Virus record (IMG/VR): IMGVR_UViG_3300025929_000001 | Location: 31,418-95,417 of that record | DNA length: 64,000 bases | Strand: one strand, 5' to 3' | Origin: a virus | Shown: positions 1 through 64,000 of the stretch, in pieces | Layout of the letters: each line of letters opens with the position of its first letter | Position numbering within the stretch: the first letter of the stretch is position 1 | Made by a program: the position numbers and the translations under genes | The notes under the pieces: generated by a model | Seen by the model: the letters and a program-made list of their open reading frames with translations, nothing else | Database searches by the model: none | Told to the model about the DNA's origin: nothing

Positions 1-34
1 AGATGCATAACTCGAAACCGAAAGAGAAAACATA

Positions 35-3000
35 ATGAGCACTCCAGGCGGCAACGGACCAGATACCAACAGCGAATTAGGTCTAAACGTATCCACGAAT
101 GCGCCAGAAGCGGCTGCACAACTGGATGCGTTCGGTACCGTTGTCGTCAAACTTATTGACAGTGTTGACAAGCTAGCAGCTAGCTTGGATAAACAAGCTG
201 AGAAGCAAGAAAAAGCCAAGAAGTCTACAACCCAACTGACCGAAGCTCAGCGCGAGCAGCAACGTCAGCAGGCAGCGTCTTTGGAACTGCAAAAGCAAGC
301 TGACAAAGCGGCTGAACAAGCACTCGCTGCGGGCGAAAAGCTGATTGCTCAACTGCAAGACGAGATTGCCACGTTCGGCATGTCGCGTCTGGAAGTCAAA
401 GCATACCGCGCTGAGATCCTGGGCGTTAGCGAAGCTGCTGACCCATTGATTGCTAAACTGGAAGCACTTACCCGCGCACAGTTCGAGTTGACCACACAAC
501 AGCGCCGCGACATCGAAACCATGCGCGAGCAACAAGGCGCCTACGTCGCTCAGCAGCGGATGGTTGAAGACCGGGATATGTGGTTACACAACCAACGCGC
601 CAAAGATTACGCTGATTATATTAGCTGGTGGGAAAAGACCCTGGCTACGGAAGATGCCAACCAAGCTAAGATGATGGAGATTGGGCAGTCGCGCGACCTC
701 TGGCATCACGAGCAGCGTGCAAAAGACTACGCTGATTATATCTCATGGTGGGAAAAGACGCTTGCTGCTGAAGAAGCGGCATCTGCACGCATGATTGCTA
801 TCGAGCAAGCACGCGACGTCGAGCTCAACAACATGCGCAATGCGCAGATCGCAGCAGATGCAGAAGCGGCCGCTAAGCGTCAGGCAATCGTGGAAAACCG
901 CGATATGCAGATGCACAACATGCGCACCAAGATGGCAGAGGATGAAATGAAGCTGGCCGAACGCCAAGCTATCAATGACATCCGCTACGCCGAGATGTCT
1001 ACGTCTGCTAAGATCCGCGAGCTCGAGAAGCTTACCGCGTATCAAGCAGCGCATGCGGCGGGGTCAATCTCAGCAGAGACAATGGCTAATAACTTTAGCC
1101 CCGCAATGATTAAGGATCTGCCGAACCTTAGCAACTATCGTCGTGAGCTGGATGCAGTTAGAGCATCGCTGGAAGGTGCAACACACTCGACAGAAGGTCT
1201 GCAACTGACGAACAAGAGCTTTGCACGCGAACTGATTGTTATCGGTCACGAATTTGTGACAGGTAACTGGTCGCGTATCCCCGGTTCCATGATGGTGCTG
1301 GGCGAGCGAATGAACGCGGCTGCACTGCTGTTTAGCGGAATGGGCCTTGCTGCACTGAGCGCGGTCGTCGCCCTCGGCGGGTTCGTCTACGCTACTGCAA
1401 AAGCGATCGAAGCGCAGCACGAGATGAACAACGCGATGATCCTGACGAACAACTACGCAGGCATCACGGAAGGTCGCATAACAGGCATGGCTGCTGCAAT
1501 CGCAAACAGCGGTCAAAATATTGCGATTGCTACCGAAGCAATCACCGCACTGACCGCAAGCGGCAAGTTCACCGCAGAGCAGATCGGTACGATTAGCGAA
1601 GCGATTGTCAACCTGGAACGTACTACCGGTTACTCCATCGGTAACAGCGTTAAGAACTTTGAAAGCTTGCAAGTCAAGGTAGGTGACTCTGCAACTGCTA
1701 TCCGGGACAAACTGCTCCAGTCTGTACTTAAACTGGACGAGCAGTTCCACTACCTCGACAGCACGATGATCAACCAGATCCTCACATATACCCGCATGGG
1801 CGATATGCAGAAGGCATCTAGTGTGGCCACAGACCAGCTCACCGAAGCAACGAACCGCATGGCTCGCGAAGGTGAAGCGCAACTCGGTTACTTCGCAAAG
1901 CGCTGGCTCGAACTGAAAGACGCTGTACAGCAAACGATTCACGCGATGGGTGAATGGGGTAAGACCCAGACCTCTGCAATGAAGGTTGGTTCGCTCTCCG
2001 CTGAGCTGGCTGCAATGGACGCTTCCCAAAATGCAGCACTCAGCCGCGCAGCGCTGCCCGGTCAGTCCGGTGGTGCAGCACAGATCGAAGCAATGCGCAA
2101 GAACTTCGCTGAGCAGCGTGCTAAGAAGTCTGCTGAGCTTACCGCAGCCATTGAGCAGAACAATAAAGAAGTCGCAGACGCTGAGCGTCGCGGCCAAGAA
2201 ACCCGTTTGCAATCACAGGTTAACTTCTACAAGATTAGCGACGAGCGCGATCGTGTAGCAATGGAACGTAAGGTCAAAGGCGTAACCGCCACAGAAGAAA
2301 AGATCGAGCAGTACATGACCCGCGTTAAAGCGGCTAAAGAATTGGAGAAGCTCAACGGCGTAGTTGATCCGCAATACTCCGATGAAGCAGTTGCGCACCA
2401 AATCGACCTGATCAAACAAACTTCCGAAAAGAAAGCAAAGGCGGTTAGCGACGGTCGTAAGCAAACGCTGCTGATGAATATGGCGGACGCTGCTGCTGAG
2501 TTCAAGCTGTTGGAAGACCAGACCAAAGCGGAAGAAGCTCTGATTAAGAGCGACATGCGCACGAAGGAAATTACTACCGAAGAAGGGTACGCTAAGATCC
2601 GCGCAGGTCGTGAACAAGAACTGGTTGCGCTGGACAACACCTACGCCAAGCAGAAGAAAATCCTGGACGATTACAACGCCAAGGATGCTAAAGACGCTGC
2701 GGAGAAAGAACGCCGCCAGCATGCGCTGCTCGCTGCATACAACCTGACCAAACAAAAGATCAACGAAGCTATCGACAAAAACGATAGCGACGAGGACTTA
2801 GCTAAGTACAAGGAAAAAGAAGCGCTGCTGAAGTCCATCAACAAGGAAGGCAAAGCCGTCACAGACAGCCTGCAAAAGCAAATCGATAAAGAGCGTTTGC
2901 ACAACGAAGAGATCGGTAAGACCAAAGAGCAAATCGAACTGGCTAAGAAAGCGCAGCAAGATGCAGAGGTCGCTGACTTGGAGAACCAAGCGAGCGCTTA

Positions 3001-6000
3001 CTCGTTTGCTATCCAAAATCTTGCGCTGAACGAAGCTGAAAGGGAACTCTATACCGCCAAGCTGCAACAGATCCAGTCTGAGATTGCACTGCGTAAAGAC
3101 CTTGCTAACGTCCAGGCAGCAGGCGCAGGCATTGCTAGCGACAGCCCTGATGTTGTGGGCAAGCTTGCAGATGAAACCGCTAGGAAGTGGAAGAAGGCTG
3201 GCGAGGACATCAAGAAGTCGCTGCGGGATGCGTTTGGTGATGTTGGCGGTGCTATCGGCGACATGTTCAAAGTGTACGCTGACGGTCAAGCTAACACCAT
3301 CAAGATCAACGACGAGTACAACAAGAAACGTGCTGCCGCACTCGGTACCGAGAACATGCAGCAACGTCTGCTTGCTGCTGAGCAGGAAAAGGCCAACGAG
3401 CTTACCGCTAACCAGATGCATCAATGGGGCGGTATGGCGGATGCTGCGTCCAACTACTTTGACCAGTCCTCGACCGGTTACAAGACGTTGCATGCGGTTG
3501 CCCAAGTGTTCCACGCTGCTGAAATGGCGCTCATCATTGCCAAGCAAGTCCCGCTTGCGATCAACGCTGTGTTGGGTCAAGGCGCAGGCGATCCGTACAC
3601 TGCCTTCGCTCGCATGGCTGCAATGGCGGCGGTTGTGACTGGTCTTGGTGTGGCCATCAGTGCTAGCCAGGCCGGTGCAATGCGTGAGGACGTTGCTAAG
3701 AAAGCGCAAGAAACTCAAGGAACCGGAACTGTACTTGGTGACAGCACCGCTAAGTCCAACTCGATCCAAAAAGCACTCGACCTTATTGGCGACAATTCCG
3801 ACGTCACGCTGCGCTACACTTCGCAAATGGCGCAGTCGCTGAAGAATATCGAAAGCGGCATCGGTGGACTTGCTAACATCATCTTCCGCACTAGCGGCAT
3901 GACGTCGGGTCAAAACTTTGGTGTTCAAACTGGTATCCTGGCCACTAACAAAGGCGACCCGATCGCAAATGCGCTTGGTCTGGGCGGCGTTGCAAGCACG
4001 CTCGCTAACATGACCCCATTCCTGGGCGGCATCATCAACAAGCTGCAAAGCCTTTGGGGTAAGACCGAGCAAAGCATCGTTGACACCGGTCTGGAAGTTA
4101 AGGGTTCGATTAACGACCTGATGAACGGTACGGGTGTGCAGCAGTACGTCAACGTTGAGCAGAAAAAGACTAGCTGGTTCGGTCTGGTTAAGGACTATAG
4201 CTATAACACAGTCGAGCAGAACGCGGGTTCTGAGATTGCGCAGCAGTTTGGCACCATCTTTACCAACCTGAACAAGACCCTGACGGCTGCCGGTGCAGCG
4301 CTCGGTATGGGTGGCCAGCGCCTGCAAGAAGCTTTGGCTACTACGCAAATCAGCGTTGACCCGACTAGCTTTAAAGACCTGAAAGGTCAAGAGCTCGTCG
4401 ATGCGCTGAACGCAGTTGTCAGCAAAGCGTCCGACCAAGTCGCGCAAGCTGTATTGCCCGGCCTGGACAAGTTCATGCAAGTTGGTGAAGGCTACGCACA
4501 GACCGCGATTCGTGTGGCTACCGGTGCCGAGAAGGCGCAAGTATCCCTCCAGAAGCTGGGCATCAGCGCAATCAACTATGGTGACATCGTCAACAAGCAA
4601 GGTGACGTTGCTGCGGAAATTGTGCGTCAGTCTTTGGTTGCACGCGAGACGAGCAGCCAGTTTATCATCTCCTGGAGCGGGATGTTCAACACCATTGCTT
4701 ACACGACCAGCGGCATCGGTGACATCATGAGCACCCTGAACGGTACTGCTGATGAAATGATTGCGACCTACAAGTCGCTCGTTGAAATCCGTCGTATTAT
4801 GATGGCCACAAACAGCAATCCGAACAACAATCGGACGGGTGGCAACCTGACGCAAGCTACTGTCGCTGGTGCGGGTGGCGTTGAAGACCTTGCTAGCGGT
4901 ACAAGGGACTTCCTGGACAAATACTTCTCGGATACCGAAAAGACCCGCATCGAAACGCAACGCTTGACGGAAGAATTTAACCGCCTGGGTCTGCAACTGC
5001 CGCGCTCCAAAGAGGAGTTTCGTTCTCTGCTGGTTGGTATCGACCAAACGACCGAAGCAGGTCAAGCGCTGTACGGTAGCATGATTGTGCTGTCGGGTTC
5101 GTTTGCTGACCTGATGGACAGCGCTAAGAATGCTTCCGCTACGACCAACACCATCATTGACGACCAAATTGCTCGGGTTAACGACCTGAGCGAGAAGGCG
5201 CAGCGTTGGTTAGCGGTTCGTAACAGCGCAAGTGATCTGCAAGACAGCCTTACCGAGAACATGGGCGGCAAGGTTGACACTAGCGCACGTCAGGAAGCTC
5301 TGTGGGCGATGCTTGCACAAGGCGACAAGATCAGCCCTGAGCAGCAAATCTCGCTGGCGACCGAGCTGCAAAATCTGATACTGAAGAAGTACCAGACCGA
5401 GAAAGCTAACGCGACCGACCTGCTGAATGTGGCTAAGTCGCTGCGTAGCTACCTGGACAGCTTGAAGGTTGGCGATCTTGCTCCGGGTACCAGTACCGAG
5501 AAGCTGAACGAAGCTAAGTCGCAGTACCAACTGACGCTGAGCAAAGCACAAGGCGGTGACGCAACGGCTGCGGGTGATCTGCAAAACAAGGCGCAAGCTT
5601 ACCTGTCCCTGGCTCGTGATTACTACGCTTCGTCTGACCCATACAAGGAGATATTTGCTAGCGTCTACTCGTCGCTTGATCAATACGCTACGACCGCAGA
5701 AAGCGCTGAGCAGTTGCAAGCTGAAGGCAATGCAATTGCCCAAGGCCAGATCGACGAGCTGAGCAAGCTGCGCGATATCGTAAGTGTGGTCATGGAGCAC
5801 GCAGATACCAACTACGAACAAACCGTGACCGAGCTGCAAGCATCGCTCAACGCTCTGCAGATGATCAATACGTCACTGAATGTACTGTCGACGGTACCAG
5901 ACCTGCTCCGCGGTATGCCTGCGGAGCTGGCTGCGAACTTGCAGCAATCGCTTGGTGGTATCATCAACGCGGTTGGAAGTGCGAACGACCAAGCTGCAAT

Positions 6001-6571
6001 CCAAGCAGCAGCCGTCGCAGCACAACAGCAACGGGTTCTGGATGCAGCAGCTCAAGCAGCACAGGCGGCAGCGGCCTCCGCAGCATCTGCTCAAGCAGCG
6101 GCAGCAAACGCAACAAACGCCTACGGTGGCGCACAGGTTCCGCAAGGGCCAACGCCGTTCTATCAACTGTATTTCCAACACGCAAACGGTCTGAACTTCG
6201 TGCCTTACGACGGGTATCAAGCTGAGTTGCATCGCGGTGAGCGAGTCTTGACAGCAGCGGAGAACGAAAAGTACACGTTCGACAAAGTCTACAGGGCTCC
6301 TGACGATGAAAAGGTGTTGACCTCTACCGCGAACCGCAGTAGTATAGGTGCGGGACAAAATACTGCATCTAGTGGCGCTCTTGCCCAGGAAATCAAAGCA
6401 CTCCGCGAAGAACTAGCCGCGTTGCGCGAAGATCAAGCTAAGCAACATCAAGAGTCTATTGCAACCAACTACGATGCGAACGACCGGGCAGCTAACAAGG
6501 TCGCATCCGCAACGTGTGATGCAGCAGACAAAGCTAACTGGCAAAAGCGCTCTGCCGCGACACTTAGATAG
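35..6571 (+). CDS. Tail tape measure protein
   Basis: 2178 aa, Ala/Gln/Lys-rich and helical, with internal 40- and 29-aa repeats and a lambda TMP-like segment. The C-terminal HANG..VPYDGY.AELHRGERVLTA motif is typical of TMPs, and tail-tip genes follow. Confidence 0.93.
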   Translation: MSTPGGNGPDTNSELGLNVSTNAPEAAAQLDAFGTVVVKLIDSVDKLAASLDKQAEKQEKAKKSTTQLTEAQREQQRQQAASLELQKQADKAAEQALAAGEKLIAQLQDEIATFGMSRLEVKAYRAEILGVSEAADPLIAKLEALTRAQFELTTQQRRDIETMREQQGAYVAQQRMVEDRDMWLHNQRAKDYADYISWWEKTLATEDANQAKMMEIGQSRDLWHHEQRAKDYADYISWWEKTLAAEEAASARMIAIEQARDVELNNMRNAQIAADAEAAAKRQAIVENRDMQMHNMRTKMAEDEMKLAERQAINDIRYAEMSTSAKIRELEKLTAYQAAHAAGSISAETMANNFSPAMIKDLPNLSNYRRELDAVRASLEGATHSTEGLQLTNKSFARELIVIGHEFVTGNWSRIPGSMMVLGERMNAAALLFSGMGLAALSAVVALGGFVYATAKAIEAQHEMNNAMILTNNYAGITEGRITGMAAAIANSGQNIAIATEAITALTASGKFTAEQIGTISEAIVNLERTTGYSIGNSVKNFESLQVKVGDSATAIRDKLLQSVLKLDEQFHYLDSTMINQILTYTRMGDMQKASSVATDQLTEATNRMAREGEAQLGYFAKRWLELKDAVQQTIHAMGEWGKTQTSAMKVGSLSAELAAMDASQNAALSRAALPGQSGGAAQIEAMRKNFAEQRAKKSAELTAAIEQNNKEVADAERRGQETRLQSQVNFYKISDERDRVAMERKVKGVTATEEKIEQYMTRVKAAKELEKLNGVVDPQYSDEAVAHQIDLIKQTSEKKAKAVSDGRKQTLLMNMADAAAEFKLLEDQTKAEEALIKSDMRTKEITTEEGYAKIRAGREQELVALDNTYAKQKKILDDYNAKDAKDAAEKERRQHALLAAYNLTKQKINEAIDKNDSDEDLAKYKEKEALLKSINKEGKAVTDSLQKQIDKERLHNEEIGKTKEQIELAKKAQQDAEVADLENQASAYSFAIQNLALNEAERELYTAKLQQIQSEIALRKDLANVQAAGAGIASDSPDVVGKLADETARKWKKAGEDIKKSLRDAFGDVGGAIGDMFKVYADGQANTIKINDEYNKKRAAALGTENMQQRLLAAEQEKANELTANQMHQWGGMADAASNYFDQSSTGYKTLHAVAQVFHAAEMALIIAKQVPLAINAVLGQGAGDPYTAFARMAAMAAVVTGLGVAISASQAGAMREDVAKKAQETQGTGTVLGDSTAKSNSIQKALDLIGDNSDVTLRYTSQMAQSLKNIESGIGGLANIIFRTSGMTSGQNFGVQTGILATNKGDPIANALGLGGVASTLANMTPFLGGIINKLQSLWGKTEQSIVDTGLEVKGSINDLMNGTGVQQYVNVEQKKTSWFGLVKDYSYNTVEQNAGSEIAQQFGTIFTNLNKTLTAAGAALGMGGQRLQEALATTQISVDPTSFKDLKGQELVDALNAVVSKASDQVAQAVLPGLDKFMQVGEGYAQTAIRVATGAEKAQVSLQKLGISAINYGDIVNKQGDVAAEIVRQSLVARETSSQFIISWSGMFNTIAYTTSGIGDIMSTLNGTADEMIATYKSLVEIRRIMMATNSNPNNNRTGGNLTQATVAGAGGVEDLASGTRDFLDKYFSDTEKTRIETQRLTEEFNRLGLQLPRSKEEFRSLLVGIDQTTEAGQALYGSMIVLSGSFADLMDSAKNASATTNTIIDDQIARVNDLSEKAQRWLAVRNSASDLQDSLTENMGGKVDTSARQEALWAMLAQGDKISPEQQISLATELQNLILKKYQTEKANATDLLNVAKSLRSYLDSLKVGDLAPGTSTEKLNEAKSQYQLTLSKAQGGDATAAGDLQNKAQAYLSLARDYYASSDPYKEIFASVYSSLDQYATTAESAEQLQAEGNAIAQGQIDELSKLRDIVSVVMEHADTNYEQTVTELQASLNALQMINTSLNVLSTVPDLLRGMPAELAANLQQSLGGIINAVGSANDQAAIQAAAVAAQQQRVLDAAAQAAQAAAASAASAQAAAANATNAYGGAQVPQGPTPFYQLYFQHANGLNFVPYDGYQAELHRGERVLTAAENEKYTFDKVYRAPDDEKVLTSTANRSSIGAGQNTASSGALAQEIKALREELAALREDQAKQHQESIATNYDANDRAANKVASATCDAADKANWQKRSAATLR
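575..815 (+). repeat. 40-aa tandem repeat in the TMP (RDxWxHxQRAKDYADYISWWEKTLA x2)
   Basis: Copies start at about 575 and 695 (120-nt period), followed by degenerate RD..xNMR units. Confidence 0.85.
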
Positions 6572-6579
6572 GAAACCAA

Positions 6580-9500
6580 ATGGCCGACGTAATCCGCACA
6601 GTAACAGACAACGCATCATTCCAGGCAGCATGCAACACCGCGAATGGATTTGATTGCGTCGGCCAAGCGGCTAACTTTCGCATTCAACTCACCAACAGTT
6701 TTGTTCCAAGTGGTATCAGCGTAGGTGCTGGAACCAGTAGCGATGACTATAAAGTCATTGTCGAAGCTGCACCCGGCATGGGTCACGCAGACCTTGCGAA
6801 CACCGGCGCATACAACTACGGCAATCAGGGTATCGAACTGACGCTTAACAACGACAGCGCGATTATCGCTCATTCTGGTGTGTGGTTTCACAACCTCCGT
6901 ATTACCTCCAATGCATATCACGGCTTTCTTGCGCAGAGCGGTGGCAATGGCGTATTACCACGCATCAACGAATGTAAGGTACGCTGTGAAGCATACGGCG
7001 CTATCGGTATCCAAGCATACCAGTCTCTTGAAGTCTACTCCTCATTGTTTGTGCGTAGCTCGACAAGCGGTGGCCCGCTGATCGACGGCTCCTGGAGCTT
7101 GACCGCATTCTTCAGCACGTTCGTACTCCTGCCAGGCGCTACCGCAGAGAAAGCGCACTCGGGCGGATGGGGCGGTCAGTACTCTGTCTTGATCGACAAC
7201 CTGTATGTCGGTTTTGCAAACCCTTACGACGGTTCGTTCTGGTGCGTCAACAATTACTCGAACTACGGTAGCGCGAACAACTGCACAGTCGTATCCAACA
7301 TTGTTGTTGATACGAGCAACGACTTCCGCGCAGGCTCCAGCGTCCGTGGCCTGGGTACTAGCGAGATGATATCCACGCTGGACGGTCGCGGTAACAATCG
7401 CGGCAACTTCCCTGATCCAGGCGCAGTGATGTACAATCCGGCAGAAGCTGCTGCGATCCCAACCATCACCAGTCAAACATTTTCGAACGGTACGCTGACA
7501 CTCAGCGGCACCTATACCAACAACGCCACGGGCGGATTGCTCGTTGTCGATCCTCTGTACCGGACTGCGGGCGTACCGCGTCAACAAACCAGCAGCATCT
7601 CGATCAACTCCGGTAACAAGACGTTCTCAGTTACGCTGTCCGGTATGCCGCGTGAGATTTACCGCGTCCCCGTTATGCGGCTGTCGAACACTGGTGGCCT
7701 TGGCCCTAAAGCGACCGTCGGCGTCAGTGCAATCACGAACTACGTTGCGCTCGGTGCAAACCCAACTCCTCCGCCTACCATCCTGCAACCGAACCGGTGG
7801 CAGCCGGCATGGAGCAGCAGCACAAACCTCGGCGACCGCAAAGTCGAACATCGCCGCAACGGTCAAGTCCTTGCAACCTACGGTGAACTTGGCGATCTGC
7901 TCGGGCCCGACCAACGTTACGGCGGCACGCAGTTCCCACTCTTGCCAGGTGACGAAATTCTGGTCTACCCTGCACGCTATTACAAAGCCGTCTGGTTCGG
8001 CATGCCTAGCGGTGGCGCTGGCGGTAATTCGTCAAGCCCGCTGACCGGTGTTACAGTTCGCGGTCTAACCATTAACGGCGAGCGTCCTGTTATCTGGTGG
8101 AAGTACCTTGACGGGACGGAAGGTCAATACGGTTACGCCAAAGGTAACGGCGCGATCTACGGTACGGGTGTCGTCTATGTAGGCTACACCGGCGACGGTT
8201 GTGTGTGGGATAACATTGACATTATCGACGTCGATGGTTGGACGGGTAAGTCGTTGCTGTACATCAACAACGGCGTTGAAGGCATGGTTACGTTCAAGAA
8301 CATGCGTGTTATGGGTGCTATCATTAGCGGTCATAACGGCATCCTGTCTGCGCATGGTACCCGTTGCGGTCTGACGTTTGAGAACGTGGAAACTGCATAC
8401 CTTGGCGGCGGTGCGACAACCCCTCCGGACATCAACGAAGCACTTGCGCATGGCTACTATATCACGCGTCACGAGCCTAACGCTCAAGGCGTGTACCCGC
8501 AAATTAACTTCAAAGGTTGTTACTTCCATCACGGCTGGTACGGTCACTTGCTGAAGGTTCGTAACCCGCAACTGACGGTTGAAGGCTGCTATTTCATGGG
8601 CGTCAACTCCAAAGCGTTTGGCGACTCGCTGACCCCAGACTTCTGGCGCATGCCTCAGTCGGGTGCAGCACCTTCTGTTAACGACTCCGCAGAAGTTTCA
8701 AACCTGGATATGCCGAACGGCGGTACGCTGACGTTCATCAATAATGTGGTTGTCAAGAACTACACCGGTCGCGACGTTGGTATATTCTGCCTGAATTGGG
8801 GTGCTGAATCAAACATCGGTTGGAGCGGTGGCGAAGCTGGCGTCGACGGTAAAATTACCATCGAGAACAATACGTTTGTGGCCATGTCGAACAAGGTGCG
8901 GGTTGAAGGCAGTAGCGGTAGCGCTGTCCCTCCGGTTCCCTTGGGCTTCTCCAATGGCCAAGACCATCCCACCAGTGATACATGGCCACATGACCGCGTG
9001 CCTGTATCCATCCGGAACAACGTGTACGCGGGCTTCGTCGACGAAAGCTGGAAAGAACCAAGCGCACAAATCCTCACCATCGACCAAATTAACCTGCCGG
9101 GTCGTGATAGCGGTGTGCCGTTCTCGCCGAAGGTCACGCAAGGTTCGATTGGTACTAATGGCGGTCAAGGTCGTCCGATGTACGCTCACCGCACGTCCTG
9201 GGCTACTCGTACCGACACAAACAAGGGCGGTGTTGGCGACTTCCAAAGCACGCTGTCTGCTACGGGTAACGGTACCGGCCAACTGCCGATGATAACCCCA
9301 TTCCGCAACACAGATGCTCAAGCACTGTCAGGCGGTCAGAATGGCGCAGTGGCTTATCCGCTGCAATACGAATGGTCTGTAACCGGTTCGTCTGCGGTGA
9401 CTGTGAACAGCGGCACTGCTGGCGCTCAAGCTGACGAAGTTGTCCCATCTGGTAGCAGTGGCGGTACGGGTGGAACCGGCGGCGGTGGAACCACACCTCC

Positions 9501-12500
9501 TGATACGGGTGGCGGCACCACGGGCGCTCCAACAAACACGACGCAAGCGTCCGGAGCACCGGTCAACTTTACGGCTGCTAAATTGTGGTCATTTGACACC
9601 GATACGCAAGGTTGGGTCATGGAGGGTTACGGCTCTCCGTCCGGCGGCCCTAACGTGTTCGACGTGCAGATGGGTACGCTGCGGGTCTTCCCGAACTACG
9701 CAGATAACGTTATCAAGTCGCCAGGTAGCTTGGGCGTGAATGGTGCCGCCAATCCTAAAGTGCAAGTTAGCGTCAAACGCGTCAACGGTAGCACATGGGA
9801 AGGCGGTTTGCGCTGGATCACTACTACCGACAGCAATTGGGACGACGTCAAGTATAAGCAGGTCAACAATACCATCAATTCGTCGGGTTACACGACGTTG
9901 GATTGGGACATGTCGACCATGACCAACTGGACGGGCGGCACCATTAGCCAGATTCGTCTTGACCTTGGCGTGTCACTGGACGACGAATTCTTTGTTGACT
10001 GGATTGCTATTGGTGCAGCAGCCGCATCCGGTGGCGGAACAAATCCTCCAGGCAGCACTACGGGCACTGTCACCGTCGACCGCACCAATGCGCTAGGCGC
10101 GAAGGTTATTGCCTTCTACCCTCTGAATGGTTCAGACGGTGAGATTGTTTCAGGTCTGCCTCTGACACTGGTTGCTGGTACTTACGTCACGGACGCAACA
10201 TACGGCAAGGTGCTCCAAGGTTCCACAGACCAAGTTGGCGCTACTATCAATCTTGACCTTAGCACTAAGAACCAGATCTCGTTCTCATTCCGTGCTAAAA
10301 ACATAGGTGAGAAAGACATCTTCCAGCATGGCGGAAACTGGCAGCTCAACGAAAACGGTGGCGCAATTATGGTTTCCGGTAACTTCGGAGGCGAATACAT
10401 TGCTGGTGTCAACCATGGACGTAACGGATACGCGGGAACCGGCTTCCCACATCCTGGCGTAGACAGTGCTGCATGGAACTACCACATCATTACCCTCGAT
10501 AACACCAATAAACCTGAACCGTTTGCGACTTGGATGGTCAACGGTACCGAGCTGACCGAATGGAATAGCTTTGGTACTAGCGGCACATCGTTTAAATCCG
10601 GTCTGCTGGAAATCATGAAAACCAGCGGCGGTCAAATACAAAACCTAACGTTCTTTGACGGTATCCTATCATCAGCTGAACGTACATCGCTCAACACAAA
10701 CCCGTCACAGTATTACAAGGTCAATGTTACTAATCCGGGTGGCGGCACCGGTGGCGGAACGGGCGGTAGCGGCACTGTCACAATCAATACGAGCAACGCG
10801 CTCGGTGCGAAGGTGCTTAAGTACTTCCCGTTCAATGGTGTCGACGGTGAGATCATTAGCGGTAACTCGCTTAACGTGAACAGTAACGGTCTGTTTATTA
10901 CGGACTCGACTTACGGTAAAGCGCTCCAGCTCAATGGCGCTGGCCCTGCTGCGACCGTGAACGTCGACCTTAGCGGTCACAATACCATCACGCTCGCCTT
11001 CCGCGCAAAGAACATCACCAATGCTAGCCTTATCCAGCACGTTGGTGATCCGTACAATGCAAACTATACGACGGAGCATGGCTTCTTGGTTCGCGGTCGT
11101 GATACAGAGATTAACAACACGAACTTCTTTGTTACGAATCATGGTAGCGGTTGGTCTGCAACCCATTTCAACTACGACTACCGCAATCTGGACGATACCG
11201 GCTGGCATTACCATATTGTCACTCTTATCAACACCTTGGAAGGCGTGCCTCATGGAACGTGGTACACAGACGGCGTAGCTAATACCGTCAACGGCGGCTA
11301 TGGTTCCGCTGGCTACAAGTTCATCAACGGTTTGATGTCCTTCTTGCTGACTGGTGGTGCAGCAATCCAAAACCTTGCAATCTTTGCAGACACACTCACG
11401 TCCGCAGAGATCACCAGCCTTAGCAACAACCCGGCACAACTGGTCAACGTCGCAACTACGGAAGGCCCGGGCTTCAGCATCTCGAGCGCGGTCATCCCTG
11501 ATAACGCACGTAACACGATCGTCTTGCAACTTGGTGCTAGTCTGGACACGACGCACGCTGCGCCAGCTTTCAGCCAGTGGTCAATCACTAACCACACAGT
11601 GACGTCCTACACCTACCCGAACGGCGCAAACAGCTTCATCGTAACGCTGATTATGAACTCGGAGTTTGCATACGGTGATGTGGTCAAGCTCAGCTACACG
11701 CGACCAACCGCTCCAGCGGGTTTCGCAACGACCGGTAACAGCTATCTGGTTAACACGACGAACTTCTCGGTTACAAACGCTATCGCAGCGCCGGCAGTTG
11801 GTGAAGGTGCAGCAATCAGCGTCGTAAGCGCAACCATCACCAACGCTAACACGAACGCAATTGTGGTCGTGCTCAGCGGTAATATTGATACGTCGCATGC
11901 TGCTCCGCCTTTCGGTCAGTGGATTCTAACAGGTCGCACCGTCACCGGTTACAGCTATCCAAATGGTACTAGCGGTAACACAGTCCAACTGACGGTTAGC
12001 GGCGCTGCATTCGCCTATGGTGATGTAGTCACCTTGGGATATACGCGTCCGAGTGCTCCGGTCGGCTTTGCGGCTGCGGGTAACAGTTATCTGGCGTCGT
12101 TCAGCAACCTTGCAGTGACGAATAGCATTCCGTCCGGTAGCGGTACGTCCGAAGGCACACCAATTACCATTCTCAGCGCAACGGTGAACAACTCGTCGCC
12201 TGGTTCTGTGTCCGTGGTGCTAAGCGACTTCCTGGACCGTTCGCACGCTGACCCTGCTTATGGTCAATGGGCCGTGACTGGCCATAGCGTTACCGCATAC
12301 GAGTTCGACCAGACCAACGCCAACAAGCTCAACTTGGTTCTAAACTCGCCTGTTGTGTACGGTACAACTCTGTCGCTCGGCTACACCAGGCCTACAGCGC
12401 CCGCAGGCTTTGCTGCGTCGGGCAATCGGTACCTGTCGACCTTTTCGGGTTTGAGCATCACCAATAACGTTGCCTACGTCTATGTACCGTCGGATATTCC

Positions 12501-14034
12501 TAAGGGTATCTCCGCTTTTGTCATGGCTACACCAAGCACGAACCCTGTGCCTACAGGTTTTGTGTTCGCGCAAAGCTATCAAGACTGGTTGACGTCAGAC
12601 AACGCTGCACGCTGCTTGCTGGTCGAAGTCTCGGTACTGGATAGCGGTGGCAATCCGCAAACGATCTTCCTGTCCAGCACTGGTTACGTCACGAGCCCAA
12701 CCGACAGCCCTGCTAACGTCCACTATCTGCCAGTGGTGTCCAATGGCGTTAGCTTCTCGGAGAAGTTGGCAGTTGACTCCGCACAACTGTCTTACGGTGA
12801 CATCGAGCTCGACAATAGCTCCGCTGAGCTCGACCCATACCTGTCGTATGTGTGGGCAAACAAAGCAATTAAGATTTACTCCGGTGACGTGCGTTGGTCG
12901 CGTTCGCAGTTCCAGCTGATCTTTACGGGCTTGGTCGAGAATATCGACAGCAGTTCGCGCACTACGCTGAATCTGAAGCTGCGTGACAAAATGCAGCAAC
13001 TGAACACGCCGCTGACCGATGTCAAGGTAGGCGGTACGTCGCAGTTTAAAGACTCACTGATACCATTGGTGTTCGGCGAAGTACACAACATGACGCCGGT
13101 TCTGGTCGACGCAGCATTGCACACCTACCAGTTCCATCAACGTCGTGCAAACTATGTAATCGAAGTTCGCGACAATGGTGCACCAGTGGTTGTGACCTCT
13201 GATCCATTTATCGGCATGTTCCAGTTGTCGGGTTCGCCAGCGGGTGCGATCACTTGCAGCGTGCAAGGCGATATGCCCAATGGTGTGTGGCCAGTGACCG
13301 TTGCTAGCATCATTAAAACAATCGTCACGAGCTTTGGTAAAGCTAGCACGCGCTTGACCCTTGCAGACATCGACACCGCTAACTTCGATGCGTTCGACGC
13401 AGCAAACCCGCAACCTGTCGGCTTCTGCGCCACAAACACCATCAACGTAATCGACGCTTGCCAGCAGCTTGCAGCGACGGTTGGCGCTCAGTTGATGTTC
13501 AACCGCCTTGGACTGCTGCAACTGGTGAAGCTGCAAATTCCGGGTCTGGGTACGCCGCAAGCAATTGGGCCAGCAGACATGTTGACGCATACGCTGCACG
13601 TTGCAGCTAGGCCTGACATCCAAGCTGCGGTGAAGCTTGGTTACTGCAAGAACTGGACTGTTCAAGCTAACCTGCAAACCGGCATTCTGGAAGAACACAA
13701 AGCTCGCTATGCGACCGAGTGGGACACCAAGACGGTTGTGAATTCCACGGTTGCAGCTACATACAATCTGGACGTTGAGCCTACCCAACGCGACACAATG
13801 TTCCTGCGTTCATCTGAAGCTGAGGTCGAAGCCAACCGTCTGTTGTTCATAATGGGCGCTGCAAGAACTGTGTATGAGTTCACCGGTTTGCCGATCTGCC
13901 AAAACCTGTATCTGGGCCAGGCGGTAACACTCACACACGGTCGGTTCGGTTTGGATACCGGAAAAGCGGGAGTTGTGGTAGGATTAGACCCGGACTGGTT
14001 AACCGGCCGCGTTGTAGTCCAAGTCCTCATATAA
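6580..14034 (+). CDS. Giant multidomain tail protein: beta-helix, CBM/LamG-like domains and three SwmB-like repeats fused to a C-terminal ~490-aa tail hub/tip domain
   Basis: 2484 aa directly after the TMP. It has parallel beta-helix-like repeats (ITIENNTFV, SIRNNVY), two duplicated NALGAKV..FYP.NG.DGEI domains, three V.LGYTRP.AP.GFA..GN.YL repeats and Gly/Thr linkers. The C-terminus (YQDWL...RCLLVEV...LVFGEVHN.TP...VVGLDPDW.TGRV) resembles siphovirus tail-tip proteins. Confidence 0.8.
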   Translation: MADVIRTVTDNASFQAACNTANGFDCVGQAANFRIQLTNSFVPSGISVGAGTSSDDYKVIVEAAPGMGHADLANTGAYNYGNQGIELTLNNDSAIIAHSGVWFHNLRITSNAYHGFLAQSGGNGVLPRINECKVRCEAYGAIGIQAYQSLEVYSSLFVRSSTSGGPLIDGSWSLTAFFSTFVLLPGATAEKAHSGGWGGQYSVLIDNLYVGFANPYDGSFWCVNNYSNYGSANNCTVVSNIVVDTSNDFRAGSSVRGLGTSEMISTLDGRGNNRGNFPDPGAVMYNPAEAAAIPTITSQTFSNGTLTLSGTYTNNATGGLLVVDPLYRTAGVPRQQTSSISINSGNKTFSVTLSGMPREIYRVPVMRLSNTGGLGPKATVGVSAITNYVALGANPTPPPTILQPNRWQPAWSSSTNLGDRKVEHRRNGQVLATYGELGDLLGPDQRYGGTQFPLLPGDEILVYPARYYKAVWFGMPSGGAGGNSSSPLTGVTVRGLTINGERPVIWWKYLDGTEGQYGYAKGNGAIYGTGVVYVGYTGDGCVWDNIDIIDVDGWTGKSLLYINNGVEGMVTFKNMRVMGAIISGHNGILSAHGTRCGLTFENVETAYLGGGATTPPDINEALAHGYYITRHEPNAQGVYPQINFKGCYFHHGWYGHLLKVRNPQLTVEGCYFMGVNSKAFGDSLTPDFWRMPQSGAAPSVNDSAEVSNLDMPNGGTLTFINNVVVKNYTGRDVGIFCLNWGAESNIGWSGGEAGVDGKITIENNTFVAMSNKVRVEGSSGSAVPPVPLGFSNGQDHPTSDTWPHDRVPVSIRNNVYAGFVDESWKEPSAQILTIDQINLPGRDSGVPFSPKVTQGSIGTNGGQGRPMYAHRTSWATRTDTNKGGVGDFQSTLSATGNGTGQLPMITPFRNTDAQALSGGQNGAVAYPLQYEWSVTGSSAVTVNSGTAGAQADEVVPSGSSGGTGGTGGGGTTPPDTGGGTTGAPTNTTQASGAPVNFTAAKLWSFDTDTQGWVMEGYGSPSGGPNVFDVQMGTLRVFPNYADNVIKSPGSLGVNGAANPKVQVSVKRVNGSTWEGGLRWITTTDSNWDDVKYKQVNNTINSSGYTTLDWDMSTMTNWTGGTISQIRLDLGVSLDDEFFVDWIAIGAAAASGGGTNPPGSTTGTVTVDRTNALGAKVIAFYPLNGSDGEIVSGLPLTLVAGTYVTDATYGKVLQGSTDQVGATINLDLSTKNQISFSFRAKNIGEKDIFQHGGNWQLNENGGAIMVSGNFGGEYIAGVNHGRNGYAGTGFPHPGVDSAAWNYHIITLDNTNKPEPFATWMVNGTELTEWNSFGTSGTSFKSGLLEIMKTSGGQIQNLTFFDGILSSAERTSLNTNPSQYYKVNVTNPGGGTGGGTGGSGTVTINTSNALGAKVLKYFPFNGVDGEIISGNSLNVNSNGLFITDSTYGKALQLNGAGPAATVNVDLSGHNTITLAFRAKNITNASLIQHVGDPYNANYTTEHGFLVRGRDTEINNTNFFVTNHGSGWSATHFNYDYRNLDDTGWHYHIVTLINTLEGVPHGTWYTDGVANTVNGGYGSAGYKFINGLMSFLLTGGAAIQNLAIFADTLTSAEITSLSNNPAQLVNVATTEGPGFSISSAVIPDNARNTIVLQLGASLDTTHAAPAFSQWSITNHTVTSYTYPNGANSFIVTLIMNSEFAYGDVVKLSYTRPTAPAGFATTGNSYLVNTTNFSVTNAIAAPAVGEGAAISVVSATITNANTNAIVVVLSGNIDTSHAAPPFGQWILTGRTVTGYSYPNGTSGNTVQLTVSGAAFAYGDVVTLGYTRPSAPVGFAAAGNSYLASFSNLAVTNSIPSGSGTSEGTPITILSATVNNSSPGSVSVVLSDFLDRSHADPAYGQWAVTGHSVTAYEFDQTNANKLNLVLNSPVVYGTTLSLGYTRPTAPAGFAASGNRYLSTFSGLSITNNVAYVYVPSDIPKGISAFVMATPSTNPVPTGFVFAQSYQDWLTSDNAARCLLVEVSVLDSGGNPQTIFLSSTGYVTSPTDSPANVHYLPVVSNGVSFSEKLAVDSAQLSYGDIELDNSSAELDPYLSYVWANKAIKIYSGDVRWSRSQFQLIFTGLVENIDSSSRTTLNLKLRDKMQQLNTPLTDVKVGGTSQFKDSLIPLVFGEVHNMTPVLVDAALHTYQFHQRRANYVIEVRDNGAPVVVTSDPFIGMFQLSGSPAGAITCSVQGDMPNGVWPVTVASIIKTIVTSFGKASTRLTLADIDTANFDAFDAANPQPVGFCATNTINVIDACQQLAATVGAQLMFNRLGLLQLVKLQIPGLGTPQAIGPADMLTHTLHVAARPDIQAAVKLGYCKNWTVQANLQTGILEEHKARYATEWDTKTVVNSTVAATYNLDVEPTQRDTMFLRSSEAEVEANRLLFIMGAARTVYEFTGLPICQNLYLGQAVTLTHGRFGLDTGKAGVVVGLDPDWLTGRVVVQVLI

Positions 14035-14055
14035 CCACACTTAATCGGGCGATCA

Positions 14056-16389
14056 ATGAGCGCAATTATTAATGACCGCGACGTCTGGCTTGAGTCCTTC
14101 TTAAGCCGGTTCGGTGTTTCCACTGTTCAGCCCGCTTCCGGGATTGGTTCGCTGCAAGCGTCTACAACCGGCGTCAACATTGCTGCGGCTAAGAAACTGG
14201 ACTTGGTCGCAACTACGCAAACATTCACGACGGCAAACGGCTCAACCGAACCGCCAGTGATTATTGTGTCGCCAACGCTGCGCAATCTGACAGGCACGCC
14301 GTCGTATAGTGTGGTCAGCGGGTCTGCTACGCTCAACGCGTCGGGCACTGGCGTACAGGTGTTCTTCAATTCAATGGGGAACAAGGTAACTATCAAGGGT
14401 CAGATTACAGACTCCGGTGTTACCTATATGGATCAGGTAACACTGGTGAAGCTTAGCAGCGGAACCGGTGTTACCACTCTCCTGACGAACGAGTACCATG
14501 CCTATCTTGCCGACACCTTTGGCAACATCTTCAATTACATGGGCGGCAGCGGCACGTTCCGGGTGTGGGACGGCACGTTCGAAGTCACCAATGCTTGCAC
14601 ATTCTCTGTCTTAACGAATACAAACAATCTGCTAGTAAGCATATCCAATATCGGTCAGTACGCTGTCACTGGTATGCCTAGCAACGTGGACAATGCGACG
14701 ATCACATTCCGCGCAGTCTATAAGACCGTCAACTACGACCTAACGCTCACGCTAGCAAAGCTCAAAGCGGCAGCAGGAAGTCCCGCTGATCCTACACAGT
14801 ACACGGCTGGCGGATTGCGCATACCTGTCAAGGTTAGTGCGCCTATTGGTGCGAGCTCCTGGAGCAATGCGACCGCAACTTCGTTGTTCTCGTCGGTTGG
14901 TGGCCCGGTGCTAAACGACGTCGTAACCGAGTACAATAATTCCACGAACCCACCATTCCAGGAAACTCGGTTCTACGCTAACAATACGTGGAACCTGCTG
15001 ACTGCGTCCATTGACGGCAACTTGCTTGTGAACGGTACGGTCGGTGCGGATAAGATTGCTGCGGGTTCCATTACTGCTGACAAGCTAGCTATTGGCGCAA
15101 TCAGTGTTAGCAATGCTCCGGGTTCGATTACCGGAACCATGATTGCGGACGGTACCATCACGACCGCTAAAATCGCAGCGAACCAGATTACTGCTGCGCT
15201 GATCGCAGCGAATACCATCACCGCGGATAAGCTCGCGATTGGTGTGGTCAACAGCACGCTTGGCCAACCCGGTACCATTACCGGGACGATGATCGCTGAC
15301 GGCACAATCACTACTGCTAAGATTGCAGCTAACTCCATTACCGCCGATCGTATCGCGGTTGGTGTTATTCCGTCCAGTACTGTAGGTCAACCGGGTTCGA
15401 TTACTGGTACCATGATCGCCAATGGTACGATCCTCACTGCTAACATCGGCGCGAACCAAATTACGTCAGCGCTGATCGCAGCGGGTACGATCACAGCAGA
15501 TCGCATTGCAGTAGGTGTGATCCCAAGCAGCAACGTCGGACAGCCTGGTTCCATCACCGGTACCATGATTGCCGATGGGACGATTACCACTGCCAAGATT
15601 GCAGCGAACCAAATAACCGCAGATAAAATCTCGGTTGGTAGCCTTGGTGCGATCTCTGCCAACATTGGCACTGTGACCTCTGGTTTCATCAAGGGTAATG
15701 TAATTGTCGGCGGTCCTGGATACACCACTACAAACTATCAATGGCCTGGAGATCAAGGAAATGGTGGATCTGCTGGCGGCTTCCATCTGAGCCCTGCCGG
15801 CCTTTTGATGGGCAATCCTAGCAGCGGCAGATATGTACAGATAACCGAGGGCGGTAATATCTACTGCCCGAACTTTAGCATTGTGAACGGCTCAGTCGGC
15901 ATCAACGGTAACGGTTCTTTCTCCGGCAACGTGTACGCTTACGACGGTTATTTTGCTGGCGACATCTCCGCTTCACGCGGTAATATTTCGGGTACTGCGT
16001 ATATTGCTGACGCTAGTATTCTAAACGCAAAGATCGGCAACCTGCAAGTCGATACAATTAAGATTGCAAATTCATCTGTTTCCAATATCTTAGGCTTTGG
16101 TGCAATCAACGTAGATGAATTTTGGGCGTACTACTTTGATGTCCCGGGAGATACGTTTGCAGCAATTCTAGTTTCATTTTATTCGAATACAACGGACTAC
16201 TTTGGGAATACGCTGGTTCAGTACGTCAGTGACGGTGGCGATAACCATGTCTTGAATAACTCAGGTAGCGGCTCGTTTACGCAACTGGCTTTCGTGCCGC
16301 CTGGACGGTATTATATTCGTATGCGGTCACAAGGTTACGCCACGTACCATCAGGAAAGCCTGACGCAAGTGATTATCTTAAAGAAATAG
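14056..16389 (+). CDS. Tail fibre / host-specificity protein with DGTITTAKIAA repeats
   Basis: 777 aa with four PG(S/T)ITGTMIA(D/N)GTI.TA.I repeats. The SIDGNLLVNGTV and YIADASILNAKIGNL motifs are typical of siphovirus fibre/J-like C-termini. Confidence 0.8.
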   Translation: MSAIINDRDVWLESFLSRFGVSTVQPASGIGSLQASTTGVNIAAAKKLDLVATTQTFTTANGSTEPPVIIVSPTLRNLTGTPSYSVVSGSATLNASGTGVQVFFNSMGNKVTIKGQITDSGVTYMDQVTLVKLSSGTGVTTLLTNEYHAYLADTFGNIFNYMGGSGTFRVWDGTFEVTNACTFSVLTNTNNLLVSISNIGQYAVTGMPSNVDNATITFRAVYKTVNYDLTLTLAKLKAAAGSPADPTQYTAGGLRIPVKVSAPIGASSWSNATATSLFSSVGGPVLNDVVTEYNNSTNPPFQETRFYANNTWNLLTASIDGNLLVNGTVGADKIAAGSITADKLAIGAISVSNAPGSITGTMIADGTITTAKIAANQITAALIAANTITADKLAIGVVNSTLGQPGTITGTMIADGTITTAKIAANSITADRIAVGVIPSSTVGQPGSITGTMIANGTILTANIGANQITSALIAAGTITADRIAVGVIPSSNVGQPGSITGTMIADGTITTAKIAANQITADKISVGSLGAISANIGTVTSGFIKGNVIVGGPGYTTTNYQWPGDQGNGGSAGGFHLSPAGLLMGNPSSGRYVQITEGGNIYCPNFSIVNGSVGINGNGSFSGNVYAYDGYFAGDISASRGNISGTAYIADASILNAKIGNLQVDTIKIANSSVSNILGFGAINVDEFWAYYFDVPGDTFAAILVSFYSNTTDYFGNTLVQYVSDGGDNHVLNNSGSGSFTQLAFVPPGRYYIRMRSQGYATYHQESLTQVIILKK
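15118..15630 (+). repeat. Internal tandem repeats of the tail fibre (4 units, ~41-50 aa)
   Basis: The repeated peptide GSITGTMIADGTITTAKIAANQIT is encoded with synonymous codon divergence. Confidence 0.85.
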
Positions 16390-16396
16390 GTGCAGC

Positions 16397-16960
16397 ATGG
16401 ACGAAACACCGGAAGTTCCATTCCCAGAAATGCCCGTCGTAAACCCCAACAATCGTCCAGATGATTGGGTGGCACCGCAACGACCGGTCGACATACCACT
16501 TGATCCGTCTGTAGTCATGCGGCCGTCTAAATATAACTGCTTGATTTATCATTACTATACGGGCGAAATACGCGGCAATTTTGACGTACCTTCGCCTGCA
16601 TTGGATGATTGGTTGGAATATCATTCGACAAACCATTTAATGTTCGCAGGTGATCCGCTGACGCAATATGTCGACATTGTAAACAAAGTCTTGATTGACC
16701 GTCCCGAGAATCCCGCAGCACTGGACGGTGGCTTTATTCGCAACGTACCATCTCCAACGATCCCCGCAGCTATTGCTGACGGTCCAATTGAAGGGGTACA
16801 ACTAAAGACAACCGTACTCGTTAGCGTCAACGGCAGCAACAAGTGGCAGTTCTTTGAAACAGAGGACGATGAAATCGAGTTGGACTTTGCACCGGGTAGT
16901 TATAAAGTCGAAATCCGCGCATTCCCATACAAGAACAAAATCATAGAGGTCACAATATGA
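16397..16960 (+). CDS. Putative tail fibre assembly/accessory protein
   Basis: Follows the fibre gene; the YTGEI, QYVD..LIDRP and YKVEIRAFPYK segments resemble tail accessory proteins. Confidence 0.55.
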   Translation: MDETPEVPFPEMPVVNPNNRPDDWVAPQRPVDIPLDPSVVMRPSKYNCLIYHYYTGEIRGNFDVPSPALDDWLEYHSTNHLMFAGDPLTQYVDIVNKVLIDRPENPAALDGGFIRNVPSPTIPAAIADGPIEGVQLKTTVLVSVNGSNKWQFFETEDDEIELDFAPGSYKVEIRAFPYKNKIIEVTI

Positions 16961-17325
16961 AGCTTACCATCCTGGACAATTCCTATAAAGAGCAAACATG
17001 GGAACGGCTGAAAGCTGTCCGGGACGCTGCGGAGTACGGCGGGTTCACATATAACGGCGCAGTGTTTGATTCAGATGAAACTAGCGTGCGTCGGATTACC
17101 GGCGCGGTGACGCTTGCAATGATTGCGCAAAGCACCGGCGAACCCTACAGCGAGACTTGGATTCTTGCCGACAATAGCACCATGCAGCTTGACGCCCAAG
17201 GTGTTATCGGGCTCGGTGTGGCCATGGGAGCACACGTCAAAGCATTGTTTGCACGATCGGTTGCAGCACGAATAGAAGTAGAAGCAGCAACGACCAAAGC
17301 TCAACTAGACGCAATTGTCTGGTAA
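16957..17325 (+). CDS. DUF4376-like tail fibre chaperone
   Basis: LKAVRD...GFTYNG.VFDSD..S..RI.G...W.LADN...LDAIVW pattern; ATGA overlap with the previous gene. Confidence 0.75.
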   Translation: MKLTILDNSYKEQTWERLKAVRDAAEYGGFTYNGAVFDSDETSVRRITGAVTLAMIAQSTGEPYSETWILADNSTMQLDAQGVIGLGVAMGAHVKALFARSVAARIEVEAATTKAQLDAIVW

Positions 17326-17345
17326 TAACCACACTAGGACACATC

Positions 17346-18152
17346 ATGCCGAACTTACGCATAGTCTCAAACAACCTTGCTGACACAGGCACGCTGTCTG
17401 GTACCACGGGCGCGGGTACGCTCGTGCTGGCTAACTTGAGAAAGGACGCTAAGAGCTTAGTGTGGCGAGTATCAGCAACGACCGCGACCATAACGCTTAT
17501 TCTGCCCACTTCGCAGCTGATCCGGTTTGTAGGACTTGCGTTCACTAATCTTACTGCAAACGCAACCATGTCTGTGTCTGGTGCGGGTAGCACTGTATCC
17601 GCACAAGCTTGTGTCCCTGCTGTCTATCCAAAGCCTTTTGATTGGGGTACTGCTGCAAACGGCGCAAATACATTCACGTATGGTGGCGGCAACTTTGCAC
17701 GTCTGTACTTCGCTGGTGGCTCAACTACTTCCATCACAATAACTATCAACGATCCGTCGAACCCAGACGGTTATATCGAAGCATCCCGACTTATCGTTGG
17801 CGACTATTGGGAACCAACATACAACGTCGACATCGGTGCTTCTGCTAATGTGGTCGACCAAAGCACCAACAATCGCAGCGATGCGGGCGACCTTATAACC
17901 GACCGCGGATCTCGCCACCGCACAATGACGGTTGCGCTCAGCACCCTTACCGCAGCAGATCGTTCTACGTTATACAAGATATTAAACGGTAACGGTATGA
18001 GCCGGGCGATGTTTGCTAGCGTCTATCCGCAGTCCGCAGATGGTGATTTGGAACGCGACCATCAAATGTATTGTAAGCTGAGTGAACTATCACAAATCTC
18101 TTACCAGTTTATTAATATGTTTAGCGGAAACCTTACATTCGAAGAAGTTTAA
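17346..18152 (+). CDS. Tail component (distal tail-like protein)
   Basis: 268 aa, MPNLRIVSNN...GYIEASRLIVGDYWEP...LTFEEV; a minor tail protein type with an AGGAC RBS. Confidence 0.65.
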   Translation: MPNLRIVSNNLADTGTLSGTTGAGTLVLANLRKDAKSLVWRVSATTATITLILPTSQLIRFVGLAFTNLTANATMSVSGAGSTVSAQACVPAVYPKPFDWGTAANGANTFTYGGGNFARLYFAGGSTTSITITINDPSNPDGYIEASRLIVGDYWEPTYNVDIGASANVVDQSTNNRSDAGDLITDRGSRHRTMTVALSTLTAADRSTLYKILNGNGMSRAMFASVYPQSADGDLERDHQMYCKLSELSQISYQFINMFSGNLTFEEV

Positions 18153-18165
18153 TTAAAACAAGTAC

Positions 18166-18194
18166 TTGCACTCTGCAAAAAGACGCTTTAAACT
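18166..18194 (+). promoter_or_regulatory. Sigma70-like promoter upstream of the lysis cassette
   Basis: TTGCAC-17 bp-TAAACT in intergenic DNA. Confidence 0.55.
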
Positions 18195-18298
18195 TCCGCT
18201 TAGTGACCATACATACATCTGTCATGTCATCAGTCTCTCGTAGCTTTATGACCTGACCTGCATCCTGCGGGTTGAAACTAACCCGTATAGGACGCAGC

Positions 18299-18628
18299 AT
18301 GACTCTCGACCAATCCTTCCTACTACCCGGACTTTTTGGCATTATCCTTTCATGCCTTTCTTGGTGGATCAATACCACCTGGGCCAAGGTCCAATCTCTC
18401 AGCTCAGAACTCGGTGCAGCAAAAGCTGACCTAGCTAACTTCAAGACTGAGGTTGCCCGGGACTGTGTGGCCAAAGCTGACCTCGAGAAGATCACAGACC
18501 GCATCTTCGACAAGCTCGATGAAGTTGGTAAAGAACTCAACCACATAAGTCGCAATCAAGCCCAAGTCAAAACACTTGCAGACGCTCTGCGGGATGTACG
18601 GCGCGATCGCGACGGACATAACGGCTAG
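18299..18628 (+). CDS. Putative holin-like membrane protein (N-terminal TM + coiled coil)
   Basis: One hydrophobic helix followed by a coiled coil, located upstream of the endolysin; start placed at MTLDQ after AGGA. Confidence 0.5.
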   Translation: MTLDQSFLLPGLFGIILSCLSWWINTTWAKVQSLSSELGAAKADLANFKTEVARDCVAKADLEKITDRIFDKLDEVGKELNHISRNQAQVKTLADALRDVRRDRDGHNG

Positions 18629-18636
18629 GAGCGATT

Positions 18637-19080
18637 ATGCCATACCGTCGAATTGTATCAGCTTGCGCCATAGCTGTAGGGGCTATCTCAACAGTCGCGG
18701 TTGTGACTGCGGGTTACAGCATCGCGGTTGACAAACCCTATTTGCAATATAAGAATCTGCCTTTCCCGACCAAGCAGCTAGCGGTGAAGGCTGGTCAGGT
18801 GATGCCGTTGCAAGTCGAAAGATGCAATACAGATTCTGTTCCGCACAATTACAGCACATCCCATGCGATGCAGAATCTCGTTACGCGTGAAAGCTATATT
18901 CTGCCGGAAGCAATTGTTAACATCATGCCAGGCTGTACGTCTTCCGAAAGTCGTGTAAACAGACTACCAGATAACGTCACACCCGGTAAATATCGTCTGT
19001 TTGGCATCGCAGAGATACAGGGTCGGTTTACTACCCATTTTGTCGAATGGCACTCACAACCTTTTGAGGTAGTCCAGTGA
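18637..19080 (+). CDS. Membrane-anchored lysis-cassette protein
   Basis: N-terminal TM segment and a beta-rich periplasmic domain with two Cys; AGGAG RBS. Confidence 0.5.
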   Translation: MPYRRIVSACAIAVGAISTVAVVTAGYSIAVDKPYLQYKNLPFPTKQLAVKAGQVMPLQVERCNTDSVPHNYSTSHAMQNLVTRESYILPEAIVNIMPGCTSSESRVNRLPDNVTPGKYRLFGIAEIQGRFTTHFVEWHSQPFEVVQ

Positions 19081-19559
19081 CTCCAAACATGTATGCTTTT
19101 CTTACGATGATTGCTTGCTCTGAAGGCACGCACGATCATCCGCTGACACACTGGCAAGGTTACGACGTAATTGTAACTGGTGTGGACAGGAAGCCGGAAA
19201 TCTTTACTGACTTTACAACGCATCCATTTGCCAAGCGTAAAGCTAAGCTGATTAACGCGCACGACGGTTTGTATTCAACCGCGTCAGGCCGTTACCAGTT
19301 CTTGTACAAGTATTGGGAGCATTACCGCGACCTGCTGAAGCTCAACGACTTCGGCCCGGTGTCACAAGACCGTTGGGCAATACAGCTAATCCGCGAATGC
19401 AATGCCATCTCACTAATTGAACGGGGTTTGTTCAAGCAAGCTGTGATTGCGTGCAATAGCCGTTGGGCGTCTTTGCCTGGTGCTGGATACAACCAGCACG
19501 AAAACTCGGTCGACAAGCTTGCAGTCATTTATGAAATTTGCGGAGGTAAGATAGCATGA
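19077..19559 (+). CDS. Endolysin, lambda R-type lysozyme/transglycosylase (GH104)
   Basis: AFL.MIA.SEGT, STASGRYQFL, DF.P.SQD and WASLPGAGY.Q motifs; GTG start. Confidence 0.93.
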   Translation: MTPNMYAFLTMIACSEGTHDHPLTHWQGYDVIVTGVDRKPEIFTDFTTHPFAKRKAKLINAHDGLYSTASGRYQFLYKYWEHYRDLLKLNDFGPVSQDRWAIQLIRECNAISLIERGLFKQAVIACNSRWASLPGAGYNQHENSVDKLAVIYEICGGKIA

Positions 19560-19816
19560 GCACAGTTTGCCTGAGATGCAAGAACCTTAGCTTGGTTTGC
19601 TCCTGCTCCAAAGAGCCATTGGCAGACCCGCAGATACCAGTTCGCGCCAAAGCTGCGGACGAAATGAAACCGCGCAAGTATGTGACCCAGGACCGGCTCG
19701 AGCTACTCGAGGAATTGAGCCGCATTGTTGAAGAGATTATCGAAGTTGAGGAGCGCGGCGAGATACTACTCTGCAAGCAAGAAGACATCCTCGAACTTTT
19801 AAGGAACACGCCATGA
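19556..19816 (+). CDS. Hypothetical protein (N-terminal CxxC...CxC)
   Basis: Coupled by ATGA overlaps; GGAGG RBS. Confidence 0.55.
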   Translation: MSTVCLRCKNLSLVCSCSKEPLADPQIPVRAKAADEMKPRKYVTQDRLELLEELSRIVEEIIEVEERGEILLCKQEDILELLRNTP

Positions 19817-20286
19817 AGAAGCTATTTGTTTTTGTCGCCCTATCCTTGTTGTGTGGTCATCTGTTTGCGGGTGAGCTGCCCGACGCTATTGTCACGCCTG
19901 GGTACACTAACCCGGACGTCACGCAAGAGAATATTGACGAAACGATTTGCGTTTCGGGTTACACCAAGACCATTCGGCCGACGACCAGCTACACCAATGC
20001 ACTCAAGCTCAAGCAGCTAACGGAACTGCCGTACATGTCCACCGAGCCCATGAGCGCATTCGAGGAAGACCATCTGATTAGCTTGCAGCTAGGCGGCAAC
20101 CCGGTCGACGAGCGCAACCTATGGCCACAGCCTTACGGCGGCGAGTGGGGCGCTCGTAAGAAAGATGTGTTGGAAACCAAGCTCAAGCGATTGGTGTGTA
20201 ACGGGGATGTCACGCTTGAAGAAGCCCAGCTTGCAGTCGCGCAAGACTGGATTGCAGCCTATAAAAAGTATGTGGGGAAGAAATGA
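19813..20286 (+). CDS. Secreted HNH-fold (His-Me finger) protein
   Basis: Signal-peptide-like N-terminus; EEDHLISLQLGG.P...NLWPQ...K motif. Confidence 0.65.
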   Translation: MKKLFVFVALSLLCGHLFAGELPDAIVTPGYTNPDVTQENIDETICVSGYTKTIRPTTSYTNALKLKQLTELPYMSTEPMSAFEEDHLISLQLGGNPVDERNLWPQPYGGEWGARKKDVLETKLKRLVCNGDVTLEEAQLAVAQDWIAAYKKYVGKK

Positions 20287-20753
20287 ATAAGATAATTGCA
20301 ATCATCGACCTGTTTCGGAAGGGGAGTCAAGTTGCTAACCCTGAAGTCTGGAAAGACAACACCAACCTCGGCCTTCTGCTTGGCGCACTCATTATGTCTG
20401 TGCTGTCCGCGCTTAAGATTTTCTTTGATATCGATCTTGGCATGGATCTCAATACTGCTAACAGCATCGGTGCAGGCTTCGGATGCCTTATCGCCTTTGT
20501 CGTCAATAACATTAGCTCCAAGCGAGCCGGTGTTTTGCCGTCCAAGAATCCCGAACACCCTATTGCAGTGCCTGACACTCCCGTACCTCACGGAGCCAAT
20601 GAACTTTATTTCGAGCATCCCGAGGAACACCCGAAAGCGATCCCTGAAATTCCAGAGGGATCGGCGGCAGCTCGCGGCGTACCAACTGCCGGGATGCCGC
20701 AAGTCGATGACGCCGCTCTTAAAGCAGCACTTAGAGCTCTCCGAGCTAAGTAA
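20283..20753 (+). CDS. Two-TM membrane protein (holin candidate)
   Basis: Two hydrophobic helices and a Pro-rich tail; lies in the lysis region. Confidence 0.5.
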   Translation: MNKIIAIIDLFRKGSQVANPEVWKDNTNLGLLLGALIMSVLSALKIFFDIDLGMDLNTANSIGAGFGCLIAFVVNNISSKRAGVLPSKNPEHPIAVPDTPVPHGANELYFEHPEEHPKAIPEIPEGSAAARGVPTAGMPQVDDAALKAALRALRAK

Positions 20754-20821
20754 TGAACTTAGCCTGGACGTTATAGACGGTATCAGTTTTTCTGTGAAGT
20801 GCCTTTACTAGGAGTCATAAA

Positions 20822-21037
20822 ATGCAATACGTTCTCATTATCCAATCTCTGCTGTCCCTGATCAAAGCAATCGAAGCTTTCATGCCCAATAGCTCGGGCA
20901 AGGAAAAACTCGACGCGGTGTTAGCTGCCTTGGAAGGCCTGTACGGTCAAGTCCCGAACGTGATCCCTGTGATCAACACGTTTGTGGCCACACTGCACGC
21001 CACCGGCATCTTCTCCAAGAAACCTTCAGGTGCCTGA
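20822..21037 (+). CDS. Small hypothetical protein
   Basis: AGGAG RBS; 71 aa, amphipathic. Confidence 0.6.
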   Translation: MQYVLIIQSLLSLIKAIEAFMPNSSGKEKLDAVLAALEGLYGQVPNVIPVINTFVATLHATGIFSKKPSGA

Positions 21038-21456
21038 TGTTTGGTTATGACCTCGACGAGCTAGAAAAGCTATCCAACTGTCTGTTCTTTGCGGTTGCGC
21101 TTTTCTGCCGTCGACTCGTCAAGGGGGAGCGCGGTTATTTCACGATGCGCAAATCGGACTACGGTCGCTTCCCTCACTTCCTCTATGTGCGCGTAGACCC
21201 GCTTGGCAAAGAACGCTTTGTGTCTTTCGTGCCCAACGAACCTATTCCACGAGACTTCCCGCCACCCTTCTTTAAGGGTCATGTACAGTGGGGAGATCCT
21301 AAGCCGACTAAAGGGTGTCAAAGAAATGAGCTACATGACTGTTTGGCTGATTGTATGGAACATGTGGTGGATTCAAATGCACCCTGCAAGCACTACCAGC
21401 AAACACCCTGCCGCAAACGGCAAGCACCCGGCAAGCGCATAAAAATAACCCGCTAG
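21037..21456 (+). CDS. Hypothetical protein
   Basis: TGATG coupling; last + strand gene before the terminator. Confidence 0.55.
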   Translation: MFGYDLDELEKLSNCLFFAVALFCRRLVKGERGYFTMRKSDYGRFPHFLYVRVDPLGKERFVSFVPNEPIPRDFPPPFFKGHVQWGDPKPTKGCQRNELHDCLADCMEHVVDSNAPCKHYQQTPCRKRQAPGKRIKITR

Positions 21457-21480
21457 TACCTACCTAGCGGGTTTTATTTT
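21441..21480. terminator. Bidirectional intrinsic terminator between the convergent late and replication modules
   Basis: AAAAAT-AACCCGCTAG-tacctac-CTAGCGGGTT-TTATTTT. Confidence 0.85.
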
Positions 21481-21501
21481 AAACAGCTTAAAACGCTTGT
21501 A

Positions 21502-22107
21502 TTAGCTTTGCGTCATCATGTAAGACGTCCAAGGGTGCATTTCATCTGTGCGGTATTCGAAGTCCTCCAAGACCAGCAGCATTTCCCGGAACAGTACCAG
21601 CGCGCCTTCGAACTGGACTAATAGCCCGTTCTCTTGTTGAATCAAGTTATCCAGGATTGCGGTCATTGGGTTGTCGTCTGTTTTAGACGACATGCGGTTG
21701 CGCACATTGGTGATGCGCTCGATCTTAGCGGTGCTAGTAGACTCGCGCGCTTCGAACTGTTTAACCTGCTGTTCCGTCATCTGACGCATGTGCGACAGAA
21801 TGCTAGTGTGGTTAAAGTCAATACGCGGGTCGTTCATAAGCGCATTCAACATCGCTGCAAACTCCTGCATTACCCGGTCACGCAGTGGAGGTTGGTTCTT
21901 TCCAACTTGCCCGGTGCGGTCGTATTCTTCACGCCGCAGCACGTCACCTAAGATGTCGTAAGCTTCTTGCACGCGCTTGAATATAGTACCATCGTCATTA
22001 CCTTTATCCGGATGCCACATCTGCGCAAGGCTGCGGTAAGCCCTTTTAATTTCATCTGCGGTAGAGTCTTTCGCAACTCCGAGGACTTCATACAGGTTCT
22101 TGTTCAT
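21502..22107 (-). CDS. J-domain (DnaJ-like) protein
   Basis: NLYEVLGV...EIKRAYRSLA..WHPDK...F..VQEAYDIL.D..RR..YD; start re-placed at MNKNLY (22107) after AGGAG. Confidence 0.88.
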   Translation of the reverse strand: MNKNLYEVLGVAKDSTADEIKRAYRSLAQMWHPDKGNDDGTIFKRVQEAYDILGDVLRREEYDRTGQVGKNQPPLRDRVMQEFAAMLNALMNDPRIDFNHTSILSHMRQMTEQQVKQFEARESTSTAKIERITNVRNRMSSKTDDNPMTAILDNLIQQENGLLVQFEGALVLFREMLLVLEDFEYRTDEMHPWTSYMMTQS

Positions 22108-24295
22108 CTTGTGACTCCTTAGGTGTATGGCCAATATTAGCCAAGATGTTATACGTTTCCGTGATGTACCATTGATAATCAATATCCGTCGGGAACTCAT
22201 CGGGCAAGTCCATCAACGGTTGTGCCCCTTCACTACGAGGCACTTTATTTCCAGTCTTTGCTGCAATAATCTCACCTTCCGCATTCGTGCCGTAATACCA
22301 ACGAATGATAGTTCCAAGGTACTGACCCTTACCGGCGCTCTGACACGCAACCGCATAAGCATCGCGCAAGCTGCGAGCTTCCCATTCTGCTTCACCGGGG
22401 AAGCGCCACAACAGTTCGTCTTGCGGGAAAGCGCCTTTAGCTTTAACCGCTTCGATCATTTGCGACTCGGTAGCGTTAGGGTTGAAACTGTCTTTCGCAA
22501 GCTTGACCGCGCCACCGTTTACCCGACGCATTGTGGTGAACTGCGTTATGTCGCGCACTTGCGGAATAAAGTCTTCCGGCTTGGTACCATGCTCGATGTA
22601 AGCCTTCAGCGCTTCAATGCAAACTTCGTTCACCGCATTTTTCTTAGGCGCTGTCTCTGCGTACAGACCCTTCGTTTTAAACAATTTGCCCTTTTGCGGA
22701 GTCTCATAGACGGCGATATAATTGTTAATATCTTTGGAGTAAGTAGCGCGGTACCGTGTTTCTTCAGTACCAAGGCCAGTTTCCTGCTCCCATTGGGTGA
22801 CGATCTGATGGAAAATATGCTCCAAACTCCGTTTGCACTTAACCACGATACCGTCGGTGTTGACCGATGTAACTTCGATGCCTGCAAGTTCAAACCTTTC
22901 TGCCAGCATTAAAATAGACAGCTGGCCTGTCAGTGTAACCTGGATCAGCAGGTTAGGTGCATACAGGATAGACCATTTACTTCCAAGCTTACCGAACGAT
23001 CCGTTAACCACAATCTTAAGCACTTCGGCCATAATCTTGTCGTCATTCTTCTTAGCTGCAACACGCTCTTGCAGGATGTTGTAATACACTTGCAAAAATG
23101 CCGAACCTAAGTTCTCCGGTACCAGGCCAGCGTTCACAATCAGGTACGGGTAGTAGGACGTAACGTCAGTATCGACAACCACATACTCGTCGTCTGAAAC
23201 GTGTGCAATGCTCTTTTCTTTACTGTGCAATCCACCGATACCCATTTGGTAAGTGCTCTTGTTCATGGTAATAGCCATGTTCGCGAGCTCGGGTGGAATA
23301 ATAACTGCGCCGTCCATGTCGTCAACAAAGAACGTTGCATTGCGTACCGTGTCCAGCACCCAATTCATTAGCGGTGTGGAGTACTTAATGTACGCTGGAA
23401 CCTGATACTTAAAGTTGGTACCGTTCGGAAGCTCTAAACGTTTGAGATGCTTCCTGCCGCTAATGCGCCGGACTTCGCTTGCAATGATCGCTTCCGCCAT
23501 TTGCGCATCGGAGTGGCTGCGCAAGTCCAAACCGTACTTATCACCCTGCGATGCGCGAATGTCAATAAGCTTTTTGACGTTGCGGTATAGCAGTCCGGTA
23601 TTGTCCAAGTCGTTAATACAATAACGACGCGTAATTGCAATCTGATTCTCAGTAAGGAACGAACCGGGTTTGAATGGTAAGTCCTGCATGCGCTTTGCGT
23701 GCAGACGTCCAGCAACCACTTTCAAGCCGGGCCCGAGCGCGGTAAGCTCAATAAGGTCGACTTGGTTGATCTGTAACGGCTTGGTCTTATATTTCTTGTA
23801 GACTTCTTGCGCTTGCAGTTGAAATTCAATGATCATCTGCGTAGCGTCCCACAAATCTTCTGTACCGTAACCAGCCAGAGCTAGTGTGGTAACTGGAAAG
23901 TCATACTTGCGGCCGTTAAAGTTAATGATGCAGAAGTGGTGCAGAATCCAATTCAGCTTTGCAATCTCTTCATCCCAAAGGCGGTCATGGAAATCGTTGT
24001 CGAATTCAAGGTAAACGACCTTACCCGTATCTACACCCTTAAAAGCAAACAAGCAGTAGTTCGGGTAGCACTCTATATCGAATAACAACGGTTCAAAATT
24101 GTGCGCAGCTTGAACCAATTCCTCATCTGTATAAAGGTCAGGCTTAAAATTTATAGCCTCCTCCAAACCAGGCAAATAATCAGGCTCTAGCCAAAACGGT
24201 TCAGGTGGCAGCCGCTTGACCTTTTCCTTCTTTTCTTTTTTAATCTTGGACAGATCTTCCCAGAACAATCCAATGCTGTCGACACGCTTACCCAT
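22088..24295 (-). CDS. Family B DNA polymerase with 3'-5' exonuclease
   Basis: ExoI FDIECYPN, ExoII NFNGRKYD and ExoIII YCINDL; pol motifs A DTDVTSYYP, B KIVVNGSFGK and C NTDGI. Confidence 0.92.
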   Translation of the reverse strand: MGKRVDSIGLFWEDLSKIKKEKKEKVKRLPPEPFWLEPDYLPGLEEAINFKPDLYTDEELVQAAHNFEPLLFDIECYPNYCLFAFKGVDTGKVVYLEFDNDFHDRLWDEEIAKLNWILHHFCIINFNGRKYDFPVTTLALAGYGTEDLWDATQMIIEFQLQAQEVYKKYKTKPLQINQVDLIELTALGPGLKVVAGRLHAKRMQDLPFKPGSFLTENQIAITRRYCINDLDNTGLLYRNVKKLIDIRASQGDKYGLDLRSHSDAQMAEAIIASEVRRISGRKHLKRLELPNGTNFKYQVPAYIKYSTPLMNWVLDTVRNATFFVDDMDGAVIIPPELANMAITMNKSTYQMGIGGLHSKEKSIAHVSDDEYVVVDTDVTSYYPYLIVNAGLVPENLGSAFLQVYYNILQERVAAKKNDDKIMAEVLKIVVNGSFGKLGSKWSILYAPNLLIQVTLTGQLSILMLAERFELAGIEVTSVNTDGIVVKCKRSLEHIFHQIVTQWEQETGLGTEETRYRATYSKDINNYIAVYETPQKGKLFKTKGLYAETAPKKNAVNEVCIEALKAYIEHGTKPEDFIPQVRDITQFTTMRRVNGGAVKLAKDSFNPNATESQMIEAVKAKGAFPQDELLWRFPGEAEWEARSLRDAYAVACQSAGKGQYLGTIIRWYYGTNAEGEIIAAKTGNKVPRSEGAQPLMDLPDEFPTDIDYQWYITETYNILANIGHTPKESQDEQEPV

Positions 24296-24311
24296 GGATT
24301 AGTTCCTGATA

Positions 24312-24608
24312 TTATTCTGCGGTTACTTCACGCGAGAATGGCGCAAGTACCAAATTAGTCGCTTTTACAAGCTCGGTCATTGTCTCGTAACTGTCTACGG
24401 TCATAGCGGCATAGAATGTGCCGTCAGCTCTGTAGTGATAACCATACGCAGTCCAACGATAACAATCAATTAATCGGTTGGTACGGTATGCACCCGTAGC
24501 CGGATAGATGTGTTCGGGCAACCAAGTTAATTTTACTCCCGCAGCGTTAAGCGGAAAGCTCTTTTGCAGAAGCTTAGCGAGCCTTTGTCTGGTGCGCCCG
24601 ATTGTCAT
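24312..24608 (-). CDS. Hypothetical protein
   Basis: Coupled ORF in the - strand operon. Confidence 0.55.
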   Translation of the reverse strand: MTIGRTRQRLAKLLQKSFPLNAAGVKLTWLPEHIYPATGAYRTNRLIDCYRWTAYGYHYRADGTFYAAMTVDSYETMTELVKATNLVLAPFSREVTAE

Positions 24609-24988
24609 TTCTTCAACTCCGGTAGGTGCAAGTATTTGACCGGGTACACGTCAATGCCGCGTGCTCGCGCTTGGTCGCACATGTTTCTAGTCCCGCTACC
24701 GCCTGGGAATGCAATAATCAGGTCGGGTAAACCCCAATCAAGCATCCACATATTGCGAACAGGTCCAGCGTTGTTGCCGTAGTACTGCCAGTTAGCTGGC
24801 ATCTTGATGATGGGCACACCACGTTCCGCAGCCCAAGCTATGGCCATGCGGTCTGCACCTTTTGCATCACCGCTAATAACGCAGAACTGGTTGGAGAAGT
24901 AGGGCTCGCACTGAGACATTGTGTGGTTAAACAATTCCAGATGTGCGAAGTCCCTACCGCCGCAGACAAGTATTCGTTTTTTATTCAT
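24605..24988 (-). CDS. YspA-like SLOG family protein (DUF2493-like)
   Basis: ILVCGGRDF, ISGDAKGAD, AGPVRN..M and AFPGGSGT.NM motifs. Confidence 0.88.
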   Translation of the reverse strand: MNKKRILVCGGRDFAHLELFNHTMSQCEPYFSNQFCVISGDAKGADRMAIAWAAERGVPIIKMPANWQYYGNNAGPVRNMWMLDWGLPDLIIAFPGGSGTRNMCDQARARGIDVYPVKYLHLPELKK

Positions 24989-25167
24989 CAGTCTTGGTAG
25001 CACGTTTGAGGCGCACGCGCCAGATCGAAGGCGGCTCGCGTGTAGCCGACGATGTCGAACTCAATATGCTTATTTTCTGCATCCTTGTCAGCAGGTACAA
25101 ACTTGACAAATTGCATTTTAAGCGTCGTGATTTCATCCAGGGTTAGGTCGCGTACCATCTTCATCAT
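24988..25167 (-). CDS. Hypothetical protein
   Basis: GGGAG RBS; TGATG-coupled to the SLOG gene. Confidence 0.5.
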   Translation of the reverse strand: MMKMVRDLTLDEITTLKMQFVKFVPADKDAENKHIEFDIVGYTRAAFDLARAPQTCYQD

Positions 25168-25322
25168 AAGACTCCCAATTGAGTGGACCAAAGCCGTTAG
25201 TCCCTACATAGCGGCCACGTTGCCCATTATAACTGAACTCTAGGGTTGATGCGCTAGCTAAATATAGGGTCTGATCGTGCATCGGACCCCCATTACAGGT
25301 GAAAGATCGTTTAGCTTGTGTC

Positions 25323-25523
25323 TTAGACCTTGCCATGGAATATAGTCTCCGCATTAGACCGCTTACCAGCATTGAAGCCTTTCTCGTAAGCACAAGTGTA
25401 GACTGCCGACATGAGCGCAATGATTAGCACAATGATGACTGCTAAAGGAAAGAATGGGAAGATTGGAGCGTCTATGTCGCCTGTGACGTCCTGGGCGTAA
25501 GGTCTGTCAATATACTTAGTCAT
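25323..25523 (-). CDS. Small single-TM protein
   Basis: Hydrophobic helix; ATGA overlap with the clamp gene. Confidence 0.5.
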   Translation of the reverse strand: MTKYIDRPYAQDVTGDIDAPIFPFFPLAVIIVLIIALMSAVYTCAYEKGFNAGKRSNAETIFHGKV

Positions 25524-26479
25524 CGTTTCATTCCGATAATGGCACCGCGTAACCTTGCGCTTTGAAACTGGCAAGGGCCTGGGTACTTAGACCAGTCGAT
25601 AGTTTGCACTGTGTCCTTGAGCAGCTCGAGCATCTTGACGTTGTAGCAGCCGGTGTACGGCATATCAAGGTCGAAGCTAGCGCCTTCGTTTTCTTCCTTA
25701 TGTGTGGCCATACGACCGTCAATAAAGAACACCGACCCCATTTGGTCGACAAAAGGTTTGATAACTTCGATACCCGCAAATATAGCAGGGTTGATAGGCT
25801 TTTGCTCGGACGGTTGGTCAAGGATGCGGCTAATGTCCGGCCAGCTTGACGCGTCAAACAGTTGTGTGCGCAGCCAGCGATCTTCGCTGTAGTGAAAGGT
25901 AACGCTATGCTCAGTCACTTGCGCAAAGATAGGCGGTTCATTGATGCGCAACATTTCCTTTACAGCTTCACGCGGGATGTTGACCACACATGGGAAGCTG
26001 AAGCCAACCCAATACTGGACGAGCGTGACGTTGTTAGTCGCGAGCAAGCAGTCCTTTTCGAACAGTACACCGTTGGCCCAACGTCGCGATGCGTCGTCAC
26101 CAATGAACGGCGCGACTTCCTTTAACCCTGTGAGCAGTGCTGCGCCGTCAAAGTGCACAATCTCGCCTTCCGGGGTAGCGTGCGGGGTTTCTTCTTGTAC
26201 GCAATCGACGAAGGCTTTGAATGCACCCGACTTAACGCTGAGTCTCCCTGCCGGGGTAAGTGCAAGCTGGACGGTATCGTCGCAGTTGCTAATCGCTTTG
26301 ATAAGTGTGTCAGCGCGGGGTTTGCAGCTGATGTTAAAAGGGATCGGACTGGACAGTGCGAGCGTGCCGTTGAAGCCGCGCACATGTCCATTCTCGATAA
26401 CAAAGTGCTTGAGGCTCGGTACAAAGTCTTTCTTTGCAATGGAACCCTGGCAAAACTTCAATGCGTTAATTATGGACAT
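25520..26479 (-). CDS. DNA polymerase sliding clamp (beta-clamp-like)
   Basis: 319 aa with a three-domain clamp pattern (FIGDDASRRWANGVLF..LLATN, WPDI.RIL, GAIIGM); lies next to polB. Confidence 0.8.
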   Translation of the reverse strand: MSIINALKFCQGSIAKKDFVPSLKHFVIENGHVRGFNGTLALSSPIPFNISCKPRADTLIKAISNCDDTVQLALTPAGRLSVKSGAFKAFVDCVQEETPHATPEGEIVHFDGAALLTGLKEVAPFIGDDASRRWANGVLFEKDCLLATNNVTLVQYWVGFSFPCVVNIPREAVKEMLRINEPPIFAQVTEHSVTFHYSEDRWLRTQLFDASSWPDISRILDQPSEQKPINPAIFAGIEVIKPFVDQMGSVFFIDGRMATHKEENEGASFDLDMPYTGCYNVKMLELLKDTVQTIDWSKYPGPCQFQSARLRGAIIGMKR

Positions 26480-26756
26480 GTATGCTCCCGTAATCCATCA
26501 TATTGATTAATTTGTCGTCAACTTCGCCACGGCTTTTGAGTTGCAAGGTTTCGGAGTCGCCATGGCAACCTTCTTCTATAGCGGTCGATGAAATAAAGCC
26601 CGCGCTAACCGGACGCACTAATGCGCCTCGGTATTGCTGACGCAGTGCACGATCAAAGCCAAACGCCATGGTTGAATGTACGCACACTTCAGGGAACACG
26701 AAGGGGAGTTCTATATTTAACTCGCCTAGTCTAACTGACATAACAACGTATTTCAT
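26466..26756 (-). CDS. Hypothetical protein
   Basis: GAGGAG RBS; MKYVVM...PFVFP...VSAGF...GDSETL. Confidence 0.65.
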   Translation of the reverse strand: MKYVVMSVRLGELNIELPFVFPEVCVHSTMAFGFDRALRQQYRGALVRPVSAGFISSTAIEEGCHGDSETLQLKSRGEVDDKLINMMDYGSIHVHN

Positions 26757-26773
26757 CTTGACTCCTCGCGGTA

Positions 26774-26989
26774 TTATTTTATCGTTAGGATGACAGGTGG
26801 TTGGACTGAGTTCCATACCGGGTAAAACACTTCTTCGCCTTCTTTAAGATCAGGCTCTGCGCGATTGTGTCGGTAGGCTTCTCGTGAGCTTATGCGAGCT
26901 ATTTCAATGTAATAGAACGCCATCTGATATTTGCGTTGCTCGAGATTACCGTCCACCAGAACATCCATTGTGCCATCAGCGTGTATCAT
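26774..26989 (-). CDS. Hypothetical protein
   Basis: TAATG-coupled ORF. Confidence 0.5.
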   Translation of the reverse strand: MIHADGTMDVLVDGNLEQRKYQMAFYYIEIARISSREAYRHNRAEPDLKEGEEVFYPVWNSVQPPVILTIK

Positions 26990-27219
26990 TAATCCCTCAT
27001 CAGTTTAAAAGGTACACCAAAGATTGTTTCTTCACCTCTAGCGTTTATGCTAAAGGCAATGCGTGCGTCTTTCTCGCACTTGATATTGTAATAGTCCTGC
27101 GGGCTAGCAACGAACGCATCTATCACATTACCTTCAGCGACAGATTTGTAGTACGCAAGACGCATACCCATGAGGGAAGTCGCTTGCACAAGGTTCTGTT
27201 GAACGGTCGCGTTTGTCAT
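26989..27219 (-). CDS. Hypothetical protein
   Basis: ORF with an AGGGA RBS. Confidence 0.55.
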   Translation of the reverse strand: MTNATVQQNLVQATSLMGMRLAYYKSVAEGNVIDAFVASPQDYYNIKCEKDARIAFSINARGEETIFGVPFKLMRD

Positions 27220-27313
27220 TTTTAGTATTCCCTGTAAAAGTTGAATTAGCTGCTGTAAAGCAAAACATTATACAGGGAAACATTTTAATCGCTCGCGAAT
27301 TTTGAGTGTCTTT

Positions 27314-28243
27314 TTAAAAAAGTTGTTGGGACATTGCACACGGATACTGATAGTTATTGCGTCTAGCATCCTCGTTTACAAGGTCGTTGAGCTCCATGTA
27401 ACCTAGCATGTTGTAGATTGCGCGGCTCTCGTAAATCGAGCTAAGCCGATCATAATTAAAACCCTTACGATCCAACATGTTAGCGAGCTGTTGCTGCTCT
27501 AACTCTGTAAGTGTGGTAAAATGACGCCCGTTCTCATGCTTGCTTGGACTGTCCTTGGAAACCGCGATTGGGCCGTGTTCACTGGTAAAGATGCTTCCAA
27601 ACGCAGCAGCCTGAATCCAGGAGGACGAGTCACAAGAATGCCAAGGGTAGCGCATCATCAGGTTGGGCGACGTCATACCAAACCCATGCACTTTGAGCTT
27701 CGCACGACCCGACCCGTCCATCATGCGTTCCCACACGCGGTCTAACCACACTTCTTGGTCTTTAGCCGACTTACCGACCAGACCTCCAATCGTGATGTAC
27801 GAGTAGCGCTCCACATACCAGTCAAGATAACGTATGTCCTCACCGTAGTGGAAGCAGGGTAGCGGTTTAGCATCCTGCCGTTCCATCTCGAGTTGGTTTT
27901 GCCAGGTCTTTAGCGGATCACCAATGCCGTCAAGTACGGAAGCCATGACAGCACCATCTTCAACGCGTAGGATGTCCCGGTTGCGACGGATGTAATCACA
28001 ATAATCATCAATGCTAATATGCACGCCAAGGCTGTGAGCCGAGAAAGCACCTGAGTCCAGGAACACCTTGTGGCCTTGTTGTCTGATGACATCGACGAAG
28101 CGCTGTCCAGATATGTAATGATAGGATTCCAAAATGTGGGGTACACAACCGACGATTTCTTTTTCGATGTCTGTGAGTTTTTCATAACGTGCCTGTGTCT
28201 CTCGATAGTTATTTGTGAAAACTGCCGCAAGGAACAAATTCAT
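27314..28243 (-). CDS. dpdA: DNA 7-deazaguanine transglycosylase (DpdA, TGT-fold)
   Basis: ILESYHY, FLDSGAFSA, LDGIGD, PCFHYGE, IGGLV, KVHGFG and SCDSSSW motifs; close to folE/queD/queC/queE. Confidence 0.88.
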   Translation of the reverse strand: MNLFLAAVFTNNYRETQARYEKLTDIEKEIVGCVPHILESYHYISGQRFVDVIRQQGHKVFLDSGAFSAHSLGVHISIDDYCDYIRRNRDILRVEDGAVMASVLDGIGDPLKTWQNQLEMERQDAKPLPCFHYGEDIRYLDWYVERYSYITIGGLVGKSAKDQEVWLDRVWERMMDGSGRAKLKVHGFGMTSPNLMMRYPWHSCDSSSWIQAAAFGSIFTSEHGPIAVSKDSPSKHENGRHFTTLTELEQQQLANMLDRKGFNYDRLSSIYESRAIYNMLGYMELNDLVNEDARRNNYQYPCAMSQQLF

Positions 28244-28743
28244 TTGTTTAAATCCTCCAAACTAATACGGTTGCGCTTAGCCTTATTCTCTGATTCGGTA
28301 AGATATTGCAAATTGCCAAGTACATGTAAACCCGACACTAATTCACCTTGCAGCGGAATAATGTGGTCAACGTGCAGACCTTCAGGACAATTAGCATAAA
28401 ACGCTTCTATTAAATCAAGCTCTGCCCAAAATGGTACGCGCATTAAACGTCTGGCCCTTATCAAGCTTTGACTAGCCCGAATCTTTACCGCATTTCGTGC
28501 ATAGTAATTGCGTTGCAGCTCTCGTGATCGTTCACGATTTGCCTGACGCCATTCTACGGTTTCTTGGTTCTTTTTCTTTGCATGCTTAGCATAGGACTTC
28601 TGCGTATGCTCTCGCTGACAGGTTGCGCAACCTCCCGTCACATAGCGAATATCGATGTGCCCAAACTTGCAGGGTTTGCCCGTGAAGTAATGTTTTAATC
28701 CGCGGGCTTTTGCTTCCTTGCAACTTATGATTTCCACAATCAA
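28240..28743 (-). CDS. Free-standing HNH homing endonuclease
   Basis: N-terminal YFTGKPCK.GH...C..C; C-terminal HVDHIIPL.G..VSGLHV..NLQ.L...EN..K.N. Confidence 0.88.
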   Translation of the reverse strand: MIVEIISCKEAKARGLKHYFTGKPCKFGHIDIRYVTGGCATCQREHTQKSYAKHAKKKNQETVEWRQANRERSRELQRNYYARNAVKIRASQSLIRARRLMRVPFWAELDLIEAFYANCPEGLHVDHIIPLQGELVSGLHVLGNLQYLTESENKAKRNRISLEDLNK

Positions 28744-28970
28744 TCCACCTTAATACCGAACGCTTCCAGTTTTTCTTCCAGCGCATCGAGTTCTTGTAAG
28801 AGTTCGCGCAACACATGCGGACGAATTTTATCGACAAAGTCGTCGTTTTGATACCGACCGCCAAAAGTGACGCCCAACGCGACACCACTTTGGATTTCTC
28901 GGTAGACTTTCCGCTTGTCCACGTACAGTTGTGATATAGCGTTTGCTTCTTGCATATCGCTAAGTTTCAT
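28740..28970 (-). CDS. Hypothetical protein
   Basis: AGGAG RBS. Confidence 0.6.
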   Translation of the reverse strand: MKLSDMQEANAISQLYVDKRKVYREIQSGVALGVTFGGRYQNDDFVDKIRPHVLRELLQELDALEEKLEAFGIKVD

Positions 28971-29083
28971 TGTGGTAAAGCTCCTATAATAGCGCTGCCG
29001 TACGTTTAAACAGCGGGCAACGCGTTAAAAAAGCGGGTACACCCCAAAGCATACCCGCTTGATTTAAAACGCTTAAAACGCGT

Positions 29084-29482
29084 TTAAACCTTTGGGTCTT
29101 CCGCTGGAAATTCGGACGACACTGCCTGGTCTGCGACCTTGGCGTCAACAAACTTGCCCGTACTGTTCACGGTCTTTGGCGACAACTTGCCAGCGGCAAT
29201 CTCAGCGGCCGAAACTGCACCAGACAGGTCGTACTTGGAAGCTTGCTCTTTCTGGTAAGGCATCCAGCAAGCATACGCGCCGTTCGGCGGAGTTTCGTCG
29301 CCTTGCACCAGATACAGATCACGCAGTGCGAACGGGGTGCCGGTGTAGTCGAAACCACCGACGTTGATCTTGTTGTCAGCATGCACATAGCAGACCAGCG
29401 CGGGTTCCGGCTCGGTACCGGGTTCGTTGCGAAAGACCAGTACGACGCGGCCGACGGTAGGTTTGATGATAGGTGTGGTCAT
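29084..29482 (-). CDS. Conserved phage hypothetical protein (KPTVGRVV...WMPYQ)
   Basis: GAGG RBS; ATGA overlap. Confidence 0.65.
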   Translation of the reverse strand: MTTPIIKPTVGRVVLVFRNEPGTEPEPALVCYVHADNKINVGGFDYTGTPFALRDLYLVQGDETPPNGAYACWMPYQKEQASKYDLSGAVSAAEIAAGKLSPKTVNSTGKFVDAKVADQAVSSEFPAEDPKV

Positions 29483-29883
29483 TGTGTTACCTCTGTGAAG
29501 TTAAAGTTAGGAAGGCGCTCTTTCACCTTGGACATCATTTCGGCAAAGAGCGCAGCGTCCATTGTCTCAGCACGAATGGCTTCTGTCAAGGCTGCGGATG
29601 ACAAGTAGCCAAGTTGGACAGCGCGGAGCAATGCAACCATAGATGGAAGATCACGCCGGCAAATATCATTGTAAAGCAGATAGATGTTGCTGTCATAAAT
29701 ACTAAGCGTATCCAAGAACAGCACACAACCCAGGCCGCCCATAATGTCATCGGGGTCAATAGCAGCGGCTTCTTTCTGAAGGCGTACTACTGCTTCCATG
29801 GCGCCTGGATTGCCACCCGACATCTTTATCACGACGTCAAGAATGGTGTCTGTCAATTGAATACGCGAGTCTTTCTTCAACAT
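29479..29883 (-). CDS. Hypothetical protein (MSGGNPGA motif)
   Basis: AGGAG RBS. Confidence 0.65.
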   Translation of the reverse strand: MLKKDSRIQLTDTILDVVIKMSGGNPGAMEAVVRLQKEAAAIDPDDIMGGLGCVLFLDTLSIYDSNIYLLYNDICRRDLPSMVALLRAVQLGYLSSAALTEAIRAETMDAALFAEMMSKVKERLPNFNFTEVTQ

Positions 29884-29898
29884 GGTACTGCTCCTAAG

Positions 29899-30522
29899 TT
29901 ACATTGCGATTTTGAGGAACTCTGCACGAGTCTCGGCCTGGTCTTTCATCACACCGCGCAGAGCGGAAGTAACAGTGTGATGTCCCTGCTGGCAAATGCC
30001 GCGTGACTCCATGCACATGTGCCTAGCTTTTATGACAACACCGACGCCCTTTGGCTGCAAGTGCAATTGCAGCGCGTCTGCGATCTGGCAAGTAAGACGT
30101 TCTTGCACTTGGAGGCGACGTGCAAAAGCGTCAGCAAGGCGAGACAGTTTGCTAAGACCAACAATATTACCATCAGGGATATAAGCAATAGTAGCGGTGC
30201 CAAAAATATCAGCAAGATGATGCTCACACTTCGAGTAAATCGGGATGTCTTTAACGACGACCATTTCATCATAACCCTCCGAGCCGTCTTTGAACACCTT
30301 GAGGAGTTTAGCGATGTCGACGGAATACCCGCTAGTCCAGTGCTTCCAAGCTTTGACCACACGCGCTGGCGTTTCTGCCAAACCTTCGCGGTCTGCATTC
30401 TCACCTTGCACGACGCCGCCAAGCAGGTCGTAAATAATCCCTTCCTTGCTCTTTTGGGCAAGGTAGTCCATCTCGCGTTCTTCCTCGATCGCGGTCAGTT
30501 GTGCGTTGATATTGTTATCCAT
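29899..30522 (-). CDS. folE: GTP cyclohydrolase I
   Basis: REGL.ETP.RV, S.CEHH, GLSKL.R, RRLQVQERLT and H.CM..RG motifs. Confidence 0.96.
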   Translation of the reverse strand: MDNNINAQLTAIEEEREMDYLAQKSKEGIIYDLLGGVVQGENADREGLAETPARVVKAWKHWTSGYSVDIAKLLKVFKDGSEGYDEMVVVKDIPIYSKCEHHLADIFGTATIAYIPDGNIVGLSKLSRLADAFARRLQVQERLTCQIADALQLHLQPKGVGVVIKARHMCMESRGICQQGHHTVTSALRGVMKDQAETRAEFLKIAM

Positions 30523-30525
30523 GTC

Positions 30526-30975
30526 TCACCCTGTATAAACTGCTGAGTTAGCGCCGTGTTCTTTTACTTCGCATGACACAAGCTTAACGCGACCGATTTG
30601 TCTAACATCGAACAACCATTGCACGACCATGTCGAATACCATCTTTGCGAACATCTCGCAACCGACTGCCGGAACGGTAATGACTTCTGCTATGCCTAAG
30701 CCAGCAAGCGCACAGATTTCGTCATGTTGCGGGTCATCTTCTGCGACCAGCAATTTATGGTCGAAGGTATCTTGCAGCATCTTTTTAATGCTAGCAAGAC
30801 CGCCAAAGTCAATGACCCACATGCGCTCGTCGAGCAGTTCCGACTCGAACACCAGCTTGACCGCTATTGCATAGCCATGCAGATATTGGCAGTGTGAATG
30901 CGTTGCACGCCATTGACGGAATGCGCAGCTAAGGCCAATATCATGCCCCCATTGTTTTGTGCTTTGGAATGGCAT
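30526..30975 (-). CDS. queD: 6-carboxy-5,6,7,8-tetrahydropterin synthase
   Basis: HC.YLHGY, V.DFGGL, FDHK, E..A and EHGANSA motifs. Confidence 0.93.
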   Translation of the reverse strand: MPFQSTKQWGHDIGLSCAFRQWRATHSHCQYLHGYAIAVKLVFESELLDERMWVIDFGGLASIKKMLQDTFDHKLLVAEDDPQHDEICALAGLGIAEVITVPAVGCEMFAKMVFDMVVQWLFDVRQIGRVKLVSCEVKEHGANSAVYTG

Positions 30976-31757
30976 TATACCTCCGCAGACGTGCCGCGTT
31001 CGATGTCGTAGTTGCTGCTGAGCGGCAGCTCCATCAGACCAGCTTTAACCGCACGCATCACCAGCGGGTCAGGGACACCGGCTTCTTCGAAGCCTTTTGC
31101 ACGCAGCAGCGTCGCATGGTCGTGACCGGTCGGCGGATACTTGCCGTCGTAAGATGTGTGGCTATACGCCAGCGCTGCCATGCAATCGTGTAAGCTCATT
31201 GCAAGCTTGACCGATTCCGCCTTGGTAAGCGACATCAGCGGGGTCAAAATGCGCAGTGGTGGGATTGTGCCAGCTTCGCCGGTGAAGGTACCATAGTTGC
31301 AAGCTTCTTGCAGGGTGTTGATAAATACTGCGCGGCAGTCAGGATACCCGCCGTTATCTTCCTGGCAAACACCGGTCACAAGGATGTTGCAGCCCAGGAC
31401 GTATGCGCGGTTCGCTGCAACGGTGATGAACAACTGGTTGCGCATGGGTACGAAGGTCTTTTCCAGACCGCCGGGCAGCGACTGATGGTCAGCGTACTGT
31501 TCGAGCTCGACCGACTTGTTAGTCAGTGGGGACGTACCAGCGAGGATGCCGTCGCCAAGACGGATGAACTCGTGCTTCTCGCGGGGAATACCAGCCATCA
31601 TGGCAACGTGCTGTGCGGCGTCGAGTTCGATGCGGTGTTTTTGACCGTAGTCGAAAGTCACGCAGTGCACGTCGTAACCTTCGTTGATTGCCCAGAACAG
31701 GCAGGTCGTGCTATCTTGACCGCCGGACAGAATTACAAGTGCCTTTTGCTTAGCCAT
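30975..31757 (-). CDS. queC: 7-cyano-7-deazaguanine (preQ0) synthase
   Basis: LSGGQDSTT, FDYGQKH..E, TFVPMRN, GYPDCR and TPLM..TK motifs; the C-terminal Zn-binding cysteines are substituted. Confidence 0.93.
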   Translation of the reverse strand: MAKQKALVILSGGQDSTTCLFWAINEGYDVHCVTFDYGQKHRIELDAAQHVAMMAGIPREKHEFIRLGDGILAGTSPLTNKSVELEQYADHQSLPGGLEKTFVPMRNQLFITVAANRAYVLGCNILVTGVCQEDNGGYPDCRAVFINTLQEACNYGTFTGEAGTIPPLRILTPLMSLTKAESVKLAMSLHDCMAALAYSHTSYDGKYPPTGHDHATLLRAKGFEEAGVPDPLVMRAVKAGLMELPLSSNYDIERGTSAEV

Positions 31758-31767
31758 TTTTAGACTC

Positions 31768-32469
31768 CTATTCAACATCAATTATCTTGTGGGTCTGCAA
31801 TTGCAGGATGTAACCATGCTTCATGCAGCTAGCTTTGACCGCATCGACGTTGACCTTGTAAATGACTTCGTCTTTGGGGTCCATGGGCTGCACATAGATA
31901 GGCCTGGTATTGTCTTTGGGCGGCCGAGCAAGTTGCGGCGATGCTGTGTGGCCAAGCGCTTGGACTGGCAAACCGTCCGCGTCGTTAAGGCTGTCAGCGC
32001 TTAAGACGTATTTGAAGGCGTTGATATGGCTGAGCAGCTTGGGGCTGACCTTACCCGTCTTGGGGCTGCAAATGACCACAACCTTAGAGGGGAAGTCCTC
32101 CGGCGGTGCGAGCGTGCCGTTAGTCTCGACCTGAACGGTGAAACCTGCCGACAACAGCTTTTTGCATAGCGGGGTGATGTTTTGGCGGAATGGTTCGCCG
32201 CCGGTTATGACAACCAGGCAAGGCTTGTCAAGTGGGTTAAAGAAGAACACCTGATCGACTACGTCATGCATCGACATTTCCTTGCGACCAACCGTGTAGT
32301 CGGTATCGCAACCTGGGCACTGTAGATTACAGCCAGCCAGACGGACGAATACAGCGGGGTGTCCGCTGAAAGGGCCTTCGCCTTGGATTGTGTAGAAGAT
32401 GCTATGAACCGAGAGGATGATGCCGTTTGAGTCCCGATATTTTTCAATCGGTTGTTGGTTCTGGTTCAA
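31768..32469 (-). CDS. queE: 7-carboxy-7-deazaguanine synthase (radical SAM)
   Basis: FYTIQGEG, FVRLAGCNLQCPGCDT, ITGGEP, VETNG and QTHK motifs; probable TTG start at 32469 after GAGG. Confidence 0.95.
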   Translation of the reverse strand: MNQNQQPIEKYRDSNGIILSVHSIFYTIQGEGPFSGHPAVFVRLAGCNLQCPGCDTDYTVGRKEMSMHDVVDQVFFFNPLDKPCLVVITGGEPFRQNITPLCKKLLSAGFTVQVETNGTLAPPEDFPSKVVVICSPKTGKVSPKLLSHINAFKYVLSADSLNDADGLPVQALGHTASPQLARPPKDNTRPIYVQPMDPKDEVIYKVNVDAVKASCMKHGYILQLQTHKIIDVE

Positions 32470-32629
32470 TGTAACCTCACGAGGAACAGACAAGCCCTAG
32501 GCCTGTTGTGTACGGGTTTTGATGCGGGAGGGAGTGAACGGTTTTTACCGGGAAGCGCACGTTCCTTCTAGGTGGTGCACTTGCCGACAGGATAACCGAA
32601 AACCTCCGGGATGCCAGGCCGGAGTAGGC

Positions 32630-33214
32630 TTAGGCGGCGGCAGCTTCTGCGACCGGAGCGGCAGCAGGAGCTTCTGCAACGACAGGCTTGGCGACTTGGC
32701 CGAACACGCCGTTGAAGGTTTTCCAGCGAGCGTACTGCGTGCGGGTCGTTGCGTCGTTCAGGCCTTCGGCGGCGGTACGCTTGCTCAGCAGTGCGATGGT
32801 GACAGGCTGGCCCAGTTCAGCCGACATTGCGTCAGCGATTGCCCAGACCTTGCCGCAGGCGCCGTCTGGCTTCGGACGGGTGATGCCGTTCGATTGGGGC
32901 ATGACGACCTTCGGTGCTTTCTCGACAGCAGCGGCAGCAGCCTTCTGCTCAGCGGCCAGCTTGGCAGCGGCTTCCTTGGCTTCCTTGGCGGCCTGCTTTT
33001 CGGCTTCCTTCTTGGCCTTCACTTCGGCGCGTGCCTTGTCGGCCAGTTCCTTGGCTTCCTTCTTGGCAGCATCTGCCTTGGCCTTTGCTTCAGCTTTTGC
33101 AGCGTCAGCAATTTTCTTTGCTTCTGCTTTTGCAGCAGCAGCATCTGCCTTCGCTTTTGCAGCGGCATCGGCGGCTGCGGCGACTTGTTCTGGGGTTTGG
33201 ACGACGTCGTTCAT
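32630..33214 (-). CDS. Ala/Lys-rich histone-H1-like protein with a C-terminal helical domain (paralog family)
   Basis: AK-rich N-terminal half; C-terminal ITRP..G..G.VW.IAD...T.RTQYARW; AGGAG RBS. Confidence 0.75.
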   Translation of the reverse strand: MNDVVQTPEQVAAAADAAAKAKADAAAAKAEAKKIADAAKAEAKAKADAAKKEAKELADKARAEVKAKKEAEKQAAKEAKEAAAKLAAEQKAAAAAVEKAPKVVMPQSNGITRPKPDGACGKVWAIADAMSAELGQPVTIALLSKRTAAEGLNDATTRTQYARWKTFNGVFGQVAKPVVAEAPAAAPVAEAAAA

Positions 33215-33276
33215 GTTGACTCCTACTTGTGGTTTAGCCAAGGTGGCGGGAAAAAGTGTTACTGCGATCGAGTGAC

Positions 33277-33307
33277 AATATTAATGCAAGTGTTTAACAG
33301 GGGCAAG
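33277..33307 (-). promoter_or_regulatory. Sigma70-like promoter
   Basis: TTGCCC-17-TAATAT on the - strand, upstream of 33214. Confidence 0.45.
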
Positions 33308-33384
33308 CGTTTTTTGCTAGATTTTTAAAAATATTTCGGGTCTGAACATAGCACAACACTTCGATGCTCTAGACCCGAAAACAT

Positions 33385-34134
33385 TCACTTAGTCGACTTC
33401 CATTTTCCGAACTGCACGCTAGCAGTGCTACCGTTAATTCCTTCCGCTTCGCACGCTGCAATGATCTGTTTGCGGACGTCTTTTAACTCGCTCGGGCTAC
33501 CGGCAGCTAACCACACTTGTTCTGCGATCTCCCATACCCGACCGGTTTTCGATCCGGCTGCCGGTGCGCCAGCTGCAACCGGGGCCGCATTTGGGTCACG
33601 CGGTGCACGCGGCGTAGGCGCCTGTTTTGCTTGGGTAGCAAGCGCGTTAACAATGGGGTTTGCAACGCGGGCAACGGGGGTAGGCGCTGCGTTTGCTGCG
33701 GGTAAGGGGGGTATTACCGGTACATACGGCGCAGCGCTTACAAGGGGTTTTGCTGCGTATGCGTCATTTACTTCCAGGGGTTTGGTTTGACCTGGCGCGT
33801 AGCGGTAGTAATTGAGGTCGGTCGCGCTGACGAACGCGGCTTGTGTGGCTATCTCCGCAGCGTTAAGCGTAGACTCCGGCAGGTCGGTGAGCAGCGTGCT
33901 AATGTTCGGCTCGAGTCCATGACGCGTAAAGCCCGGAAAGTTGGTACCGGTCAGGTTCTTGTAGAGCAGTCTAAGCTCGAGGTCGCTAAACTTCTGCCAT
34001 GGCATCGTCACCTCGCAAGACAGCACTGCGGCTGCGCACTGCGGAAATTCGATGTGCATCAGGTCTGCAAGCACCTTCGCATCCGCGTGCTTGTAACGAA
34101 CCTGCATTGCATCTTTATCTATTAAGACGTACAT
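33385..34134 (-). CDS. Hypothetical protein with the same C-terminal helical domain (paralog family)
   Basis: C-terminal GSKTGRVWEIAE...GIN.STASVQF.KW; AAGGAG RBS. Confidence 0.75.
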   Translation of the reverse strand: MYVLIDKDAMQVRYKHADAKVLADLMHIEFPQCAAAVLSCEVTMPWQKFSDLELRLLYKNLTGTNFPGFTRHGLEPNISTLLTDLPESTLNAAEIATQAAFVSATDLNYYRYAPGQTKPLEVNDAYAAKPLVSAAPYVPVIPPLPAANAAPTPVARVANPIVNALATQAKQAPTPRAPRDPNAAPVAAGAPAAGSKTGRVWEIAEQVWLAAGSPSELKDVRKQIIAACEAEGINGSTASVQFGKWKSTK

Positions 34135-34190
34135 TCTAAATCTCCTTGTGCTGTTTAAACAGCTTTTATTGTAGCACAAATTTTTAAAAG

Positions 34191-35903
34191 CTAAAACGGA
34201 ATTTCATTACCGTTGATAGCTGTTTGGAACCCGCCGGTGAACGACACTTGCAGGATTTCAGGATGCGGCTTGTTGAGCCAGACCTTTATGTGCGTCGGTG
34301 CGAGCAATTGGTCAAAGAGCTTTGCAGCAGCGTCCGTAGACTCAGGGAATGGTAAGCTTGTCCGTTCTTCCCACCATTCACGAGCTTTGCGGCGGCCGAA
34401 CCCTTCGTGCTCGAACAACACCCATTGATTGTATCGGTGGACGCCGCAAAAGTACGTTACCCAAAGGCTAGGCGGTTTGCCAGGCTTATTGTGTATCTTA
34501 AAGGTAATGGTGTCAACCTTCAGCACCTCCACGACGGGCATGTCATTCTTGATGAGCTCCTCACTGCTAGCATTCATCTTGAGCAGCACCTTAAAGGTGA
34601 ACTCCATGCCGCAGCCCGCGGGTGACTTAAAAGGTTCGCCGCCGCAATAGCGTGCTGAGATGTGGTTATACATCCCGCAGCCGTCGCAAATTTTGATAGG
34701 TACGTCGCCTTTAGCGCCACCCTTCTTGCGCGGCAGCACCGGGTCGTTGATAGGTCCTAAGCGCTTGGAGTTCTGCGCAAAGTCCATCACCAAGCAATTT
34801 TGCTTTTCGGAATGCTCAATTGCATCCAAACGGCCCTGAGTAGTTGTCAGGTCAAAACCGTCTGCGTATAACGGACGCGTACCACGACCAAGCATTTGCA
34901 CCCAAAGAACTGTCGACTGTGTTGGACGCAGCATAACGATAAGGTCAATAGCCTTGAAGTTAACACCGGTCGTCAATATACCGTTGTTCACCATTGCTTT
35001 GAACTTACCCGCTTTCCAGTCCGCGATATTGTCATCGCGTTCCTTGTCGGTCATCTTACTGTGAACACACCGGGCACTGATGCCCAGATAGTTCAGCATT
35101 TGTGTTATCTTAAGTACGTGCTGAATCCCGCTACCAAAAACAAGCCAATGTTCTCGACCATAACCGTGTAGAACGGCCTCTTTGAGCGCAGCAAAAGTAA
35201 TTTCATCTTTATCAACTGCAAGTTGCAGTTCCTTTTGGTTGAATTCGCCACCCTGTAAGTGCACGCCAGTGACGTCCAGGATTGTCTCTGTACTCTTTGG
35301 CACCAACGGCACCAAATAGCCTTCTTTGATGAAACGATTAAATGCCGCCATGCTAGTTACGTCAAACGGAATATCCGTAAAGATACCGTCGTCAGTAATC
35401 TTGCCTTGACCAGCTCGCCACGGCGTAGCGGTAAGACCGATAACGCGCAGATACGGGTTTACTTCTTTGAGCTTAGCGATAACCTTTTGATACATCGACT
35501 CATCGTTTTGCGAGAGCAGGTGGCACTCGTCGATTATCATAAGGTCAACCCGACCGAAGTCAGCAATTGCCTTGTTAATCGACGCGATACCGCAAAAGGT
35601 AATATTGGAATGGAGGTCTTTGCGCTTGAGTCCAGCGCTGTAAATGCCTGCGGGTGCAGTGGGCCAGATGCCCATGAACTCGAGATAGTTTTGCTCGATA
35701 AGTTCTTTTACATGTGTGGCTACAAGTATCTTCTGCCTAGCATACATGCGCAATGCACGTTCCAGGAATGCAGCAATGACCACACTCTTGCCGGTTCCGG
35801 TCGGCATGGCCACCACGGGATGCCTGTCTAAATCAGGCGTCTTTGCAAAATAATCAAATAGGCAGTTAACCGCTTCGTCTTGGTAATCGCGAGGGACTAG
35901 CAT
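34191..35903 (-). CDS. SF2 DNA helicase (RadD/YejH-like) with Zn finger
   Basis: PRDYQ, PTGTGKS, DECH, LTATP, LTTG, QMLGRGTR, and CxxC...C motifs. Confidence 0.93.
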   Translation of the reverse strand: MLVPRDYQDEAVNCLFDYFAKTPDLDRHPVVAMPTGTGKSVVIAAFLERALRMYARQKILVATHVKELIEQNYLEFMGIWPTAPAGIYSAGLKRKDLHSNITFCGIASINKAIADFGRVDLMIIDECHLLSQNDESMYQKVIAKLKEVNPYLRVIGLTATPWRAGQGKITDDGIFTDIPFDVTSMAAFNRFIKEGYLVPLVPKSTETILDVTGVHLQGGEFNQKELQLAVDKDEITFAALKEAVLHGYGREHWLVFGSGIQHVLKITQMLNYLGISARCVHSKMTDKERDDNIADWKAGKFKAMVNNGILTTGVNFKAIDLIVMLRPTQSTVLWVQMLGRGTRPLYADGFDLTTTQGRLDAIEHSEKQNCLVMDFAQNSKRLGPINDPVLPRKKGGAKGDVPIKICDGCGMYNHISARYCGGEPFKSPAGCGMEFTFKVLLKMNASSEELIKNDMPVVEVLKVDTITFKIHNKPGKPPSLWVTYFCGVHRYNQWVLFEHEGFGRRKAREWWEERTSLPFPESTDAAAKLFDQLLAPTHIKVWLNKPHPEILQVSFTGGFQTAINGNEIPF

Positions 35904-35904
35904 T

Positions 35905-36831
35905 TTAGAATGGTGTGTATTCCTGGCACGCGGCCAATTGCATCTCTTTAGTTAAGATGTCGTTAGTTGGGTCTGGTTGAGTAAATGCACGCCGAGCGCT
36001 CTTGCAACGCCAAGTTCCGTCCTCTGCTGCATACGCATGAAAGCAAGTCCTACAGTTGACCGCTTTTGGAGCATCGTTGTGACAAATGTCTTTCATGTCG
36101 CAGTAGCGGCACGCATACAAACCGGGTGACGCACCGCGTATCTTTGCAGGCGCTTCTCTCAGGTAAATGATTTGCTTTGCGCGGTCAAGGTATTGGTCTG
36201 CAAGCAAGGTGTCCAGGATTACAATCTCCATGTGATACTCGTCAGTGTTCTTGTTGACGGCACCATACAGCGCGTACATCAAACCCATCTTGCGCATGTA
36301 AGTATTCATCTGCGCATAGTGTTCTGGCTTCGCTACCTGTACACCGGACTTCTGTAACTTTAGAAAGGAATTCTCTCCATGAGTCTTGAACTCAAGGAGG
36401 CAAGGCGTACCAACAGGAACATCAGGGACCCCAATGCCCACCCCGTCACCACTGCCGCCAAAATGCCCGCCACAATCTGAAATGCGAAACTGGTTTCCGC
36501 TAGCGTCTTGTTGATAGACCTGCACGCCAATCGAAAGTAGCGCCGCAATAAAACGCGCCTCCTCCAAATGGCCACGATTAAACAGACGTAACATTCGACC
36601 AGTAAACTTCGGCTTCTTAGACCAATGAAATCCATACCAAATTTCCCTCGCACATTCTCGTCCGATCATAGATGCTCCAAGGTGCGACCTGAACCCTTCG
36701 TCTGCACCGCGGAACGCGTCGCCCATGTGGGGCATTACTTGACCCTGCGCAACTCTAAAAGCAGCACCCTGATCCGCCTCCATGGACGATTCGATCAAGG
36801 ACAATGTTTTTAGGGCTAGCTGGTATGCCAT
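35905..36831 (-). CDS. Cas4-like / PD-(D/E)XK exonuclease
   Basis: HLGAS.IG.EC.R, RGH.EE, GSGDG, LEFKT and HYAQ...YM motifs; C-terminal CxxC...C cluster. Confidence 0.85.
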   Translation of the reverse strand: MAYQLALKTLSLIESSMEADQGAAFRVAQGQVMPHMGDAFRGADEGFRSHLGASMIGRECAREIWYGFHWSKKPKFTGRMLRLFNRGHLEEARFIAALLSIGVQVYQQDASGNQFRISDCGGHFGGSGDGVGIGVPDVPVGTPCLLEFKTHGENSFLKLQKSGVQVAKPEHYAQMNTYMRKMGLMYALYGAVNKNTDEYHMEIVILDTLLADQYLDRAKQIIYLREAPAKIRGASPGLYACRYCDMKDICHNDAPKAVNCRTCFHAYAAEDGTWRCKSARRAFTQPDPTNDILTKEMQLAACQEYTPF

Positions 36832-36851
36832 GTGATTCTCTTATTGTGGTC

Positions 36852-36884
36852 AAAAAGACCAGACCCGTTTTACGGGGTCTGGTT
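36852..36884 (-). terminator. Intrinsic terminator after the SSB gene
   Basis: ACCAGACCC-cgtaaaac-GGGTCTGGT-CTTTT on the - strand. Confidence 0.7.
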
Positions 36885-36938
36885 GAACTCTAGCCTTGGT
36901 AGGCTGAGAGGAGACAGGGTACTACCGAAAAGAAAAGA

Positions 36939-37784
36939 TTACTGCGCAGGCTGAGCCATCCAGGGCGGAACAGCAGCGCCGGCGGCCGGGTTAGCAGCCA
37001 TCGGGGCCGGGGCACCGGTCGATGCCTGTGAGGGGGCAGTAGTCATCGCCGGGGCCGGGGCAGTCTGGGTAGGGACACCCGCCCAAGCAGGCTGAACCTG
37101 TTGGGCTTGCTGGACGTTTGGGTCTTGCACCGGTGGCTGATAGGCTTGTTGCTGGACTGGCGCAGCTTGTTGGACTGGAGCAGCTTGCGCTGGAGCCTGG
37201 AACGGGACTGCGCCAGCTGGCGGGTTCCATTGGGCTTGTGCTGCGTTCGGTGCAGCGGCGGGAGGTTGATACGCGGCAGGTGGAGCGCCGACCGGGGCAG
37301 CGGCTGGCGGTGGCATCATTGGGGCTGCGCGGACTGGAGCAGGTGCGACCAGATTGACGCCGGTGCTCTTGCTGACTGCGGTTGGGTCGTCTGCACGACG
37401 GAACGCGGTAACGTCGTTGGACTCGTCGTAGTTGCCAGAAGCGGGACGAACCTTGACTTTGGCGCGGAATGGGATGTTGTGGAGTTGCGCGGTGTCTTGC
37501 AGCATCAGCATGTTGCAAGCATGGCAGAGTGCCGACAGTTGCTTCTGGCCGATTTCTTGCGCTTGTGCGGACTGGTTCTGGATGTTGAAGTTCATGAAGA
37601 CCTTACGACCAGCGTATTGACCTTCCAGCACTTTTGCGACAGCAGCCATGATTGTGCCTGTACCAGTACTGGTCGGCTTGACCTCGGTTGACTCGATCGC
37701 GAACAGGTACCAATCCGGTGGAATTGCACCAGCGCGGCCTTCGTCTGGTTGAACATTGTTCGCATTGAAATTAATTTGTGCCAT
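36939..37784 (-). CDS. Single-stranded DNA-binding protein (DUF669-like)
   Basis: INFNA..V.P...IP.DWY...EG.YAGRKVF..FNI.N...A.EIG..QLS.LCHA; long Pro/Ala/Gln tail ending PPWM. Confidence 0.8.
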   Translation of the reverse strand: MAQINFNANNVQPDEGRAGAIPPDWYLFAIESTEVKPTSTGTGTIMAAVAKVLEGQYAGRKVFMNFNIQNQSAQAQEIGQKQLSALCHACNMLMLQDTAQLHNIPFRAKVKVRPASGNYDESNDVTAFRRADDPTAVSKSTGVNLVAPAPVRAAPMMPPPAAAPVGAPPAAYQPPAAAPNAAQAQWNPPAGAVPFQAPAQAAPVQQAAPVQQQAYQPPVQDPNVQQAQQVQPAWAGVPTQTAPAPAMTTAPSQASTGAPAPMAANPAAGAAVPPWMAQPAQ

Positions 37785-37958
37785 TTGATACTTTCGTTTG
37801 TTTAGGTCGGATATCCATTAAAATCCGCTGGATATCGGTGCGGTTACTAAAAGGGTGGGCAGCTACGCTATCTATTCAGATGACCACCTGATAGCTAGGC
37901 GGTTCACTACGTTTGGTAACGACCATCCTGTTTTACTGCTGCCCGTTGATCTGTGTGG

Positions 37959-38078
37959 TTACTTGCCCCATCCGTAGGGTAGACCATTGCGGAACATCAT
38001 GTGGATCAGTATGGTCATTTGCTTCGGTATCAAGTTCGGTACGTGAACTGGAGCTTTCGGGAGTTTATTTTTAGCCAT
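37959..38078 (-). CDS. Possible 39-aa ORF (MAKNKLPKAP...GWGK)
   Basis: Open frame between the AAA gene and the SSB leader; no clear RBS. Confidence 0.3.
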   Translation of the reverse strand: MAKNKLPKAPVHVPNLIPKQMTILIHMMFRNGLPYGWGK

Positions 38079-38101
38079 GATGATATTTTGGGTAAAATTT
38101 T

Positions 38102-38935
38102 TTAAACGTCACGATTGTAGACGTCAACGCCGCTGCACTGGTAAATCTCGGCAGCAAGATGATTCCAACCGTGTTCTTTTGGGAGTGCGATACTGTTGAC
38201 CACACCAAAGCGATTACCTGCGACCCATCCGGGTGTACGGGTCAAAGCCAGGACGCGTCCTTGGTTTGCGCTGACACCCTTGTTCATAGTCTTGCCTTCA
38301 GACACGTACAATGGTTCGTGCAGGAAGCCGACAACGTCTGCCCATTGGGTCAGCATTTCGCGCTTGCCGTAAGTCTTTTGATTTTTGGGGGAGTGTAACA
38401 GGATGTCCCACGTATCATATTCGCCAAATGCAGGGTCGACGACCTTAGCTGCAAATACGTGACACGTAAGAACGATATTGATGCCGTAATGGACGGCCAG
38501 TTGATCGCACTTGGTAAGGAAGTTTCCAAACAGTTCGTTGGCGTAGTTGTACGCCTTTCCATATCCGCCCAGGGCGCTTTCCATAGTCACGGCCTTTTTG
38601 TTGCCGTTAGCGGATGCGGGGTCGGAGGAGATAACCGATTGGTGGATCAGACGCTCGAGAGCAGTAGCGCTGTCGAAGATGATGCTTTGGTATGGGAATT
38701 GACCGGCTGCACAATTGGCAAGGACTTCGTCCAGCAGCATCATGACATGGTCGTAGTGTTCCAGCATTGGGGTCTTGTGCACCACGACACCAGCAAAGCC
38801 GACTTCGAGTGGAACTAACAGTGCGCGGGGAGCGCTGCACGCTAGAGTAGTTTTACCCATCTTCTCGACACCGGAAACGACGACGCGAATACCGGTACGG
38901 GCTGAACTGTGCGATACTGCTGCAAGTATTGACAT
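38102..38935 (-). CDS. AAA_24 / Sak4-like ATPase
   Basis: Walker A G.EKMGKTT, IIFDSATALE, GGYGKAY, WADVVGF and AGNRFG motifs. Confidence 0.85.
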   Translation of the reverse strand: MSILAAVSHSSARTGIRVVVSGVEKMGKTTLACSAPRALLVPLEVGFAGVVVHKTPMLEHYDHVMMLLDEVLANCAAGQFPYQSIIFDSATALERLIHQSVISSDPASANGNKKAVTMESALGGYGKAYNYANELFGNFLTKCDQLAVHYGINIVLTCHVFAAKVVDPAFGEYDTWDILLHSPKNQKTYGKREMLTQWADVVGFLHEPLYVSEGKTMNKGVSANQGRVLALTRTPGWVAGNRFGVVNSIALPKEHGWNHLAAEIYQCSGVDVYNRDV

Positions 38936-39024
38936 GTTTTTGTAAACTCCAAAGATAGGAATACCGCCTAAGGCTCTGGCCTAGCGGGGTTTTTAACTCC
39001 CCGGCGTTAACCGGGGGTAACTAA

Positions 39025-39053
39025 ACTATATGCGTTCAGTTTAGCGAATGCAA
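39025..39053 (-). promoter_or_regulatory. Sigma70-like promoter
   Basis: TTGCAT-17-TATAGT on the - strand. Confidence 0.65.
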
Positions 39054-39079
39054 GCACTATTTTTCAGGCTGATACCAAA

Positions 39080-39442
39080 TTATTTAATCGGATCTGGCGG
39101 TGGTGTATCTGCGTTGAAAGGATGACCTAATCCATACTTAAGCTTCTGCATGTGCGTATGTGCTTCCGTGACTCTTATGCGCAACGCTATGATATATGCA
39201 TCGTCATCGTCGTAACAGTCTCTAGGCGAAGCATAAGCTTCAAATATTAAGCGGAACGCATGGTCGAAGTGCGCTTGCCTTGCCGGATCAGTAAATGTAG
39301 CCGGGTGGACGAATTGATAGCACTGAGGACACTTCTTAACATCCGCAATGTCATGGTCTGACATGATTTTGATCTGCGCACAGCACGAACTACATTCATA
39401 GACCTTCGAATACTGAAAAGTCTCAACTAGCTTCCATTGCAT
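39080..39442 (-). CDS. Zn-ribbon protein
   Basis: CxxC...CxxC motifs. Confidence 0.55.
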   Translation of the reverse strand: MQWKLVETFQYSKVYECSSCCAQIKIMSDHDIADVKKCPQCYQFVHPATFTDPARQAHFDHAFRLIFEAYASPRDCYDDDDAYIIALRIRVTEAHTHMQKLKYGLGHPFNADTPPPDPIK

Positions 39443-39744
39443 TTTGAGTCCCTCATTTGTTTGAGTGCAACTGCATATTGATTCCAGTAGTCGACCGCTT
39501 GCTTCATCCGACTAAAATGGAACTCAGCTGACGGTAAGTATAACAGACAGCCGCAAAACAGATCGCTTGTTTGTGGCCCAAAGCGATCCCCTTGTGTGCA
39601 ACAGACAAGGGTTTCCGTCTTTTCGTGCGGGCCTTCGCTGTAACGGAAAAGCTCTGCTGGAGAGCCACATATCGGACATGCTTCCAATGTCACGCCTTCC
39701 GGTGTAGGGATAGGCTTATAGCAGTCATGCATAGGTGTAGTCAT
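39427..39744 (-). CDS. Lar-like Zn-finger protein
   Basis: LEACPICGSPA...C...C...AV.YWN resembles the restriction-alleviation Lar family pattern. Confidence 0.5.
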   Translation of the reverse strand: MTTPMHDCYKPIPTPEGVTLEACPICGSPAELFRYSEGPHEKTETLVCCTQGDRFGPQTSDLFCGCLLYLPSAEFHFSRMKQAVDYWNQYAVALKQMRDSKCNGS

Positions 39745-40235
39745 TTTGCAGCCTCCTCAGCAATTTCAATTAGACGACGTAACCGTTCCATTGCTTGCGT
39801 CTGGTTGGTGGCACCAAGCAAGTTCCAGAGCGCATGCATAGCGGTAGACGTACTCTGCGCAGCGATGCTGTCGCTCGTGAAGCCCTGCGCCCACTGCGGT
39901 CGCATACTGCGTTCCGTTTCAAGCTGCTGCTCTAGCCTTTTAATTCGACTACGCATAAGCGATATGGTCGCAGGTCGCGTATTTGCATCGGCCAATATGA
40001 CGAAGTTGTCAGCAATTGCATCTAACAACTCATTGCGCGTTGCATCGCGGTTTTCCATCGGGCCTGCACGCATAAGCACGCGCTCGATAACTTCTTTTAA
40101 GTCACTCATGTTTTCTCCTGAACTGGTTGGTGCGAACAAACCTTTGTCTGATTCGCATAAGCTGCAAACAGGCTGCGCACGAATGGTCTGGTCGCCACAT
40201 TCGGTGCACCTAATCCAATCGTACGCATCACTCAC
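39741..40235 (-). CDS. Hypothetical protein (N-terminal CxxC pairs)
   Basis: Coupled ORF. Confidence 0.55.
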   Translation of the reverse strand: MSDAYDWIRCTECGDQTIRAQPVCSLCESDKGLFAPTSSGENMSDLKEVIERVLMRAGPMENRDATRNELLDAIADNFVILADANTRPATISLMRSRIKRLEQQLETERSMRPQWAQGFTSDSIAAQSTSTAMHALWNLLGATNQTQAMERLRRLIEIAEEAAK

Positions 40236-41140
40236 ATGTCCTCCGCGGAACGTATGCTTTTGAAGGTTGGGAAGCGCGGTTTATCTTTCACACCTTTCGG
40301 GAACCGCTTGTAGGTGATGAACTGCTTAAGAATCTTTTCCGGGTGCAGGAAGAGATCCCGTCGCATGTCGTGTGGCATTGCGCCAGCACTGACCACAATA
40401 GGCTCACCTGTCTCTACGTCAGTACAATCCAACGCACCGACCATCCCGTTCGGCACCTTGTTTGCCTTATGCGACGTGCGGAACGTGCGACCTAGCTCAT
40501 TGGTCTGTGCTTCATTGAGATTCTCTTCACCTTCAATGATGCCGTTAACCAATGCTTCCGCATCTTCAAAGTCCTTGATGCGCAAGTAGCTGCCTTGCTT
40601 GACGGTACTTTTACCGTTTTTGTGAGCGCCGTTTAGGTCACGCAGGATTGTCCCCTCGTAACCCATCTCAACCCAGGCAGCATGTTGACGGCGCAACTGC
40701 TCGACGTTCTCAACCACAATAAGCGGGACGACCCGCAGTGTGCCACACTTGCCGGCATTCTGCATGGTATAGACGTGATTGGTAAGCAACGCATGCCGCT
40801 GGCGATATGGTAGCTCGATAATGTCGCTGCGGATAAAGTCGAACGCATGCCACAAGGTGAACGGCGTCCCCTCGATGGTATTTACAGCAGACGACGTCAA
40901 CCGGCATAAGTCCGGGTGCGTTTCGTCTTGAGCTGCAAGCTCGCCGTCGATACCTTCGAACTCTGGCTTGCTGTAAAATTCCGTCGTGTAACGGTTTTTT
41001 AAACGTTTGAGCGTGCGTGCGTACATTTGACCAGCAGGGTTAATTCCTCGCACGCCGTCTATCTTTGGCATCGCACCGATCGGGAAGCGTAGTTTATCTT
41101 CTTCGTAGTTCTCCGCCTTGTGTGGTTTAACGAATGTCAT
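40232..41140 (-). CDS. ATP-dependent DNA ligase
   Basis: KIDGVR, IDGEL, AFD, EG.ILR and PRFP motifs. Confidence 0.93.
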   Translation of the reverse strand: MTFVKPHKAENYEEDKLRFPIGAMPKIDGVRGINPAGQMYARTLKRLKNRYTTEFYSKPEFEGIDGELAAQDETHPDLCRLTSSAVNTIEGTPFTLWHAFDFIRSDIIELPYRQRHALLTNHVYTMQNAGKCGTLRVVPLIVVENVEQLRRQHAAWVEMGYEGTILRDLNGAHKNGKSTVKQGSYLRIKDFEDAEALVNGIIEGEENLNEAQTNELGRTFRTSHKANKVPNGMVGALDCTDVETGEPIVVSAGAMPHDMRRDLFLHPEKILKQFITYKRFPKGVKDKPRFPTFKSIRSAEDM

Positions 41141-41622
41141 GGCTTATCTCCATTTTGGAATGGTTTATTGTCAATCTTACCAGACGCCAAGCTAATATGC
41201 ACGCCGTCGTCGTGTAAGTTTGGACGCGGGTCGTCATCCTCCCGGCGTGCTAGGTTCGGACCCACACCAATGTCACCGCGTACCAATACAGGTGGCGCAG
41301 CATCCTGCTCAGCTTGCAGGCGCCGCGCTTCCTTCAGCTTGCGTTCTTTTAGGACTAGCGGCCCGTAGTGTGCGATCTTCTCGCCGTCGTAAATGCCGTC
41401 AGGTTTGTCACCGGGTTTGCCCAGACCATGAGTGCGCATGTTGGCGCTACGCCAGAGAGCTTTGAACACGTTGAATTCGTAACCGGTAAGACCGAGTGCA
41501 CTTGCGATGTCATCACACTCAGCGCGGTAAGGGTGTTGGTCTGGACGGTTAGGGTGCGTGACGTCGACCAGATAGTAATTCACTTGGCCGCCGTGGGCCA
41601 CTTTGTCTTTCTCGATTGTCAT
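41137..41622 (-). CDS. DUF3310-like hypothetical protein
   Basis: GG.VNYY.V...Y.AEC.DI...L...EFNVFKALWR...YD.EK..HY. Confidence 0.6.
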   Translation of the reverse strand: MTIEKDKVAHGGQVNYYLVDVTHPNRPDQHPYRAECDDIASALGLTGYEFNVFKALWRSANMRTHGLGKPGDKPDGIYDGEKIAHYGPLVLKERKLKEARRLQAEQDAAPPVLVRGDIGVGPNLARREDDDPRPNLHDDGVHISLASGKIDNKPFQNGDKP

Positions 41623-41640
41623 GTCTTTATTCCTGATAAT

Positions 41641-41662
41641 AAAAAAGCCCCTCGCGGGGCTT
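41641..41662 (-). terminator. Intrinsic terminator
   Basis: AAGCCCC-GCGA-GGGGCTT-TTTT on the - strand. Confidence 0.8.
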
Positions 41663-41677
41663 GGTGGGTTCGGTTGA

Positions 41678-42118
41678 TTAAGCAACCGGCGTTGGCGCTG
41701 CTCGCTTTGGGAGAACGATTTCGAGTCCCGGGGTGCCTTCGGAAATTTTCAGCACCGCATCGAATTCCTTGCGTTGCTTTTCGTCGAGCTTGCGGTACTC
41801 CGCAGTAACCACTTCAGGCTTATACCGGATCAGCGCGTCGACCGGTATTTTCTTCTTGCGGAAGTCTGCCAGATGATTGGCGAGCAACGGCGCATCGACA
41901 GTGCGGTTGATGCGGTACTCGCCTTTAAGCACCCATCCAGCGCTCAGCGGGACGCTGTTGACGCCTTCCGTAGGCTGCGTGAAGTTGTAGTTGAAAATCT
42001 TCTTGCGCAACTCCAGCTCACGGGCCTTGAGAGCTTCCAGTTGCTTCGTGGTAGTGAACCACTCGTCCATATCTGCTTGGGTGACGATTGCAACCGGGGT
42101 CTTGATTACTGCGTTCAT
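41678..42118 (-). CDS. Conserved phage replication-module protein
   Basis: AGGAG RBS; coiled coil followed by LIRYKPE...GTP.LEI. Confidence 0.7.
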   Translation of the reverse strand: MNAVIKTPVAIVTQADMDEWFTTTKQLEALKARELELRKKIFNYNFTQPTEGVNSVPLSAGWVLKGEYRINRTVDAPLLANHLADFRKKKIPVDALIRYKPEVVTAEYRKLDEKQRKEFDAVLKISEGTPGLEIVLPKRAAPTPVA

Positions 42119-42145
42119 GGTATTGCTCCTAAATGTGAAGTGTGG

Positions 42146-42688
42146 TTAGTTCCTGCCGCTTGGTAGCGGGTCAAACGCGCCGATTGTTTCAGTTCGCGTT
42201 GCCTGGCGCGTAAGCCCCGCGAGCGCTTCGATCTGCATGCTACCGAGCATAACAGAAATCTTGGGTTCCGGTTTCCAGTAGTTCGGGCCCTTGAGGAACT
42301 TGCCCTCGTCGTCCTTAAGAACTTCGCCGTTGGCGCCGAGCTTGCTGAAGTTGCTTTGCATAATCAGCTGAAGTACCGCATTGTTCGGCAGACCAAACTT
42401 CAGCATCTCGCTGGCGCAGAACACTTGCATGTCGCCGAGCAGGTCAGCTAGCGCGGTCAGCACTTCCAGTTCCGTCGGTGCATTCTCGCCGGTACCCATG
42501 TGACCCGCAAGCTGGATAACGTCGTCGATCTCGTCCAACTCTTTGAGCACGATGCTCTTGAAGTTGCGCAAACGCTGGATTAGCGGCATGCCAATCTTGA
42601 CCGTAGGTGCTTCATTGACCGGTAGCTCGTACATCGTGTTCATGCGGCGGATGTCGGCGCTAAAATCGTAGTTCTTTATATCGTTCAT
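42146..42688 (-). CDS. MazG-like nucleotide pyrophosphohydrolase
   Basis: KE.DE, LADLLGD.QV and SNFSKLG..G.V.KD.EGKFLKGPNYWKP motifs. Confidence 0.8.
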   Translation of the reverse strand: MNDIKNYDFSADIRRMNTMYELPVNEAPTVKIGMPLIQRLRNFKSIVLKELDEIDDVIQLAGHMGTGENAPTELEVLTALADLLGDMQVFCASEMLKFGLPNNAVLQLIMQSNFSKLGANGEVLKDDEGKFLKGPNYWKPEPKISVMLGSMQIEALAGLTRQATRTETIGAFDPLPSGRN

Positions 42689-42728
42689 AGATTGGACTCC
42701 AAGGGGTTAAGGGACGTGCTACCCTGTA

Positions 42729-42756
42729 ATTATAGCATACGCACGTAAATACACAA
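42729..42756 (-). promoter_or_regulatory. Extended -10 sigma70 promoter
   Basis: TTGTGT-16-TATAAT with a TGn extension. Confidence 0.6.
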
Positions 42757-42759
42757 CTG

Positions 42760-45237
42760 CTAATTTTTACGGGCTGACTTAAGTTCCTTCTCTTCGGACG
42801 TAGACAGTGGAAGGTGCACTATGCGGAAGCTTCTACCGTGGAAGTTATAGTTCGTAACGCACTTGTCTTTTGCGTACTCCAACAAGTAACCGGAGTCGAT
42901 AAGCGACTTAATGGTCAGATCCAGCGCACTGTTCGCACCTTGTCTGTGGCCACTAAACGATGTAGTCCGTTGCAAGCTGATTTGCAAGTACTTGCGCGGA
43001 ACGATACCATCACGCCGCATCTGGTCGGTAACTTGATAGCTCTCCGGAATAGGCGACTTCAGGTACTTGGTCAAGACTGAGAGCATTTTCTTTTCACGTG
43101 CGGAGTCACCTGTACCCACGTCACCGGAACTAATGCGACGGCGCATAATTGCAATGTCTGCACGTATGAGGTCCAAAGCCCATTGAACATGGTAAGGTTG
43201 TATGACAGGAGCGACGTAGTTATCGCCCACGGCCAATAGGGCTGCAATGCGGAGCGCTTTGAGATGAGCACGATTCCACATCTGGCGCCAGCCTTCATCG
43301 TCGGTCTTATTAATTTGCTCATCACACTCCCGATCAAAGGCTGCTAGCATTGCATGCGCCGCAGACGAGCGCTCTACTTCCTGATTCGCGAACCTACCGT
43401 TAAGCTGGATAGCTTGCGCTGTTAGACCACACAACGCTTCCAGCAGATATTTATCCGGATGCTTTTGCGGGTTAGGATTAGCGGACGGTCTGTCACCTGC
43501 ATACTCGATTACCGTAAAGCGTGACAGGAAACCATCCTCCATCATGTTCTCGGTAAGCGCTTCGTAGAAGCCGCCTGGTGTAGACTCACCAATCATGCTG
43601 TAGGCTGCACCAGACACGCTAGCTACATTGTTTTCCTTGTTGCTGTACCCGATACCACCAACAATCGAGGCAGGACCAGACTTCTGATACAGGTTCGTCA
43701 TTACTGTGCGCAATGATTGCATCGGACCGTCGCGACCATCCTCGACCGCCAGGCGCTTAAGCTTGCGTCCCCACTCACCGGACACGTTAACGAACGACGG
43801 GTTTGCTGCAACTGCCTTAGACAGTGCAGGGCCCGACGCATAGTCGCTAAAGTCGATGAACTCAATTGCCTTGGGTATGCTGGAATTGACATGCGTCATC
43901 ACGTTAGCGATACCGCTATGCATTGCTTCCTTACCTACCGCTGACCGCGCGACGAGTACGATGTAGAGGTTAAGGCCTGACTGCGGTATAGAAAATGCTT
44001 TGCCACAAATTCCCGCCATGAGTCCGAGGGCACTGACAATCGCCACTTCTCGCACCGGTCGCGGTGCAGTCGAATATATGTACTCAGCGAGCGCGCCAAC
44101 CATACCCGGCGGCCATTCAAGGCTGGACGGTCTTGGGGTATTCTCCTCGTCGTCCGTACCCATACTATCATCTCCGCCTTCGTCAGCATAGGGCGCCGGC
44201 GTAGTAAGCTCCTCGGGGAACGGGATGGGTGTGCGCGGAACGGCGTAGAGGGGTACATTAGATGCTCCTGGAGGTGCGTTATACGCGGGTTGAACTTGCT
44301 GCGCTGGCATAGGTGCGTTTAACTTTGCTACGAGCGCGGCGCTAGTTGCAGCAGCATAGACGTCGACTTCTTCTTCAGACGCTTGGCGTCCCCGGATAAC
44401 AGACAGTATCCGGTTAAGTGCTACGTCGTTCTTTGTAGCCTTAGCACGTTCACCAAGCTTGGTCAGACGGAACATGCGACGGCATTGTTCGTTCGACTTG
44501 CTGTAGAATGCAAATATGGACATCAAGGCCAAGTCTGCTTCTGACTGCGACGGGTAGTCTGTTGTCCAGTTACCGCTACACAGTTGCACGAACTTGTCGC
44601 TGTTGTCAGCTTCCTTAGCACGCTCCCAAATTACTTCGTCGGGCTCTGTTGCTTCAACCTCGACCAGCGCGAACTTCTTTTGGTCGTCCGGCATTCCCTG
44701 CCTAATTTCAGCAACAAGGATATCAAGCAGTTCTTGTCGGGGTTGGATATCGCGCTGGAGATACACATCGCCCGTACAGACGATAAATCGTTCTTGAGAG
44801 TAAACCTCAACACCATCCCGCTTGAGCCCTTCACCGATCTTACCGCGTACCCAGATATGAAATCCTTGTCCGCTAGCAGAGCGTTCAGTATAGCTGTCAA
44901 ATGCGTGGATGATTCGATAAAAACGCTGAATGTGTTCTTCGGGAGTGTGCTTTGTGTGGTCAGGTTCGTTGAACTCATTTTTAATATCCAGATCAATACA
45001 AGTGTACGCGTCTTGTTTGCTTAGGATATAACCAATGCCGGCACCTTCGACGGTAGCAGCAGCTTCAATCGTTGTCTCAATGTCCTTCCAATGGAAACTT
45101 TGTGTAGGGCTGATGTGCATTAGTCCGCGTGGGCTTAAAACGTGCGGAGCTTTCATCTTGCCATACTGATCCGGGCCTGCAACAGCCCAATTCCTACCCC
45201 ACCGGAGTTCTTCCGGTATTTTGTCGTAGTCGACCAT
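42760..45237 (-). CDS. Primase-polymerase (NrS-1-like AEP) fused to a DUF3987-type helicase
   Basis: IDLD, ERS.SG.G.HIW, EVYS..RF and SQSEADLAL motifs; C-terminal ARSAVGKE P-loop and DGFLSRF. Confidence 0.85.
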   Translation of the reverse strand: MVDYDKIPEELRWGRNWAVAGPDQYGKMKAPHVLSPRGLMHISPTQSFHWKDIETTIEAAATVEGAGIGYILSKQDAYTCIDLDIKNEFNEPDHTKHTPEEHIQRFYRIIHAFDSYTERSASGQGFHIWVRGKIGEGLKRDGVEVYSQERFIVCTGDVYLQRDIQPRQELLDILVAEIRQGMPDDQKKFALVEVEATEPDEVIWERAKEADNSDKFVQLCSGNWTTDYPSQSEADLALMSIFAFYSKSNEQCRRMFRLTKLGERAKATKNDVALNRILSVIRGRQASEEEVDVYAAATSAALVAKLNAPMPAQQVQPAYNAPPGASNVPLYAVPRTPIPFPEELTTPAPYADEGGDDSMGTDDEENTPRPSSLEWPPGMVGALAEYIYSTAPRPVREVAIVSALGLMAGICGKAFSIPQSGLNLYIVLVARSAVGKEAMHSGIANVMTHVNSSIPKAIEFIDFSDYASGPALSKAVAANPSFVNVSGEWGRKLKRLAVEDGRDGPMQSLRTVMTNLYQKSGPASIVGGIGYSNKENNVASVSGAAYSMIGESTPGGFYEALTENMMEDGFLSRFTVIEYAGDRPSANPNPQKHPDKYLLEALCGLTAQAIQLNGRFANQEVERSSAAHAMLAAFDRECDEQINKTDDEGWRQMWNRAHLKALRIAALLAVGDNYVAPVIQPYHVQWALDLIRADIAIMRRRISSGDVGTGDSAREKKMLSVLTKYLKSPIPESYQVTDQMRRDGIVPRKYLQISLQRTTSFSGHRQGANSALDLTIKSLIDSGYLLEYAKDKCVTNYNFHGRSFRIVHLPLSTSEEKELKSARKN

Positions 45238-45240
45238 GTG

Positions 45241-45522
45241 TTAGTAACCCCGGCGGAACTTGAGTGCCTGCTTCCAGTTATCGATATACGGCTGGACGGT
45301 CTGTCGTTCCCAAATGAATAGGCGGCCATCATTAACTTCGATAGCTGGCGGTAACTTTCCGGTACGTCTTGCGTTCATCAAGCTGGCGCGGGTAAGACCA
45401 AGGTTCTCCATGATCTCGCTACCAGTGATGTATGTGGCGTCGAATAAAGCCTGTGCTGCGGGAATTTCTACTGAGTTGGAGTTTGCATCTATACTGCCAG
45501 ACGCTTGTGGTGTTTTATCCAT
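45241..45522 (-). CDS. AlpA/Xis-like HTH DNA-binding protein
   Basis: YIT.SEI...LGLTR..L...R.GKLP.AI......IW.R. Confidence 0.7.
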   Translation of the reverse strand: MDKTPQASGSIDANSNSVEIPAAQALFDATYITGSEIMENLGLTRASLMNARRTGKLPPAIEVNDGRLFIWERQTVQPYIDNWKQALKFRRGY

Positions 45523-45562
45523 TGAGTGTCTCAGGGTGCTGTGAACGCTGCGAAAGGTGCTT

Positions 45563-45591
45563 AGTATAATACATGCGTTTACCAATCGCAA
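45563..45591 (-). promoter_or_regulatory. Sigma70-like promoter for the HTH-primase genes
   Basis: TTGCGA-17-TATACT. Confidence 0.65.
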
Positions 45592-45606
45592 CGTTCGTTT
45601 ACATAT

Positions 45607-45831
45607 TTATTTTCCCACCGCAACGTCAGGTTCCTGACTTTGCATCTCTTTGGTATCATCGTACATCATATTTGCGAGCTTTTTAAGATCATCAGAAGCC
45701 GTCTGGCACTCTTTTATCGCGCGTAAGACATCTTCGATGGTCACAAGGTTAGCTTCACGAGTAAGGACTCGTTTAGCTGTTTGGATGCTCTCCAGCGCTA
45801 TCTCGCGCATGCGATTCTCTTTGTTGTTCAT
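45607..45831 (-). CDS. Hypothetical protein
   Basis: ORF in the early operon. Confidence 0.5.
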   Translation of the reverse strand: MNNKENRMREIALESIQTAKRVLTREANLVTIEDVLRAIKECQTASDDLKKLANMMYDDTKEMQSQEPDVAVGK

Positions 45832-46039
45832 TTTTCTTTATGCTTTCTCTTAAGTACTGATACTCGGGCCCAAGTTCAATTACCTCAGTTAAAACCGGAA
45901 TATCATGCTCCATTATCATTTTCGCTTGGGCGTGTAAATATGCCACAATAGCGACACGAATGGCTCGACTTAATACAGGCACACGCTCCACATCCAGGAG
46001 CAGTAGGCACAGTTGTTTCAAGCGGGGCTCAAGCTCCAT
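45773..46039 (-). CDS. Hypothetical protein
   Basis: Start at MELEPR after AGGGA. Confidence 0.45.
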   Translation of the reverse strand: MELEPRLKQLCLLLLDVERVPVLSRAIRVAIVAYLHAQAKMIMEHDIPVLTEVIELGPEYQYLRESIKKNEQQRESHARDSAGEHPNS

Positions 46040-46502
46040 TTTCTTGTCCCTTGCAAGCTGGCCAGAATTCACTATGCGGATTCCAGATGTTACCACACTT
46101 GCAGACCATTTGTTCGCCGACCTGTTCAGCCCGGCATGGAGGTTCTACTTTGACTTTATACGATAGGTTTCCTTCAGAGTTTAAACCGCTGACTTTCCCT
46201 TGACGTATTGTTTGCGCAGCAGCCGCGCCACCTTGGAATGTGGCCAGCTCAGTCTCTAACGACTTAATGCGCTGTGTTTGAATCTGCCCGACGCGACGTT
46301 GCAATGTGACAGCACGCTTGTACTTGCCAACTTCCTGTATGCTGACTACTGCTCCGTCCTGAACGCCTTTCTCGTAGTTCATACGGCATAAGAACTGCAA
46401 GGCGCTTTCGTGACGACTGGCATCATCGTTCCACCCCAATTCACGGGCTGCTTCTACGACTTGGTTGCCTAGCTGCTGGCTAACTGAGTCCACTATTGTC
46501 AT
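46029..46502 (-). CDS. Hypothetical protein
   Basis: GGAG RBS. Confidence 0.55.
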   Translation of the reverse strand: MTIVDSVSQQLGNQVVEAARELGWNDDASRHESALQFLCRMNYEKGVQDGAVVSIQEVGKYKRAVTLQRRVGQIQTQRIKSLETELATFQGGAAAAQTIRQGKVSGLNSEGNLSYKVKVEPPCRAEQVGEQMVCKCGNIWNPHSEFWPACKGQENGA

Positions 46503-46549
46503 TTTTATCTCCGCAAAAAAGGGCGGCTGTTAAGGCCACCCGATGATTA

Positions 46550-46777
46550 TTACTCCGGTTTGGGCGTGTGAGCGTCCCGGATGTGGTCACGTAACCCTGT
46601 CCGTTTGACCTTCTTCTTGCAAGTCGGGCAAATAACCTTATTCGGGACCGCCTGCTTGCTGTGATTGGGTCTGCACTGAGCACAATAGCACGGATACCCT
46701 GGCGGGTTGAGGTTTATCAGCTCACCGCAGCCTTCGCAGAGTGTACCGTCCAGCATCATTTCTGCGACTTCACCCAT
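46550..46777 (-). CDS. Small Zn-finger protein
   Basis: MGE.AEMMLDG.LCEGCG...C.QC...CPTC...H...H. Confidence 0.7.
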   Translation of the reverse strand: MGEVAEMMLDGTLCEGCGELINLNPPGYPCYCAQCRPNHSKQAVPNKVICPTCKKKVKRTGLRDHIRDAHTPKPE

Positions 46778-46952
46778 TTTGCTGACTCCTAGGATTGTAA
46801 GGTTCTACGGGAATAAACTTGAACCCGAGCTGTTCCATCCTTCGCGTACTGACGACGTGTGCACTACCAATACTAAAGACAGAATTTTCATGTACCTCCA
46901 CGATGGAGTCAGAATCCCCAGGCTTGAGCAACCAATAGTAGCCGTCATCCAT
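46770..46952 (-). CDS. Hypothetical protein
   Basis: GGAG RBS; overlapping chain of ORFs. Confidence 0.5.
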   Translation of the reverse strand: MDDGYYWLLKPGDSDSIVEVHENSVFSIGSAHVVSTRRMEQLGFKFIPVEPYNPRSQQNG

Positions 46953-47121
46953 TTTGCTGCTCCCGGGCCCGTGTGAGTTTTTGCACCTTGGCTTCCAACT
47001 TCTCGATTGCGCGTTGGGCTTCTTCGTAATCCACGTAATCGCCTTTAGGCGCGGGTACCATCACTGCATCGGTGCGCATGAACTTATGGCCGATCGTGGG
47101 GTTGTAACGTCTGAGTTTCAT
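46945..47121 (-). CDS. Hypothetical protein
   Basis: AGGAG RBS before MKLRRY; GDYV.YE motif. Confidence 0.6.
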   Translation of the reverse strand: MKLRRYNPTIGHKFMRTDAVMVPAPKGDYVDYEEAQRAIEKLEAKVQKLTRAREQQNG

Positions 47122-47389
47122 CGACTTGCTCCTGTAAAGGTTGGATTGCAAATTCTCCGGTCTTAGAAAGACGCCGCCATTGAAGCTGCGTAACTTCGTC
47201 CGGTACTGATGGATATGGCATGTACGCGTCATAAAACTTATGACTTTCGGACGTCCATATTACTTCTACTATCTTGCGCCCATGGTTGAGCGCAAATACC
47301 CTGCTACCCGGACTTGGCGGCTCGTTGCCAGCAAGCGGGATTAAAGAACATGATTGTGCAACAATGCGCTTTATGATCAGGTCGTTCAT
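47084..47389 (-). CDS. Hypothetical protein
   Basis: ATGA-coupled to radC. Confidence 0.55.
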   Translation of the reverse strand: MNDLIIKRIVAQSCSLIPLAGNEPPSPGSRVFALNHGRKIVEVIWTSESHKFYDAYMPYPSVPDEVTQLQWRRLSKTGEFAIQPLQEQVDETQTLQPHDRP

Positions 47390-47862
47390 ATTTCTCCGTG
47401 ATCTGAAAAAGAATACGTGTGCGTCCCTGCGACAATGACGTGGTCGACAATTGCACAGTTGACTATGCTTAGCGCTTCCTGTAGCTTGCGCGTAAGTTCG
47501 TGATCTGCCAAGCTTGGAGTGGATTCGCCGCTTGGGTGATTGTGGTAGATAACCACATTGTTCGCGTTGTACTTGAGTGCTTCTTTCACAACCTCGCGCG
47601 GATACACGTTTACGTGACCGAGCGTGCCGCGAAATAACAGTACGTCGACTATCAGCTTATTGCGCATGTCCAGGAACAATGCGCCGAAAGCTTCGTAAGG
47701 TAGTTCTGCCAGACGTAACGTCAAATACTTCTTAACGTTATCCGCAGCACCGAGAGCAATCCCGGGCGTGCGTAGCCGGTGTTCCAGTATGCGCAATGCT
47801 TCGTTGATGTAATACTCCTCAAGCAACGGTTGCGATACTGGTTCGGTAGTGGTAGGGTTCAT
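47386..47862 (-). CDS. radC: RadC-like JAB/MPN domain protein
   Basis: E.F..LFLD.RN.L, GTL..V.VYPREV.K.AL, HNHPSG...PS.AD and DHVIV motifs. Confidence 0.9.
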   Translation of the reverse strand: MNPTTTEPVSQPLLEEYYINEALRILEHRLRTPGIALGAADNVKKYLTLRLAELPYEAFGALFLDMRNKLIVDVLLFRGTLGHVNVYPREVVKEALKYNANNVVIYHNHPSGESTPSLADHELTRKLQEALSIVNCAIVDHVIVAGTHTYSFSDHGEI

Positions 47863-48134
47863 ATTTTGCCAATAGGTTTCTTCTCTTTACGCTCGAAAAT
47901 CGATATTGGCATTTTCGGGAACTTTGCTTGCATGGACTTGACAGTTTCAACAAACGCTGCCAAGTTTTGAGATTGCATCCGTTGCATCTTACCGCCAATG
48001 TTCATAACTGCGACATAGGTTATAATCTCGGAGTGGTTGCCCACAATACGACCGAGTGCGCGATCTTCTTTCTCAATCGCTGCGGCAATTGCACGCTGTA
48101 GACCTTGTTGCTCGACTATGGTGGCACCGGACAT
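47859..48134 (-). CDS. Hypothetical protein
   Basis: AGGAGAAATATC-ATG. Confidence 0.6.
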   Translation of the reverse strand: MSGATIVEQQGLQRAIAAAIEKEDRALGRIVGNHSEIITYVAVMNIGGKMQRMQSQNLAAFVETVKSMQAKFPKMPISIFERKEKKPIGKI

Positions 48135-48294
48135 GATATTTCTCCTAAATGAACCTTCTGAACTCCATCTGCTAAACGTGCGTTTATAGCGTTTATTTTA
48201 GCACATAGGGGGTAGGGTGCAAGCGCTTAAATTTGCGTGCGGTAGGGTGTTTAAAACGGGTTAAAAGCGATAGTTTTACGGGGTTAAACCCCAA

Positions 48295-48361
48295 CCAGAC
48301 AGGGTCCGTAAAGACCCTGTTTCGTCTAATTAATAGATGTAATTAATAGACTCATCAGTGG
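48295..48361 (-). ncRNA. Type I hammerhead ribozyme HH-A (cleavage GUC| between 48298 and 48297)
   Basis: CCA-CUGAUGA-[GUCUAUUAAU uacaucu AUUAA u UAGAC]-GAAA-[CAGGGUC uuuacg GACCCUG]-UC|UGG. The core is intact but stem I is short. Confidence 0.85.
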
Positions 48362-49461
48362 GACTGTTGCTGCGAATCGATTTCGGACAGCGTGCTAAGC
48401 AAGACACCGATGTTGCCTCGGACTTTCTCGAACTTAAGGTTCGCAGCCTTCAATGCTTCTTCGTGCTTGTGCGGAATCATGTTGACCATTAACAAAACCC
48501 GATCCGCACTAGCTGCCATGCTTTTGAGCTTGTGGACCGATTCGTCAGTGTGGTAAAAGGTCAGCTTAAACTTATCGCCGAACTTATCCTTTACTTCTTC
48601 AATGTGTATGGACTTAAGTAGTCCTGCGACGACTATCTTTTGTTTGCTAACAGTCGGTTCCATGGCTACCCCGATCGGGTTGTGTCTGATTGGACTTCGA
48701 TTGTGCGTCTGTGGGCGTAACATGTCTTGTACCTCCGATGATTTGAGAATGTCTAGTACGTTAACCTTAAATCGGTCAGCGAGTTTGTCCAGCAATGCGT
48801 CCAGCAATTGACCTGCGGTAAAGTCTGCCGGTGTAGCAGCTAGCGCGAGCGCTACAGGTTCCGTTATAGCTGGTGCGGGCTCCGGTACGCTGGCAGCAAC
48901 AAGGTCCACCATGTCTGCAAGCCAGTGCGCGTTGACCTTAATGTTCCCGATTGGAATGCGCCGCCTGTCTTCTGCCAAACATGATGCCTGGGCTTGGTCG
49001 AGCGCCTGGCTTAAGCTTACGAACGGTTGCTTCCTGCGGATAACCGCAACCTCATGCGCAAGCGTGATGCGCTCGTCGTGTGACCACACAATCTTAGGCT
49101 TCCGTCCCTTGATACCTTCAGGAACTTCTCGAACGACCGGTGTAGTCAGTTCGACGCTAGGTGTAGGTTGAAGCGGCCCTACGAACTCGGGCACGTCCGG
49201 TTGCTTTAACCGATACTTGTAAGCCCGCTGACCACCTGACTTATCGACTTCTAATGTGTGGTTATTAACCAGCATCTGAATTCGATTAGCCACCATCTTC
49301 TTATCATACGTAGAGCAGACATCCATTATATCAGCAGACTTTGCCCAGAGGTTAGCGGTGTTATTGAACATGTCAATGATCAGTTTACCTACCTGCGAAC
49401 GGGCTTCCGTCTGCGACTCGCTTACTACCATGCGAGCGTGTTGTATCTCTATGTTGTTCAT
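48355..49461 (-). CDS. Multidomain hypothetical protein (N-terminal winged-helix-like, C-terminal DUF2325-like alpha/beta)
   Basis: 368 aa; AGGAG RBS; the stop codon is the UGA of the hammerhead core. Confidence 0.7.
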   Translation of the reverse strand: MNNIEIQHARMVVSESQTEARSQVGKLIIDMFNNTANLWAKSADIMDVCSTYDKKMVANRIQMLVNNHTLEVDKSGGQRAYKYRLKQPDVPEFVGPLQPTPSVELTTPVVREVPEGIKGRKPKIVWSHDERITLAHEVAVIRRKQPFVSLSQALDQAQASCLAEDRRRIPIGNIKVNAHWLADMVDLVAASVPEPAPAITEPVALALAATPADFTAGQLLDALLDKLADRFKVNVLDILKSSEVQDMLRPQTHNRSPIRHNPIGVAMEPTVSKQKIVVAGLLKSIHIEEVKDKFGDKFKLTFYHTDESVHKLKSMAASADRVLLMVNMIPHKHEEALKAANLKFEKVRGNIGVLLSTLSEIDSQQQSH

Positions 49462-49470
49462 TGCTGTCTC

Positions 49471-49746
49471 CTAGTTCAAACGGGTTATCTTGGCAAACTT
49501 ACCTTGTTCCATGCTCCAGAAGTTGCCGTTTATCATGGAGCCGGCGTCGTTCTTAGCGAACGCTGCGGGTGCTAACGCTTGCTGATCTTCCAGCCCTTCC
49601 AGAACCAACTGCACTTCGCTGACGAAGGTGTCAGTACGTTCGCATATCAGCTTGGGGACGTTGCGGTGTATCTGGTATATGCGAGCCGTTTTATATAACG
49701 AGTCACCCTTCTTGGTTTCGTAGTAGGTATAGACGAAGTGTTTCAT
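49471..49746 (-). CDS. Hypothetical protein
   Basis: AGGAG RBS. Confidence 0.65.
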   Translation of the reverse strand: MKHFVYTYYETKKGDSLYKTARIYQIHRNVPKLICERTDTFVSEVQLVLEGLEDQQALAPAAFAKNDAGSMINGNFWSMEQGKFAKITRLN

Positions 49747-49767
49747 TGATCATTGCTCCTAAAAAGT

Positions 49768-49796
49768 AAAAACCCCGGCAAACATCACCGGGGCTT
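49768..49796 (-). terminator. Intrinsic terminator
   Basis: GCCCCGGUGA-ugu-UUGCCGGGGU-UUUU on the - strand. Confidence 0.75.
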
Positions 49797-49814
49797 ATGG
49801 GACGCTGTTAAGCG

Positions 49815-50330
49815 TTAAGATTGCTGGCCTTGCTTGGCAAGCTCGTCGAACTTTTCCGCAATCACACCTTGCAGACCATCGTAGCAGCCGTCGACATACT
49901 CGGCGGTTTGGATGCCTTGGTCAGCTTGGCCGCCAGCGACGTCGATTTCGCGGAACAGGATTGCAGCCAGTGCAAGCTGGGCGATGCCGGCTTCCATTAT
50001 CTGGTTTGCAAAGAACATGCGTGCATCCTGTCCTTGCGCCGGTTGGGCCGCTTGTTGTGTCGCTTGGGTTTGCGCTGGCGCGGTTTGAGCTTGTTGCGCA
50101 ACGGCTGCGCCACCCTGCTCCCCGCCAAGGGTTTCAGCGAGGTCGCCGTTGCTTTGCTCATTCCCGTTCTGACCGCCGGTGTTCGTAACGTTACCGATGC
50201 GACCGTCGGTGGCCGGGTCAGTAACTCGACCACGACCATCGCTACCCTGATTGGTTTGCTTGGCCTGAGTGGGCTGTGCTGCGCCCTGGCGGGTTTGATT
50301 TGAACGACCGCGAGTGCCTGTTGTTGCCAT
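49815..50330 (-). CDS. Gln/Gly-rich low-complexity protein with a helical C-terminus
   Basis: AGGAGCAATATC-ATG at 50330; lies 37 nt downstream of the HH-B cleavage site. Confidence 0.7.
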   Translation of the reverse strand: MATTGTRGRSNQTRQGAAQPTQAKQTNQGSDGRGRVTDPATDGRIGNVTNTGGQNGNEQSNGDLAETLGGEQGGAAVAQQAQTAPAQTQATQQAAQPAQGQDARMFFANQIMEAGIAQLALAAILFREIDVAGGQADQGIQTAEYVDGCYDGLQGVIAEKFDELAKQGQQS

Positions 50331-50362
50331 GATATTGCTCCTATAAAGATGCGATGAAGTTA

Positions 50363-50438
50363 CCGCATACACAATAAGCCCGCGTGTAAGGCGAGCTATT
50401 GTGTTTCGTCCGAGAACCACTCGGACTCATCAGTGCGG
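50363..50438 (-). ncRNA. Type I hammerhead ribozyme HH-B (cleavage GUA| between 50368 and 50367)
   Basis: CCGCA-CUGAUGA-[GUCCGAG ugguu CUCGGAC]-GAAA-[CACAAUAGCUCGC cuuacac GCGGGCU u AUUGUG]-UA|UGCGG. Confidence 0.93.
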
Positions 50439-50439
50439 A

Positions 50440-51252
50440 TTACGCTGCGGGTGCAGGCTGTTCTGCTGCCGATTGTTCGGTAGCGGCTGCTGGCGCTTCT
50501 TGCCCTTCCGGGAGTTCGAAGTTACCAGCGGGGCCGAACCCGACCGTCCACACCGGCGCAGGCTGTTGAGCTTGCACTGGCGTTGGCAGAGCGACGCGAC
50601 CGCGAACACCGTGATATGCACGCCACCGAGCGTACTGCGTTTTGATGGTGTGGTCATTCATACCGCGGATACGGCTGTCTGCTTTGATCTCCGCAATGGT
50701 TGCCGGCGTCGTTCCCGGATGCGACTTGCTGATCTCGTCCGCAACATCCCAGACCGTACCGGTCAGCGTACCAGACGCGGGGCGGGTGATGTTGTTGCGG
50801 GTCAGCTTAGCTGGCCGCGGAGGTTGTGGGGCCTGGCCTTGCAGCAGTTGGGTGACTGCGTTCGGGTCGGAGATGCCCAGTTCCTTAGCGACGTTGGCGG
50901 CTGCTTCTTCCATTTTTTGCTTGAACTCGGCAGCGACCTGTTCCGGAGTGCGATGCAGCGGGTCGGCACCATCGGGTACCACTGGAGCGGCGAGATGCTG
51001 CGCGACGAAGGCGTGCGCTTGGTCCGGCTGGATTGCGCGGCGTTCTTCGCGTTCGCGCCGTTCCTGGGCGATAACTTCTGGCGGCAGGTCGGATGCGGCC
51101 TGGTCGTTGGTGTTCGTGGTGTCTTGGGCACCTTGCAGCTTGAGCTCGTCTGCGTGCTGCTTGTCTTCAGCAGACATAACCTTGGATGCGATGGGCTTAG
51201 CAGCGACGGATTTACGACCTTTTGGTGCGACGTGGGATTGAACGTTTGCCAT
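50440..51252 (-). CDS. Protein with the paralogous helical domain, flanked by two hammerheads
   Basis: NNITRP.SG..TG.VW.VAD...T.KTQYARW; AGGAGCAATATC-ATG. Confidence 0.8.
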   Translation of the reverse strand: MANVQSHVAPKGRKSVAAKPIASKVMSAEDKQHADELKLQGAQDTTNTNDQAASDLPPEVIAQERREREERRAIQPDQAHAFVAQHLAAPVVPDGADPLHRTPEQVAAEFKQKMEEAAANVAKELGISDPNAVTQLLQGQAPQPPRPAKLTRNNITRPASGTLTGTVWDVADEISKSHPGTTPATIAEIKADSRIRGMNDHTIKTQYARWRAYHGVRGRVALPTPVQAQQPAPVWTVGFGPAGNFELPEGQEAPAAATEQSAAEQPAPAA

Positions 51253-51378
51253 GATATTGCTCCTATGATGAACTGCGGTTGGTGCTGGAAGGTTCCAGCT
51301 GGCTTAACTATATAACAATTTTGCGGTAGCGGTTGGCGTTTAAACAAACTTTCGCTAGCTTGCTGATAGGCCACCTTT

Positions 51379-51443
51379 ACTGCTGACGTAGACCTTAAGT
51401 GTCTGGGTCTACGTTTCGGATCATTAATCCTCATCAGAGCAGT
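51379..51443 (-). ncRNA. Type I hammerhead ribozyme HH-C (cleavage GUC| between 51385 and 51384)
   Basis: ACUGCU-CUGAUGA-[GGAU uaaug AUCC]-GAAA-[CGUAGACC cagacacuuaa GGUCUACG]-UC|AGCAGU. Confidence 0.94.
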
Positions 51444-51444
51444 T

Positions 51445-51726
51445 CTATGAATGAAACTCGTACTCGGCTTTCGGGGCACGCTGAATGCATCCCATAGTCA
51501 GGCGGAAGTCTGTGTGATAGCGGATGTTAATGATCCACTCCAGCCACCCTGGATGCTTGTAAGCAGGCGCATCTGCGGGGACGCGCTCTTGCGGGTAGAT
51601 GTCTATAAGCTTCGCGCATTTGACGTGCTGCGCTACGCGAGCTAAGACAGCTTCCAGCATCTGCTGATCCAGTTCCCAACCGAGAACGTTGTGAATGTTA
51701 ATCTGGCAGGTTTTATCTTGACTCAT
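51445..51726 (-). CDS. Hypothetical protein
   Basis: AGGAG RBS; the TAG stop lies 1 nt before HH-C stem I. Confidence 0.65.
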   Translation of the reverse strand: MSQDKTCQINIHNVLGWELDQQMLEAVLARVAQHVKCAKLIDIYPQERVPADAPAYKHPGWLEWIINIRYHTDFRLTMGCIQRAPKAEYEFHS

Positions 51727-51803
51727 GGCATTGCTCCTAAGTTGGGTTGAACTAGCTGCTAAACGCACGCTTATATTAGCAGCGTTTAACAGCTTTGGGC
51801 GTT

Positions 51804-52076
51804 TTACTTTGGGACGTACAAAAGTTCGACAGTGTACGCAGTTAGAGGCCGGTTCGGCAGACCGTCGAGCCTGGTCGGATGCGTATTGCTCACGGCGCGG
51901 TATGCGTCCATCGCTACGACCATATTGTCGTACTTCAGGGCTTCATCCGGGTTCTCGGTAAAGGTGATGGTACCCATACCGTCGTTCCCGTCTGGATCGT
52001 AGCTGGCCACATACATCCCGCGTTCGGGACACGGTGAGCCAATTGCCGCACCTACAATCTTAATTACAGTTGACAT
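51804..52076 (-). CDS. Hypothetical protein (PTR.DG.PNRPLTA motif)
   Basis: AGGAG RBS. Confidence 0.65.
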   Translation of the reverse strand: MSTVIKIVGAAIGSPCPERGMYVASYDPDGNDGMGTITFTENPDEALKYDNMVVAMDAYRAVSNTHPTRLDGLPNRPLTAYTVELLYVPK

Positions 52077-52086
52077 GTTGTTGCTC

Positions 52087-52272
52087 CTAAGGTTGCTTGG
52101 CGTTGTGCCATTCCACCCCGCGAAGGAAACCTTCATACAGGGTATTGATGCGAGTCGCTGGTACATTGTGTGAGCCCGCATAAGCGTGAACGTACATCCT
52201 ACCGTTCCAGACATAACGGGTCATGTCGATGTGGCACATGCGCTCAAATGCTTCACGCAATTTCTCGTTCAC
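52087..52272 (-). CDS. Hypothetical protein
   Basis: AAGGAG RBS; GTGA overlap. Confidence 0.55.
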   Translation of the reverse strand: MNEKLREAFERMCHIDMTRYVWNGRMYVHAYAGSHNVPATRINTLYEGFLRGVEWHNAKQP

Positions 52273-52484
52273 ATGTTCTCCTTTCTTAATTCATCGTAAG
52301 CGAGGTCGAGAATGCTTTGTGCCTTATCAATAGACCGCGCCATACGCCTAACAATTTCCTTATTGCGATCAGCCATTTCCTTGTCTGCTTGCAACAAGGC
52401 TATACCCGACGTAATAACGTTCATCTGCGTGCGGATGTCGTGGTTCATTTTATTAAACTTCTCGAATGCTTCTGGTGACATCAT
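52269..52484 (-). CDS. Small helical protein (weak HisKA-like H-box)
   Basis: NHDIRTQMNVI..GI.LL; GGAGG RBS. Confidence 0.55.
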   Translation of the reverse strand: MMSPEAFEKFNKMNHDIRTQMNVITSGIALLQADKEMADRNKEIVRRMARSIDKAQSILDLAYDELRKENM

Positions 52485-52499
52485 TTATCCTCCAGGGTT

Positions 52500-52562
52500 A
52501 CTCCAAAGCGGAGTCCATAGCCTGCTGACCTGTATGTGGTCACCAAGCTATGAAATTGCTTT
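52500..52562 (-). promoter_or_regulatory. RNase III-like processing stem with a switchable 5' hairpin
   Basis: AAAGC..[CAUAGCUUG-UGACC/GGUCA-CAGGCUAUG]..GCUUU; alternative hairpin ACUCC-GCUUU-GGAGU. Confidence 0.65.
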
Positions 52563-52809
52563 AGCTATTGTCTGCGGGTTTCCGTGCACGCAAGATTGTC
52601 AATTGCGATTCGCAATAGGCAATATAATCAGCATGCGGCGCTTTGGGTTTAAGGTTGAACTCTTTAGCCAAACGCGGCCGCAATGCACCACCGCTTGACT
52701 TAAGACCGACTTGTTCGAGCTTGAGTTGTTGCTTAATTGACGCGAACCGGAAATAGGAAACAGCATCCGGCGTATCCGCGATAAATGCTTTCTCTTGTTG
52801 GCTGCTCAT
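52561..52809 (-). CDS. Hypothetical protein
   Basis: AAGGAG RBS. Confidence 0.6.
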   Translation of the reverse strand: MSSQQEKAFIADTPDAVSYFRFASIKQQLKLEQVGLKSSGGALRPRLAKEFNLKPKAPHADYIAYCESQLTILRARKPADNS

Positions 52810-53081
52810 TGCGGGTTCTCCTTTTTGACAAGAACATCGGTAAGTACTTCGGACAACATCTTGTGAAGCGCTTGCGCCTTAAGCGCTTCGAACAGTGTGT
52901 GGCAGACAAACATGACCTCCGCTTTGTTGAGATCATATTTGTCGACCAACATGTTGTTCACTTCGCGAACGATGTTGCCAAGTTCGTCGTCAGACTTCTC
53001 GAACAGTTTAGCCAGCTTACCGTTTTCATCCCGCGTGCGGTTAGGGTCGCGTGGCTCTTTTGCTTTTAATGTATCGGACAC
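52806..53081 (-). CDS. Hypothetical protein
   Basis: AGGAG RBS; GTG start. Confidence 0.6.
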   Translation of the reverse strand: MSDTLKAKEPRDPNRTRDENGKLAKLFEKSDDELGNIVREVNNMLVDKYDLNKAEVMFVCHTLFEALKAQALHKMLSEVLTDVLVKKENPQ

Positions 53082-53113
53082 GTTCTTGCTCCTAAGTTAG
53101 TGGTTGTATTGAA

Positions 53114-53452
53114 TTAATGCAGAGTTGGCCGGTCAGCTAGCACTTCCGTCAGTGCGTCGTGCCGCGCTTCTTGTTGGGTCATTTCTGCATTGTACTCCTC
53201 GTGCGTATCGGCTAAGAACCCTTCGCTGGTGTAGTTGACACCGAGTTCATCCGTTGGGATGTTCTGGAAACAACCGAACAGCGGGGAGTTCGTAAAAAGC
53301 TGACCGTTAGGCCCTGGCTTTGCTGCCCAATACGGTTCCCAGAAATTGTCCGGGTTGTCGTCGAACTTGTCCTCGTTAAACAAGATCAACAAACCGCGAT
53401 CCAGAGCAGCTTTTGCCCAGGCCATTTGGTCTGTGTAGCGATGGATTGCCAT
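53114..53452 (-). CDS. Hypothetical protein (paralog of 60353..60700)
   Basis: AGGAG RBS; shared residue pattern. Confidence 0.65.
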   Translation of the reverse strand: MAIHRYTDQMAWAKAALDRGLLILFNEDKFDDNPDNFWEPYWAAKPGPNGQLFTNSPLFGCFQNIPTDELGVNYTSEGFLADTHEEYNAEMTQQEARHDALTEVLADRPTLH

Positions 53453-53467
53453 TTTGTTGTGCTCCTA

Positions 53468-53496
53468 AAAATGGGCTGACCATACAGCGCCAGCCC
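53468..53496 (-). terminator. Possible weak terminator hairpin
   Basis: GGGCUGGC-gcuguaug-GUCAGCCC-AUUUUU. Confidence 0.45.
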
Positions 53497-53507
53497 GTGG
53501 TTGATAC

Positions 53508-53837
53508 TTAGCAATTCACATAGTGTACCGGGCTGCGCACTACCAGATCCTCTGGCAGCTTAATGCCAACCAGCGGCAGATAGGCACGCGGCTTACGACC
53601 GAAGAAGTCAACCCTGCGGTGCGGTTCGAACTCCGCGGTTGCGATTTCATCCACTCGGCGCACCTCGACGATGGTACCGTCGCTGTCCCGTCCGATAATG
53701 TAATCGGGCAGTCCTTTCTTGACGCGCTTGTCCCGGCTGAACGGGTTAGCGACCCATGATTGCTGAACGCGCCCTGTTTGGTACACGTTAACAATGATGC
53801 AGCGCTGGCTAAGTAAATCACTTAATAGCTTAGGCAT
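53508..53837 (-). CDS. Hypothetical protein
   Basis: GGAG RBS. Confidence 0.6.
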   Translation of the reverse strand: MPKLLSDLLSQRCIIVNVYQTGRVQQSWVANPFSRDKRVKKGLPDYIIGRDSDGTIVEVRRVDEIATAEFEPHRRVDFFGRKPRAYLPLVGIKLPEDLVVRSPVHYVNC

Positions 53838-53854
53838 AATAAATACTCCGGTTA

Positions 53855-53919
53855 CGGGCAAAGCGCCCGCGATAACCACACTGGTGAGTTGTGGATTGTG
53901 TGGTTATCACTGGTGCTTT
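53855..53919 (-). promoter_or_regulatory. RNase III-like processing stem with a switchable 5' hairpin
   Basis: AAAGC-acca-[GUGAUAACCACAC/GUGUGGUUAUCGC]-gggc-GCUUU; alternative hairpin CGGGC-GCUUU-GCCCG. Confidence 0.7.
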
Positions 53920-53922
53920 AGG

Positions 53923-54522
53923 TCAGATTTGACCTTTGTATTCTACTTCCCAAATTTCTGCCATGCGAGTTGCTACTTGGTAACAGAAATCTTGCTCGCT
54001 GAAACCGTAGATAGTGTCGTGCGGATTATTGCGCAAACTAGACAGGTATCCTGCGTAGAAGTCGACGTCGCTGAAGCTATTCTTAGCAGCGTCCTGTTCT
54101 TGGGTAATGCGCTTGACAATAAAGAACTTCAGATATTGCTGCGCGTTGTGTTCGACTTCAACCAGATGGCTTAATTGGCGCTGCACTTGCTCGGAGACAG
54201 CGCTGGCAAACTGCATACCATCGCCGCTCATAAGCTCATTGTGCACCCATGTTTCGTGATACTGGCTGGTTGGTCCGATGTGTTCTGGGTTGCCTTTGCA
54301 TTCCGCCCATTGTTTGGCAGACAACCATTCCGCGGTTGCTTCGACCATGCGCTCGTAAGCAGCTTCGACCGGGTCCATGTCTTCAGTTCGTTTGGAATCG
54401 TCCACTTGGCAGTACCCTGGAATGAATTGGGCTGCTGTTTCTACCATAGCAGCCATGACAGCTTTGTCTTCCTTAGTTGGGATTGGAGATACTTTGAAAG
54501 GACGCTTTTTGTTGTCAGACAT
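53923..54522 (-). CDS. Hypothetical protein
   Basis: AGGAGCAATATC-ATG. Confidence 0.65.
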   Translation of the reverse strand: MSDNKKRPFKVSPIPTKEDKAVMAAMVETAAQFIPGYCQVDDSKRTEDMDPVEAAYERMVEATAEWLSAKQWAECKGNPEHIGPTSQYHETWVHNELMSGDGMQFASAVSEQVQRQLSHLVEVEHNAQQYLKFFIVKRITQEQDAAKNSFSDVDFYAGYLSSLRNNPHDTIYGFSEQDFCYQVATRMAEIWEVEYKGQI

Positions 54523-54708
54523 GATATTGCTCCTGAGGTGAAATGCATCTGTTGGATGCGGTTGGGTAAATGCGTATTGTACTGCTAAACGTGCGTTTAT
54601 GGTGCACATTTAAACGCGTTTTAAGCGCTTAAATGCATTTTTGCGGGGAGGGTATAGGGTACCCGCTAAAAACGCAGGCAACATGCGTTGCCCACGGTTT
54701 AAACGGTA

Positions 54709-55200
54709 TTAATAGCGCGTGCCCCGGTACCAATCCGGGTAACACACAAATTCCCCTGCATCATTGCGCCCTGTCTCGCGGATGCGGTCAGCTTCGTTCT
54801 CCGCACGCAGACGTTCTGCTGCACGCTTGTCGTTGCTACGAATCTTCCCTGACCCTTCGCAGGTGTAGCAGGTCTTATCGTACCCGCCGTTGAAATACAT
54901 TTCGCGGGACTCCTCGTCGTCAAAGGCTTCGTAGAATTCAGACTGCGTGTAGCTGCCCAGATGCCTGCAGTGGTGCCCGTCCCCTGAACAGGTTGGGCAG
55001 ATAACCCAACCGCCGCGCACTTCAGACTCTGCGGGTGAGAACTCACCACAATCGCACCCTGCCTCGGTTTCGTGGCAGTTAATGCAGATCGTTGAGGCAG
55101 ATTTGGGTGCGGAGAAGCTTTCGCACTCGCAGTAGACTTCAGGTTCGCGGCAGACTGTGCATTTTGGCAGGGAATCTGGATCAATTTGATTGTAGCGCAT
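54709..55200 (-). CDS. Cys-rich Zn-finger protein (two CxxC..CxC units plus a DnaJ-type CxxCxGxG pair)
   Basis: CTVC..CEC, CINC..CDC, CPTCSGDG and CYTCEGSG motifs. Confidence 0.7.
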   Translation of the reverse strand: MRYNQIDPDSLPKCTVCREPEVYCECESFSAPKSASTICINCHETEAGCDCGEFSPAESEVRGGWVICPTCSGDGHHCRHLGSYTQSEFYEAFDDEESREMYFNGGYDKTCYTCEGSGKIRSNDKRAAERLRAENEADRIRETGRNDAGEFVCYPDWYRGTRY

Positions 55201-55222
55201 GGTAAGGCTCCTAAAGTGAAAT

Positions 55223-55276
55223 GATGCAGAACGCATCCAAATGCCCGCTGTTGCCAGTGAGCATTTAGGGTGTTCT
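55223..55276 (-). promoter_or_regulatory. RNase III-like processing stem with a switchable 5' hairpin
   Basis: AGAAC..[AAAUGCUC/GGGCAUUU]..GUUCU; alternative hairpin GAUGC-GUUCU-GCAUC. Confidence 0.65.
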
Positions 55277-55682
55277 AGTTCATGTTTTTGAGATACAGCA
55301 CAAAGTCGACCTGAAACTTAAACAAGCCGATCATTTCCGCAGGGCTGTACCCTTCAGAATCTTCCATGTCCATGTATTCCAACAAGGCTTGCTTAACCTT
55401 ATCTGCTGGCATTGCTTCTATCTCAGATAAGAATTCCTTATCGGTCATGGGTACGAATTCAGGAACGAACTTGTGTTCCTCGACCATTTCGTCACTGCGA
55501 TCTTCTAGCCAGTGTGCAAACTCACAGGCCCAACCTTCTAATTCTTCTTCGGGCACCATAATTTGCAGCGAATTACCAAATTGCTCGAACTGCCCATCAT
55601 CCATGCGGTTGTCGAGAAACAGTTCAGCTTGCTTAGAGCCTTGAACAAACAGGAAATCGCTGAGGTTGCGTAGTGTGGTCAT
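55275..55682 (-). CDS. Acidic hypothetical protein
   Basis: AGGAG RBS; very Asp/Glu-rich. Confidence 0.65.
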   Translation of the reverse strand: MTTLRNLSDFLFVQGSKQAELFLDNRMDDGQFEQFGNSLQIMVPEEELEGWACEFAHWLEDRSDEMVEEHKFVPEFVPMTDKEFLSEIEAMPADKVKQALLEYMDMEDSEGYSPAEMIGLFKFQVDFVLYLKNMN

Positions 55683-55705
55683 TTATTGCTCCTAAAATGG
55701 GTGAT

Positions 55706-55758
55706 GGTGCAAAGTGCACCCACTAGCCTACTCAGGGAGAAGGCTAGGAGGTTACTTT
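55706..55758 (-). promoter_or_regulatory. RNase III-like processing stem with a switchable 5' hairpin
   Basis: AAAGU..[CUAGCCU/AGGCUAG]..ACUUU; alternative hairpin GGUGC-ACUUU-GCACC. Confidence 0.65.
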
Positions 55759-55764
55759 ACGTTG

Positions 55765-56223
55765 TTAAATGATGCCGTAAGTGATGCTGTGGGCGTGACC
55801 GTCCTCGAAAGCTTCCAGGGTGCGATCGCGGGAACGGTATTGGATATCGTTTGCTACGGATGGGCGTTCCAGACTGAAGTAGCATGGCCCGTCTGCCCAG
55901 TTGAGTGTGTGGTCGATGTGGGCTTGCACAGCTTCCTTAGTTGCATCGACGATGCGAACCTTCCCTGCGTACTGCACACCATCGCAATCCATACCGGATT
56001 CGAGAACGGCGATTTTGCCATCCTCAGCGAGTGCGGTAAGGTCGCGCAGAAATTGGATCCGCTGCTGGCGTGCTTCCCGGGCTGACCACAATGCGTGATC
56101 GTGGACTTGGCGGTGCGCCTTGAGGATATAAGAATCCAGAAAGCGGTAGTCCTCCGGAACCACTGCGTTGCGAATCATTGGGGAGGTGGCTTTCCAGTAC
56201 AGCGAAGGTGTGATGGATTTCAT
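55765..56223 (-). CDS. Hypothetical protein (SGMDCDG / SRDR.LEAFEDGH motifs)
   Basis: AGGAGCCTTACC-ATG. Confidence 0.7.
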   Translation of the reverse strand: MKSITPSLYWKATSPMIRNAVVPEDYRFLDSYILKAHRQVHDHALWSAREARQQRIQFLRDLTALAEDGKIAVLESGMDCDGVQYAGKVRIVDATKEAVQAHIDHTLNWADGPCYFSLERPSVANDIQYRSRDRTLEAFEDGHAHSITYGII

Positions 56224-56246
56224 GGTAAGGCTCCTAAAAGGGTTAC

Positions 56247-56319
56247 GCTGCGGATTGTAGATTGCAGCCACTAACCTGCTCGTAATGAAAGGGGGTGAAC
56301 AGGTTAGTAGATGTATCTA
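56247..56319 (-). promoter_or_regulatory. RNase III-like processing stem
   Basis: UAGAU..[ACUAACCUGUUC/GAGCAGGUUAGU]..AUCUA; alternative hairpin GCUGC-N12-GCAGC. Confidence 0.6.
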
Positions 56320-56325
56320 AGTTAG

Positions 56326-56580
56326 TTACTCGTCTTTTGGAGTTAAATGCTCCAGGTAAATGGGCACCATGTATTCCTGAAGCATTAGGCGCAGCTTTTG
56401 CTCTGCGACTTGGAGGGCTTCAGACAGGGTGTCGAAGGAAAGTACCTGATGCAGTTCACCGACTAGGGTGCTGACTTTGTATGTTGTAGTGTCGTCTGTG
56501 AGATTAAACTCGGTCAGGCTTACCAAGAGGTTAGATGCTGCATTGTTGTACTGGAAGTACAGATGGTTGGTTGTTTTCAA
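56326..56580 (-). CDS. Hypothetical protein
   Basis: AGGAG RBS; TTG start. Confidence 0.55.
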   Translation of the reverse strand: MKTTNHLYFQYNNAASNLLVSLTEFNLTDDTTTYKVSTLVGELHQVLSFDTLSEALQVAEQKLRLMLQEYMVPIYLEHLTPKDE

Positions 56581-56678
56581 GTCAAGCTCCTAAGAAGGTG
56601 ATGCGGTGGTGGTGCAACTGGTATTGTACTGCATAATGTGCGTGCAGTATATGCTTGCAGTTGGGTAAGTGATATGCC

Positions 56679-56930
56679 TTACTCCAATACAACCGTGATA
56701 CCTGCTTGTTCGAGAACGTTGCGCAGGAGGTTGGTGACTGCTGGAGCATAAAATTGCCGGTTGGCTTCCACGACAGATATGTGGTTAGTTTCCCATTCCT
56801 CTGCTGCAACAGGATACGCAGACAAGCTAATTGCATCCTCGTCAGTGAAAAGGTAGACGGTAGGCTTAGCCGGGGTCTGGTCTGTACGACGACCGGTTGG
56901 GAAAGGCCAGGAAGTAGGTTTGTCGGACAT
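56679..56930 (-). CDS. Hypothetical protein
   Basis: AAGGA RBS. Confidence 0.6.
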   Translation of the reverse strand: MSDKPTSWPFPTGRRTDQTPAKPTVYLFTDEDAISLSAYPVAAEEWETNHISVVEANRQFYAPAVTNLLRNVLEQAGITVVLE

Positions 56931-56939
56931 TTGGGTTCC

Positions 56940-57176
56940 TTATGCTTGTGGTAAGTTGAAAAGCTCGATGTCGGTGTAGTTACCATCGGCATCTTTGAGT
57001 GCAAGAGTAAGCTTTGCCTGGTCTTGTTGAATTGCGTATTCGTACAAGCGAAGCGCATTGCGGATCACCTCTGTGTACGAAGTAGCTTCGCTCGCTTGCT
57101 TAATCCATTCCAAGCGCCGATAGCTATTTTCTGGTATCTTGAGCTTGAACTCGCGTGTTGGTTCTTTTTTAAGCAT
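56940..57176 (-). CDS. Ribbon-helix-helix-like DNA-binding protein
   Basis: F.LKIP..SY.RLE.IK....S.TEVIRNALRLYE. Confidence 0.65.
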   Translation of the reverse strand: MLKKEPTREFKLKIPENSYRRLEWIKQASEATSYTEVIRNALRLYEYAIQQDQAKLTLALKDADGNYTDIELFNLPQA

Positions 57177-57196
57177 GATATTGCTCCTATGGTGTA

Positions 57197-57251
57197 GATG
57201 CAAAGCGCATCGTATAGCCTATGTTTTGGGATAGGCTATGGGCTGAGCTTT
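57197..57251 (-). promoter_or_regulatory. RNase III-like processing stem with a switchable 5' hairpin
   Basis: AAAGCUCA-gccc-[AUAGCCUAU/AUAGGCUAU]-acga-UGCGCUUU; alternative hairpin GAUGC-GCUUU-GCAUC. Confidence 0.72.
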
Positions 57252-57257
57252 GGAGGG

Positions 57258-57776
57258 TTAAGATTCGTGCGGGTCGGCGGGGATTGGATAATCAGCGACC
57301 AGTTGTATTTGCCGTTTAATTCGTGCTAGGGCTAATTCCTTATCGCTGATGCTGGAACCGTATGTGGCGAATAGGTTGTTGTCCAATGTGCCGTTACCAC
57401 GCATATCGAACAGACGCGCCCAAGCACGCGGGCCGAAGAAGCGATTTAACCACACGTAGTGGCCGGGAGCGTCTAGTTCGTATTGCGTGAGGTTGGCGGG
57501 TTCGACCGGGTACCATTGCCCTTCACCTTTCCATTCCTTAAGTGCGAAACCCAAGTCTTGGAAATGCGGGACTAGGGTAAGTTCGCCAAAGGCGCAGTAG
57601 TGAGCGCCGCATGGGTTGCGTTCGGTTGGCTGAACTGAGCCAGGTTGCATGTAATGGCGCAGATTGAGTTCTTCCTCGGGAACCAGTGCGATGGCTTTGT
57701 AAGCCTTGTGCAGGTTGTCCAGGATGAAAGGTGTGTGGTAATAGTTGTCGTCGGTGATTGTTGGCATTGTAGGCAT
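57258..57776 (-). CDS. Hypothetical protein
   Basis: AGGAG RBS; CG..YCAFG motif. Confidence 0.65.
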   Translation of the reverse strand: MPTMPTITDDNYYHTPFILDNLHKAYKAIALVPEEELNLRHYMQPGSVQPTERNPCGAHYCAFGELTLVPHFQDLGFALKEWKGEGQWYPVEPANLTQYELDAPGHYVWLNRFFGPRAWARLFDMRGNGTLDNNLFATYGSSISDKELALARIKRQIQLVADYPIPADPHES

Positions 57777-57800
57777 GGTTAAGGCTCCTGAGTTGGTGAG

Positions 57801-57853
57801 GATGCAAAGCGCATCTGGTTACTCCCTTAGTAGGAAGTAACGGGCTGAGCTTT
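57801..57853 (-). promoter_or_regulatory. RNase III-like processing stem with a switchable 5' hairpin
   Basis: AAAGCUCA-gccc-[GUUACUUCC/GGGAGUAAC]-caga-UGCGCUUU; same flanks as 57197 but a different upper stem. Confidence 0.72.
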
Positions 57854-57913
57854 ATACGAAATAATGCACTGCGGGGAATAGGCAATGCATTATGGGCGGG
57901 GCTTTATGGATGG

Positions 57914-58153
57914 TTATTGGAAACTGCCGAGCAATTGTTGAGCTAAGGCCATGTTTAAGATTTCTATACAATCGGCAATGTCGTAGAGTTGCGATTCAAC
58001 GCCGGTTTCGAGATTGAGGACACGGAACAGCGGGTTCGCAAAGCAAGGTGCCATATAGGAGGCTATGGTGTCGACGATGCAATAATGCTGCTTGCGGTAC
58101 ATAACGCGGCGACCGCCGATGATTGTATCTTCGTTGGGTGTTTGGGCTGGCAT
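57914..58153 (-). CDS. Hypothetical protein
   Basis: GGAGGAG RBS. Confidence 0.6.
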   Translation of the reverse strand: MPAQTPNEDTIIGGRRVMYRKQHYCIVDTIASYMAPCFANPLFRVLNLETGVESQLYDIADCIEILNMALAQQLLGSFQ

Positions 58154-58154
58154 G

Positions 58155-58430
58155 TTAAGGCTCCTCCATTGTTGGTACGGAAGCAGACGCAGCAACTGCA
58201 TCTGCACGCTTAATAAACTTTTTCATATCCAGCCAAGAGTAGGTATAAACTGGCGGATATATTTGCTGCTTGTGATAACGGTTGGCATATCGCATCGCTC
58301 CAGCTTGCGTCAGGAATGCATAAAGCTTTCCCTTAACTTCCACACAGTAGAGCGGACGTCCCTTTTGAGCACAGGTCCGAGGCACAATTTGCTTCATATT
58401 GCTCGGCCAGATAAATGGAGGCTTTGCCAT
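58155..58430 (-). CDS. Hypothetical protein
   Basis: In-chain ORF. Confidence 0.5.
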   Translation of the reverse strand: MAKPPFIWPSNMKQIVPRTCAQKGRPLYCVEVKGKLYAFLTQAGAMRYANRYHKQQIYPPVYTYSWLDMKKFIKRADAVAASASVPTMEEP

Positions 58431-58432
58431 GG

Positions 58433-59317
58433 TTATTGGTTTTGGAGCTGAGCAAGGTAGTTCATCCGCCAATTGCATGTTTGGGCGACGTAGTCTTGCA
58501 ACTGGACGAGATCATGCTGTTCCTTAAGCACCCAAGAATCCCATGTGAGGCCGAAAGGCTTAATGGACTCGAGAAACATCGGGTGCGGTACGGAATGCAT
58601 AAACTTCAGCGCTTGTTGCTTAGCAGCTTCGACCTGCTCGTCCCGATGACGGTTGGTGTAGGCAATTTCATCCCGAATCTTGTCGAAATGGGTGGCCACA
58701 CCGTCTTGGGTTATGAGTTCTTGGAAATCGGTGTATTGATTTTGATCCAAGCGCTGTATGAGATCGAGAGTTCCTTGCGCGAACGTTTTGGGCATCTCAG
58801 GCGGTAGGCCTTTAACCGGTGGCTCACCAATTTTGCGATTGGCGTTAGCGACCTGGGCTTTTGTGACTGTGCGCCGTGAATGCTGATACGTTTTGTCGTA
58901 ATCGATAAGCGCAGGGATGTCAAGGATACTACGCTGCCAAGGTAAATCTTGGATAGGTAGCGGTTGCTCGAGATATGTGCAGTATTCGATGAGCCGTTCG
59001 CGTTGGAAGTCGTCCAGGACGTAGTTGGTTACGATGTCCATAATGTTCTGGTCGCTTAAATGTGCGAAGGACAGCAGTTGAGAAACTACGATACCATCGT
59101 CGCCCTTGAACATAAAGGCGAGATCCACATAATTGGAAGGCTTCGCAATATTCCAACTGTTGTCTACCGGGTTGAAGCATCGATACACATAACGTTGTCC
59201 ATACGCAGACTTACTTTCGATCCAACTAAGCATAGTTGTGAACCGACCAAACACGTAAGGGAAGCGTTCATTACTGTACGCGTTACTTTCAGAATCGTAA
59301 TTTAATAGTTGTAGCAT
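58433..59317 (-). CDS. Hypothetical protein (294 aa)
   Basis: GGAG RBS; long ORF. Confidence 0.7.
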   Translation of the reverse strand: MLQLLNYDSESNAYSNERFPYVFGRFTTMLSWIESKSAYGQRYVYRCFNPVDNSWNIAKPSNYVDLAFMFKGDDGIVVSQLLSFAHLSDQNIMDIVTNYVLDDFQRERLIEYCTYLEQPLPIQDLPWQRSILDIPALIDYDKTYQHSRRTVTKAQVANANRKIGEPPVKGLPPEMPKTFAQGTLDLIQRLDQNQYTDFQELITQDGVATHFDKIRDEIAYTNRHRDEQVEAAKQQALKFMHSVPHPMFLESIKPFGLTWDSWVLKEQHDLVQLQDYVAQTCNWRMNYLAQLQNQ

Positions 59318-59319
59318 GG

Positions 59320-59880
59320 ATGTGACTCCGGTTGGTTGTGCTGCGTTGAAAACTTAATTGTACAGGTAGATTAGTTGGATATGCTAGTGGGTTATATGTA
59401 GGCCGGGTACTTAATTTGTGGTCGGGAGGGTAATATAATAGTGAAGCGCTGCGTTAGCAAACTAAGCCGCACATACAATATAAAAAATACTTTTTTACCC
59501 TACGGCCCCACCTCCCTACCCTAAAATTGAACAAACCCATTACTAATCATACTAAACCTGTATATTCACTACTATTTTACCTATATAAACACCCTTTTTA
59601 TCATCATTAGCATGCTAGTACAGTTTTAAACAGCATCTGCACTCCTGATAGAGATTTTTATATACCAAGGGTGGGTACCCAAAATCCTGAGCAGGTAAAA
59701 TTAGTACTATCGCGGCATAGTTTCTGCCGAGAATTAGTGACCAACCCTACCTACCCTAAAAATGCAGTCAACTAAGGGGTCTGTCACACCCCTTAAGTAA
59801 TGCATTCAACTCTTTTTATAGCCTCCCTGCCCAAATAATAGTGATAAAACACACTATGGCGAGCAAGAGAGCGATATGCA
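59320..59880. other. ~560-bp AT-rich non-coding region (origin/control region candidate)
   Basis: No ORF of 60 aa or more; strand-skewed CTACCCTAAA repeats; motifs shared with 63.7 kb; two hairpins at 59760-59875. Confidence 0.5.
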
Positions 59881-59883
59881 TGA

Positions 59884-60141
59884 TTATCCAACCTTCCTTA
59901 TGTCGTCCAGCCAGGATTCCATAGCATTACGGAACACAAGCAAGTCAAATAATATGGCTTCGTGACCCTGAACCAGCGTCCCTGCTCCAGAAAAATTGAC
60001 AGCAGTCACGTCCACATGGTGACGAAACGCGGGATTGTCCAGAATACGGTACAAATGCTCCGCATATTGTTCAGCGCGGTCCAGATCGGCTTCGAAACTA
60101 GCACTGTCGTAAACAGCCGACTCGTTGGATTGTGTGGTCAT
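59884..60141 (-). CDS. Hypothetical protein
   Basis: AAGGAG RBS. Confidence 0.6.
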   Translation of the reverse strand: MTTQSNESAVYDSASFEADLDRAEQYAEHLYRILDNPAFRHHVDVTAVNFSGAGTLVQGHEAILFDLLVFRNAMESWLDDIRKVG

Positions 60142-60352
60142 CTTAATCTCCTTAACGGTTTAAACGGGTTTTAAGCGCTTTAAATGCAAAGCTAGGGTTA
60201 GGTACCAGCTACCCGTTAAAAACAGCGTAGCGGTACCGCAAAACGCGTGCTATGGGGTTGATTTAATGCGCTTTAAAACCCTTAATACCGGGCGAAAGTA
60301 CCCGACACTAACCGCACCATTCGAGATAGTGTGGTTAGTAGCTGATCCTTTC

Positions 60353-60700
60353 TTAACCGCCCATGCGATTATTACGGGCGTCTTCTTCGTACTCGGCAGC
60401 TTGCCATGAGTCGTACGCTTCCTTAGTCTGGAACAGGTAGCCAACCCAATCGTGATCGTCGTCACTTTGTGGGTCAGGGCGCCATTCGCAACGCCACACC
60501 CCTACCACATCGCATTCTGAACGGCGCCAGTTGGTCTTGGGGTCGATTGCGAAGCATGGGTCCCACATATCGTCGCTAGATGGACCATTCTCGACATCTG
60601 CATACATGAAGGTTTCAAACCCTGCCGCAATCACGGCGGCTTTCCAAGTCTTGAAATCGTGATAGGTGCTTGTAACAATCATTGAGCTGAGGGGCATCAT
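60353..60700 (-). CDS. Hypothetical protein (paralog of 53114..53452)
   Basis: AAGGAG RBS. Confidence 0.65.
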   Translation of the reverse strand: MMPLSSMIVTSTYHDFKTWKAAVIAAGFETFMYADVENGPSSDDMWDPCFAIDPKTNWRRSECDVVGVWRCEWRPDPQSDDDHDWVGYLFQTKEAYDSWQAAEYEEDARNNRMGG

Positions 60701-60702
60701 AA

Positions 60703-61011
60703 TTACTCCTTAATGTAAGAACCGACGATTGCGCAGCCCGGATGTGCATTGCGAGCAGCTTCTTCAGCATCCGCTTGCAGACCGAAGTAACCATACTCGA
60801 ATTGCCCATCGCCAGCGCGTTCGACGAGGACTGCCCATTCGCGATGCGGCTCCTCATACGGGCGAACGTTAACCGATTCGGTCACGTTATTCAGGTAGGA
60901 CAGATAGTGCAAATCGCCTTCCTTAATGCCGCGCTGGATCGCATGCCCAAACAGCTCTTCGCTGACATGGTTGCCAACCGTTATTTCAACTACGAAAGTC
61001 TTACTTGCCAT
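60703..61011 (-). CDS. Hypothetical protein
   Basis: AAGGAG RBS. Confidence 0.65.
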   Translation of the reverse strand: MASKTFVVEITVGNHVSEELFGHAIQRGIKEGDLHYLSYLNNVTESVNVRPYEEPHREWAVLVERAGDGQFEYGYFGLQADAEEAARNAHPGCAIVGSYIKE

Positions 61012-61032
61012 GATGTATTTCTCCTTAGTTGT

Positions 61033-61088
61033 GCTTCGAGAGTGAAGCCAATAGCCAACTCGTTGGAGAAGGCTATTAAATTACTCTC
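61033..61088 (-). promoter_or_regulatory. RNase III-like processing stem with a switchable 5' hairpin
   Basis: GAGAGU..[AAUAGCC/GGCUAUU]..ACUCUC; alternative hairpin GCUUC-ACUCUC-GAAGC. Confidence 0.65.
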
Positions 61089-61352
61089 TTATTTACACTT
61101 GTGCTGGAACAGACGCCCTGCGGACATTTCCCTAGAGCATCCAGGGCAGATTGCACGGACACGGTGGAATTCCTTACGCTCGCGTGCATCTTCGAGACTG
61201 CGAACGTAAATGAATACGCCTTGCACCATGCGCATCGGTAGACCGCCAGCAGGCCATTTAGCCTTAGGATCCAGACCCATAAGAATTTTCATTCCTGAGT
61301 CGTGAACGTTGCGCTTATGTTCTGGCCAGCGAGGGTCAATGATTTTATACAT
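61089..61352 (-). CDS. Small Zn-binding hypothetical protein
   Basis: HRV...CP.C....SAGRL.QH.CK; AAGGAG RBS. Confidence 0.65.
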   Translation of the reverse strand: MYKIIDPRWPEHKRNVHDSGMKILMGLDPKAKWPAGGLPMRMVQGVFIYVRSLEDARERKEFHRVRAICPGCSREMSAGRLFQHKCK

Positions 61353-61379
61353 GTGCGGACTCCTTATTTGTGAGTGTGG

Positions 61380-61694
61380 TTAATGAAGGTGCTTATCGCT
61401 AGGCACGTCAGGAATAAAGCCCATCATCTTCTGGAGCTTGGTGTTAAATTCCAGCGCCAGCTGACGATATTGCTCGGGCGTGACTTCCATCTTAGCGCAG
61501 ATTTCAGAATTGTCGCACTCGTCACAGAGTGCAATATGTTCCGTTTCGTTACCAATAGCGTCCATCACCATCGCGAACACAACCGCAGGATTTTCAGCCT
61601 GGAGAATCATGTTCGCGATGCCGGTAAACGCCTCGGCAATAAACTGCGCCACCCTTAGTTCTTCCTGCGACAGAGGTTGCTTTTCGTCGTTCAT
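61380..61694 (-). CDS. Hypothetical protein
   Basis: AAGGAG RBS. Confidence 0.6.
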   Translation of the reverse strand: MNDEKQPLSQEELRVAQFIAEAFTGIANMILQAENPAVVFAMVMDAIGNETEHIALCDECDNSEICAKMEVTPEQYRQLALEFNTKLQKMMGFIPDVPSDKHLH

Positions 61695-61873
61695 GCTTGT
61701 GGCTCCTTATCCTGAGCAACTGCTTGAGTCATGAAGTTACGAATTGCTTCCGTGGTCGTGACACCCCGACGAATACAGAGCGCGTTAAATTCGTCACGAA
61801 GCTTAAGCGGGACCCGAATCGTTACCGGGCCCATATCCTCCTTGGGAGGCTTAGGTGCGAATACGTCAAACAT
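61691..61873 (-). CDS. Ribbon-helix-helix (CopG/Arc-like) protein
   Basis: VTIRVP..LRDEF..LC..RGVT.TEAIRNFM. Confidence 0.7.
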   Translation of the reverse strand: MFDVFAPKPPKEDMGPVTIRVPLKLRDEFNALCIRRGVTTTEAIRNFMTQAVAQDKEPQA

Positions 61874-61942
61874 GATAGTTACCTTTTGGAAAACCGGACA
61901 AGGCGTCCGCATAAGGGCCACGAAGACCCTTAAACTGAAACC

Positions 61943-62161
61943 TTATTCTTCTGGATCATCTCCAGAATCTTCATCTTCCCCTTGCAGCTCGCGAATCCAG
62001 CAAGCCTTAGCTTCAATCCCATAACTTTCGAGAACGAAGGCCGGATCCATATTTAAGGTCTGGACCATGTGCTGCATATCGTGAACTTCAGACTCCGCAT
62101 CGTCAATATTCGTGAAATCGGTAATTTGAGTCATTTCTTGCGCGAGGGAGATATTGGACAT
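61943..62161 (-). CDS. Small acidic protein
   Basis: AAGGAG RBS; D/E-rich. Confidence 0.6.
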   Translation of the reverse strand: MSNISLAQEMTQITDFTNIDDAESEVHDMQHMVQTLNMDPAFVLESYGIEAKACWIRELQGEDEDSGDDPEE

Positions 62162-62189
62162 TTCGAGACTCCTTAATTAGTGTGGTTAA

Positions 62190-62242
62190 CGGGCAAGCCG
62201 CCCGACTAAGGACTCCCGAGGGAATCCTTAAGCTGAAGGCTT
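62190..62242 (-). promoter_or_regulatory. RNase III-like processing stem with a switchable 5' hairpin
   Basis: AAGCC..[UAAGGAUUCC cucg GGAGUCCUUA]..GGCUU; alternative hairpin CGGGC-GGCUU-GCCCG. Confidence 0.68.
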
Positions 62243-62244
62243 AA

Positions 62245-62376
62245 TTACGGTCGTCGTGAGCACATGTGAAATCCAGACCCTGCCAGGGTGTCCCAGATGC
62301 GCTGTGCGTCGTACAGATTGTGTAGAACCGCGTGCTCGTAGCGATGATCGCTATTCCTGAACCAAATTGTGAACAT
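62245..62376 (-). CDS. 43-aa hypothetical protein not in the ORF track
   Basis: AGGAGCTTACC-ATG; MFTIWFRNSDHRYEHAVLHNLYDAQRIWDTLAGSGFHMCSRRP. Confidence 0.65.
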   Translation of the reverse strand: MFTIWFRNSDHRYEHAVLHNLYDAQRIWDTLAGSGFHMCSRRP

Positions 62377-62416
62377 GGTAAGCTCCTAAAATCGAGAATT
62401 GATTAGTTAGTCAGGA

Positions 62417-62623
62417 TTATGCTTCGACCTCGGCGGTAAGTTCACCGAAGTAAAGCGCTCCATGGACAATCGCCGCAAGAATGTGGTAGGCAATCACAGC
62501 CCACACAATGCCGCGATAAATCAACCCATAGTTGCCCAGTTCCATTATTGCCACTTGGTCAAAGGCCGCGAGCAGGAATGCGGTCAGGGTCGCGAACGTA
62601 AACTTGGTGAGGGACTTGATCAT
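62417..62623 (-). CDS. Small two-TM membrane protein
   Basis: AGGAGAAATACC-ATG; two hydrophobic helices. Confidence 0.65.
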   Translation of the reverse strand: MIKSLTKFTFATLTAFLLAAFDQVAIMELGNYGLIYRGIVWAVIAYHILAAIVHGALYFGELTAEVEA

Positions 62624-62652
62624 GGTATTTCTCCTAGTGAATGGATTGTTTG

Positions 62653-62714
62653 GTACTGCGGGTACTTCTTGGAGGCCACTAACCGTTATAGTGAGTGACC
62701 TCTAAGAAATACCC
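62653..62714 (-). promoter_or_regulatory. Long RNase III-like stem
   Basis: GGGUAUUUCUU-a-GAGGUCACU...AGUGGCCUC-c-AAGAAGUACCC (~20 bp), preceded by a CCAGGCC-GCAA-GGCCUGG hairpin. Confidence 0.65.
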
Positions 62715-62744
62715 AGGCCTTGCGGCCTGGATACTTGCTGCTAG

Positions 62745-63308
62745 TTAAGCCTTGCCTTGCTTAGCCAGCTGGAACTGCGTGGAAACAGTGGCCGGGTTGA
62801 TATAGTTGCTACCCGAGAAATGTTCCTTTACTTCCTTGCGGGTCATGGTCGGGTTTGCGTGCACGAACTCACGAACCCGCTTGCATGCGCCAGCGTTATT
62901 GCTTGGGGCGTTCTTTTGCTCCCCTGCCACTGCACGAACCGACATGGTATTGGGCACTGGCAATCCGTGCTGCGCAGCCAGGGCTTGCACTGCGGCCATG
63001 TATGCTGCTTGCTTGGCGTGCAATGTTGCCCCTTGGGACTGTTGCTTCAGCTCAGCGTTGCGACGTGCACGCAGCGTATTCCCAATCGCAGCGACGCGAT
63101 TTGCGCGGCGAACATAGTGCTCAGCGGAAAATTTCGCTGGTGCCACGACCTCTTCAACTACCGGGGTCGTCAGTTCTTGCTGCATTGGAACAGTGTGCTG
63201 CTCAGCCACAACAGTGTGCTGCTCTGCAACATCGTGCTGTTGGGCCACTTGCTGGGCGACAACTGCATTGTTGTTGCGGGAAGCTTTGGATTGTGCGGAT
63301 GCTTTCAT
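62745..63308 (-). CDS. First early gene, with a divergent C-terminal copy of the paralogous helical domain
   Basis: AGGAGAAATACC-ATG; GACKRV.E...RKEV...INPATVSTQF. Confidence 0.7.
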   Translation of the reverse strand: MKASAQSKASRNNNAVVAQQVAQQHDVAEQHTVVAEQHTVPMQQELTTPVVEEVVAPAKFSAEHYVRRANRVAAIGNTLRARRNAELKQQSQGATLHAKQAAYMAAVQALAAQHGLPVPNTMSVRAVAGEQKNAPSNNAGACKRVREFVHANPTMTRKEVKEHFSGSNYINPATVSTQFQLAKQGKA

Positions 63309-63696
63309 GGTATTTCTCCTAAGTAAGTGTTGGTCATTGGCAACATGCTGCACTATTGCAACATGCTCCCAAATGCCGCCTGTCACGCGGACACTTGCTG
63401 GCCTACCTGCTACTAACGCCCGTGCTATAGGGCAACAGTTTACGGTCAGTAAGGTTTCCATGCGCCAAGAGAGTTATCTTGTCCTACCCTTTGTTCCCAC
63501 TAGGCCAATAAAGGCTATAGCTTCCCGGGGGCAAGTCGTAACGCATGTTGCACTGTAGTAACAGCGCGAGCTAGATTTTTAAAGAACATCCCCCTCGCCC
63601 GGGTGCGATGTGCACCTGGACCGTACCACAGGACCGCGCGCGGGCAGCGCGACCCCCTACCACCTACCCCCTTGCTTGTTGTTTACCAATGACTAA

Positions 63697-63724
63697 AGTA
63701 TAGCACGTACTGCGCACCTTGCCA
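63697..63724 (-). promoter_or_regulatory. Early sigma70 promoter with extended -10 and an A-rich UP-like element
   Basis: TGGCAA-16-TATACT with TGn; A-tracts upstream. Confidence 0.6.
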
Positions 63725-63792
63725 GCCCCTTTTGCATGTTTTTATATTGTATGTTCCTATCAGCCTGATAGAGATTATATCTTGCATCTAGT

Positions 63793-63877
63793 CAACGTTG
63801 CCTGGTGGCATTGTTGCCTGGTCGCCACTGTTGCCTGGGTGCACTGTTTCTGTTCTGCAACGTTGCCTGGTCGCAAC
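63793..63877 (+). repeat. Five ~16-bp tandem repeats (CAxxGTTGCCTGGTxG)
   Basis: caacgttgcctggtgg / cattgttgcctggtcgc / cactgttgcctgggtg / cactgtttctgttctg / caacgttgcctggtcg. Confidence 0.8.
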
Positions 63878-64000
63878 CATTTCCGTAAGTAAACTTCCCG
63901 CAGTGCAACACAATGGGGTCCGGGCCATCTATACTAGGTAAGGATACCGACCTCCCCATCTGGCTTCTCCAACGCCAATACCGCAACACTAAACCCCCAC

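Follow-up and report, generated by a model that had tools for sequence, protein, structure and literature searches.

Islands free of GA/TC in the control regions of a phage with a dpdA homologue

An uncultured phage with a homologue of the DNA 7-deazaguanine transglycosylase gene dpdA carries GA/TC-free islands of two kinds, namely intergenic control regions and one coding linker, and the origin of these islands is selective, not mutational. The analysis covers 64,000 nucleotides of its 95-kb genome, referred to as the window. Comparison with relatives shows that the absence of GA/TC is under active maintenance and, within the sample, limited to DpdA+ phages. The proposal of an earlier sequence-only reading, that the islands represent the absence of a modification target, therefore stands as the best reading of them.

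GA/TC is a common word genome-wide, with a frequency of 0.114 per bp. In the window, 9 GA/TC-free runs of at least 70 bp were observed as compared to 0.55 expected, and 17 of at least 55 bp as compared to 4.0 (first-order Markov model, 300 simulations); the longest observed run spans 167 bp, against a maximum of 111 bp in the simulations. Mononucleotide shuffling of 12 intergenic islands, each taken alone, gave P ≤ 1e-4 in 10/12, with weaker values for 34144-34199 (3.5e-4) and 42689-42776 (4e-3). Among ten strand-symmetric dinucleotide classes, GA/TC shows the most extreme gap set in the 95-kb genome. AG/CT, identical in base content, shows no such runs in the window, has no gaps above expectation in the same genome and occurs at ordinary density inside the islands (6-14 per island). 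The purge is symmetric between strands: UC and GA are both close to zero on the message strand, where CC is not depleted (o/e 1.05-1.20). Most spacers of this phage have ordinary GA/TC density, thus only a subset is purged, and the ban comprises many short inter-operon spacers over 40 kb together with one linker. The coordinates and counts reported earlier for two islands with 0 GA/TC (33597-33764 and 21374-21513) and for four with 1 each (starting at 28983, 48169, 54556 and 60150) hold, and the shorter runs mentioned alongside were located (Table 1). The "family" described at the time is heterogeneous, as it includes intergenic islands but also coding DNA, which makes up 33597-33764, 62965-63037 and the initial 83 bp of 21374-21513.

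Table 1. Modification genes and GA/TC-poor islands in the window
Feature	Coordinates	Strand	Details
Junction island	21374..21513	.	139 bp, 0 GA/TC; late (+) genes meet pol (-) operon, convergent
dpdA (DNA 7-deazaguanine transglycosylase homologue), presumed writer	27314..28243	-	PHROG 887, E=6e-81
Intergenic island	28983..29097	-	115 bp, 1 GA/TC; upstream of operon holding dpdA
preQ0 synthesis genes	29899..32493	-	folE 29899-30522, queD 30526-30975, queC 30975-31781, queE 31768-32493
Coding island, Ala/Pro-rich linker of PHROG 7864 protein	33597..33764	-	167 bp, 0 GA/TC
Short island	34144..34199	-	55-bp run; extended -10 promoter TGCTACAAT at 34168-34189
Island, primase / MazG-like gene interval	42714..42776	-	62-bp run; promoter TTGTGT-16-TGCTATAAT at 42729-42756
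Island	48169..48298	-	130 bp, 1 GA/TC; promoter at 48195-48222 and A/T-GC blocks
Short intergenic island	51295..51352	-	57-bp run, shuffle P=5e-5; upstream of paralogue 50440-51252
Short island	51750..51813	-	63-bp run; strong hairpin 51754-51794, fold z=-5.9
Island	54556..54734	-	179 bp, 1 GA/TC vs 22 expected; folds, z=-2.9
Short GA/TC-free island	56601..56671	-	70-bp run, shuffle P=5e-5
Short island in 566-bp spacer 59318-59883	59444..59513	-	69-bp run; TTGCTA-17-TATATT (promoter scan)
Island	60150..60294	-	145 bp, 1 GA/TC; nested hairpins, fold z=-3.6; motif TTTAAAGCGCTTAAAACCCGTTTAAAC
Coding run in first early gene 62745-63461 (paralogue)	62965..63037	-	72-bp run
Island upstream of first early gene	63692..63755	-	63-bp run; promoter at 63697-63725

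The intergenic islands are inter-operon spacers among minus-strand early and replication genes. They are hairpin clusters, in which imperfect TTTAAA/GCGC palindromes occur together with intrinsic terminators and with extended -10 promoters of the form TGCTAnAAT. Intrinsic terminators, i.e. a GC-rich hairpin followed by a T run, were found at 54673-54696, 29025-29060 and ~21445-21482. The island upstream of the dpdA operon (fold z=-2.8), the position of which is kept in 10 relatives, combines its terminator with a palindromic hairpin, TTTAAACGCG/CGTTTTAAA, at 29061-29090 and a third hairpin at 28992-29023. In 54556-54734, the terminator is accompanied by a palindromic hairpin, GCATTTAAGCGC/GCGTTTAAATGTGC, at 54606-54636 and a leader hairpin. 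In the junction island, a bidirectional terminator and an A/T-GC block accompany the basic C-terminal tail of ORF 21037-21456; the hairpin forms on either strand (z=-3.5 and -2.7), and an island after pol is also present in relatives. The island 60150-60294 extends to the RBS of gene 59884-60141. According to the ORF lists, 56601-56671 overlaps the first codons of ORF 56582-57058 and may be partly coding, and the first early gene is GA/TC-poor overall and only partly purged (recoding z=-2.7). Sigma-70 promoters with a TGn-extended -10 or a -35 at 16-18 bp lie at 34168-34189, 42729-42756, 48195-48222 and 63697-63725. Those at 48195-48222 (TTGCAC-16-TAAAAT) and 63697-63725 (CTGGCA-17-TATACT) both have TGC before the -10, i.e. 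an extended -10. A scan with a generic promoter consensus did not reveal enrichment in the islands. The earlier suggestion of promoters applies to some islands, and extended -10 promoters lie inside them; terminators and leaders are covered as well. Rfam covariance models (preQ1 riboswitch, hammerhead and others) gave no match at gathering score in the window, and none at E≤1 in 47500-52500.

The shared words listed in the sequence-only reading are real: AACGCGTT has 3/3 of its copies inside islands, AAGCGCTT 3/9, and GTTTAAAC, which is seven-fold over-represented, 5/9. Likewise, TTTAAACG.GTTTTAAGCGCTT is common to the 54.6-kb and 60.2-kb islands as claimed, and GCAGTACAATAC is common to 56601-56671 and the 54.6-kb island.

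The linker belongs to a protein (gene 33385-34179) that is one of four paralogues with a three-helix domain, each gene of which is located at or beside an island. Its 55 codons hold 0 GA/TC against 11.7 expected under synonymous recoding (P<1/3000). Avoidance at the synonymous level is seen in five relatives as well, six phages in total, and shuffling within alignment columns gave 37 ± 4 GA/TC as compared to the observed 0. By contrast, linker islands of DpdA- phages are largely a matter of amino-acid composition (expected only 2.2-4.6). The linker island has no obvious structure.

The phage plausibly carries a GA-targeting modification enzyme. By tblastn, its DpdA is 59-62% identical to Queuovirinae and Iggy-like DpdA, and an alignment gave 60% identity to the DpdA of CAjan and 57% to that of Iggy; the Pfam TGT model has no match to dpdA (27314-28243). 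The preQ0 genes lie next to dpdA in an order syntenic with CAjan and Iggy, and match Pfam GTP_cyclohydroI (2e-66), QueC (8e-53) and Radical_SAM as well as PHROG QueD (4e-40). An HNH/EndoVII-type nuclease gene (28240-28743) is located between the island 28983-29097 and dpdA, and no DNA methyltransferase was found in the phage. GA is the probable target of this DpdA because two DpdAs of 57-60% identity have a published GA motif: GA only for Pseudomonas phage Iggy, with 97% of GA sites modified (PMC10484667), and GA plus GGC for Escherichia phage CAjan (PMC7544227). Their DpdA-dependent dPreQ0 systems comprise the same dpdA, folE, queD, queE and queC in the same replication module, and the step purged here is the published target of their enzymes. 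Conversely, the modification in the present phage is predicted from its genes, and its 95-kb genome has giant tape-measure-like genes. Word searches revealed no mention of intergenic or promoter regions in PMC10484667 or PMC7544227, and no published description of modification-word-free early cassettes in phages was found. Moreover, it should be noted that for the islands to be "unmodified", as stated earlier, this DpdA would have to act on GA and nothing else, as the Iggy enzyme does: they lack the GA target, but the second target of CAjan, GGC/GCC, is still present at 15 sites, a mild depletion (o/e 0.66).

Intergenic GA/TC-free islands number 18 in 17/72 DpdA+ loci as compared to 0 in 35 DpdA- loci sharing the same pol/clamp/helicase module, which is one phylogenetic contrast, not 17, because DpdA presence changes once on the polymerase tree, the DpdA+ and DpdA- phages falling either side of one single branch. 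Each of the other nine dinucleotide classes gave 0-3 (DpdA+) and 0-5 (DpdA-) islands in the same survey. Among spacers of at least 80 bp, a GA/TC density below 0.03 was found in 23/319 from DpdA+ and 0/141 from DpdA- loci (Fisher 2.6e-4). The absence persists through divergence: eleven homologous islands that precede the dpdA operon share only 49% identity and contain 1 GA/TC, against 77 ± 6 after within-column shuffling, and the AG/CT control gave 128 against 146. In the whole genomes of relatives, GA/TC-free runs extend up to 361 bp across the early control region and first gene; one of these relatives, G007, has 7 GA/TC in 771 bp comprising the control region and the first ~110 codons of the first-early-gene homologue. 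Iggy, a cultured phage with a GA-only motif, shows 10 excess GA/TC-free runs, four of them intergenic; its islands include 3179-3286 and 60074-60586. No islands were found in CAjan, for which GA modification is proven, and 55/72 DpdA+ loci are without islands as well; modified promoters can thus evidently work.

With slightly better than even confidence, we attribute the islands to selection removing the DpdA target from regulatory DNA. They would represent inter-operon control modules (intrinsic terminators, palindromic hairpins, extended -10 promoters and leaders) plus one gene-linker segment, from all of which selection would have stripped the GA/TC step. DpdA is proposed to swap the G of GA for 7-cyano-7-deazaguanine (preQ0) post-replication. 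A segment without GA on either strand could not be modified, so the island spots probably stay ordinary DNA, and the remainder of the genome would be modified about once per 9 bp. The likely benefit would be sites that remain readable by host RNA polymerase and perhaps by phage regulators. The sigma-70 -35 consensus TTGACA itself holds a GA target, and the island promoters use TTGCAx or TTGTGT with a TGn-extended -10 in its place. The purge, its strand symmetry, its persistence through divergence and its restriction to DpdA+ phages in the sample are direct observations; to these, we add the inferences that this DpdA acts on GA and that the modified base would impair recognition at promoters and terminators or by proteins. 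RNA polymerase of E. coli and of B. subtilis is almost blocked on templates with 7-ethynyl- or 7-vinyl-7-deazaguanine, the step affected being probably initiation (PMC4838386). The cyano group should be of similar size. The islands also cover terminators and leaders, which an argument based purely on promoter recognition does not call for.

DpdA could still be the cause if GA in melted, hairpin-extruded or protein-occupied DNA escaped the enzyme and was then exposed to cleavage, by host restriction or a phage nuclease acting on unmodified GA DNA, so that selection removed a liability and no reader was protected. The hairpin clusters, the nuclease gene between island and dpdA, the inclusion of terminators and leaders and the strand symmetry are all in line with such an escape. 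Still, we consider it unlikely, given that 97% of Iggy GA sites are modified and refractory regions are not reported (PMC10484667), and that the coding linker lacks obvious structure. Modification would be irrelevant altogether if the islands followed a lineage-specific regulatory grammar, the words of which (TTTAAA, GCGC, CGCG, GGTACC and TGCTAnAAT in terminator, promoter and processing modules) happen to lack GA/TC and are kept by hairpin and binding-site constraints. As the DpdA+ phages form a single clade, every trait peculiar to it would go together with DpdA; motifs are indeed common to islands and to relatives, and CAjan is without islands. This explanation is nevertheless improbable, since the islands at 42.7, 56.6, 59.4 and 63.7 kb are without the shared motifs and are GA/TC-free as well, and the hairpin sequences of relatives differ yet never create GA/TC. 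The ban moreover extends to synonymous sites of the fast-evolving linker and, out of ten classes, concerns the step modified by related enzymes.

A constraint at the RNA level, with early transcripts avoiding UC and/or GA as read by a ribonuclease or Rho, would fit the position of the islands in untranslated, structure-rich parts of these transcripts. Rho binds YC dinucleotides, but message-strand CC is not depleted while UC and GA are both near zero. A strand-symmetric ban needs two causes at the RNA level and one at the DNA level, and both strands are read at the 21.4-kb island, which is a convergent junction, making this option very unlikely. Least credible, to the point of being nearly dismissed, is the notion that gyrase (Mu-like) or nucleoid proteins use the islands as bendable pads of helically phased A-tracts. 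The ~10-bp phasing behind it is present in the pooled islands (W-W step power at 9-11 bp of 14.7 as compared to 9.4 ± 1.7, matched in 1/500 shuffles), but individually P<0.05 was reached only for 48169, 54556 and 60150, the first with an 11-bp periodicity (P=0.002). This weak but significant periodicity in three or four islands is absent from the short ones, and it stems from imperfect palindromes that form hairpins beside intrinsic terminators, the phased tracts being mostly the two arms of these. Curvature does not account for why GC-rich stems of terminators and the coding linker have lost GA/TC, and a landing pad in a spacer does not describe the largest GA/TC-free island (33597-33764), which is coding. 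The strong gyrase site of Mu is likewise a non-coding DNA element proposed to act via DNA shape, but it is single and central, whereas the islands here number a dozen or more and sit at the boundaries of operons (21-64 kb). Nothing points to Mu-type gyrase sites, and no support was found for nucleoid-protein pads.

Selective removal of the DpdA target resembles the avoidance of restriction sites and short palindromes, where selection removes a short word that is the target of an enzyme. In the classical cases, avoidance extends over the whole genome and is directed against a host enzyme; here, it would affect about a dozen control regions and a linker, and concern the phage's own enzyme. Vertebrate CpG islands are similar in being local promoter islands set apart by how they relate to a dinucleotide-specific DNA modification. 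The target persists in CpG islands, which stay free of methylation while the genome around them decays, whereas the phage islands are without the target and the remaining genome keeps it. It is conceivable, albeit distinctly doubtful, that the islands serve as a purposeful map of the unmodified DNA within a deazaguanine-marked chromosome, with the four paralogues as readers of unmarked versus marked DNA. If true, promoters, terminators and possibly a replication origin within the linker encoded by gene 33385-34179 would owe their legibility solely to the lack of the mark, and the phage would have a built-in means to separate regulatory from bulk DNA, or incoming from newly made DNA.

All the runs lacking GA and TC on either strand that the sequence-only reading had listed are present in the window, where GA/TC occurs at a frequency of 0.114 per position. 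There are nine GA/TC-free runs of at least 70 bp and 17 of at least 55 bp, compared to 0.55 and 4.0 in first-order Markov simulations, and the longest observed run spans 167 bp versus 111 bp for the longest simulated one. Shuffling of individual intergenic islands predicts 6–22 GA/TC per island against 0–4 observed, while AG/CT, having the same base content, remains at 6–14. For the pooled intergenic islands, observed/expected ratios are 0.10 (GA) and 0.03 (TC), with the remaining dinucleotides at 0.68–1.86; GGC/GCC is mildly low in the islands (0.66). Thus, the GA/TC-free islands are confirmed as strongly non-random, and simulations, shuffles and the AG/CT control rule out chance or composition as their cause. 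The majority of spacers in this phage are not purged of GA/TC.

The window constitutes the final 64 kb of a 95,417-bp IMG/VR phage genome with direct terminal repeats of 127 bp. Plus-strand structural genes, giant tape-measure-like proteins among them, extend to ca. 21.4 kb. Nearly all genes in the 21.5–64 kb interval lie on the minus strand; in their reading direction, small early ORFans come first and a replication module next (primase, ligase, AAA ATPase, DUF669, Cas4-type exonuclease, helicase, clamp and family-B polymerase). Embedded in this module are queE, queC, queD, folE and a homologue of DpdA, the DNA 7-deazaguanine transglycosylase presumed to write preQ0 at GA. The protein matches PHROG 887 (6e-81) and is 57–60% identical to the DpdA proteins of Pseudomonas phage Iggy and Escherichia phage CAjan. 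As Pfam TGT (PF01702) did not detect it, and NCBIfam gave no match, screens relying on Pfam would miss the system. A search of the phage for DNA methyltransferase families found none. The same operon holds, between a GA/TC-free island and dpdA, an HNH/endonuclease VII-type gene, a candidate for a nuclease that attacks DNA lacking the modification. Across the whole genome TCTAGA (o/e 0.05), AGATCT (0.14), GGATCC (0.24) and GANTC (0.61) are strongly under-represented, and GTTTAAAC is over-represented seven-fold and concentrated in the islands. A search for close relatives through the early ORFan proteins found none. The 95-kb record of Achromobacter phage vB_Ade_ART (MH746817.1) was rejected as a relative of this size: it carries two each of terminase pairs, portal/capsid sets, tape-measure genes and polymerases, and looks like two phage genomes joined within one record. 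Its DpdA is found in the second half only, and that half is without islands.

The proposal of one island family was not borne out, as the islands are heterogeneous and some are coding, yet the palindromes they were said to share are real. Non-coding islands occupy spacers separating minus-strand genes, typically spanning the interval between the upstream gene's stop codon and the ribosome-binding site of the following gene. They fold as hairpin clusters far stabler than shuffles (z −2.7 to −5.9), and GC-rich intrinsic terminators adjoin the palindromes. Of the suggested ~10-bp phasing, a pooled 9–11 bp periodicity is significant (1/500 shuffles), but individually it is so in three islands only. 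Moreover, the TTTAAA tracts read as phased pads are both arms of imperfect palindromes, e.g. GCATTTAAGCGC-loop-GCGTTTAAATGTGC. Four islands contain an extended −10 promoter (TGCTAnAAT); a generic sigma-70 consensus scan showed no enrichment. A riboswitch or ribozyme identity was discarded, as Rfam gave no family at gathering score over the full length of the window, and a search of 47500–52500 gave no hit at E ≤ 1.

Positions of features in and around the GA/TC-free islands (window coordinates)
Feature	Position	Strand	Remark
Coding island	33597–33764
Coding island	62965–63037
Coding island	21374–21513		first 83 bp coding
Non-coding island	28983–29097		directly upstream of the dpdA-containing operon
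Intrinsic terminator	54673–54696		GC-rich
Intrinsic terminator	29025–29060		GC-rich
Intrinsic terminator	~21445–21482		GC-rich
Extended −10 promoter	34168–34189		within the ORF listed as 33385–34179
DpdA homologue	27314–28243
HNH/endonuclease VII-type gene	28240–28743	−
Paralogous gene	33385–34179	−	true start probably the ATG near 34134; PHROG match begins at residue 16
Paralogous gene	32630–33241	−
Paralogous gene	50440–51252	−
Paralogous gene	62745–63461	−

A GA/TC-free island lies inside or adjoins each of the four paralogous genes, which have in common a domain of ~55 aa (P..GACGRVW.IA...AEGIN.AT..TQYA.WK). The same domain occurs in CAjan gp46 and Iggy gp51, each annotated as a putative transcriptional activator. 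AlphaFold predicts a three-helix bundle (pLDDT 87); Foldseek returned only weak homeodomain-like rows for the domain (E about 2).

For comparison, 72 non-redundant DpdA+ loci (1.28 Mb) were surveyed in IMG/VR together with 35 DpdA− loci (0.63 Mb) chosen to carry the same polymerase/clamp/helicase module. Significant, mostly non-coding GA/TC-free runs numbered 18, in 17 DpdA+ loci, versus none in DpdA− loci, and the nine remaining dinucleotide classes each gave 0–3 and 0–5, respectively. Among spacers of at least 80 bp, a GA/TC density below 0.03 was found in 23/319 from DpdA+ and 0/141 from DpdA− loci (Fisher 2.6e-4). One branch of the polymerase tree separates DpdA+ from DpdA− phages, so that the association of islands with DpdA represents a single evolutionary contrast; among DpdA+ phages the trait has a scattered distribution, with 11 changes. 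Median spacer densities are equal (0.103 in DpdA+, 0.105 in DpdA−), and the synonymous z per gene amounts to no more than −0.55, which excludes a genome-wide mutational decay of GA. Together with the few low-density spacers, the equal medians indicate that the purge affects a minority of spacers rather than non-coding DNA in general. Coding islands arise at similar rates in both sets; those of DpdA− loci that could be placed in frame are Gln/Pro/Gly linkers largely explained by amino-acid composition (2.2–4.6 GA/TC expected), and not all coding islands are therefore linked to DpdA. The cultured phage Iggy shows ten excess GA/TC-free runs, four of them intergenic; two of its islands lie at 3179–3286 and 60074–60586. 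No islands occur in CAjan or in the E. coli Queuovirinae-like loci. Islands are thus not a general property of GA-modifying phages, and modification must be compatible with working promoters there; speculatively, escape may be impractical in such phages when the motif is broader (GA plus GGC). A set of IMG/VR loci (L075–L084) with DpdA about 57% identical has a high GA/TC frequency (0.14–0.147) and no islands; their DpdA may have a different target.

The purge is maintained through divergence. The island upstream of the dpdA-containing operon is kept at this position in many relatives, and eleven homologous islands with a mean identity of 49%, from phages of 40–56% G+C, hold 1 GA/TC in total versus 77 ± 6 upon within-column shuffling (minimum 58 in 1000); the corresponding AG/CT values are 128 and 146. 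The coding linker island (33597–33764) is likewise conserved in position across six phages. Its peptide has strongly diverged, and each copy has 0 GA/TC where synonymous recoding predicts 6.7–11.7 (P < 1/3000 each). Further islands are found in the complete genomes of four relatives. In one of these (G007, locus L187), positions 485–1255 (771 bp) hold 7 GA/TC and include a GA/TC-free run of 361 bp. This stretch spans the early control region together with the opening ~110 codons of the first early gene, which is homologous to the paralogue at 62745–63461. The same region is nearly GA/TC-free in a second relative (G006, 13033–13347), and the encoded part lacks Asp and Glu.

As to the cause, the ban is strand-symmetric and affects a single dinucleotide class out of ten, namely that modified by related enzymes, which argues for a DNA-level cause tied to DpdA. 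Iggy DpdA modifies GA only, at ~97% of sites (PMC10484667), and CAjan DpdA targets GA and GGC (PMC7544227). The words "intergenic" and "promoter" are absent from both papers, and a literature search for target-free regions found nothing. Avoidance at the RNA level, with YC steps shunned on account of Rho, is rejected because CC on the message strand reaches 1.05–1.20 of the expected level, with UC and GA alike close to zero. The bendable landing pads envisaged from sequence inspection as gyrase or nucleoid-protein sites found no support. The absence of the modification target at control regions, the core of the sequence-only interpretation, is the best-supported reading, given the specific strand-symmetric ban, the DpdA− comparison and the divergence tests, and we hold it with slightly better than even confidence. 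Control DNA would be wanted unmodified presumably because a 7-substituted deazaguanine would impair reading by RNA polymerase. The RNA polymerases of E. coli and B. subtilis transcribe hardly at all from templates in which G is replaced by 7-ethynyl- or 7-vinyl-7-deazaguanine; the block is probably at initiation, and the −35 element is sensitive at its G (PMC4838386). The cyano group that preQ0 carries at position 7 is presumably similar in size to these groups. The consensus TTGACA includes GA and is avoided by the promoters found in islands, whose −35 hexamers, where present, read TTGCAC, TTGTGT or CTGGCA. Alternatively, with DpdA still as the cause, GA steps in DNA that is structured or occupied would stay unmodified and thereby expose the phage to restriction.

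To our knowledge, phage DNA hypermodifications have been studied almost solely as shields against restriction and CRISPR, and what they cost the phage in its own gene expression has hardly been explored. The present case adds many short spacers, a comparison with DpdA− relatives and tests across divergence. If control regions are kept target-free, this would show that the mark interferes with the reading of DNA, and that phages bear its cost by recoding promoters, terminators and even linkers within proteins. The target of an uncharacterised DpdA would then be predictable from sequence alone, as the short word missing from spacers. The idea is directly testable in Iggy, a cultured phage with the same islands. 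The islands would also mark unmodified stretches that are still open to host nucleases and CRISPR.

Follow-up and report, generated by a model that had tools for sequence, protein, structure and literature searches.

A stretch of 168 bp without a single GA or TC dinucleotide lies inside a protein-coding gene of the virus IMGVR_UViG_3300025929_000001, in the region coding for a disordered linker rich in proline and alanine. The recurrence of such stretches at the same spot in several distant relatives indicates that the absence of GA and TC (GA/TC) from the linker is selected. We assign a probability of roughly 55% to the reading that selection keeps the stretch free of the dinucleotide step, 5'-GA-3' on either strand, that is most probably modified by the phage's own DNA guanine transglycosylase, DpdA.

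The window analyzed here is 64,000 bp long and corresponds to bases 31418-95417 of a complete phage record of 95,417 bp with a 127-bp terminal repeat; all positions given below are those of the window. The GA/TC-free run covers positions 33597..33764 (61% G+C, not assigned to a strand) and is the longest one both in the window and in the whole genome, followed by runs of 140, 111, and 101 bp. GA/TC account for 11.3% of the positions in the window, and a geometric estimate puts the chance of a 168-bp run at about 10^-4.8 genome-wide. The longest run free of AG and CT, a control of equal frequency, was 72 bp in the whole genome. A slightly larger zone of 211 bp (33554..33764, likewise without strand) contains a single GA/TC, which is imposed by the codon for Asp180, and corresponds to nearly the whole disordered linker. 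The edges of the depletion are sharp, and the depletion is total rather than graded.

With the peptide held fixed and codons drawn from the codon usage of the genome, 3.1 GA and 8.5 TC were expected in the run, whereas none was observed. The probability of finding none was 0.027 for GA, 1.1e-5 for TC, and 1.5e-7 for both, although these single-genome values are somewhat optimistic since the codons of the linker may not be fully independent. The patch contains weak direct repeats with spacings of 31, 33, and 66 bp, which are short and 76% to 91% identical, and which hint at an old partial duplication within the linker. The comparative evidence presented below is independent of the single-genome probability and is therefore unaffected by this caveat. 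Tandem Repeats Finder identified just a 9-bp unit in 2.1 copies, and a tandem-repeat origin of the patch was rejected on these grounds, as the repeats spaced at 31 to 66 bp cannot explain the orthologues. A genome-wide null distribution was obtained from all 106 genes by 1,000 resamplings of the genomic codon usage and 1,000 within-gene synonymous shuffles. The longest coding run had a mean length of 70 bp (maximum 112 bp) in the resampled genomes and of 73 bp (maximum 127 bp) in the shuffled ones, and the second-longest coding run in the real genome was 73 bp, as compared to 168 bp for the run in the linker. The codons GTC, ATC, and TCN are missing from the segment, serine is encoded by AGC, and proline mostly by CCC, which is safe whatever codon comes next.

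The gene that carries the run (33385..34134, minus strand) starts with an ATG preceded by AAGGAGA and encodes a protein of 249 amino acids that was assigned to phrog_7864 (E 9e-49), a family of unknown function. The run encodes residues 125-179 and is bounded by Asp124 and Asp180. An AlphaFold model built on an alignment of 14 orthologues predicted, with confidence, an N-terminal alpha/beta domain (residues 1-135); in the model this domain is joined by a disordered linker at about residues 125-190 (pLDDT below 50 at 156-172 and 182-187) to a C-terminal three-helix bundle (residues 196-246). No Pfam family matched the protein, a Foldseek search of the model against the PDB returned no match at E <= 0.001, and a search of the ESM Atlas gave no usable match. 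A wide VIA fold search recovered generic three-helix or winged-helix-like matches only, at residues 190-249 and with Z of 5 to 6.6. An earlier note on this DNA, made from the letters and open reading frames, had reported a GA-free run at 33598-33764 in the Pro/Ala linker of this gene, had considered it very unlikely by chance, and had proposed codon-shuffled controls. The existence of the run was verified, with a length slightly above that reported, its location in the linker was confirmed, the probabilities above agree that chance is a poor explanation, and its length lies beyond that of the longest coding run in all 2,000 shuffled genomes.

The gene is located near the preQ0 synthesis genes. 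Directly upstream of it is a GA/TC-free intergenic stretch of 56 bp (34144..34199, minus strand), which contains a hairpin and a promoter-like element, TGCTACAAT, the promoter label being assigned by eye, and then a gene for an SF2 helicase with ResIII and Helicase_C domains (34191..35903, minus strand). Downstream, the product of a phrog_11298 gene (32630..33241, minus strand) has a C-terminal domain that is paralogous to that of the phrog_7864 protein (BLASTP E 4e-6, 32% identity over 50 amino acids); this product is 51% to 57% identical to homologs in the phages CAjan and iggy that are annotated as putative transcriptional activators. The complete preQ0 gene set follows within 29899..32493 on the minus strand and consists of genes for FolE (29899..30522; GTP_cyclohydroI, 2e-66), QueD (30526..30975; PTPS, 7e-15), QueC (30975..31781; QueC, 8e-53), and QueE (31768..32493; Radical_SAM/Fer4_12). 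The gene for DpdA, the presumed reader of GA, is located at 27314..28243 on the minus strand (phrog_887, E 6e-81; no match to the Pfam TGT family, PF01702), and its product is 62% identical to the DpdA protein of CAjan and 59% identical to that of iggy. The order helicase, phrog_7864, activator-like gene, que genes, and dpdA is common to the phage studied here, CAjan, and iggy, and the helicase directly precedes the phrog_7864 gene in all 3 genomes.

In the Escherichia phage CAjan, dPreQ0 has been mapped by nanopore sequencing at GA and GGC (PMC7544227). In the Pseudomonas phage iggy, dPreQ0 is found at GA only; about 97% of the GA sites are modified, and 99.75% of the modified guanines are in a GA context (PMC10484667). 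The phage studied here very probably replaces some of its guanines with a modified base, as judged from its gene content, and its DpdA most probably targets GA, as judged from these 2 homologs. The DpdA and preQ0 context that the earlier note had invoked is thus present, and the DpdA motifs that it had cited for CAjan are correct.

To follow the linker across lineages, we used 13 full-length orthologues from uncultured viral contigs, which are 29% to 49% identical over the aligned protein and whose loci span 10 to 13 kb. The linker run was the longest of the locus in L001, L002, L003, and L005 and the second longest in L008 (107 to 156 bp), and a linker run of 110 bp was the longest in the L013 locus. 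Weaker runs were found in the linkers of L004, L006, and L007, and none in those of L009 to L012. Given each peptide and the local codon usage, the probabilities of the long runs in the orthologues ranged from 2.5e-4 to 1.2e-8. Runs were also identified at the same position of the gene in NP1 and VPv62 (111 bp, the second longest), in JG054 (127 bp, the longest), and in iggy (157 bp at NC_070970 39300-39456, the third longest). The annotated frame of iggy gp52 appears to be wrong, and the orthologue corresponds to the open frame at NC_070970 39988..39302. Iggy, for which nanopore maps have been published, and NP1 are cultured phages that carry the linker island.

We also counted GA/TC over the whole linker and compared the observed number with the expected number and with the minimum allowed by the peptide, given here in this order. 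The counts were at the minimum in the phage studied here (2, 15.9, 2), L002 (3, 14.0, 3), NP1 (3, 9.7, 3), and VPv62 (3, 10.6, 3), and one above it in L005 (4, 16.2, 3), L008 (3, 13.1, 2), and iggy (5, 16.9, 4). In the island-free lineages they were at or nearer to expectation, with 23, 22.6, and 6 in L009, 23, 23.0, and 8 in L010, 26, 27.4, and 11 in L011, 32, 33.5, and 12 in L012, 15, 15.1, and 8 in CAjan, and 15, 21.1, and 8 in 9g. Both the peptide and the DNA of the linker are poorly conserved between lineages, and the trait that is conserved among these sequences is the missing GA/TC, not the sequence. This comparison, which was beyond the reach of the earlier note, strengthens a connection to GA as the motif being read, since the linker is GA/TC-minimal, to within one site, in several distant dpdA-positive lineages that include iggy.

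The linker island co-occurs in the same genomes with other GA/TC-free islands, most of which are promoter regions. The remaining long runs in the genome studied here are all non-coding, and 4 of them are promoter regions that are GA/TC-free from about 100 bp upstream to the ribosome-binding site and contain palindromes of the TTTAAGCGCTTAAA type. A 79-bp intergenic island at 28983..29061, upstream of a small gene that precedes dpdA, is GA/TC-free like the linker run and differs from it in motif content. The intergenic island at 48169..48269 (101 bp) contains a promoter-like TTGCAC, about 17 nt, and TAAAAT and stops at the ribosome-binding site. Palindromes of the TTTAAGCGCTTAAA / TTTAAACGCGTTTAAA family were found in 2 further intergenic islands, one at 54556..54734, which is 179 bp long with a single GA/TC, and a GA/TC-free one at 60150..60260 (111 bp). 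A GA/TC-free island of 140 bp (21374..21513) covers the ends of convergent genes together with a terminator hairpin. None of these islands is assigned to a strand.

The second CAjan motif is partly depleted as well. The patch contains 6 GGC/GCC as compared to about 11.6 expected, so that the earlier note's statement that GGC is not avoided holds in that 6 sites remain, but not in that nearly half of the expected sites are missing. Among 32 strand-symmetric trinucleotides examined in 9 linker islands, and conditioned on zero GA/TC, GGC/GCC was the most depleted word (56 vs 88.2 expected, z -5.0). In the intergenic islands, 5 were observed vs 17.5 expected, although these islands are AT-rich. 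This depletion comes on top of the zero GA/TC, and the words avoided in the islands are thus the 2 mapped DpdA motifs. The genome of CAjan contains no stretch that is free of both GA and GGC. Should the DpdA of the phage studied here act on GGC too, the patch would not be fully unmodified, given the 6 sites left.

An excess of GA/TC-free runs was observed in the phage studied here, G002, iggy, NP1, VPv62, and JG054, with no excess for controls of the AG/CT type, and G011 contained one such run. CAjan, 9g, Vid5, R7M, MiCath, and vB_VhaS-tm are island-free throughout their genomes although they contain dpdA, which shows that DpdA by itself is not sufficient for islands and does not predict them. 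No islands were found in 6 dpdA-negative phages (T1, lambda, YuA, M6, P22, and T7), in which the longest runs were 42 to 67 bp. In this small sample of few and phylogenetically clustered genomes, islands are thus confined to dpdA-positive phages and present in about half of them. All relatives of the phrog_7864 family with a long enough contig also contain DpdA, and a phrog_7864 orthologue was not encountered in any dpdA-negative phage. The close relatives L009 to L012 have no linker island, yet 3 of the 4 loci have a GA/TC-free run elsewhere; where the locus includes DpdA, the protein is 61% to 72% identical to that of the phage studied here. The DpdA phylogeny was rejected as a predictor of islands, as the trait is patchy and island-bearing and island-free phages are not separated in the tree.

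This patchiness is what makes a reader other than DpdA worth considering, in the form of a nuclease of the host or the phage, a modification-dependent restriction system, or another DNA-binding factor whose minimal site contains GA; the patch would then escape this reader rather than the modification. A second factor that is specific to a lineage or a host would fit a trait that is missing from half of the dpdA-positive phages examined, that is not tracked by the DpdA tree, and that was lost from the linkers of L009 to L012 while DpdA was kept. However, GA is the mapped DpdA motif in both characterized relatives, the strongest depletion in the islands after that of GA/TC is that of the other CAjan motif, and islands were seen in 0 of 6 dpdA-negative controls. 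Furthermore, no gene specific to the island-bearing phages was identified by a comparison of gene contents, in which the top candidates were artefacts from antisense open reading frames. We therefore regard a separate reader as unlikely.

It is more improbable still that the patch reflects neutral decay, in which modified GA is mutagenic, for example through base-exchange intermediates, and erodes where constraint is weakest without any function being involved. All coding islands found are indeed located in disordered low-complexity linkers, including, besides phrog_7864, those of 2 other replication proteins, a DUF669 SSB-like protein in iggy and a primase-like protein in G002; the coding runs in NP1 and G011 are probably in the same SSB-like gene, as judged by position and size of the open reading frame. 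Also, GA/TC at codon junctions are slightly low genome-wide, at 3.5% below the shuffles (ratio 0.965). A deficit of 3.5% cannot, however, yield one of 100% locally with sharp edges, and the linkers of the dpdA-positive L009 to L012 and CAjan are at expectation. The intergenic DNA adjoining the gene contains GA/TC at an ordinary level (14 in 143 bp), as do most other intergenic gaps, and a general erosion of GA/TC was rejected on the basis of this level and the small junction deficit.

A constraint at the level of the mRNA, such as the avoidance of Shine-Dalgarno-like GA words or of an RNase site, or the tuning of Rho loading, has very little probability in our judgment. The mRNA of the linker is C-rich and G-poor (39% C, 22% G), and the patch folds better than shuffled sequences, with z of -2.8 in the sense and -4.7 in the antisense orientation. 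However, the folding z was near zero in 10 orthologous islands, in which no conserved RNA structure was found, and a search of the patch against Rfam gave no match. Moreover, GA and UC are both avoided, with a stronger signal for UC, the counterpart of GA on the opposite DNA strand, and the same avoidance is seen in promoter DNA that is not transcribed. Least credible is an artefact of composition, whereby a linker rich in Pro, Ala, and Thr grew by duplication of a unit that lacked GA/TC by chance: Pro and Ala codons need no GA/TC and weak repeats are present, but these repeats are too short and too diverged and the 9-bp unit too few in copies, orthologues with different linker sequences again give codon-level probabilities of 2e-4 to 1e-8, several lineages have counts at the theoretical minimum while similar control linkers are at expectation, and the divergence of the island-bearing linkers speaks against recent copying from one another, so that this explanation is largely refuted.

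The reading that we prefer, avoidance of the step modified by DpdA, has the following consequences. With GA as the target of DpdA, as in its homologs, the patch would have no target and hence be unmodified, and a duplex of about 170 to 210 bp in the replication module is probably free of dPreQ0, or nearly so. We infer that this unmodified state is the property under selection. GA and TC are both missing from the coding strand, in line with a reader that recognizes duplex DNA on either strand alike. The cost to the protein is that Asp and Glu are excluded, Ser is restricted to AGY, GTC, ATC, and TCN are banned, and the codon junctions are restricted, and the disordered Pro/Ala linker, over which the patch lies, is the segment of the protein best able to bear it.

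What the unmodified duplex would be used for was approached by searching the patch for functional elements. The motifs of the intergenic islands (enriched 6-mers and 7-mers and the palindromes TTTAAA, GTTTAAA, and GCTTAAA) are absent from the patch, save for one AAACGC, and regulator sites shared with those islands were rejected as an explanation for this reason. A scan of the patch with the sigma-70 -35/-10 consensus found no promoter, although such a scan is biased against GA-free promoters since the -35 consensus TTGACA itself contains GA. Iterons were searched for in 6 orthologous patches, and the best 8-mer families did not exceed a null conditioned on the codons, which reached or surpassed the observed value in a fraction of 0.11 to 1.0. 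No AT-rich block that could serve as an unwinding element was seen within the gene, the patch itself being 61% G+C. The earlier note had taken the run for a selected modification-free window that serves a protein in need of guanine N7 contacts or of normal DNA mechanics; the selected absence of GA/TC stands, whereas no feature resembling a binding site was found in favor of such a protein. The global extreme of the cumulative GC skew is located within about 350 bp of phrog_7864 in NP1, JG054, VPv62, and MiCath, 2.3 kb away in the phage studied here, and 5.5 kb away in iggy, with an inconsistent sign, and is at best a weak hint to the position of an origin.

Within the DpdA explanation, our leading guess, held at less than even odds, is that the patch is a place within the replication module where loading, melting, or binding has to happen regardless of whether the DNA is modified. 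Such a site would be recognized through shape or chemistry, without a conserved sequence. A more specific proposal, which we consider doubtful, is that phages with a DpdA specific for GA, or mainly so, need at least one unmodified duplex of about 100 to 170 bp in the replication module. Replication or recombination, unable to work on dPreQ0 DNA, would start or load at this duplex, which has no sequence signal of its own and could be parked in any available disordered linker of a replication protein. The parking sites would then be phrog_7864 in the phage studied here as well as in iggy and NP1, the primase-like protein in G002, and the DUF669 SSB-like protein in iggy, with NP1 and G011 as probable further cases of the latter. 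Taken together, the location of the coding islands in linkers of replication proteins and the weak hint from the GC skew may point to a need for unmodified DNA somewhere in the replication module, at a location that a protein can tolerate.

The phage studied here, which is 95 kb in size and uncultured, shares the enzyme family, the preQ0 genes, and the gene order with the dPreQ0 phages iggy and CAjan. The word that is avoided in the patch is the mapped target in these phages, and iggy has a corresponding run in the orthologous linker, whereas CAjan has no such stretches. The published mapping of iggy and CAjan deals with the sites at which the modification is placed rather than with local stretches from which the motif has been removed (PMC10484667, PMC7544227). 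A full-text literature search found no paper describing GA/TC-free islands. As in the genome-wide avoidance of restriction and modification motifs by phages, a short word that is recognized by an enzyme has been removed, including at synonymous sites. Unlike in genome-wide avoidance, the removal is confined to local islands of 80 to 180 bp with sharp edges, with a normal rate of GA/TC elsewhere, and unlike in restriction avoidance, the enzyme would be the phage's own protective modifier and not a nuclease of the host.

The replication origin of phage lambda is located inside gene O, in the segment that encodes the flexible link between 2 domains, and contains iterons and an AT-rich region. The patch resembles this origin in that a feature at the DNA level lies over the linker-coding part of a two-domain gene in a replication module, beside a helicase function. 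It differs in that there is no repeated site above the null and in its G+C content of 61%. A conceptual analogue is provided by the CpG islands of vertebrates, which are unmethylated, and by the protected non-methylated GATC sites of E. coli, where a modification is locally absent from DNA that needs to be read. There, the motif is kept and the enzyme is blocked, whereas here the motif itself has been removed, even through coding DNA.

The hypermodified DNA of phages is usually discussed as a shield from host nucleases. If the preferred reading is true, the islands would be selected holes in this shield, which would show that modification comes at a price for the DNA transactions of the phage itself, and at which places this price is paid. 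If, moreover, the doubtful proposal of a required unmodified duplex is true, the linker islands would represent a new kind of cis-element that is defined solely by a missing modification motif. The pattern of islands may also offer a route, from sequence only, to the target of an uncharacterized DpdA, which here would be GA fully and GGC partly.

The regions upstream of the early and middle operons on the minus strand of the window phage contained no GA dinucleotide on either strand from about position -110 to the ribosome-binding site. These GA/TC-free promoter regions were located at 28983-29097, 48169-48269, 54556-54734 and 60150-60260, and all four shared the overlapping palindromes TTTAAGCGCTTAAA and TTTAAACGCGTTTAAA. 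The -35-like hexamers in these regions avoided the GA of the TTGACA consensus, as exemplified by the promoter-like sequence at 48.2 kb, in which TTGCAC and TAAAAT were separated by about 17 nt. A scan of the whole window at the Rfam gathering thresholds identified no RNA family at all, and the candidate hammerhead ribozymes at 48295-51443 fell below these cut-offs.

Additional coding GA/TC-free runs of 111 to 171 bp were identified in the disordered linkers of other replication proteins in related phages. One was located in a primase-like protein (14121-14274 in contig G002) and another in the DUF669 SSB-like protein of Pseudomonas phage iggy (NC_070970, 42700-42870), while the runs in phage NP1 (39698-39841) and contig G011 (13741-13851) were located in a gene that apparently also encodes a DUF669 SSB-like protein. 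For the SSB-like tail in iggy, much of the absence of GA/TC was explained by the peptide alone (P 0.0014). In the window phage, the gene at 42760..45237(-) encodes a protein of 825 amino acids with a DUF3987 helicase-type domain and weak AEP-primase and NrS-1-polymerase-like signals. In contrast to the primase-like linker in G002, its interdomain linker was not purged of GA/TC, although the count of 11 per 150 bp was somewhat below average.

The GA/TC-free patch at 33597-33764, in the phrog_7864 gene at 33385..34134(-), was unusually self-complementary, with RNA fold z-scores of -2.8 for the sense and -4.7 for the antisense strand, and contained a 12-nt inverted repeat (33680-33691 and 33730-33741) as well as direct repeats with a spacing of 66 bp. 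These features were confined to the window phage and were absent from the orthologous patches.

The phrog_7864 protein and the product of the neighboring gene at 32630..33241(-), whose homologs in CAjan and iggy are annotated as putative transcriptional activators, shared a C-terminal domain of about 50 amino acids (BLASTP E 4e-6) with the motif G-R/K-V-W-x-I-A-D/E ... S-T ... Q-x-x-K/R-W-K. At locus L024, a 133-bp intergenic GA/TC-free island followed a gene ending in this domain. The iggy ortholog of the phrog_7864 gene (15080-15663 in locus L027; NC_070970, 39988..39302) was identified in a frame other than that of gp52, the annotated frame of which looks wrong. In this frame, it reads as an N-terminal domain followed by a Pro/Ala tail, whereas the three-helix domain at the C-terminus appears to be missing.

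In NP1 (~34716), JG054 (~32429), VPv62 (~25600) and MiCath (~27894), the cumulative GC skew reached its global extreme no more than about 350 bp from the phrog_7864 gene. The surrounding genes formed a co-oriented block, and the extreme was a maximum in the phages of the NP1 group but a minimum in MiCath.

No excess of GA/TC-free runs was observed in the complete record of the dpdA-positive Vibrio phage vB_VhaS-tm (KX198614), which instead contained GG/CC-free runs of 150, 133, 108 and 108 bp. The DpdA protein of this phage may read a different G-dinucleotide.

Follow-up and report, generated by a model that had tools for sequence, protein, structure and literature searches.

The junctions between the genes of one arm of a phage genome raise the question of whether two dissimilar kinds of RNA element, hammerhead ribozymes and irregular stem-loops, serve the same function there, and whether they do so on the same transcript. 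The source is an uncultured siphophage with direct terminal repeats and a genome of 95,417 bp, from which a window of 64,000 nucleotides was analyzed. On its minus strand, the right-end arm of this genome holds about 30 small orphan genes; it is called the early arm here on account of its position and gene content. A recognizable family was found for none of the early proteins, and neither an RNase III gene nor an RtcB gene was found in the phage. The role of phage hammerheads has been unproven since their discovery in 2011. A preliminary description of the locus had proposed that RNase III-like sites near the promoter and ribozymes further away dice one early message with the same 5′-hairpin logic.

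Hammerheads were searched for with a descriptor composed of the CUGANGA core, the stem II hairpin, GAAA, the stem III hairpin, a U followed by a non-G, and stem I. Applied to both strands of the entire genome (95,417 bp), it returned exactly three complete hammerheads of type I, all on the minus strand between 48.3 and 51.4 kb (Table 1), against a mean of 0.025 sites per genome in 200 dinucleotide-preserving shuffles. A relaxed search of the 64-kb window, allowing one core mismatch and stems of at least 4 bp, gave no further copy. The core is exact in the three sites, including the U + non-G at the cleavage site, and the three stems abut it with the standard pairs, among them the G-C opening stem II and the A-U closing stem III. 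The stem sequences are wholly different from one hammerhead to another, yet all of them pair. Each hammerhead starts at or within the upstream stop codon, and the 5′ products are far more stably folded than shuffles (z = -2.7 to -4.3). No gathering-level match was obtained for any of them with the Rfam models RF00163, RF00008, RF02276 and RF03152. RF03152 (RAGATH-1-hammerhead, threshold 56.3) aligned over its full length at 23.4 bits (E = 4.8) with HH-A and at 21.2 bits with HH-B; RF00008 scored 17.7 bits, below its gathering threshold, and HH-C was matched by no Rfam hammerhead model. These missing gathering scores are a limit of the Rfam models and not of the definition of the hammerhead class. 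As is typical of phage hammerhead clusters, HH-C and HH-B flank one gene (50440..51252), while HH-B and HH-A flank three.

Table 1. Coordinates of the RNA elements, terminator-like hairpins and promoter-like islands of the early arm, numbered along the window.
Feature	Position	Strand	Remarks
IG01 variant	62653..62714	-	23-bp helix, 62714-62660
Bistable stem-loop IG03	62190..62242	-	flank L5, hairpin A, hairpin B
Bistable stem-loop IG04	61895..61944	-	long form is the MFE
Bistable stem-loop IG06	61033..61087	-	long form is the MFE
Bistable stem-loop IG07	60289..60352	-	followed by promoter-like island; no ribosome site
Bistable stem-loop IG09	57801..57853	-	
Bistable stem-loop IG10	57197..57251	-	two forms 0.1 kcal/mol apart
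Bistable stem-loop IG12	56247..56319	-	hairpin B loop of 12 nt
Bistable stem-loop IG13	55706..55758	-	
Bistable stem-loop IG14	55223..55276	-	
Promoter-like islands, GA/TC-free	54556..54734	.	two adjoining islands with D13 motif copy
Intrinsic-terminator-like hairpin	54673..54696	-	followed by promoter-like island
Bistable stem-loop IG16	53855..53919	-	
Terminator-like hairpin	53473..53496	-	with T run; in the slot held by stem-loops at other junctions
Bistable stem-loop IG19	52500..52562	-	
Promoter-like island, GA/TC-free	51750..51813	.	one D13 motif copy; predicted start of HH-C unit
HH-C, type-I hammerhead	51379..51443	-	stems 6/5/8 bp; predicted cut 51385/51384
Promoter-like island, GA/TC-free	51295..51352	.	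immediately past HH-C
HH-B, type-I hammerhead	50363..50438	-	stems 5/7/8 bp; predicted cut 50368/50367
HH-B post-cleavage hairpin (predicted)	50350..50367	-	starts at +1; reuses stem I 3′ strand
Intrinsic-terminator-like hairpin	49770..49796	-	12 bp + T run; between HH-B and HH-A
HH-A, type-I hammerhead	48295..48361	-	stems 3/5/8 bp; predicted cut 48298/48297
HH-A product small hairpin	48280..48292	-	+6..+18; shuffles of the product fold just as well, z = -0.12
Promoter-like island, GA/TC-free	48169..48269	.	immediately past HH-A; D13 motif copy

The three copies differ in what their cleavage would leave behind. HH-C (descriptor span 51437..51385) starts, as a whole element, 1 nt past the stop codon of gene 51445..51726; its active fold is the MFE in context and its 5′ product has a z-score of -2.7. 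HH-B (descriptor span 50433..50368) likewise starts, as a whole element, 1 nt past the stop codon of the gene that it shares with HH-C, and its nascent transcript folds into the active form. In HH-A (descriptor span 48358..48298), the catalytic core contains the stop codon of gene 48355..49461, and the marginal stem I, of only 3 bp, is not in the MFE. The product hairpins that the preliminary description had named for HH-B and HH-A are both present. That of HH-B ends 19 nt upstream of the ATG at 50330 and has an energy of -5.8 kcal/mol, 20 of 200 shuffles folding as well. It competes with stem I (-40.3 vs. -39.3 kcal/mol), as had been claimed, and may throttle the ribozyme instead of capping its product. 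The 5′-hairpin logic that had been extended to the ribozymes is clear for HH-B, but it is weak for HH-A, whose product folds like shuffles, and absent for HH-C, whose 3′ product is without a 5′ hairpin and less structured than shuffles.

The junctions from 62242 to 52500 carry the second kind of element, with 11 intergenic stem-loops on the minus strand, in which the MFE folds concur, and a variant at 62.7 kb (IG01), where the lower 3′ strand of the helix overlaps a 4-bp hairpin resembling hairpin B (62665-62653). A strict descriptor, which replaced a loose first one made useless by hundreds of matches, recovered 10 of the 11 members within about 1 kb of intergenic DNA, against a shuffle background of about 15 per 190 kb. 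The members are laid out alike: L5, a flank of 5 nt at the stop codon, pairs across a larger hairpin A with the loop of hairpin B, a small hairpin further downstream. In every member, the distance from the stop codon to the first nucleotide of this flank is between -2 and +9 nt. The partner strand L3 is the entire hairpin B loop, with zero-length linkers, in eight members and lies inside a longer loop in three, and for this reason the L and B helices should not form together in full, which makes them mutually exclusive. All L, B and A helices are 100% canonical although they comprise 8, 8 and 11 sequence types, respectively, and strands taken from different members pair perfectly in only 24% (L), 17% (B) and 0% (A) of combinations, a covariation between paralogous copies within one genome. 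These pairs were counted by script, and no covariance model was built, because MAFFT alignments set the 5′ flank out of register. Neither the pair counts nor the MAFFT alignments revealed a sequence motif conserved through all members, and no Rfam family matched the elements. A pseudoknot reading was rejected because the linkers are zero-length, and a new-ribozyme reading because no core is conserved.

The long form of these elements, in which L5 and L3 are paired, is the MFE in 7 of the 11 members, the energy gap between the two forms ranging from -4.8 to +5.1 kcal/mol. It measures 16-23 bp, or 17-24 nt per strand, in all members, despite hairpin A stems of 7-12 bp, and has in each case a geometry of the T7 type when compared with the idealized E. 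coli RNase III substrate of 22 bp (PMC3867540). Internal loops in such substrates lead to single-strand cuts by RNase III that leave 3′ hairpins (PMC3867540). Size and internal loop agree with the earlier designation of the stem-loops as RNase III-like, cleavage itself being a prediction. According to our proposal, L5/L3 pairing and the central hairpin A would build an irregular helix of two turns, the probable target of a host endonuclease that acts on double-stranded RNA, most likely RNase III. After the helix has been broken, the upstream message would keep hairpin A as its 3′ end, and the freed strand would refold as hairpin B, placed at the 5′ end of the downstream message or close to it. 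Overlapping nucleotides would then encode both a processing-competent helix and a 5′-cap hairpin, so that cleavage by the host nuclease would itself trigger cap formation. It counts against this proposal that the spacer after hairpin A is only 0-2 nt, so that hairpin B would be clipped by a T7-style cut 2-4 nt past hairpin A.

Other fates of the stem-loops were weighed against the same features. We consider it quite improbable that they are cut by another enzyme, either RNase E/G or an unrecognized endoribonuclease among the orphan early proteins. A phage nuclease is conceivable since these proteins are without a recognizable family, but the helix geometry suits RNase III better than RNase E, which prefers single-stranded AU-rich sites, and a sequence-specific enzyme would be ill served by members that share no motif. 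It is also unlikely, if less so, that the stem-loops stay uncut and act as simple stabilizer or insulator hairpins or as two-state switches set by the terminating ribosome, which would cover the 5′ flank while ending the upstream gene, free the partner strand and let hairpin B form. The position of the flank in all 11 members is within the footprint of a terminating ribosome, and the two forms are near-equal in energy, as those of a switch would be. However, the ribosome site is paired by neither form, and a switch would thus have no visible output; moreover, the constant two-turn length of the long form would be left unexplained.

Comparison of the two kinds of junction showed that hammerheads and stem-loops hold equivalent slots. 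Elements of either kind have their first nucleotide between -5 and +9 nt from the upstream stop codon and leave a stable hairpin at the end of the upstream message, and one ribosome-site consensus is found downstream of both. In 10 of the 11 stem-loops, hairpin B lies 15-28 nt upstream of the ATG, with a G-poor linker and the consensus ribosome site between them, IG07 being the exception; this order is paralleled in HH-B by the hairpin, 7 nt and the ribosome site. HH-A, HH-C, IG07 and the terminator at 54.69 kb each precede a promoter-like island. The three hammerheads would self-cleave during transcription, and the upstream message would then end in stems II and III with a 2′,3′-cyclic phosphate, the downstream piece beginning with a 5′-OH. 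At unit ends, the same junction slot would be taken by terminator-like hairpins. Taken from the sequence, this arrangement suggests that the message is cut at both element types and that the next gene would then be preceded by a small protective hairpin, from which an effect on message stability and a benefit might follow. Hence our best explanation, to which we give slightly less than an even chance, is that hammerheads and bistable helices are functional equivalents located in separate predicted transcription units, the junctions of the arm being provided with modular RNA punctuation. We regard as rather doubtful a single early-gene "cut and cap" grammar with two interchangeable modules, one being a hammerhead that refolds its stem I strand into a 5′ hairpin and the other the bistable element. 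The single cassette design put forward earlier is supported by the common slot, the upstream 3′ hairpin and the common ribosome site, but its 5′ hairpin is not general for the ribozymes.

The separate units were predicted from nine promoter-like islands free of GA/TC, three of which repeat a 20-nt motif (repeat family D13), and from three terminator-like hairpins (at 54.69, 53.49 and 49.79 kb). Together, these islands and hairpins mark out about eight predicted units within the arm. They bear on the reading of the arm as a single long early transcript that a host nuclease dices close to the promoter and ribozymes dice at a distance, with a difference in end chemistry or timing. The two element types are indeed fully segregated along one strand, the descriptor searches confirming hammerheads at 48.3-51.4 kb and stem-loops at 52.5-62.7 kb without interleaving; with 11 + 3 elements, all three hammerheads fall at one end in 2 of 364 orderings, and the arm adjoins the genome end. 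Against this, HH-C is the first junction of its own predicted unit, after the island at 51.8 kb, and one terminator lies between HH-B and HH-A. With the arm divided in this way, the opposition of promoter-proximal and distal elements on one transcript fails, and we consider such dicing very unlikely.

Segregation could instead reflect history rather than function, local duplication along with the neighboring genes having put copies side by side, and this possibility falls only just short of an even bet. Neighboring stem-loops are alike in flank and hairpin B (IG09 and IG10 are identical, IG03 and IG04 similar), and the hammerheads are likewise neighbors. The GC3 of the hammerhead-flanked genes is 0.56-0.66, compared with 0.47-0.64 elsewhere in the arm; the idea that the hammerhead block is a foreign module was rejected, since these values are within or just above the range of the arm. 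Duplication leaves unexplained why both types share the slot and the downstream design. It is nevertheless compatible with modular punctuation and contradicts only a functional partition of the arm.

Relatives of the locus were sought along several routes. A blastn search of 7.8 kb against phage records gave no match, and locus searches of viral, metagenome and genome collections, guided by a 368-aa protein and its alignment, returned nothing. Primase-guided searches yielded only relatives at 45-57% identity, and these relatives and Pseudomonas phage NP1 contained no hammerhead and no Rfam match. A 16-nt probe of the ribosome site gave scattered single matches only. The only homologue of a hammerhead-flanked gene (P0002, 62% identity) is on a 5.7-kb contig, and a search of 5.8 billion proteins gave no homologue of a 294-aa gene of the stem-loop zone. 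Because no relative with orthologous junctions was reached, the covariation is entirely between paralogous copies.

The system had been put forward as a candidate for an undescribed one. Phage hammerhead clusters have been known since 2011, and what is new is the bistable stem-loop family and its slot equivalence with the hammerhead. One hammerhead in the exact slot of eleven non-ribozyme elements, with the same downstream design, offers a natural side-by-side comparison, and this match in slot and design points to message punctuation as the role of phage hammerheads. If the proposal is true, the bistable element would amount to a small natural device whose cleavage turns the RNA from substrate into protective cap, of interest to researchers on RNA decay and to designers of operons.

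Three known systems come close to these junctions. Clustered hammerheads in prophages and phages flank single genes or short blocks, and the role suggested for them is to divide long phage transcripts into messages of gene length; they cleaved in vitro and, in one case, also in E. coli (Perreault et al., 2011, PMC3088659). The early arm resembles these clusters by its several complete intergenic hammerheads around individual phage genes, but the hammerheads here belong to type I, each starts at the upstream stop codon or within it, one of them precedes a hairpin reusing its stem I strand, and a second, non-ribozyme family occupies the same slot of the same arm. In phage T7, the early precursor of about 7 kb has five RNase III processing sites, at which cleavage of one strand provides the upstream message with a 3′ hairpin that protects it (PMC3867540). 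Like these sites, our stem-loops are irregular hairpins between cistrons that lie close to the upstream stop codon, contain an internal loop and measure about two helical turns. The T7 early sites, folded alongside, gave a 9-13-bp stem near that codon, mostly without a product hairpin, and showed no visible sequence relatedness to our stem-loops, which are described as working like T7 sites but not filed as members because they share no sequence with them and have no Rfam match. Unlike at T7 sites, the loop of the downstream hairpin builds the lower stem here, so that breakage of the helix would create a 5′ hairpin. Finally, in the synthetic insulator RiboJ the ribosome site is preceded by a hammerhead and a 23-nt hairpin (PMC7536230). 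The order of hammerhead, hairpin, short linker and ribosome site recurs in HH-B, which would give a defined 5′ untranslated region regardless of the upstream sequence; HH-B differs from RiboJ in being natural and intercistronic, with a hairpin that shares nucleotides with the stem I strand and is in competition with the active fold.

Hammerhead ribozymes and bistable intergenic stem-loops share a single gene arm of this phage without interleaving, as the preliminary description had held; for both types, the counts obtained with structural descriptors against shuffled sequences are solid, and the segregation is complete. The 95,417-bp record has direct terminal repeats (at least 127 bp exact), a tape-measure protein of 2178 aa, T5-like tail-tip domains, and a primase sharing approximately 52% identity with the one in Pseudomonas phage NP1 (Queuovirinae). 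From approximately 64 kb down to 46 kb, all plausible genes are encoded by the minus strand and read inward, away from the right end of the genome; they are approximately 30 small orphans, none with a PHROG or Pfam function. The name early arm is used here solely on the grounds of where the region lies and which genes it holds. In the product of the gene lying between the hammerheads HH-C and HH-B, the C-terminal 70–80 residues match a domain present in approximately 150 phage records, Queuovirinae included, which is annotated as a transcriptional activator in one of them; the N-terminal part is of low complexity, with an abundance of Ala, Pro and Gln. The four-copy repeat near the right genome end might be bound by a regulatory or a packaging protein.

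Coordinates of the features of the early arm (window positions)
Feature	Positions	Strand	Remark
16–18-nt repeat, four copies	63793-63875		Near right genome end, upstream of first promoter-like island
18–21-nt repeat, three tandem copies	63189-63248		Within first arm gene
Tenth GA/TC-free stretch	62965-63037		Within first arm gene
Variant stem-loop (IG01)	62653-62714
Eleven bistable stem-loops (IG03-IG19)	62242 to 52500	minus	Intergenic
Terminator-like hairpins with T runs	54.69, 53.49, 49.79 kb
20-nt motif, three copies	48169-48188, 51756-51775, 54582-54601		Each inside a GA/TC-free island
Hairpins at junctions after promoter-like islands	54545-54559, 51284-51299	minus	22–31 nt before ATG
Hammerhead HH-C	51437-51385	minus	Starts 1 nt past upstream stop codon
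Gene with shared C-terminal domain	50440-51252	minus	Between HH-C and HH-B
Hammerhead HH-B	50433-50368	minus	Starts 1 nt past upstream stop codon
Gene of 368 aa	48355-49461	minus	Directly upstream of HH-A
Stop codon of 368-aa gene	48355-48357	minus	In HH-A catalytic core
Hammerhead HH-A	48358-48298	minus

The eleven stem-loops have one common layout. A 5-nt flank (L5) begins at −2 to +9 nt relative to the stop codon, overlapping it in IG04, IG14 and IG19 and beginning right after it in IG07, and is followed by a spacer of 4–7 nt, a larger hairpin A (stem of 7–12 bp), a gap of 0–2 nt and a small hairpin B (stem of 4–5 bp). In 10 members, hairpin B is separated from the ATG by 15–28 nt holding a G-poor linker plus a ribosome site, the place of which is taken in IG07 by a promoter-like island. 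L5 is complementary to the hairpin B loop, pairing in 8 of the 11 members with the whole 5-nt loop through zero-length linkers, while in IG06, IG07 and IG12 (loops of 6, 8 and 12 nt) its partner, L3, is part of the loop. We regard a pseudoknot as sterically implausible with zero-length linkers, so that the long helix formed by L5 and this loop across hairpin A and hairpin B itself would be alternatives. By constrained folding, the two forms differ by −4.8 to +5.1 kcal/mol, and the minimum free energy (MFE) structure is the long form in 7 of 11 members. This form spans 16–23 bp, with 17–24 nt per strand, in every member, despite the variable stem A and spacers. The flank-loop, hairpin B and hairpin A helices are fully canonical in all eleven and comprise 8, 8 and 11 sequence types; pairing across members is perfect in 24% of combinations for the flank-loop helix and 17% for hairpin B stems. 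A strict descriptor retrieved 10 of the 11 members in approximately 1 kb of intergenic DNA, against approximately 15 matches per 190 kb in shuffles, and no convincing further member in the rest of the genome. The 62.7-kb junction is a variant, in which the lower 3′ strand of a 23-bp helix overlaps a 4-bp hairpin resembling hairpin B. None of these elements has a match among the Rfam families.

Hammerheads were sought with a descriptor comprising the CUGANGA core, a stem II hairpin, GAAA, a stem III hairpin, U then non-G, and a stem I closing the junction. Applied to both strands of the complete genome, it found exactly three sites, which lie within 3.1 kb of one another on the minus strand, compared with a mean of 0.025 and a maximum of one in 200 dinucleotide-preserving genome shuffles; a relaxed search of the whole window, allowing one core mismatch, found no degenerate copy. 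All three are of type I, with stem I open. The core is the sole sequence that they have in common, every stem differing in sequence and every stem pairing, and the core-adjacent pairs required by Perreault et al. (PMC3088659) are present in each. The Rfam search returned no gathering-level match at these sites, the RAGATH-1 hammerhead model aligning over its full length with HH-A at 23.4 bits and HH-B at 21.2 bits for a threshold of 56.3. Since the class-defining features are present, we take such scores to reflect a limit of the models. The active fold is the MFE structure of HH-C and is reached by HH-B as a nascent transcript. The stem I of HH-A has just 3 bp and is absent from the MFE structure, so that its predicted activity is the least certain of the three.

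The arrangement of the two types was first read as one transcript with RNase III-like sites promoter-proximal and ribozymes distal, a reading at odds with the transcription units predicted here. In the arm, nine GA/TC-free stretches, each 45 bp or longer, lie between genes or ahead of the first gene. Together with the 20-nt motif, which may serve three units as a common operator or transcript-start element, and the terminator-like hairpins, these promoter-like islands predict approximately eight units. The hammerheads fall in those with starts at 51.8 and 51.3 kb. In its predicted unit HH-C comes before any other junction, and a terminator-like hairpin separates HH-B from HH-A. Chance is an unlikely source of the segregation, as all three hammerheads lie at one end in only 2 of 364 orderings. 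Local duplication could account for it, neighbouring stem-loops being the most alike in sequence. The hammerhead block is not of foreign origin, as the genes flanked by hammerheads differ little in GC3 from the remainder of the arm.

The two types occupy equivalent slots, given their shared 3′ stems, downstream islands and ribosome-site consensus and the spacing at HH-B. Strong stems (z = −2.7 to −4.3) lie at the end of the upstream messages left by all three predicted hammerhead cuts, and they parallel hairpin A. The HH-B product forms an 18-nt hairpin from nucleotide +1, reusing the 3′ strand of stem I, followed by a 7-nt linker and a consensus ribosome site; the hairpin ends 19 nt before the ATG, so that its slot and its spacing match those of hairpin B. 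As had been proposed, this hairpin competes with stem I, at nearly equal energy to the active fold (−40.3 vs −39.3 kcal/mol), and it could equally limit cleavage or act as a barrier to religation. The proposal that product hairpins mirror the stem-loop refolding stands for HH-B but not for HH-A, whose product contains the small hairpin first described yet folds no better than shuffles, nor for HH-C, whose product is less structured than shuffles. Of the single cassette design initially suggested, the 5′ cap thus holds for one of three hammerheads. Both HH-A and HH-C are followed by a GA/TC-free island, then 130–160 nt to the next ATG, an arrangement also found after IG07 and after the 54.69-kb terminator. 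Because hairpins also occur past such islands, the leader of hairpin, G-poor linker and ribosome site seems general in the arm, whatever the origin of the 5′ end.

No close relative was found in the DNA collections searched, and in distant relatives the whole arm and the hammerheads are absent. The hammerhead-flanked genes yielded one homologue, P0002, 62% identical to the 368-aa protein, on a 5.7-kb contig; for one stem-loop-zone gene, none was found. Separately, the 95-kb record MH746817.1 (Achromobacter phage vB_Ade_ART) contains two sets of terminase, portal or capsid, tape-measure and tail genes, and looks like two phage genomes of approximately 45–50 kb joined together.

From their helix geometry, the stem-loops are probably RNase III-type substrates. 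The idealised E. coli RNase III substrate has 22 bp, internal loops limit the enzyme to cutting one strand, the resulting 3′ hairpins stabilise upstream RNA, and the best-known set is that of five signals in the 7-kb T7 early precursor (PMC3867540). When folded for comparison, each T7 early junction had a 9–13-bp stem near the upstream stop codon. We take the T7 cuts to lie 2–4 nt past the stem, in which case a hairpin opens only one or two products out of the five. The model meets a difficulty here: were the cut made as in T7, a few nucleotides beyond hairpin A, it would cut into hairpin B. As no recognisable RNase III or RtcB gene was found in the phage, cleavage would depend on a host enzyme. 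Nuclease identity, cleavage, 5′ hairpin formation and any benefit are what we infer. A terminating ribosome would briefly unfold each element, since the HH-A core contains a stop codon and four stem-loop flanks overlap or abut one, and cleavage could be coupled to translation.

The stem-loops differ from the T7 sites in that their lower stem is built from the hairpin B loop, so that breaking the long helix would release this strand and let it fold into a 5′-end hairpin on the downstream message. In E. coli, a 5′-terminal stem-loop with few unpaired nucleotides protects mRNAs from 5′-end-dependent decay. The stem-loop family, together with the position that it shares with a hammerhead in one gene arm, is a new variation on phage message punctuation, and the hammerhead cluster a fresh instance of a kind known since 2011. 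At HH-B, the order of hairpin, linker and ribosome site is the same design as in the synthetic insulator RiboJ (PMC7536230).
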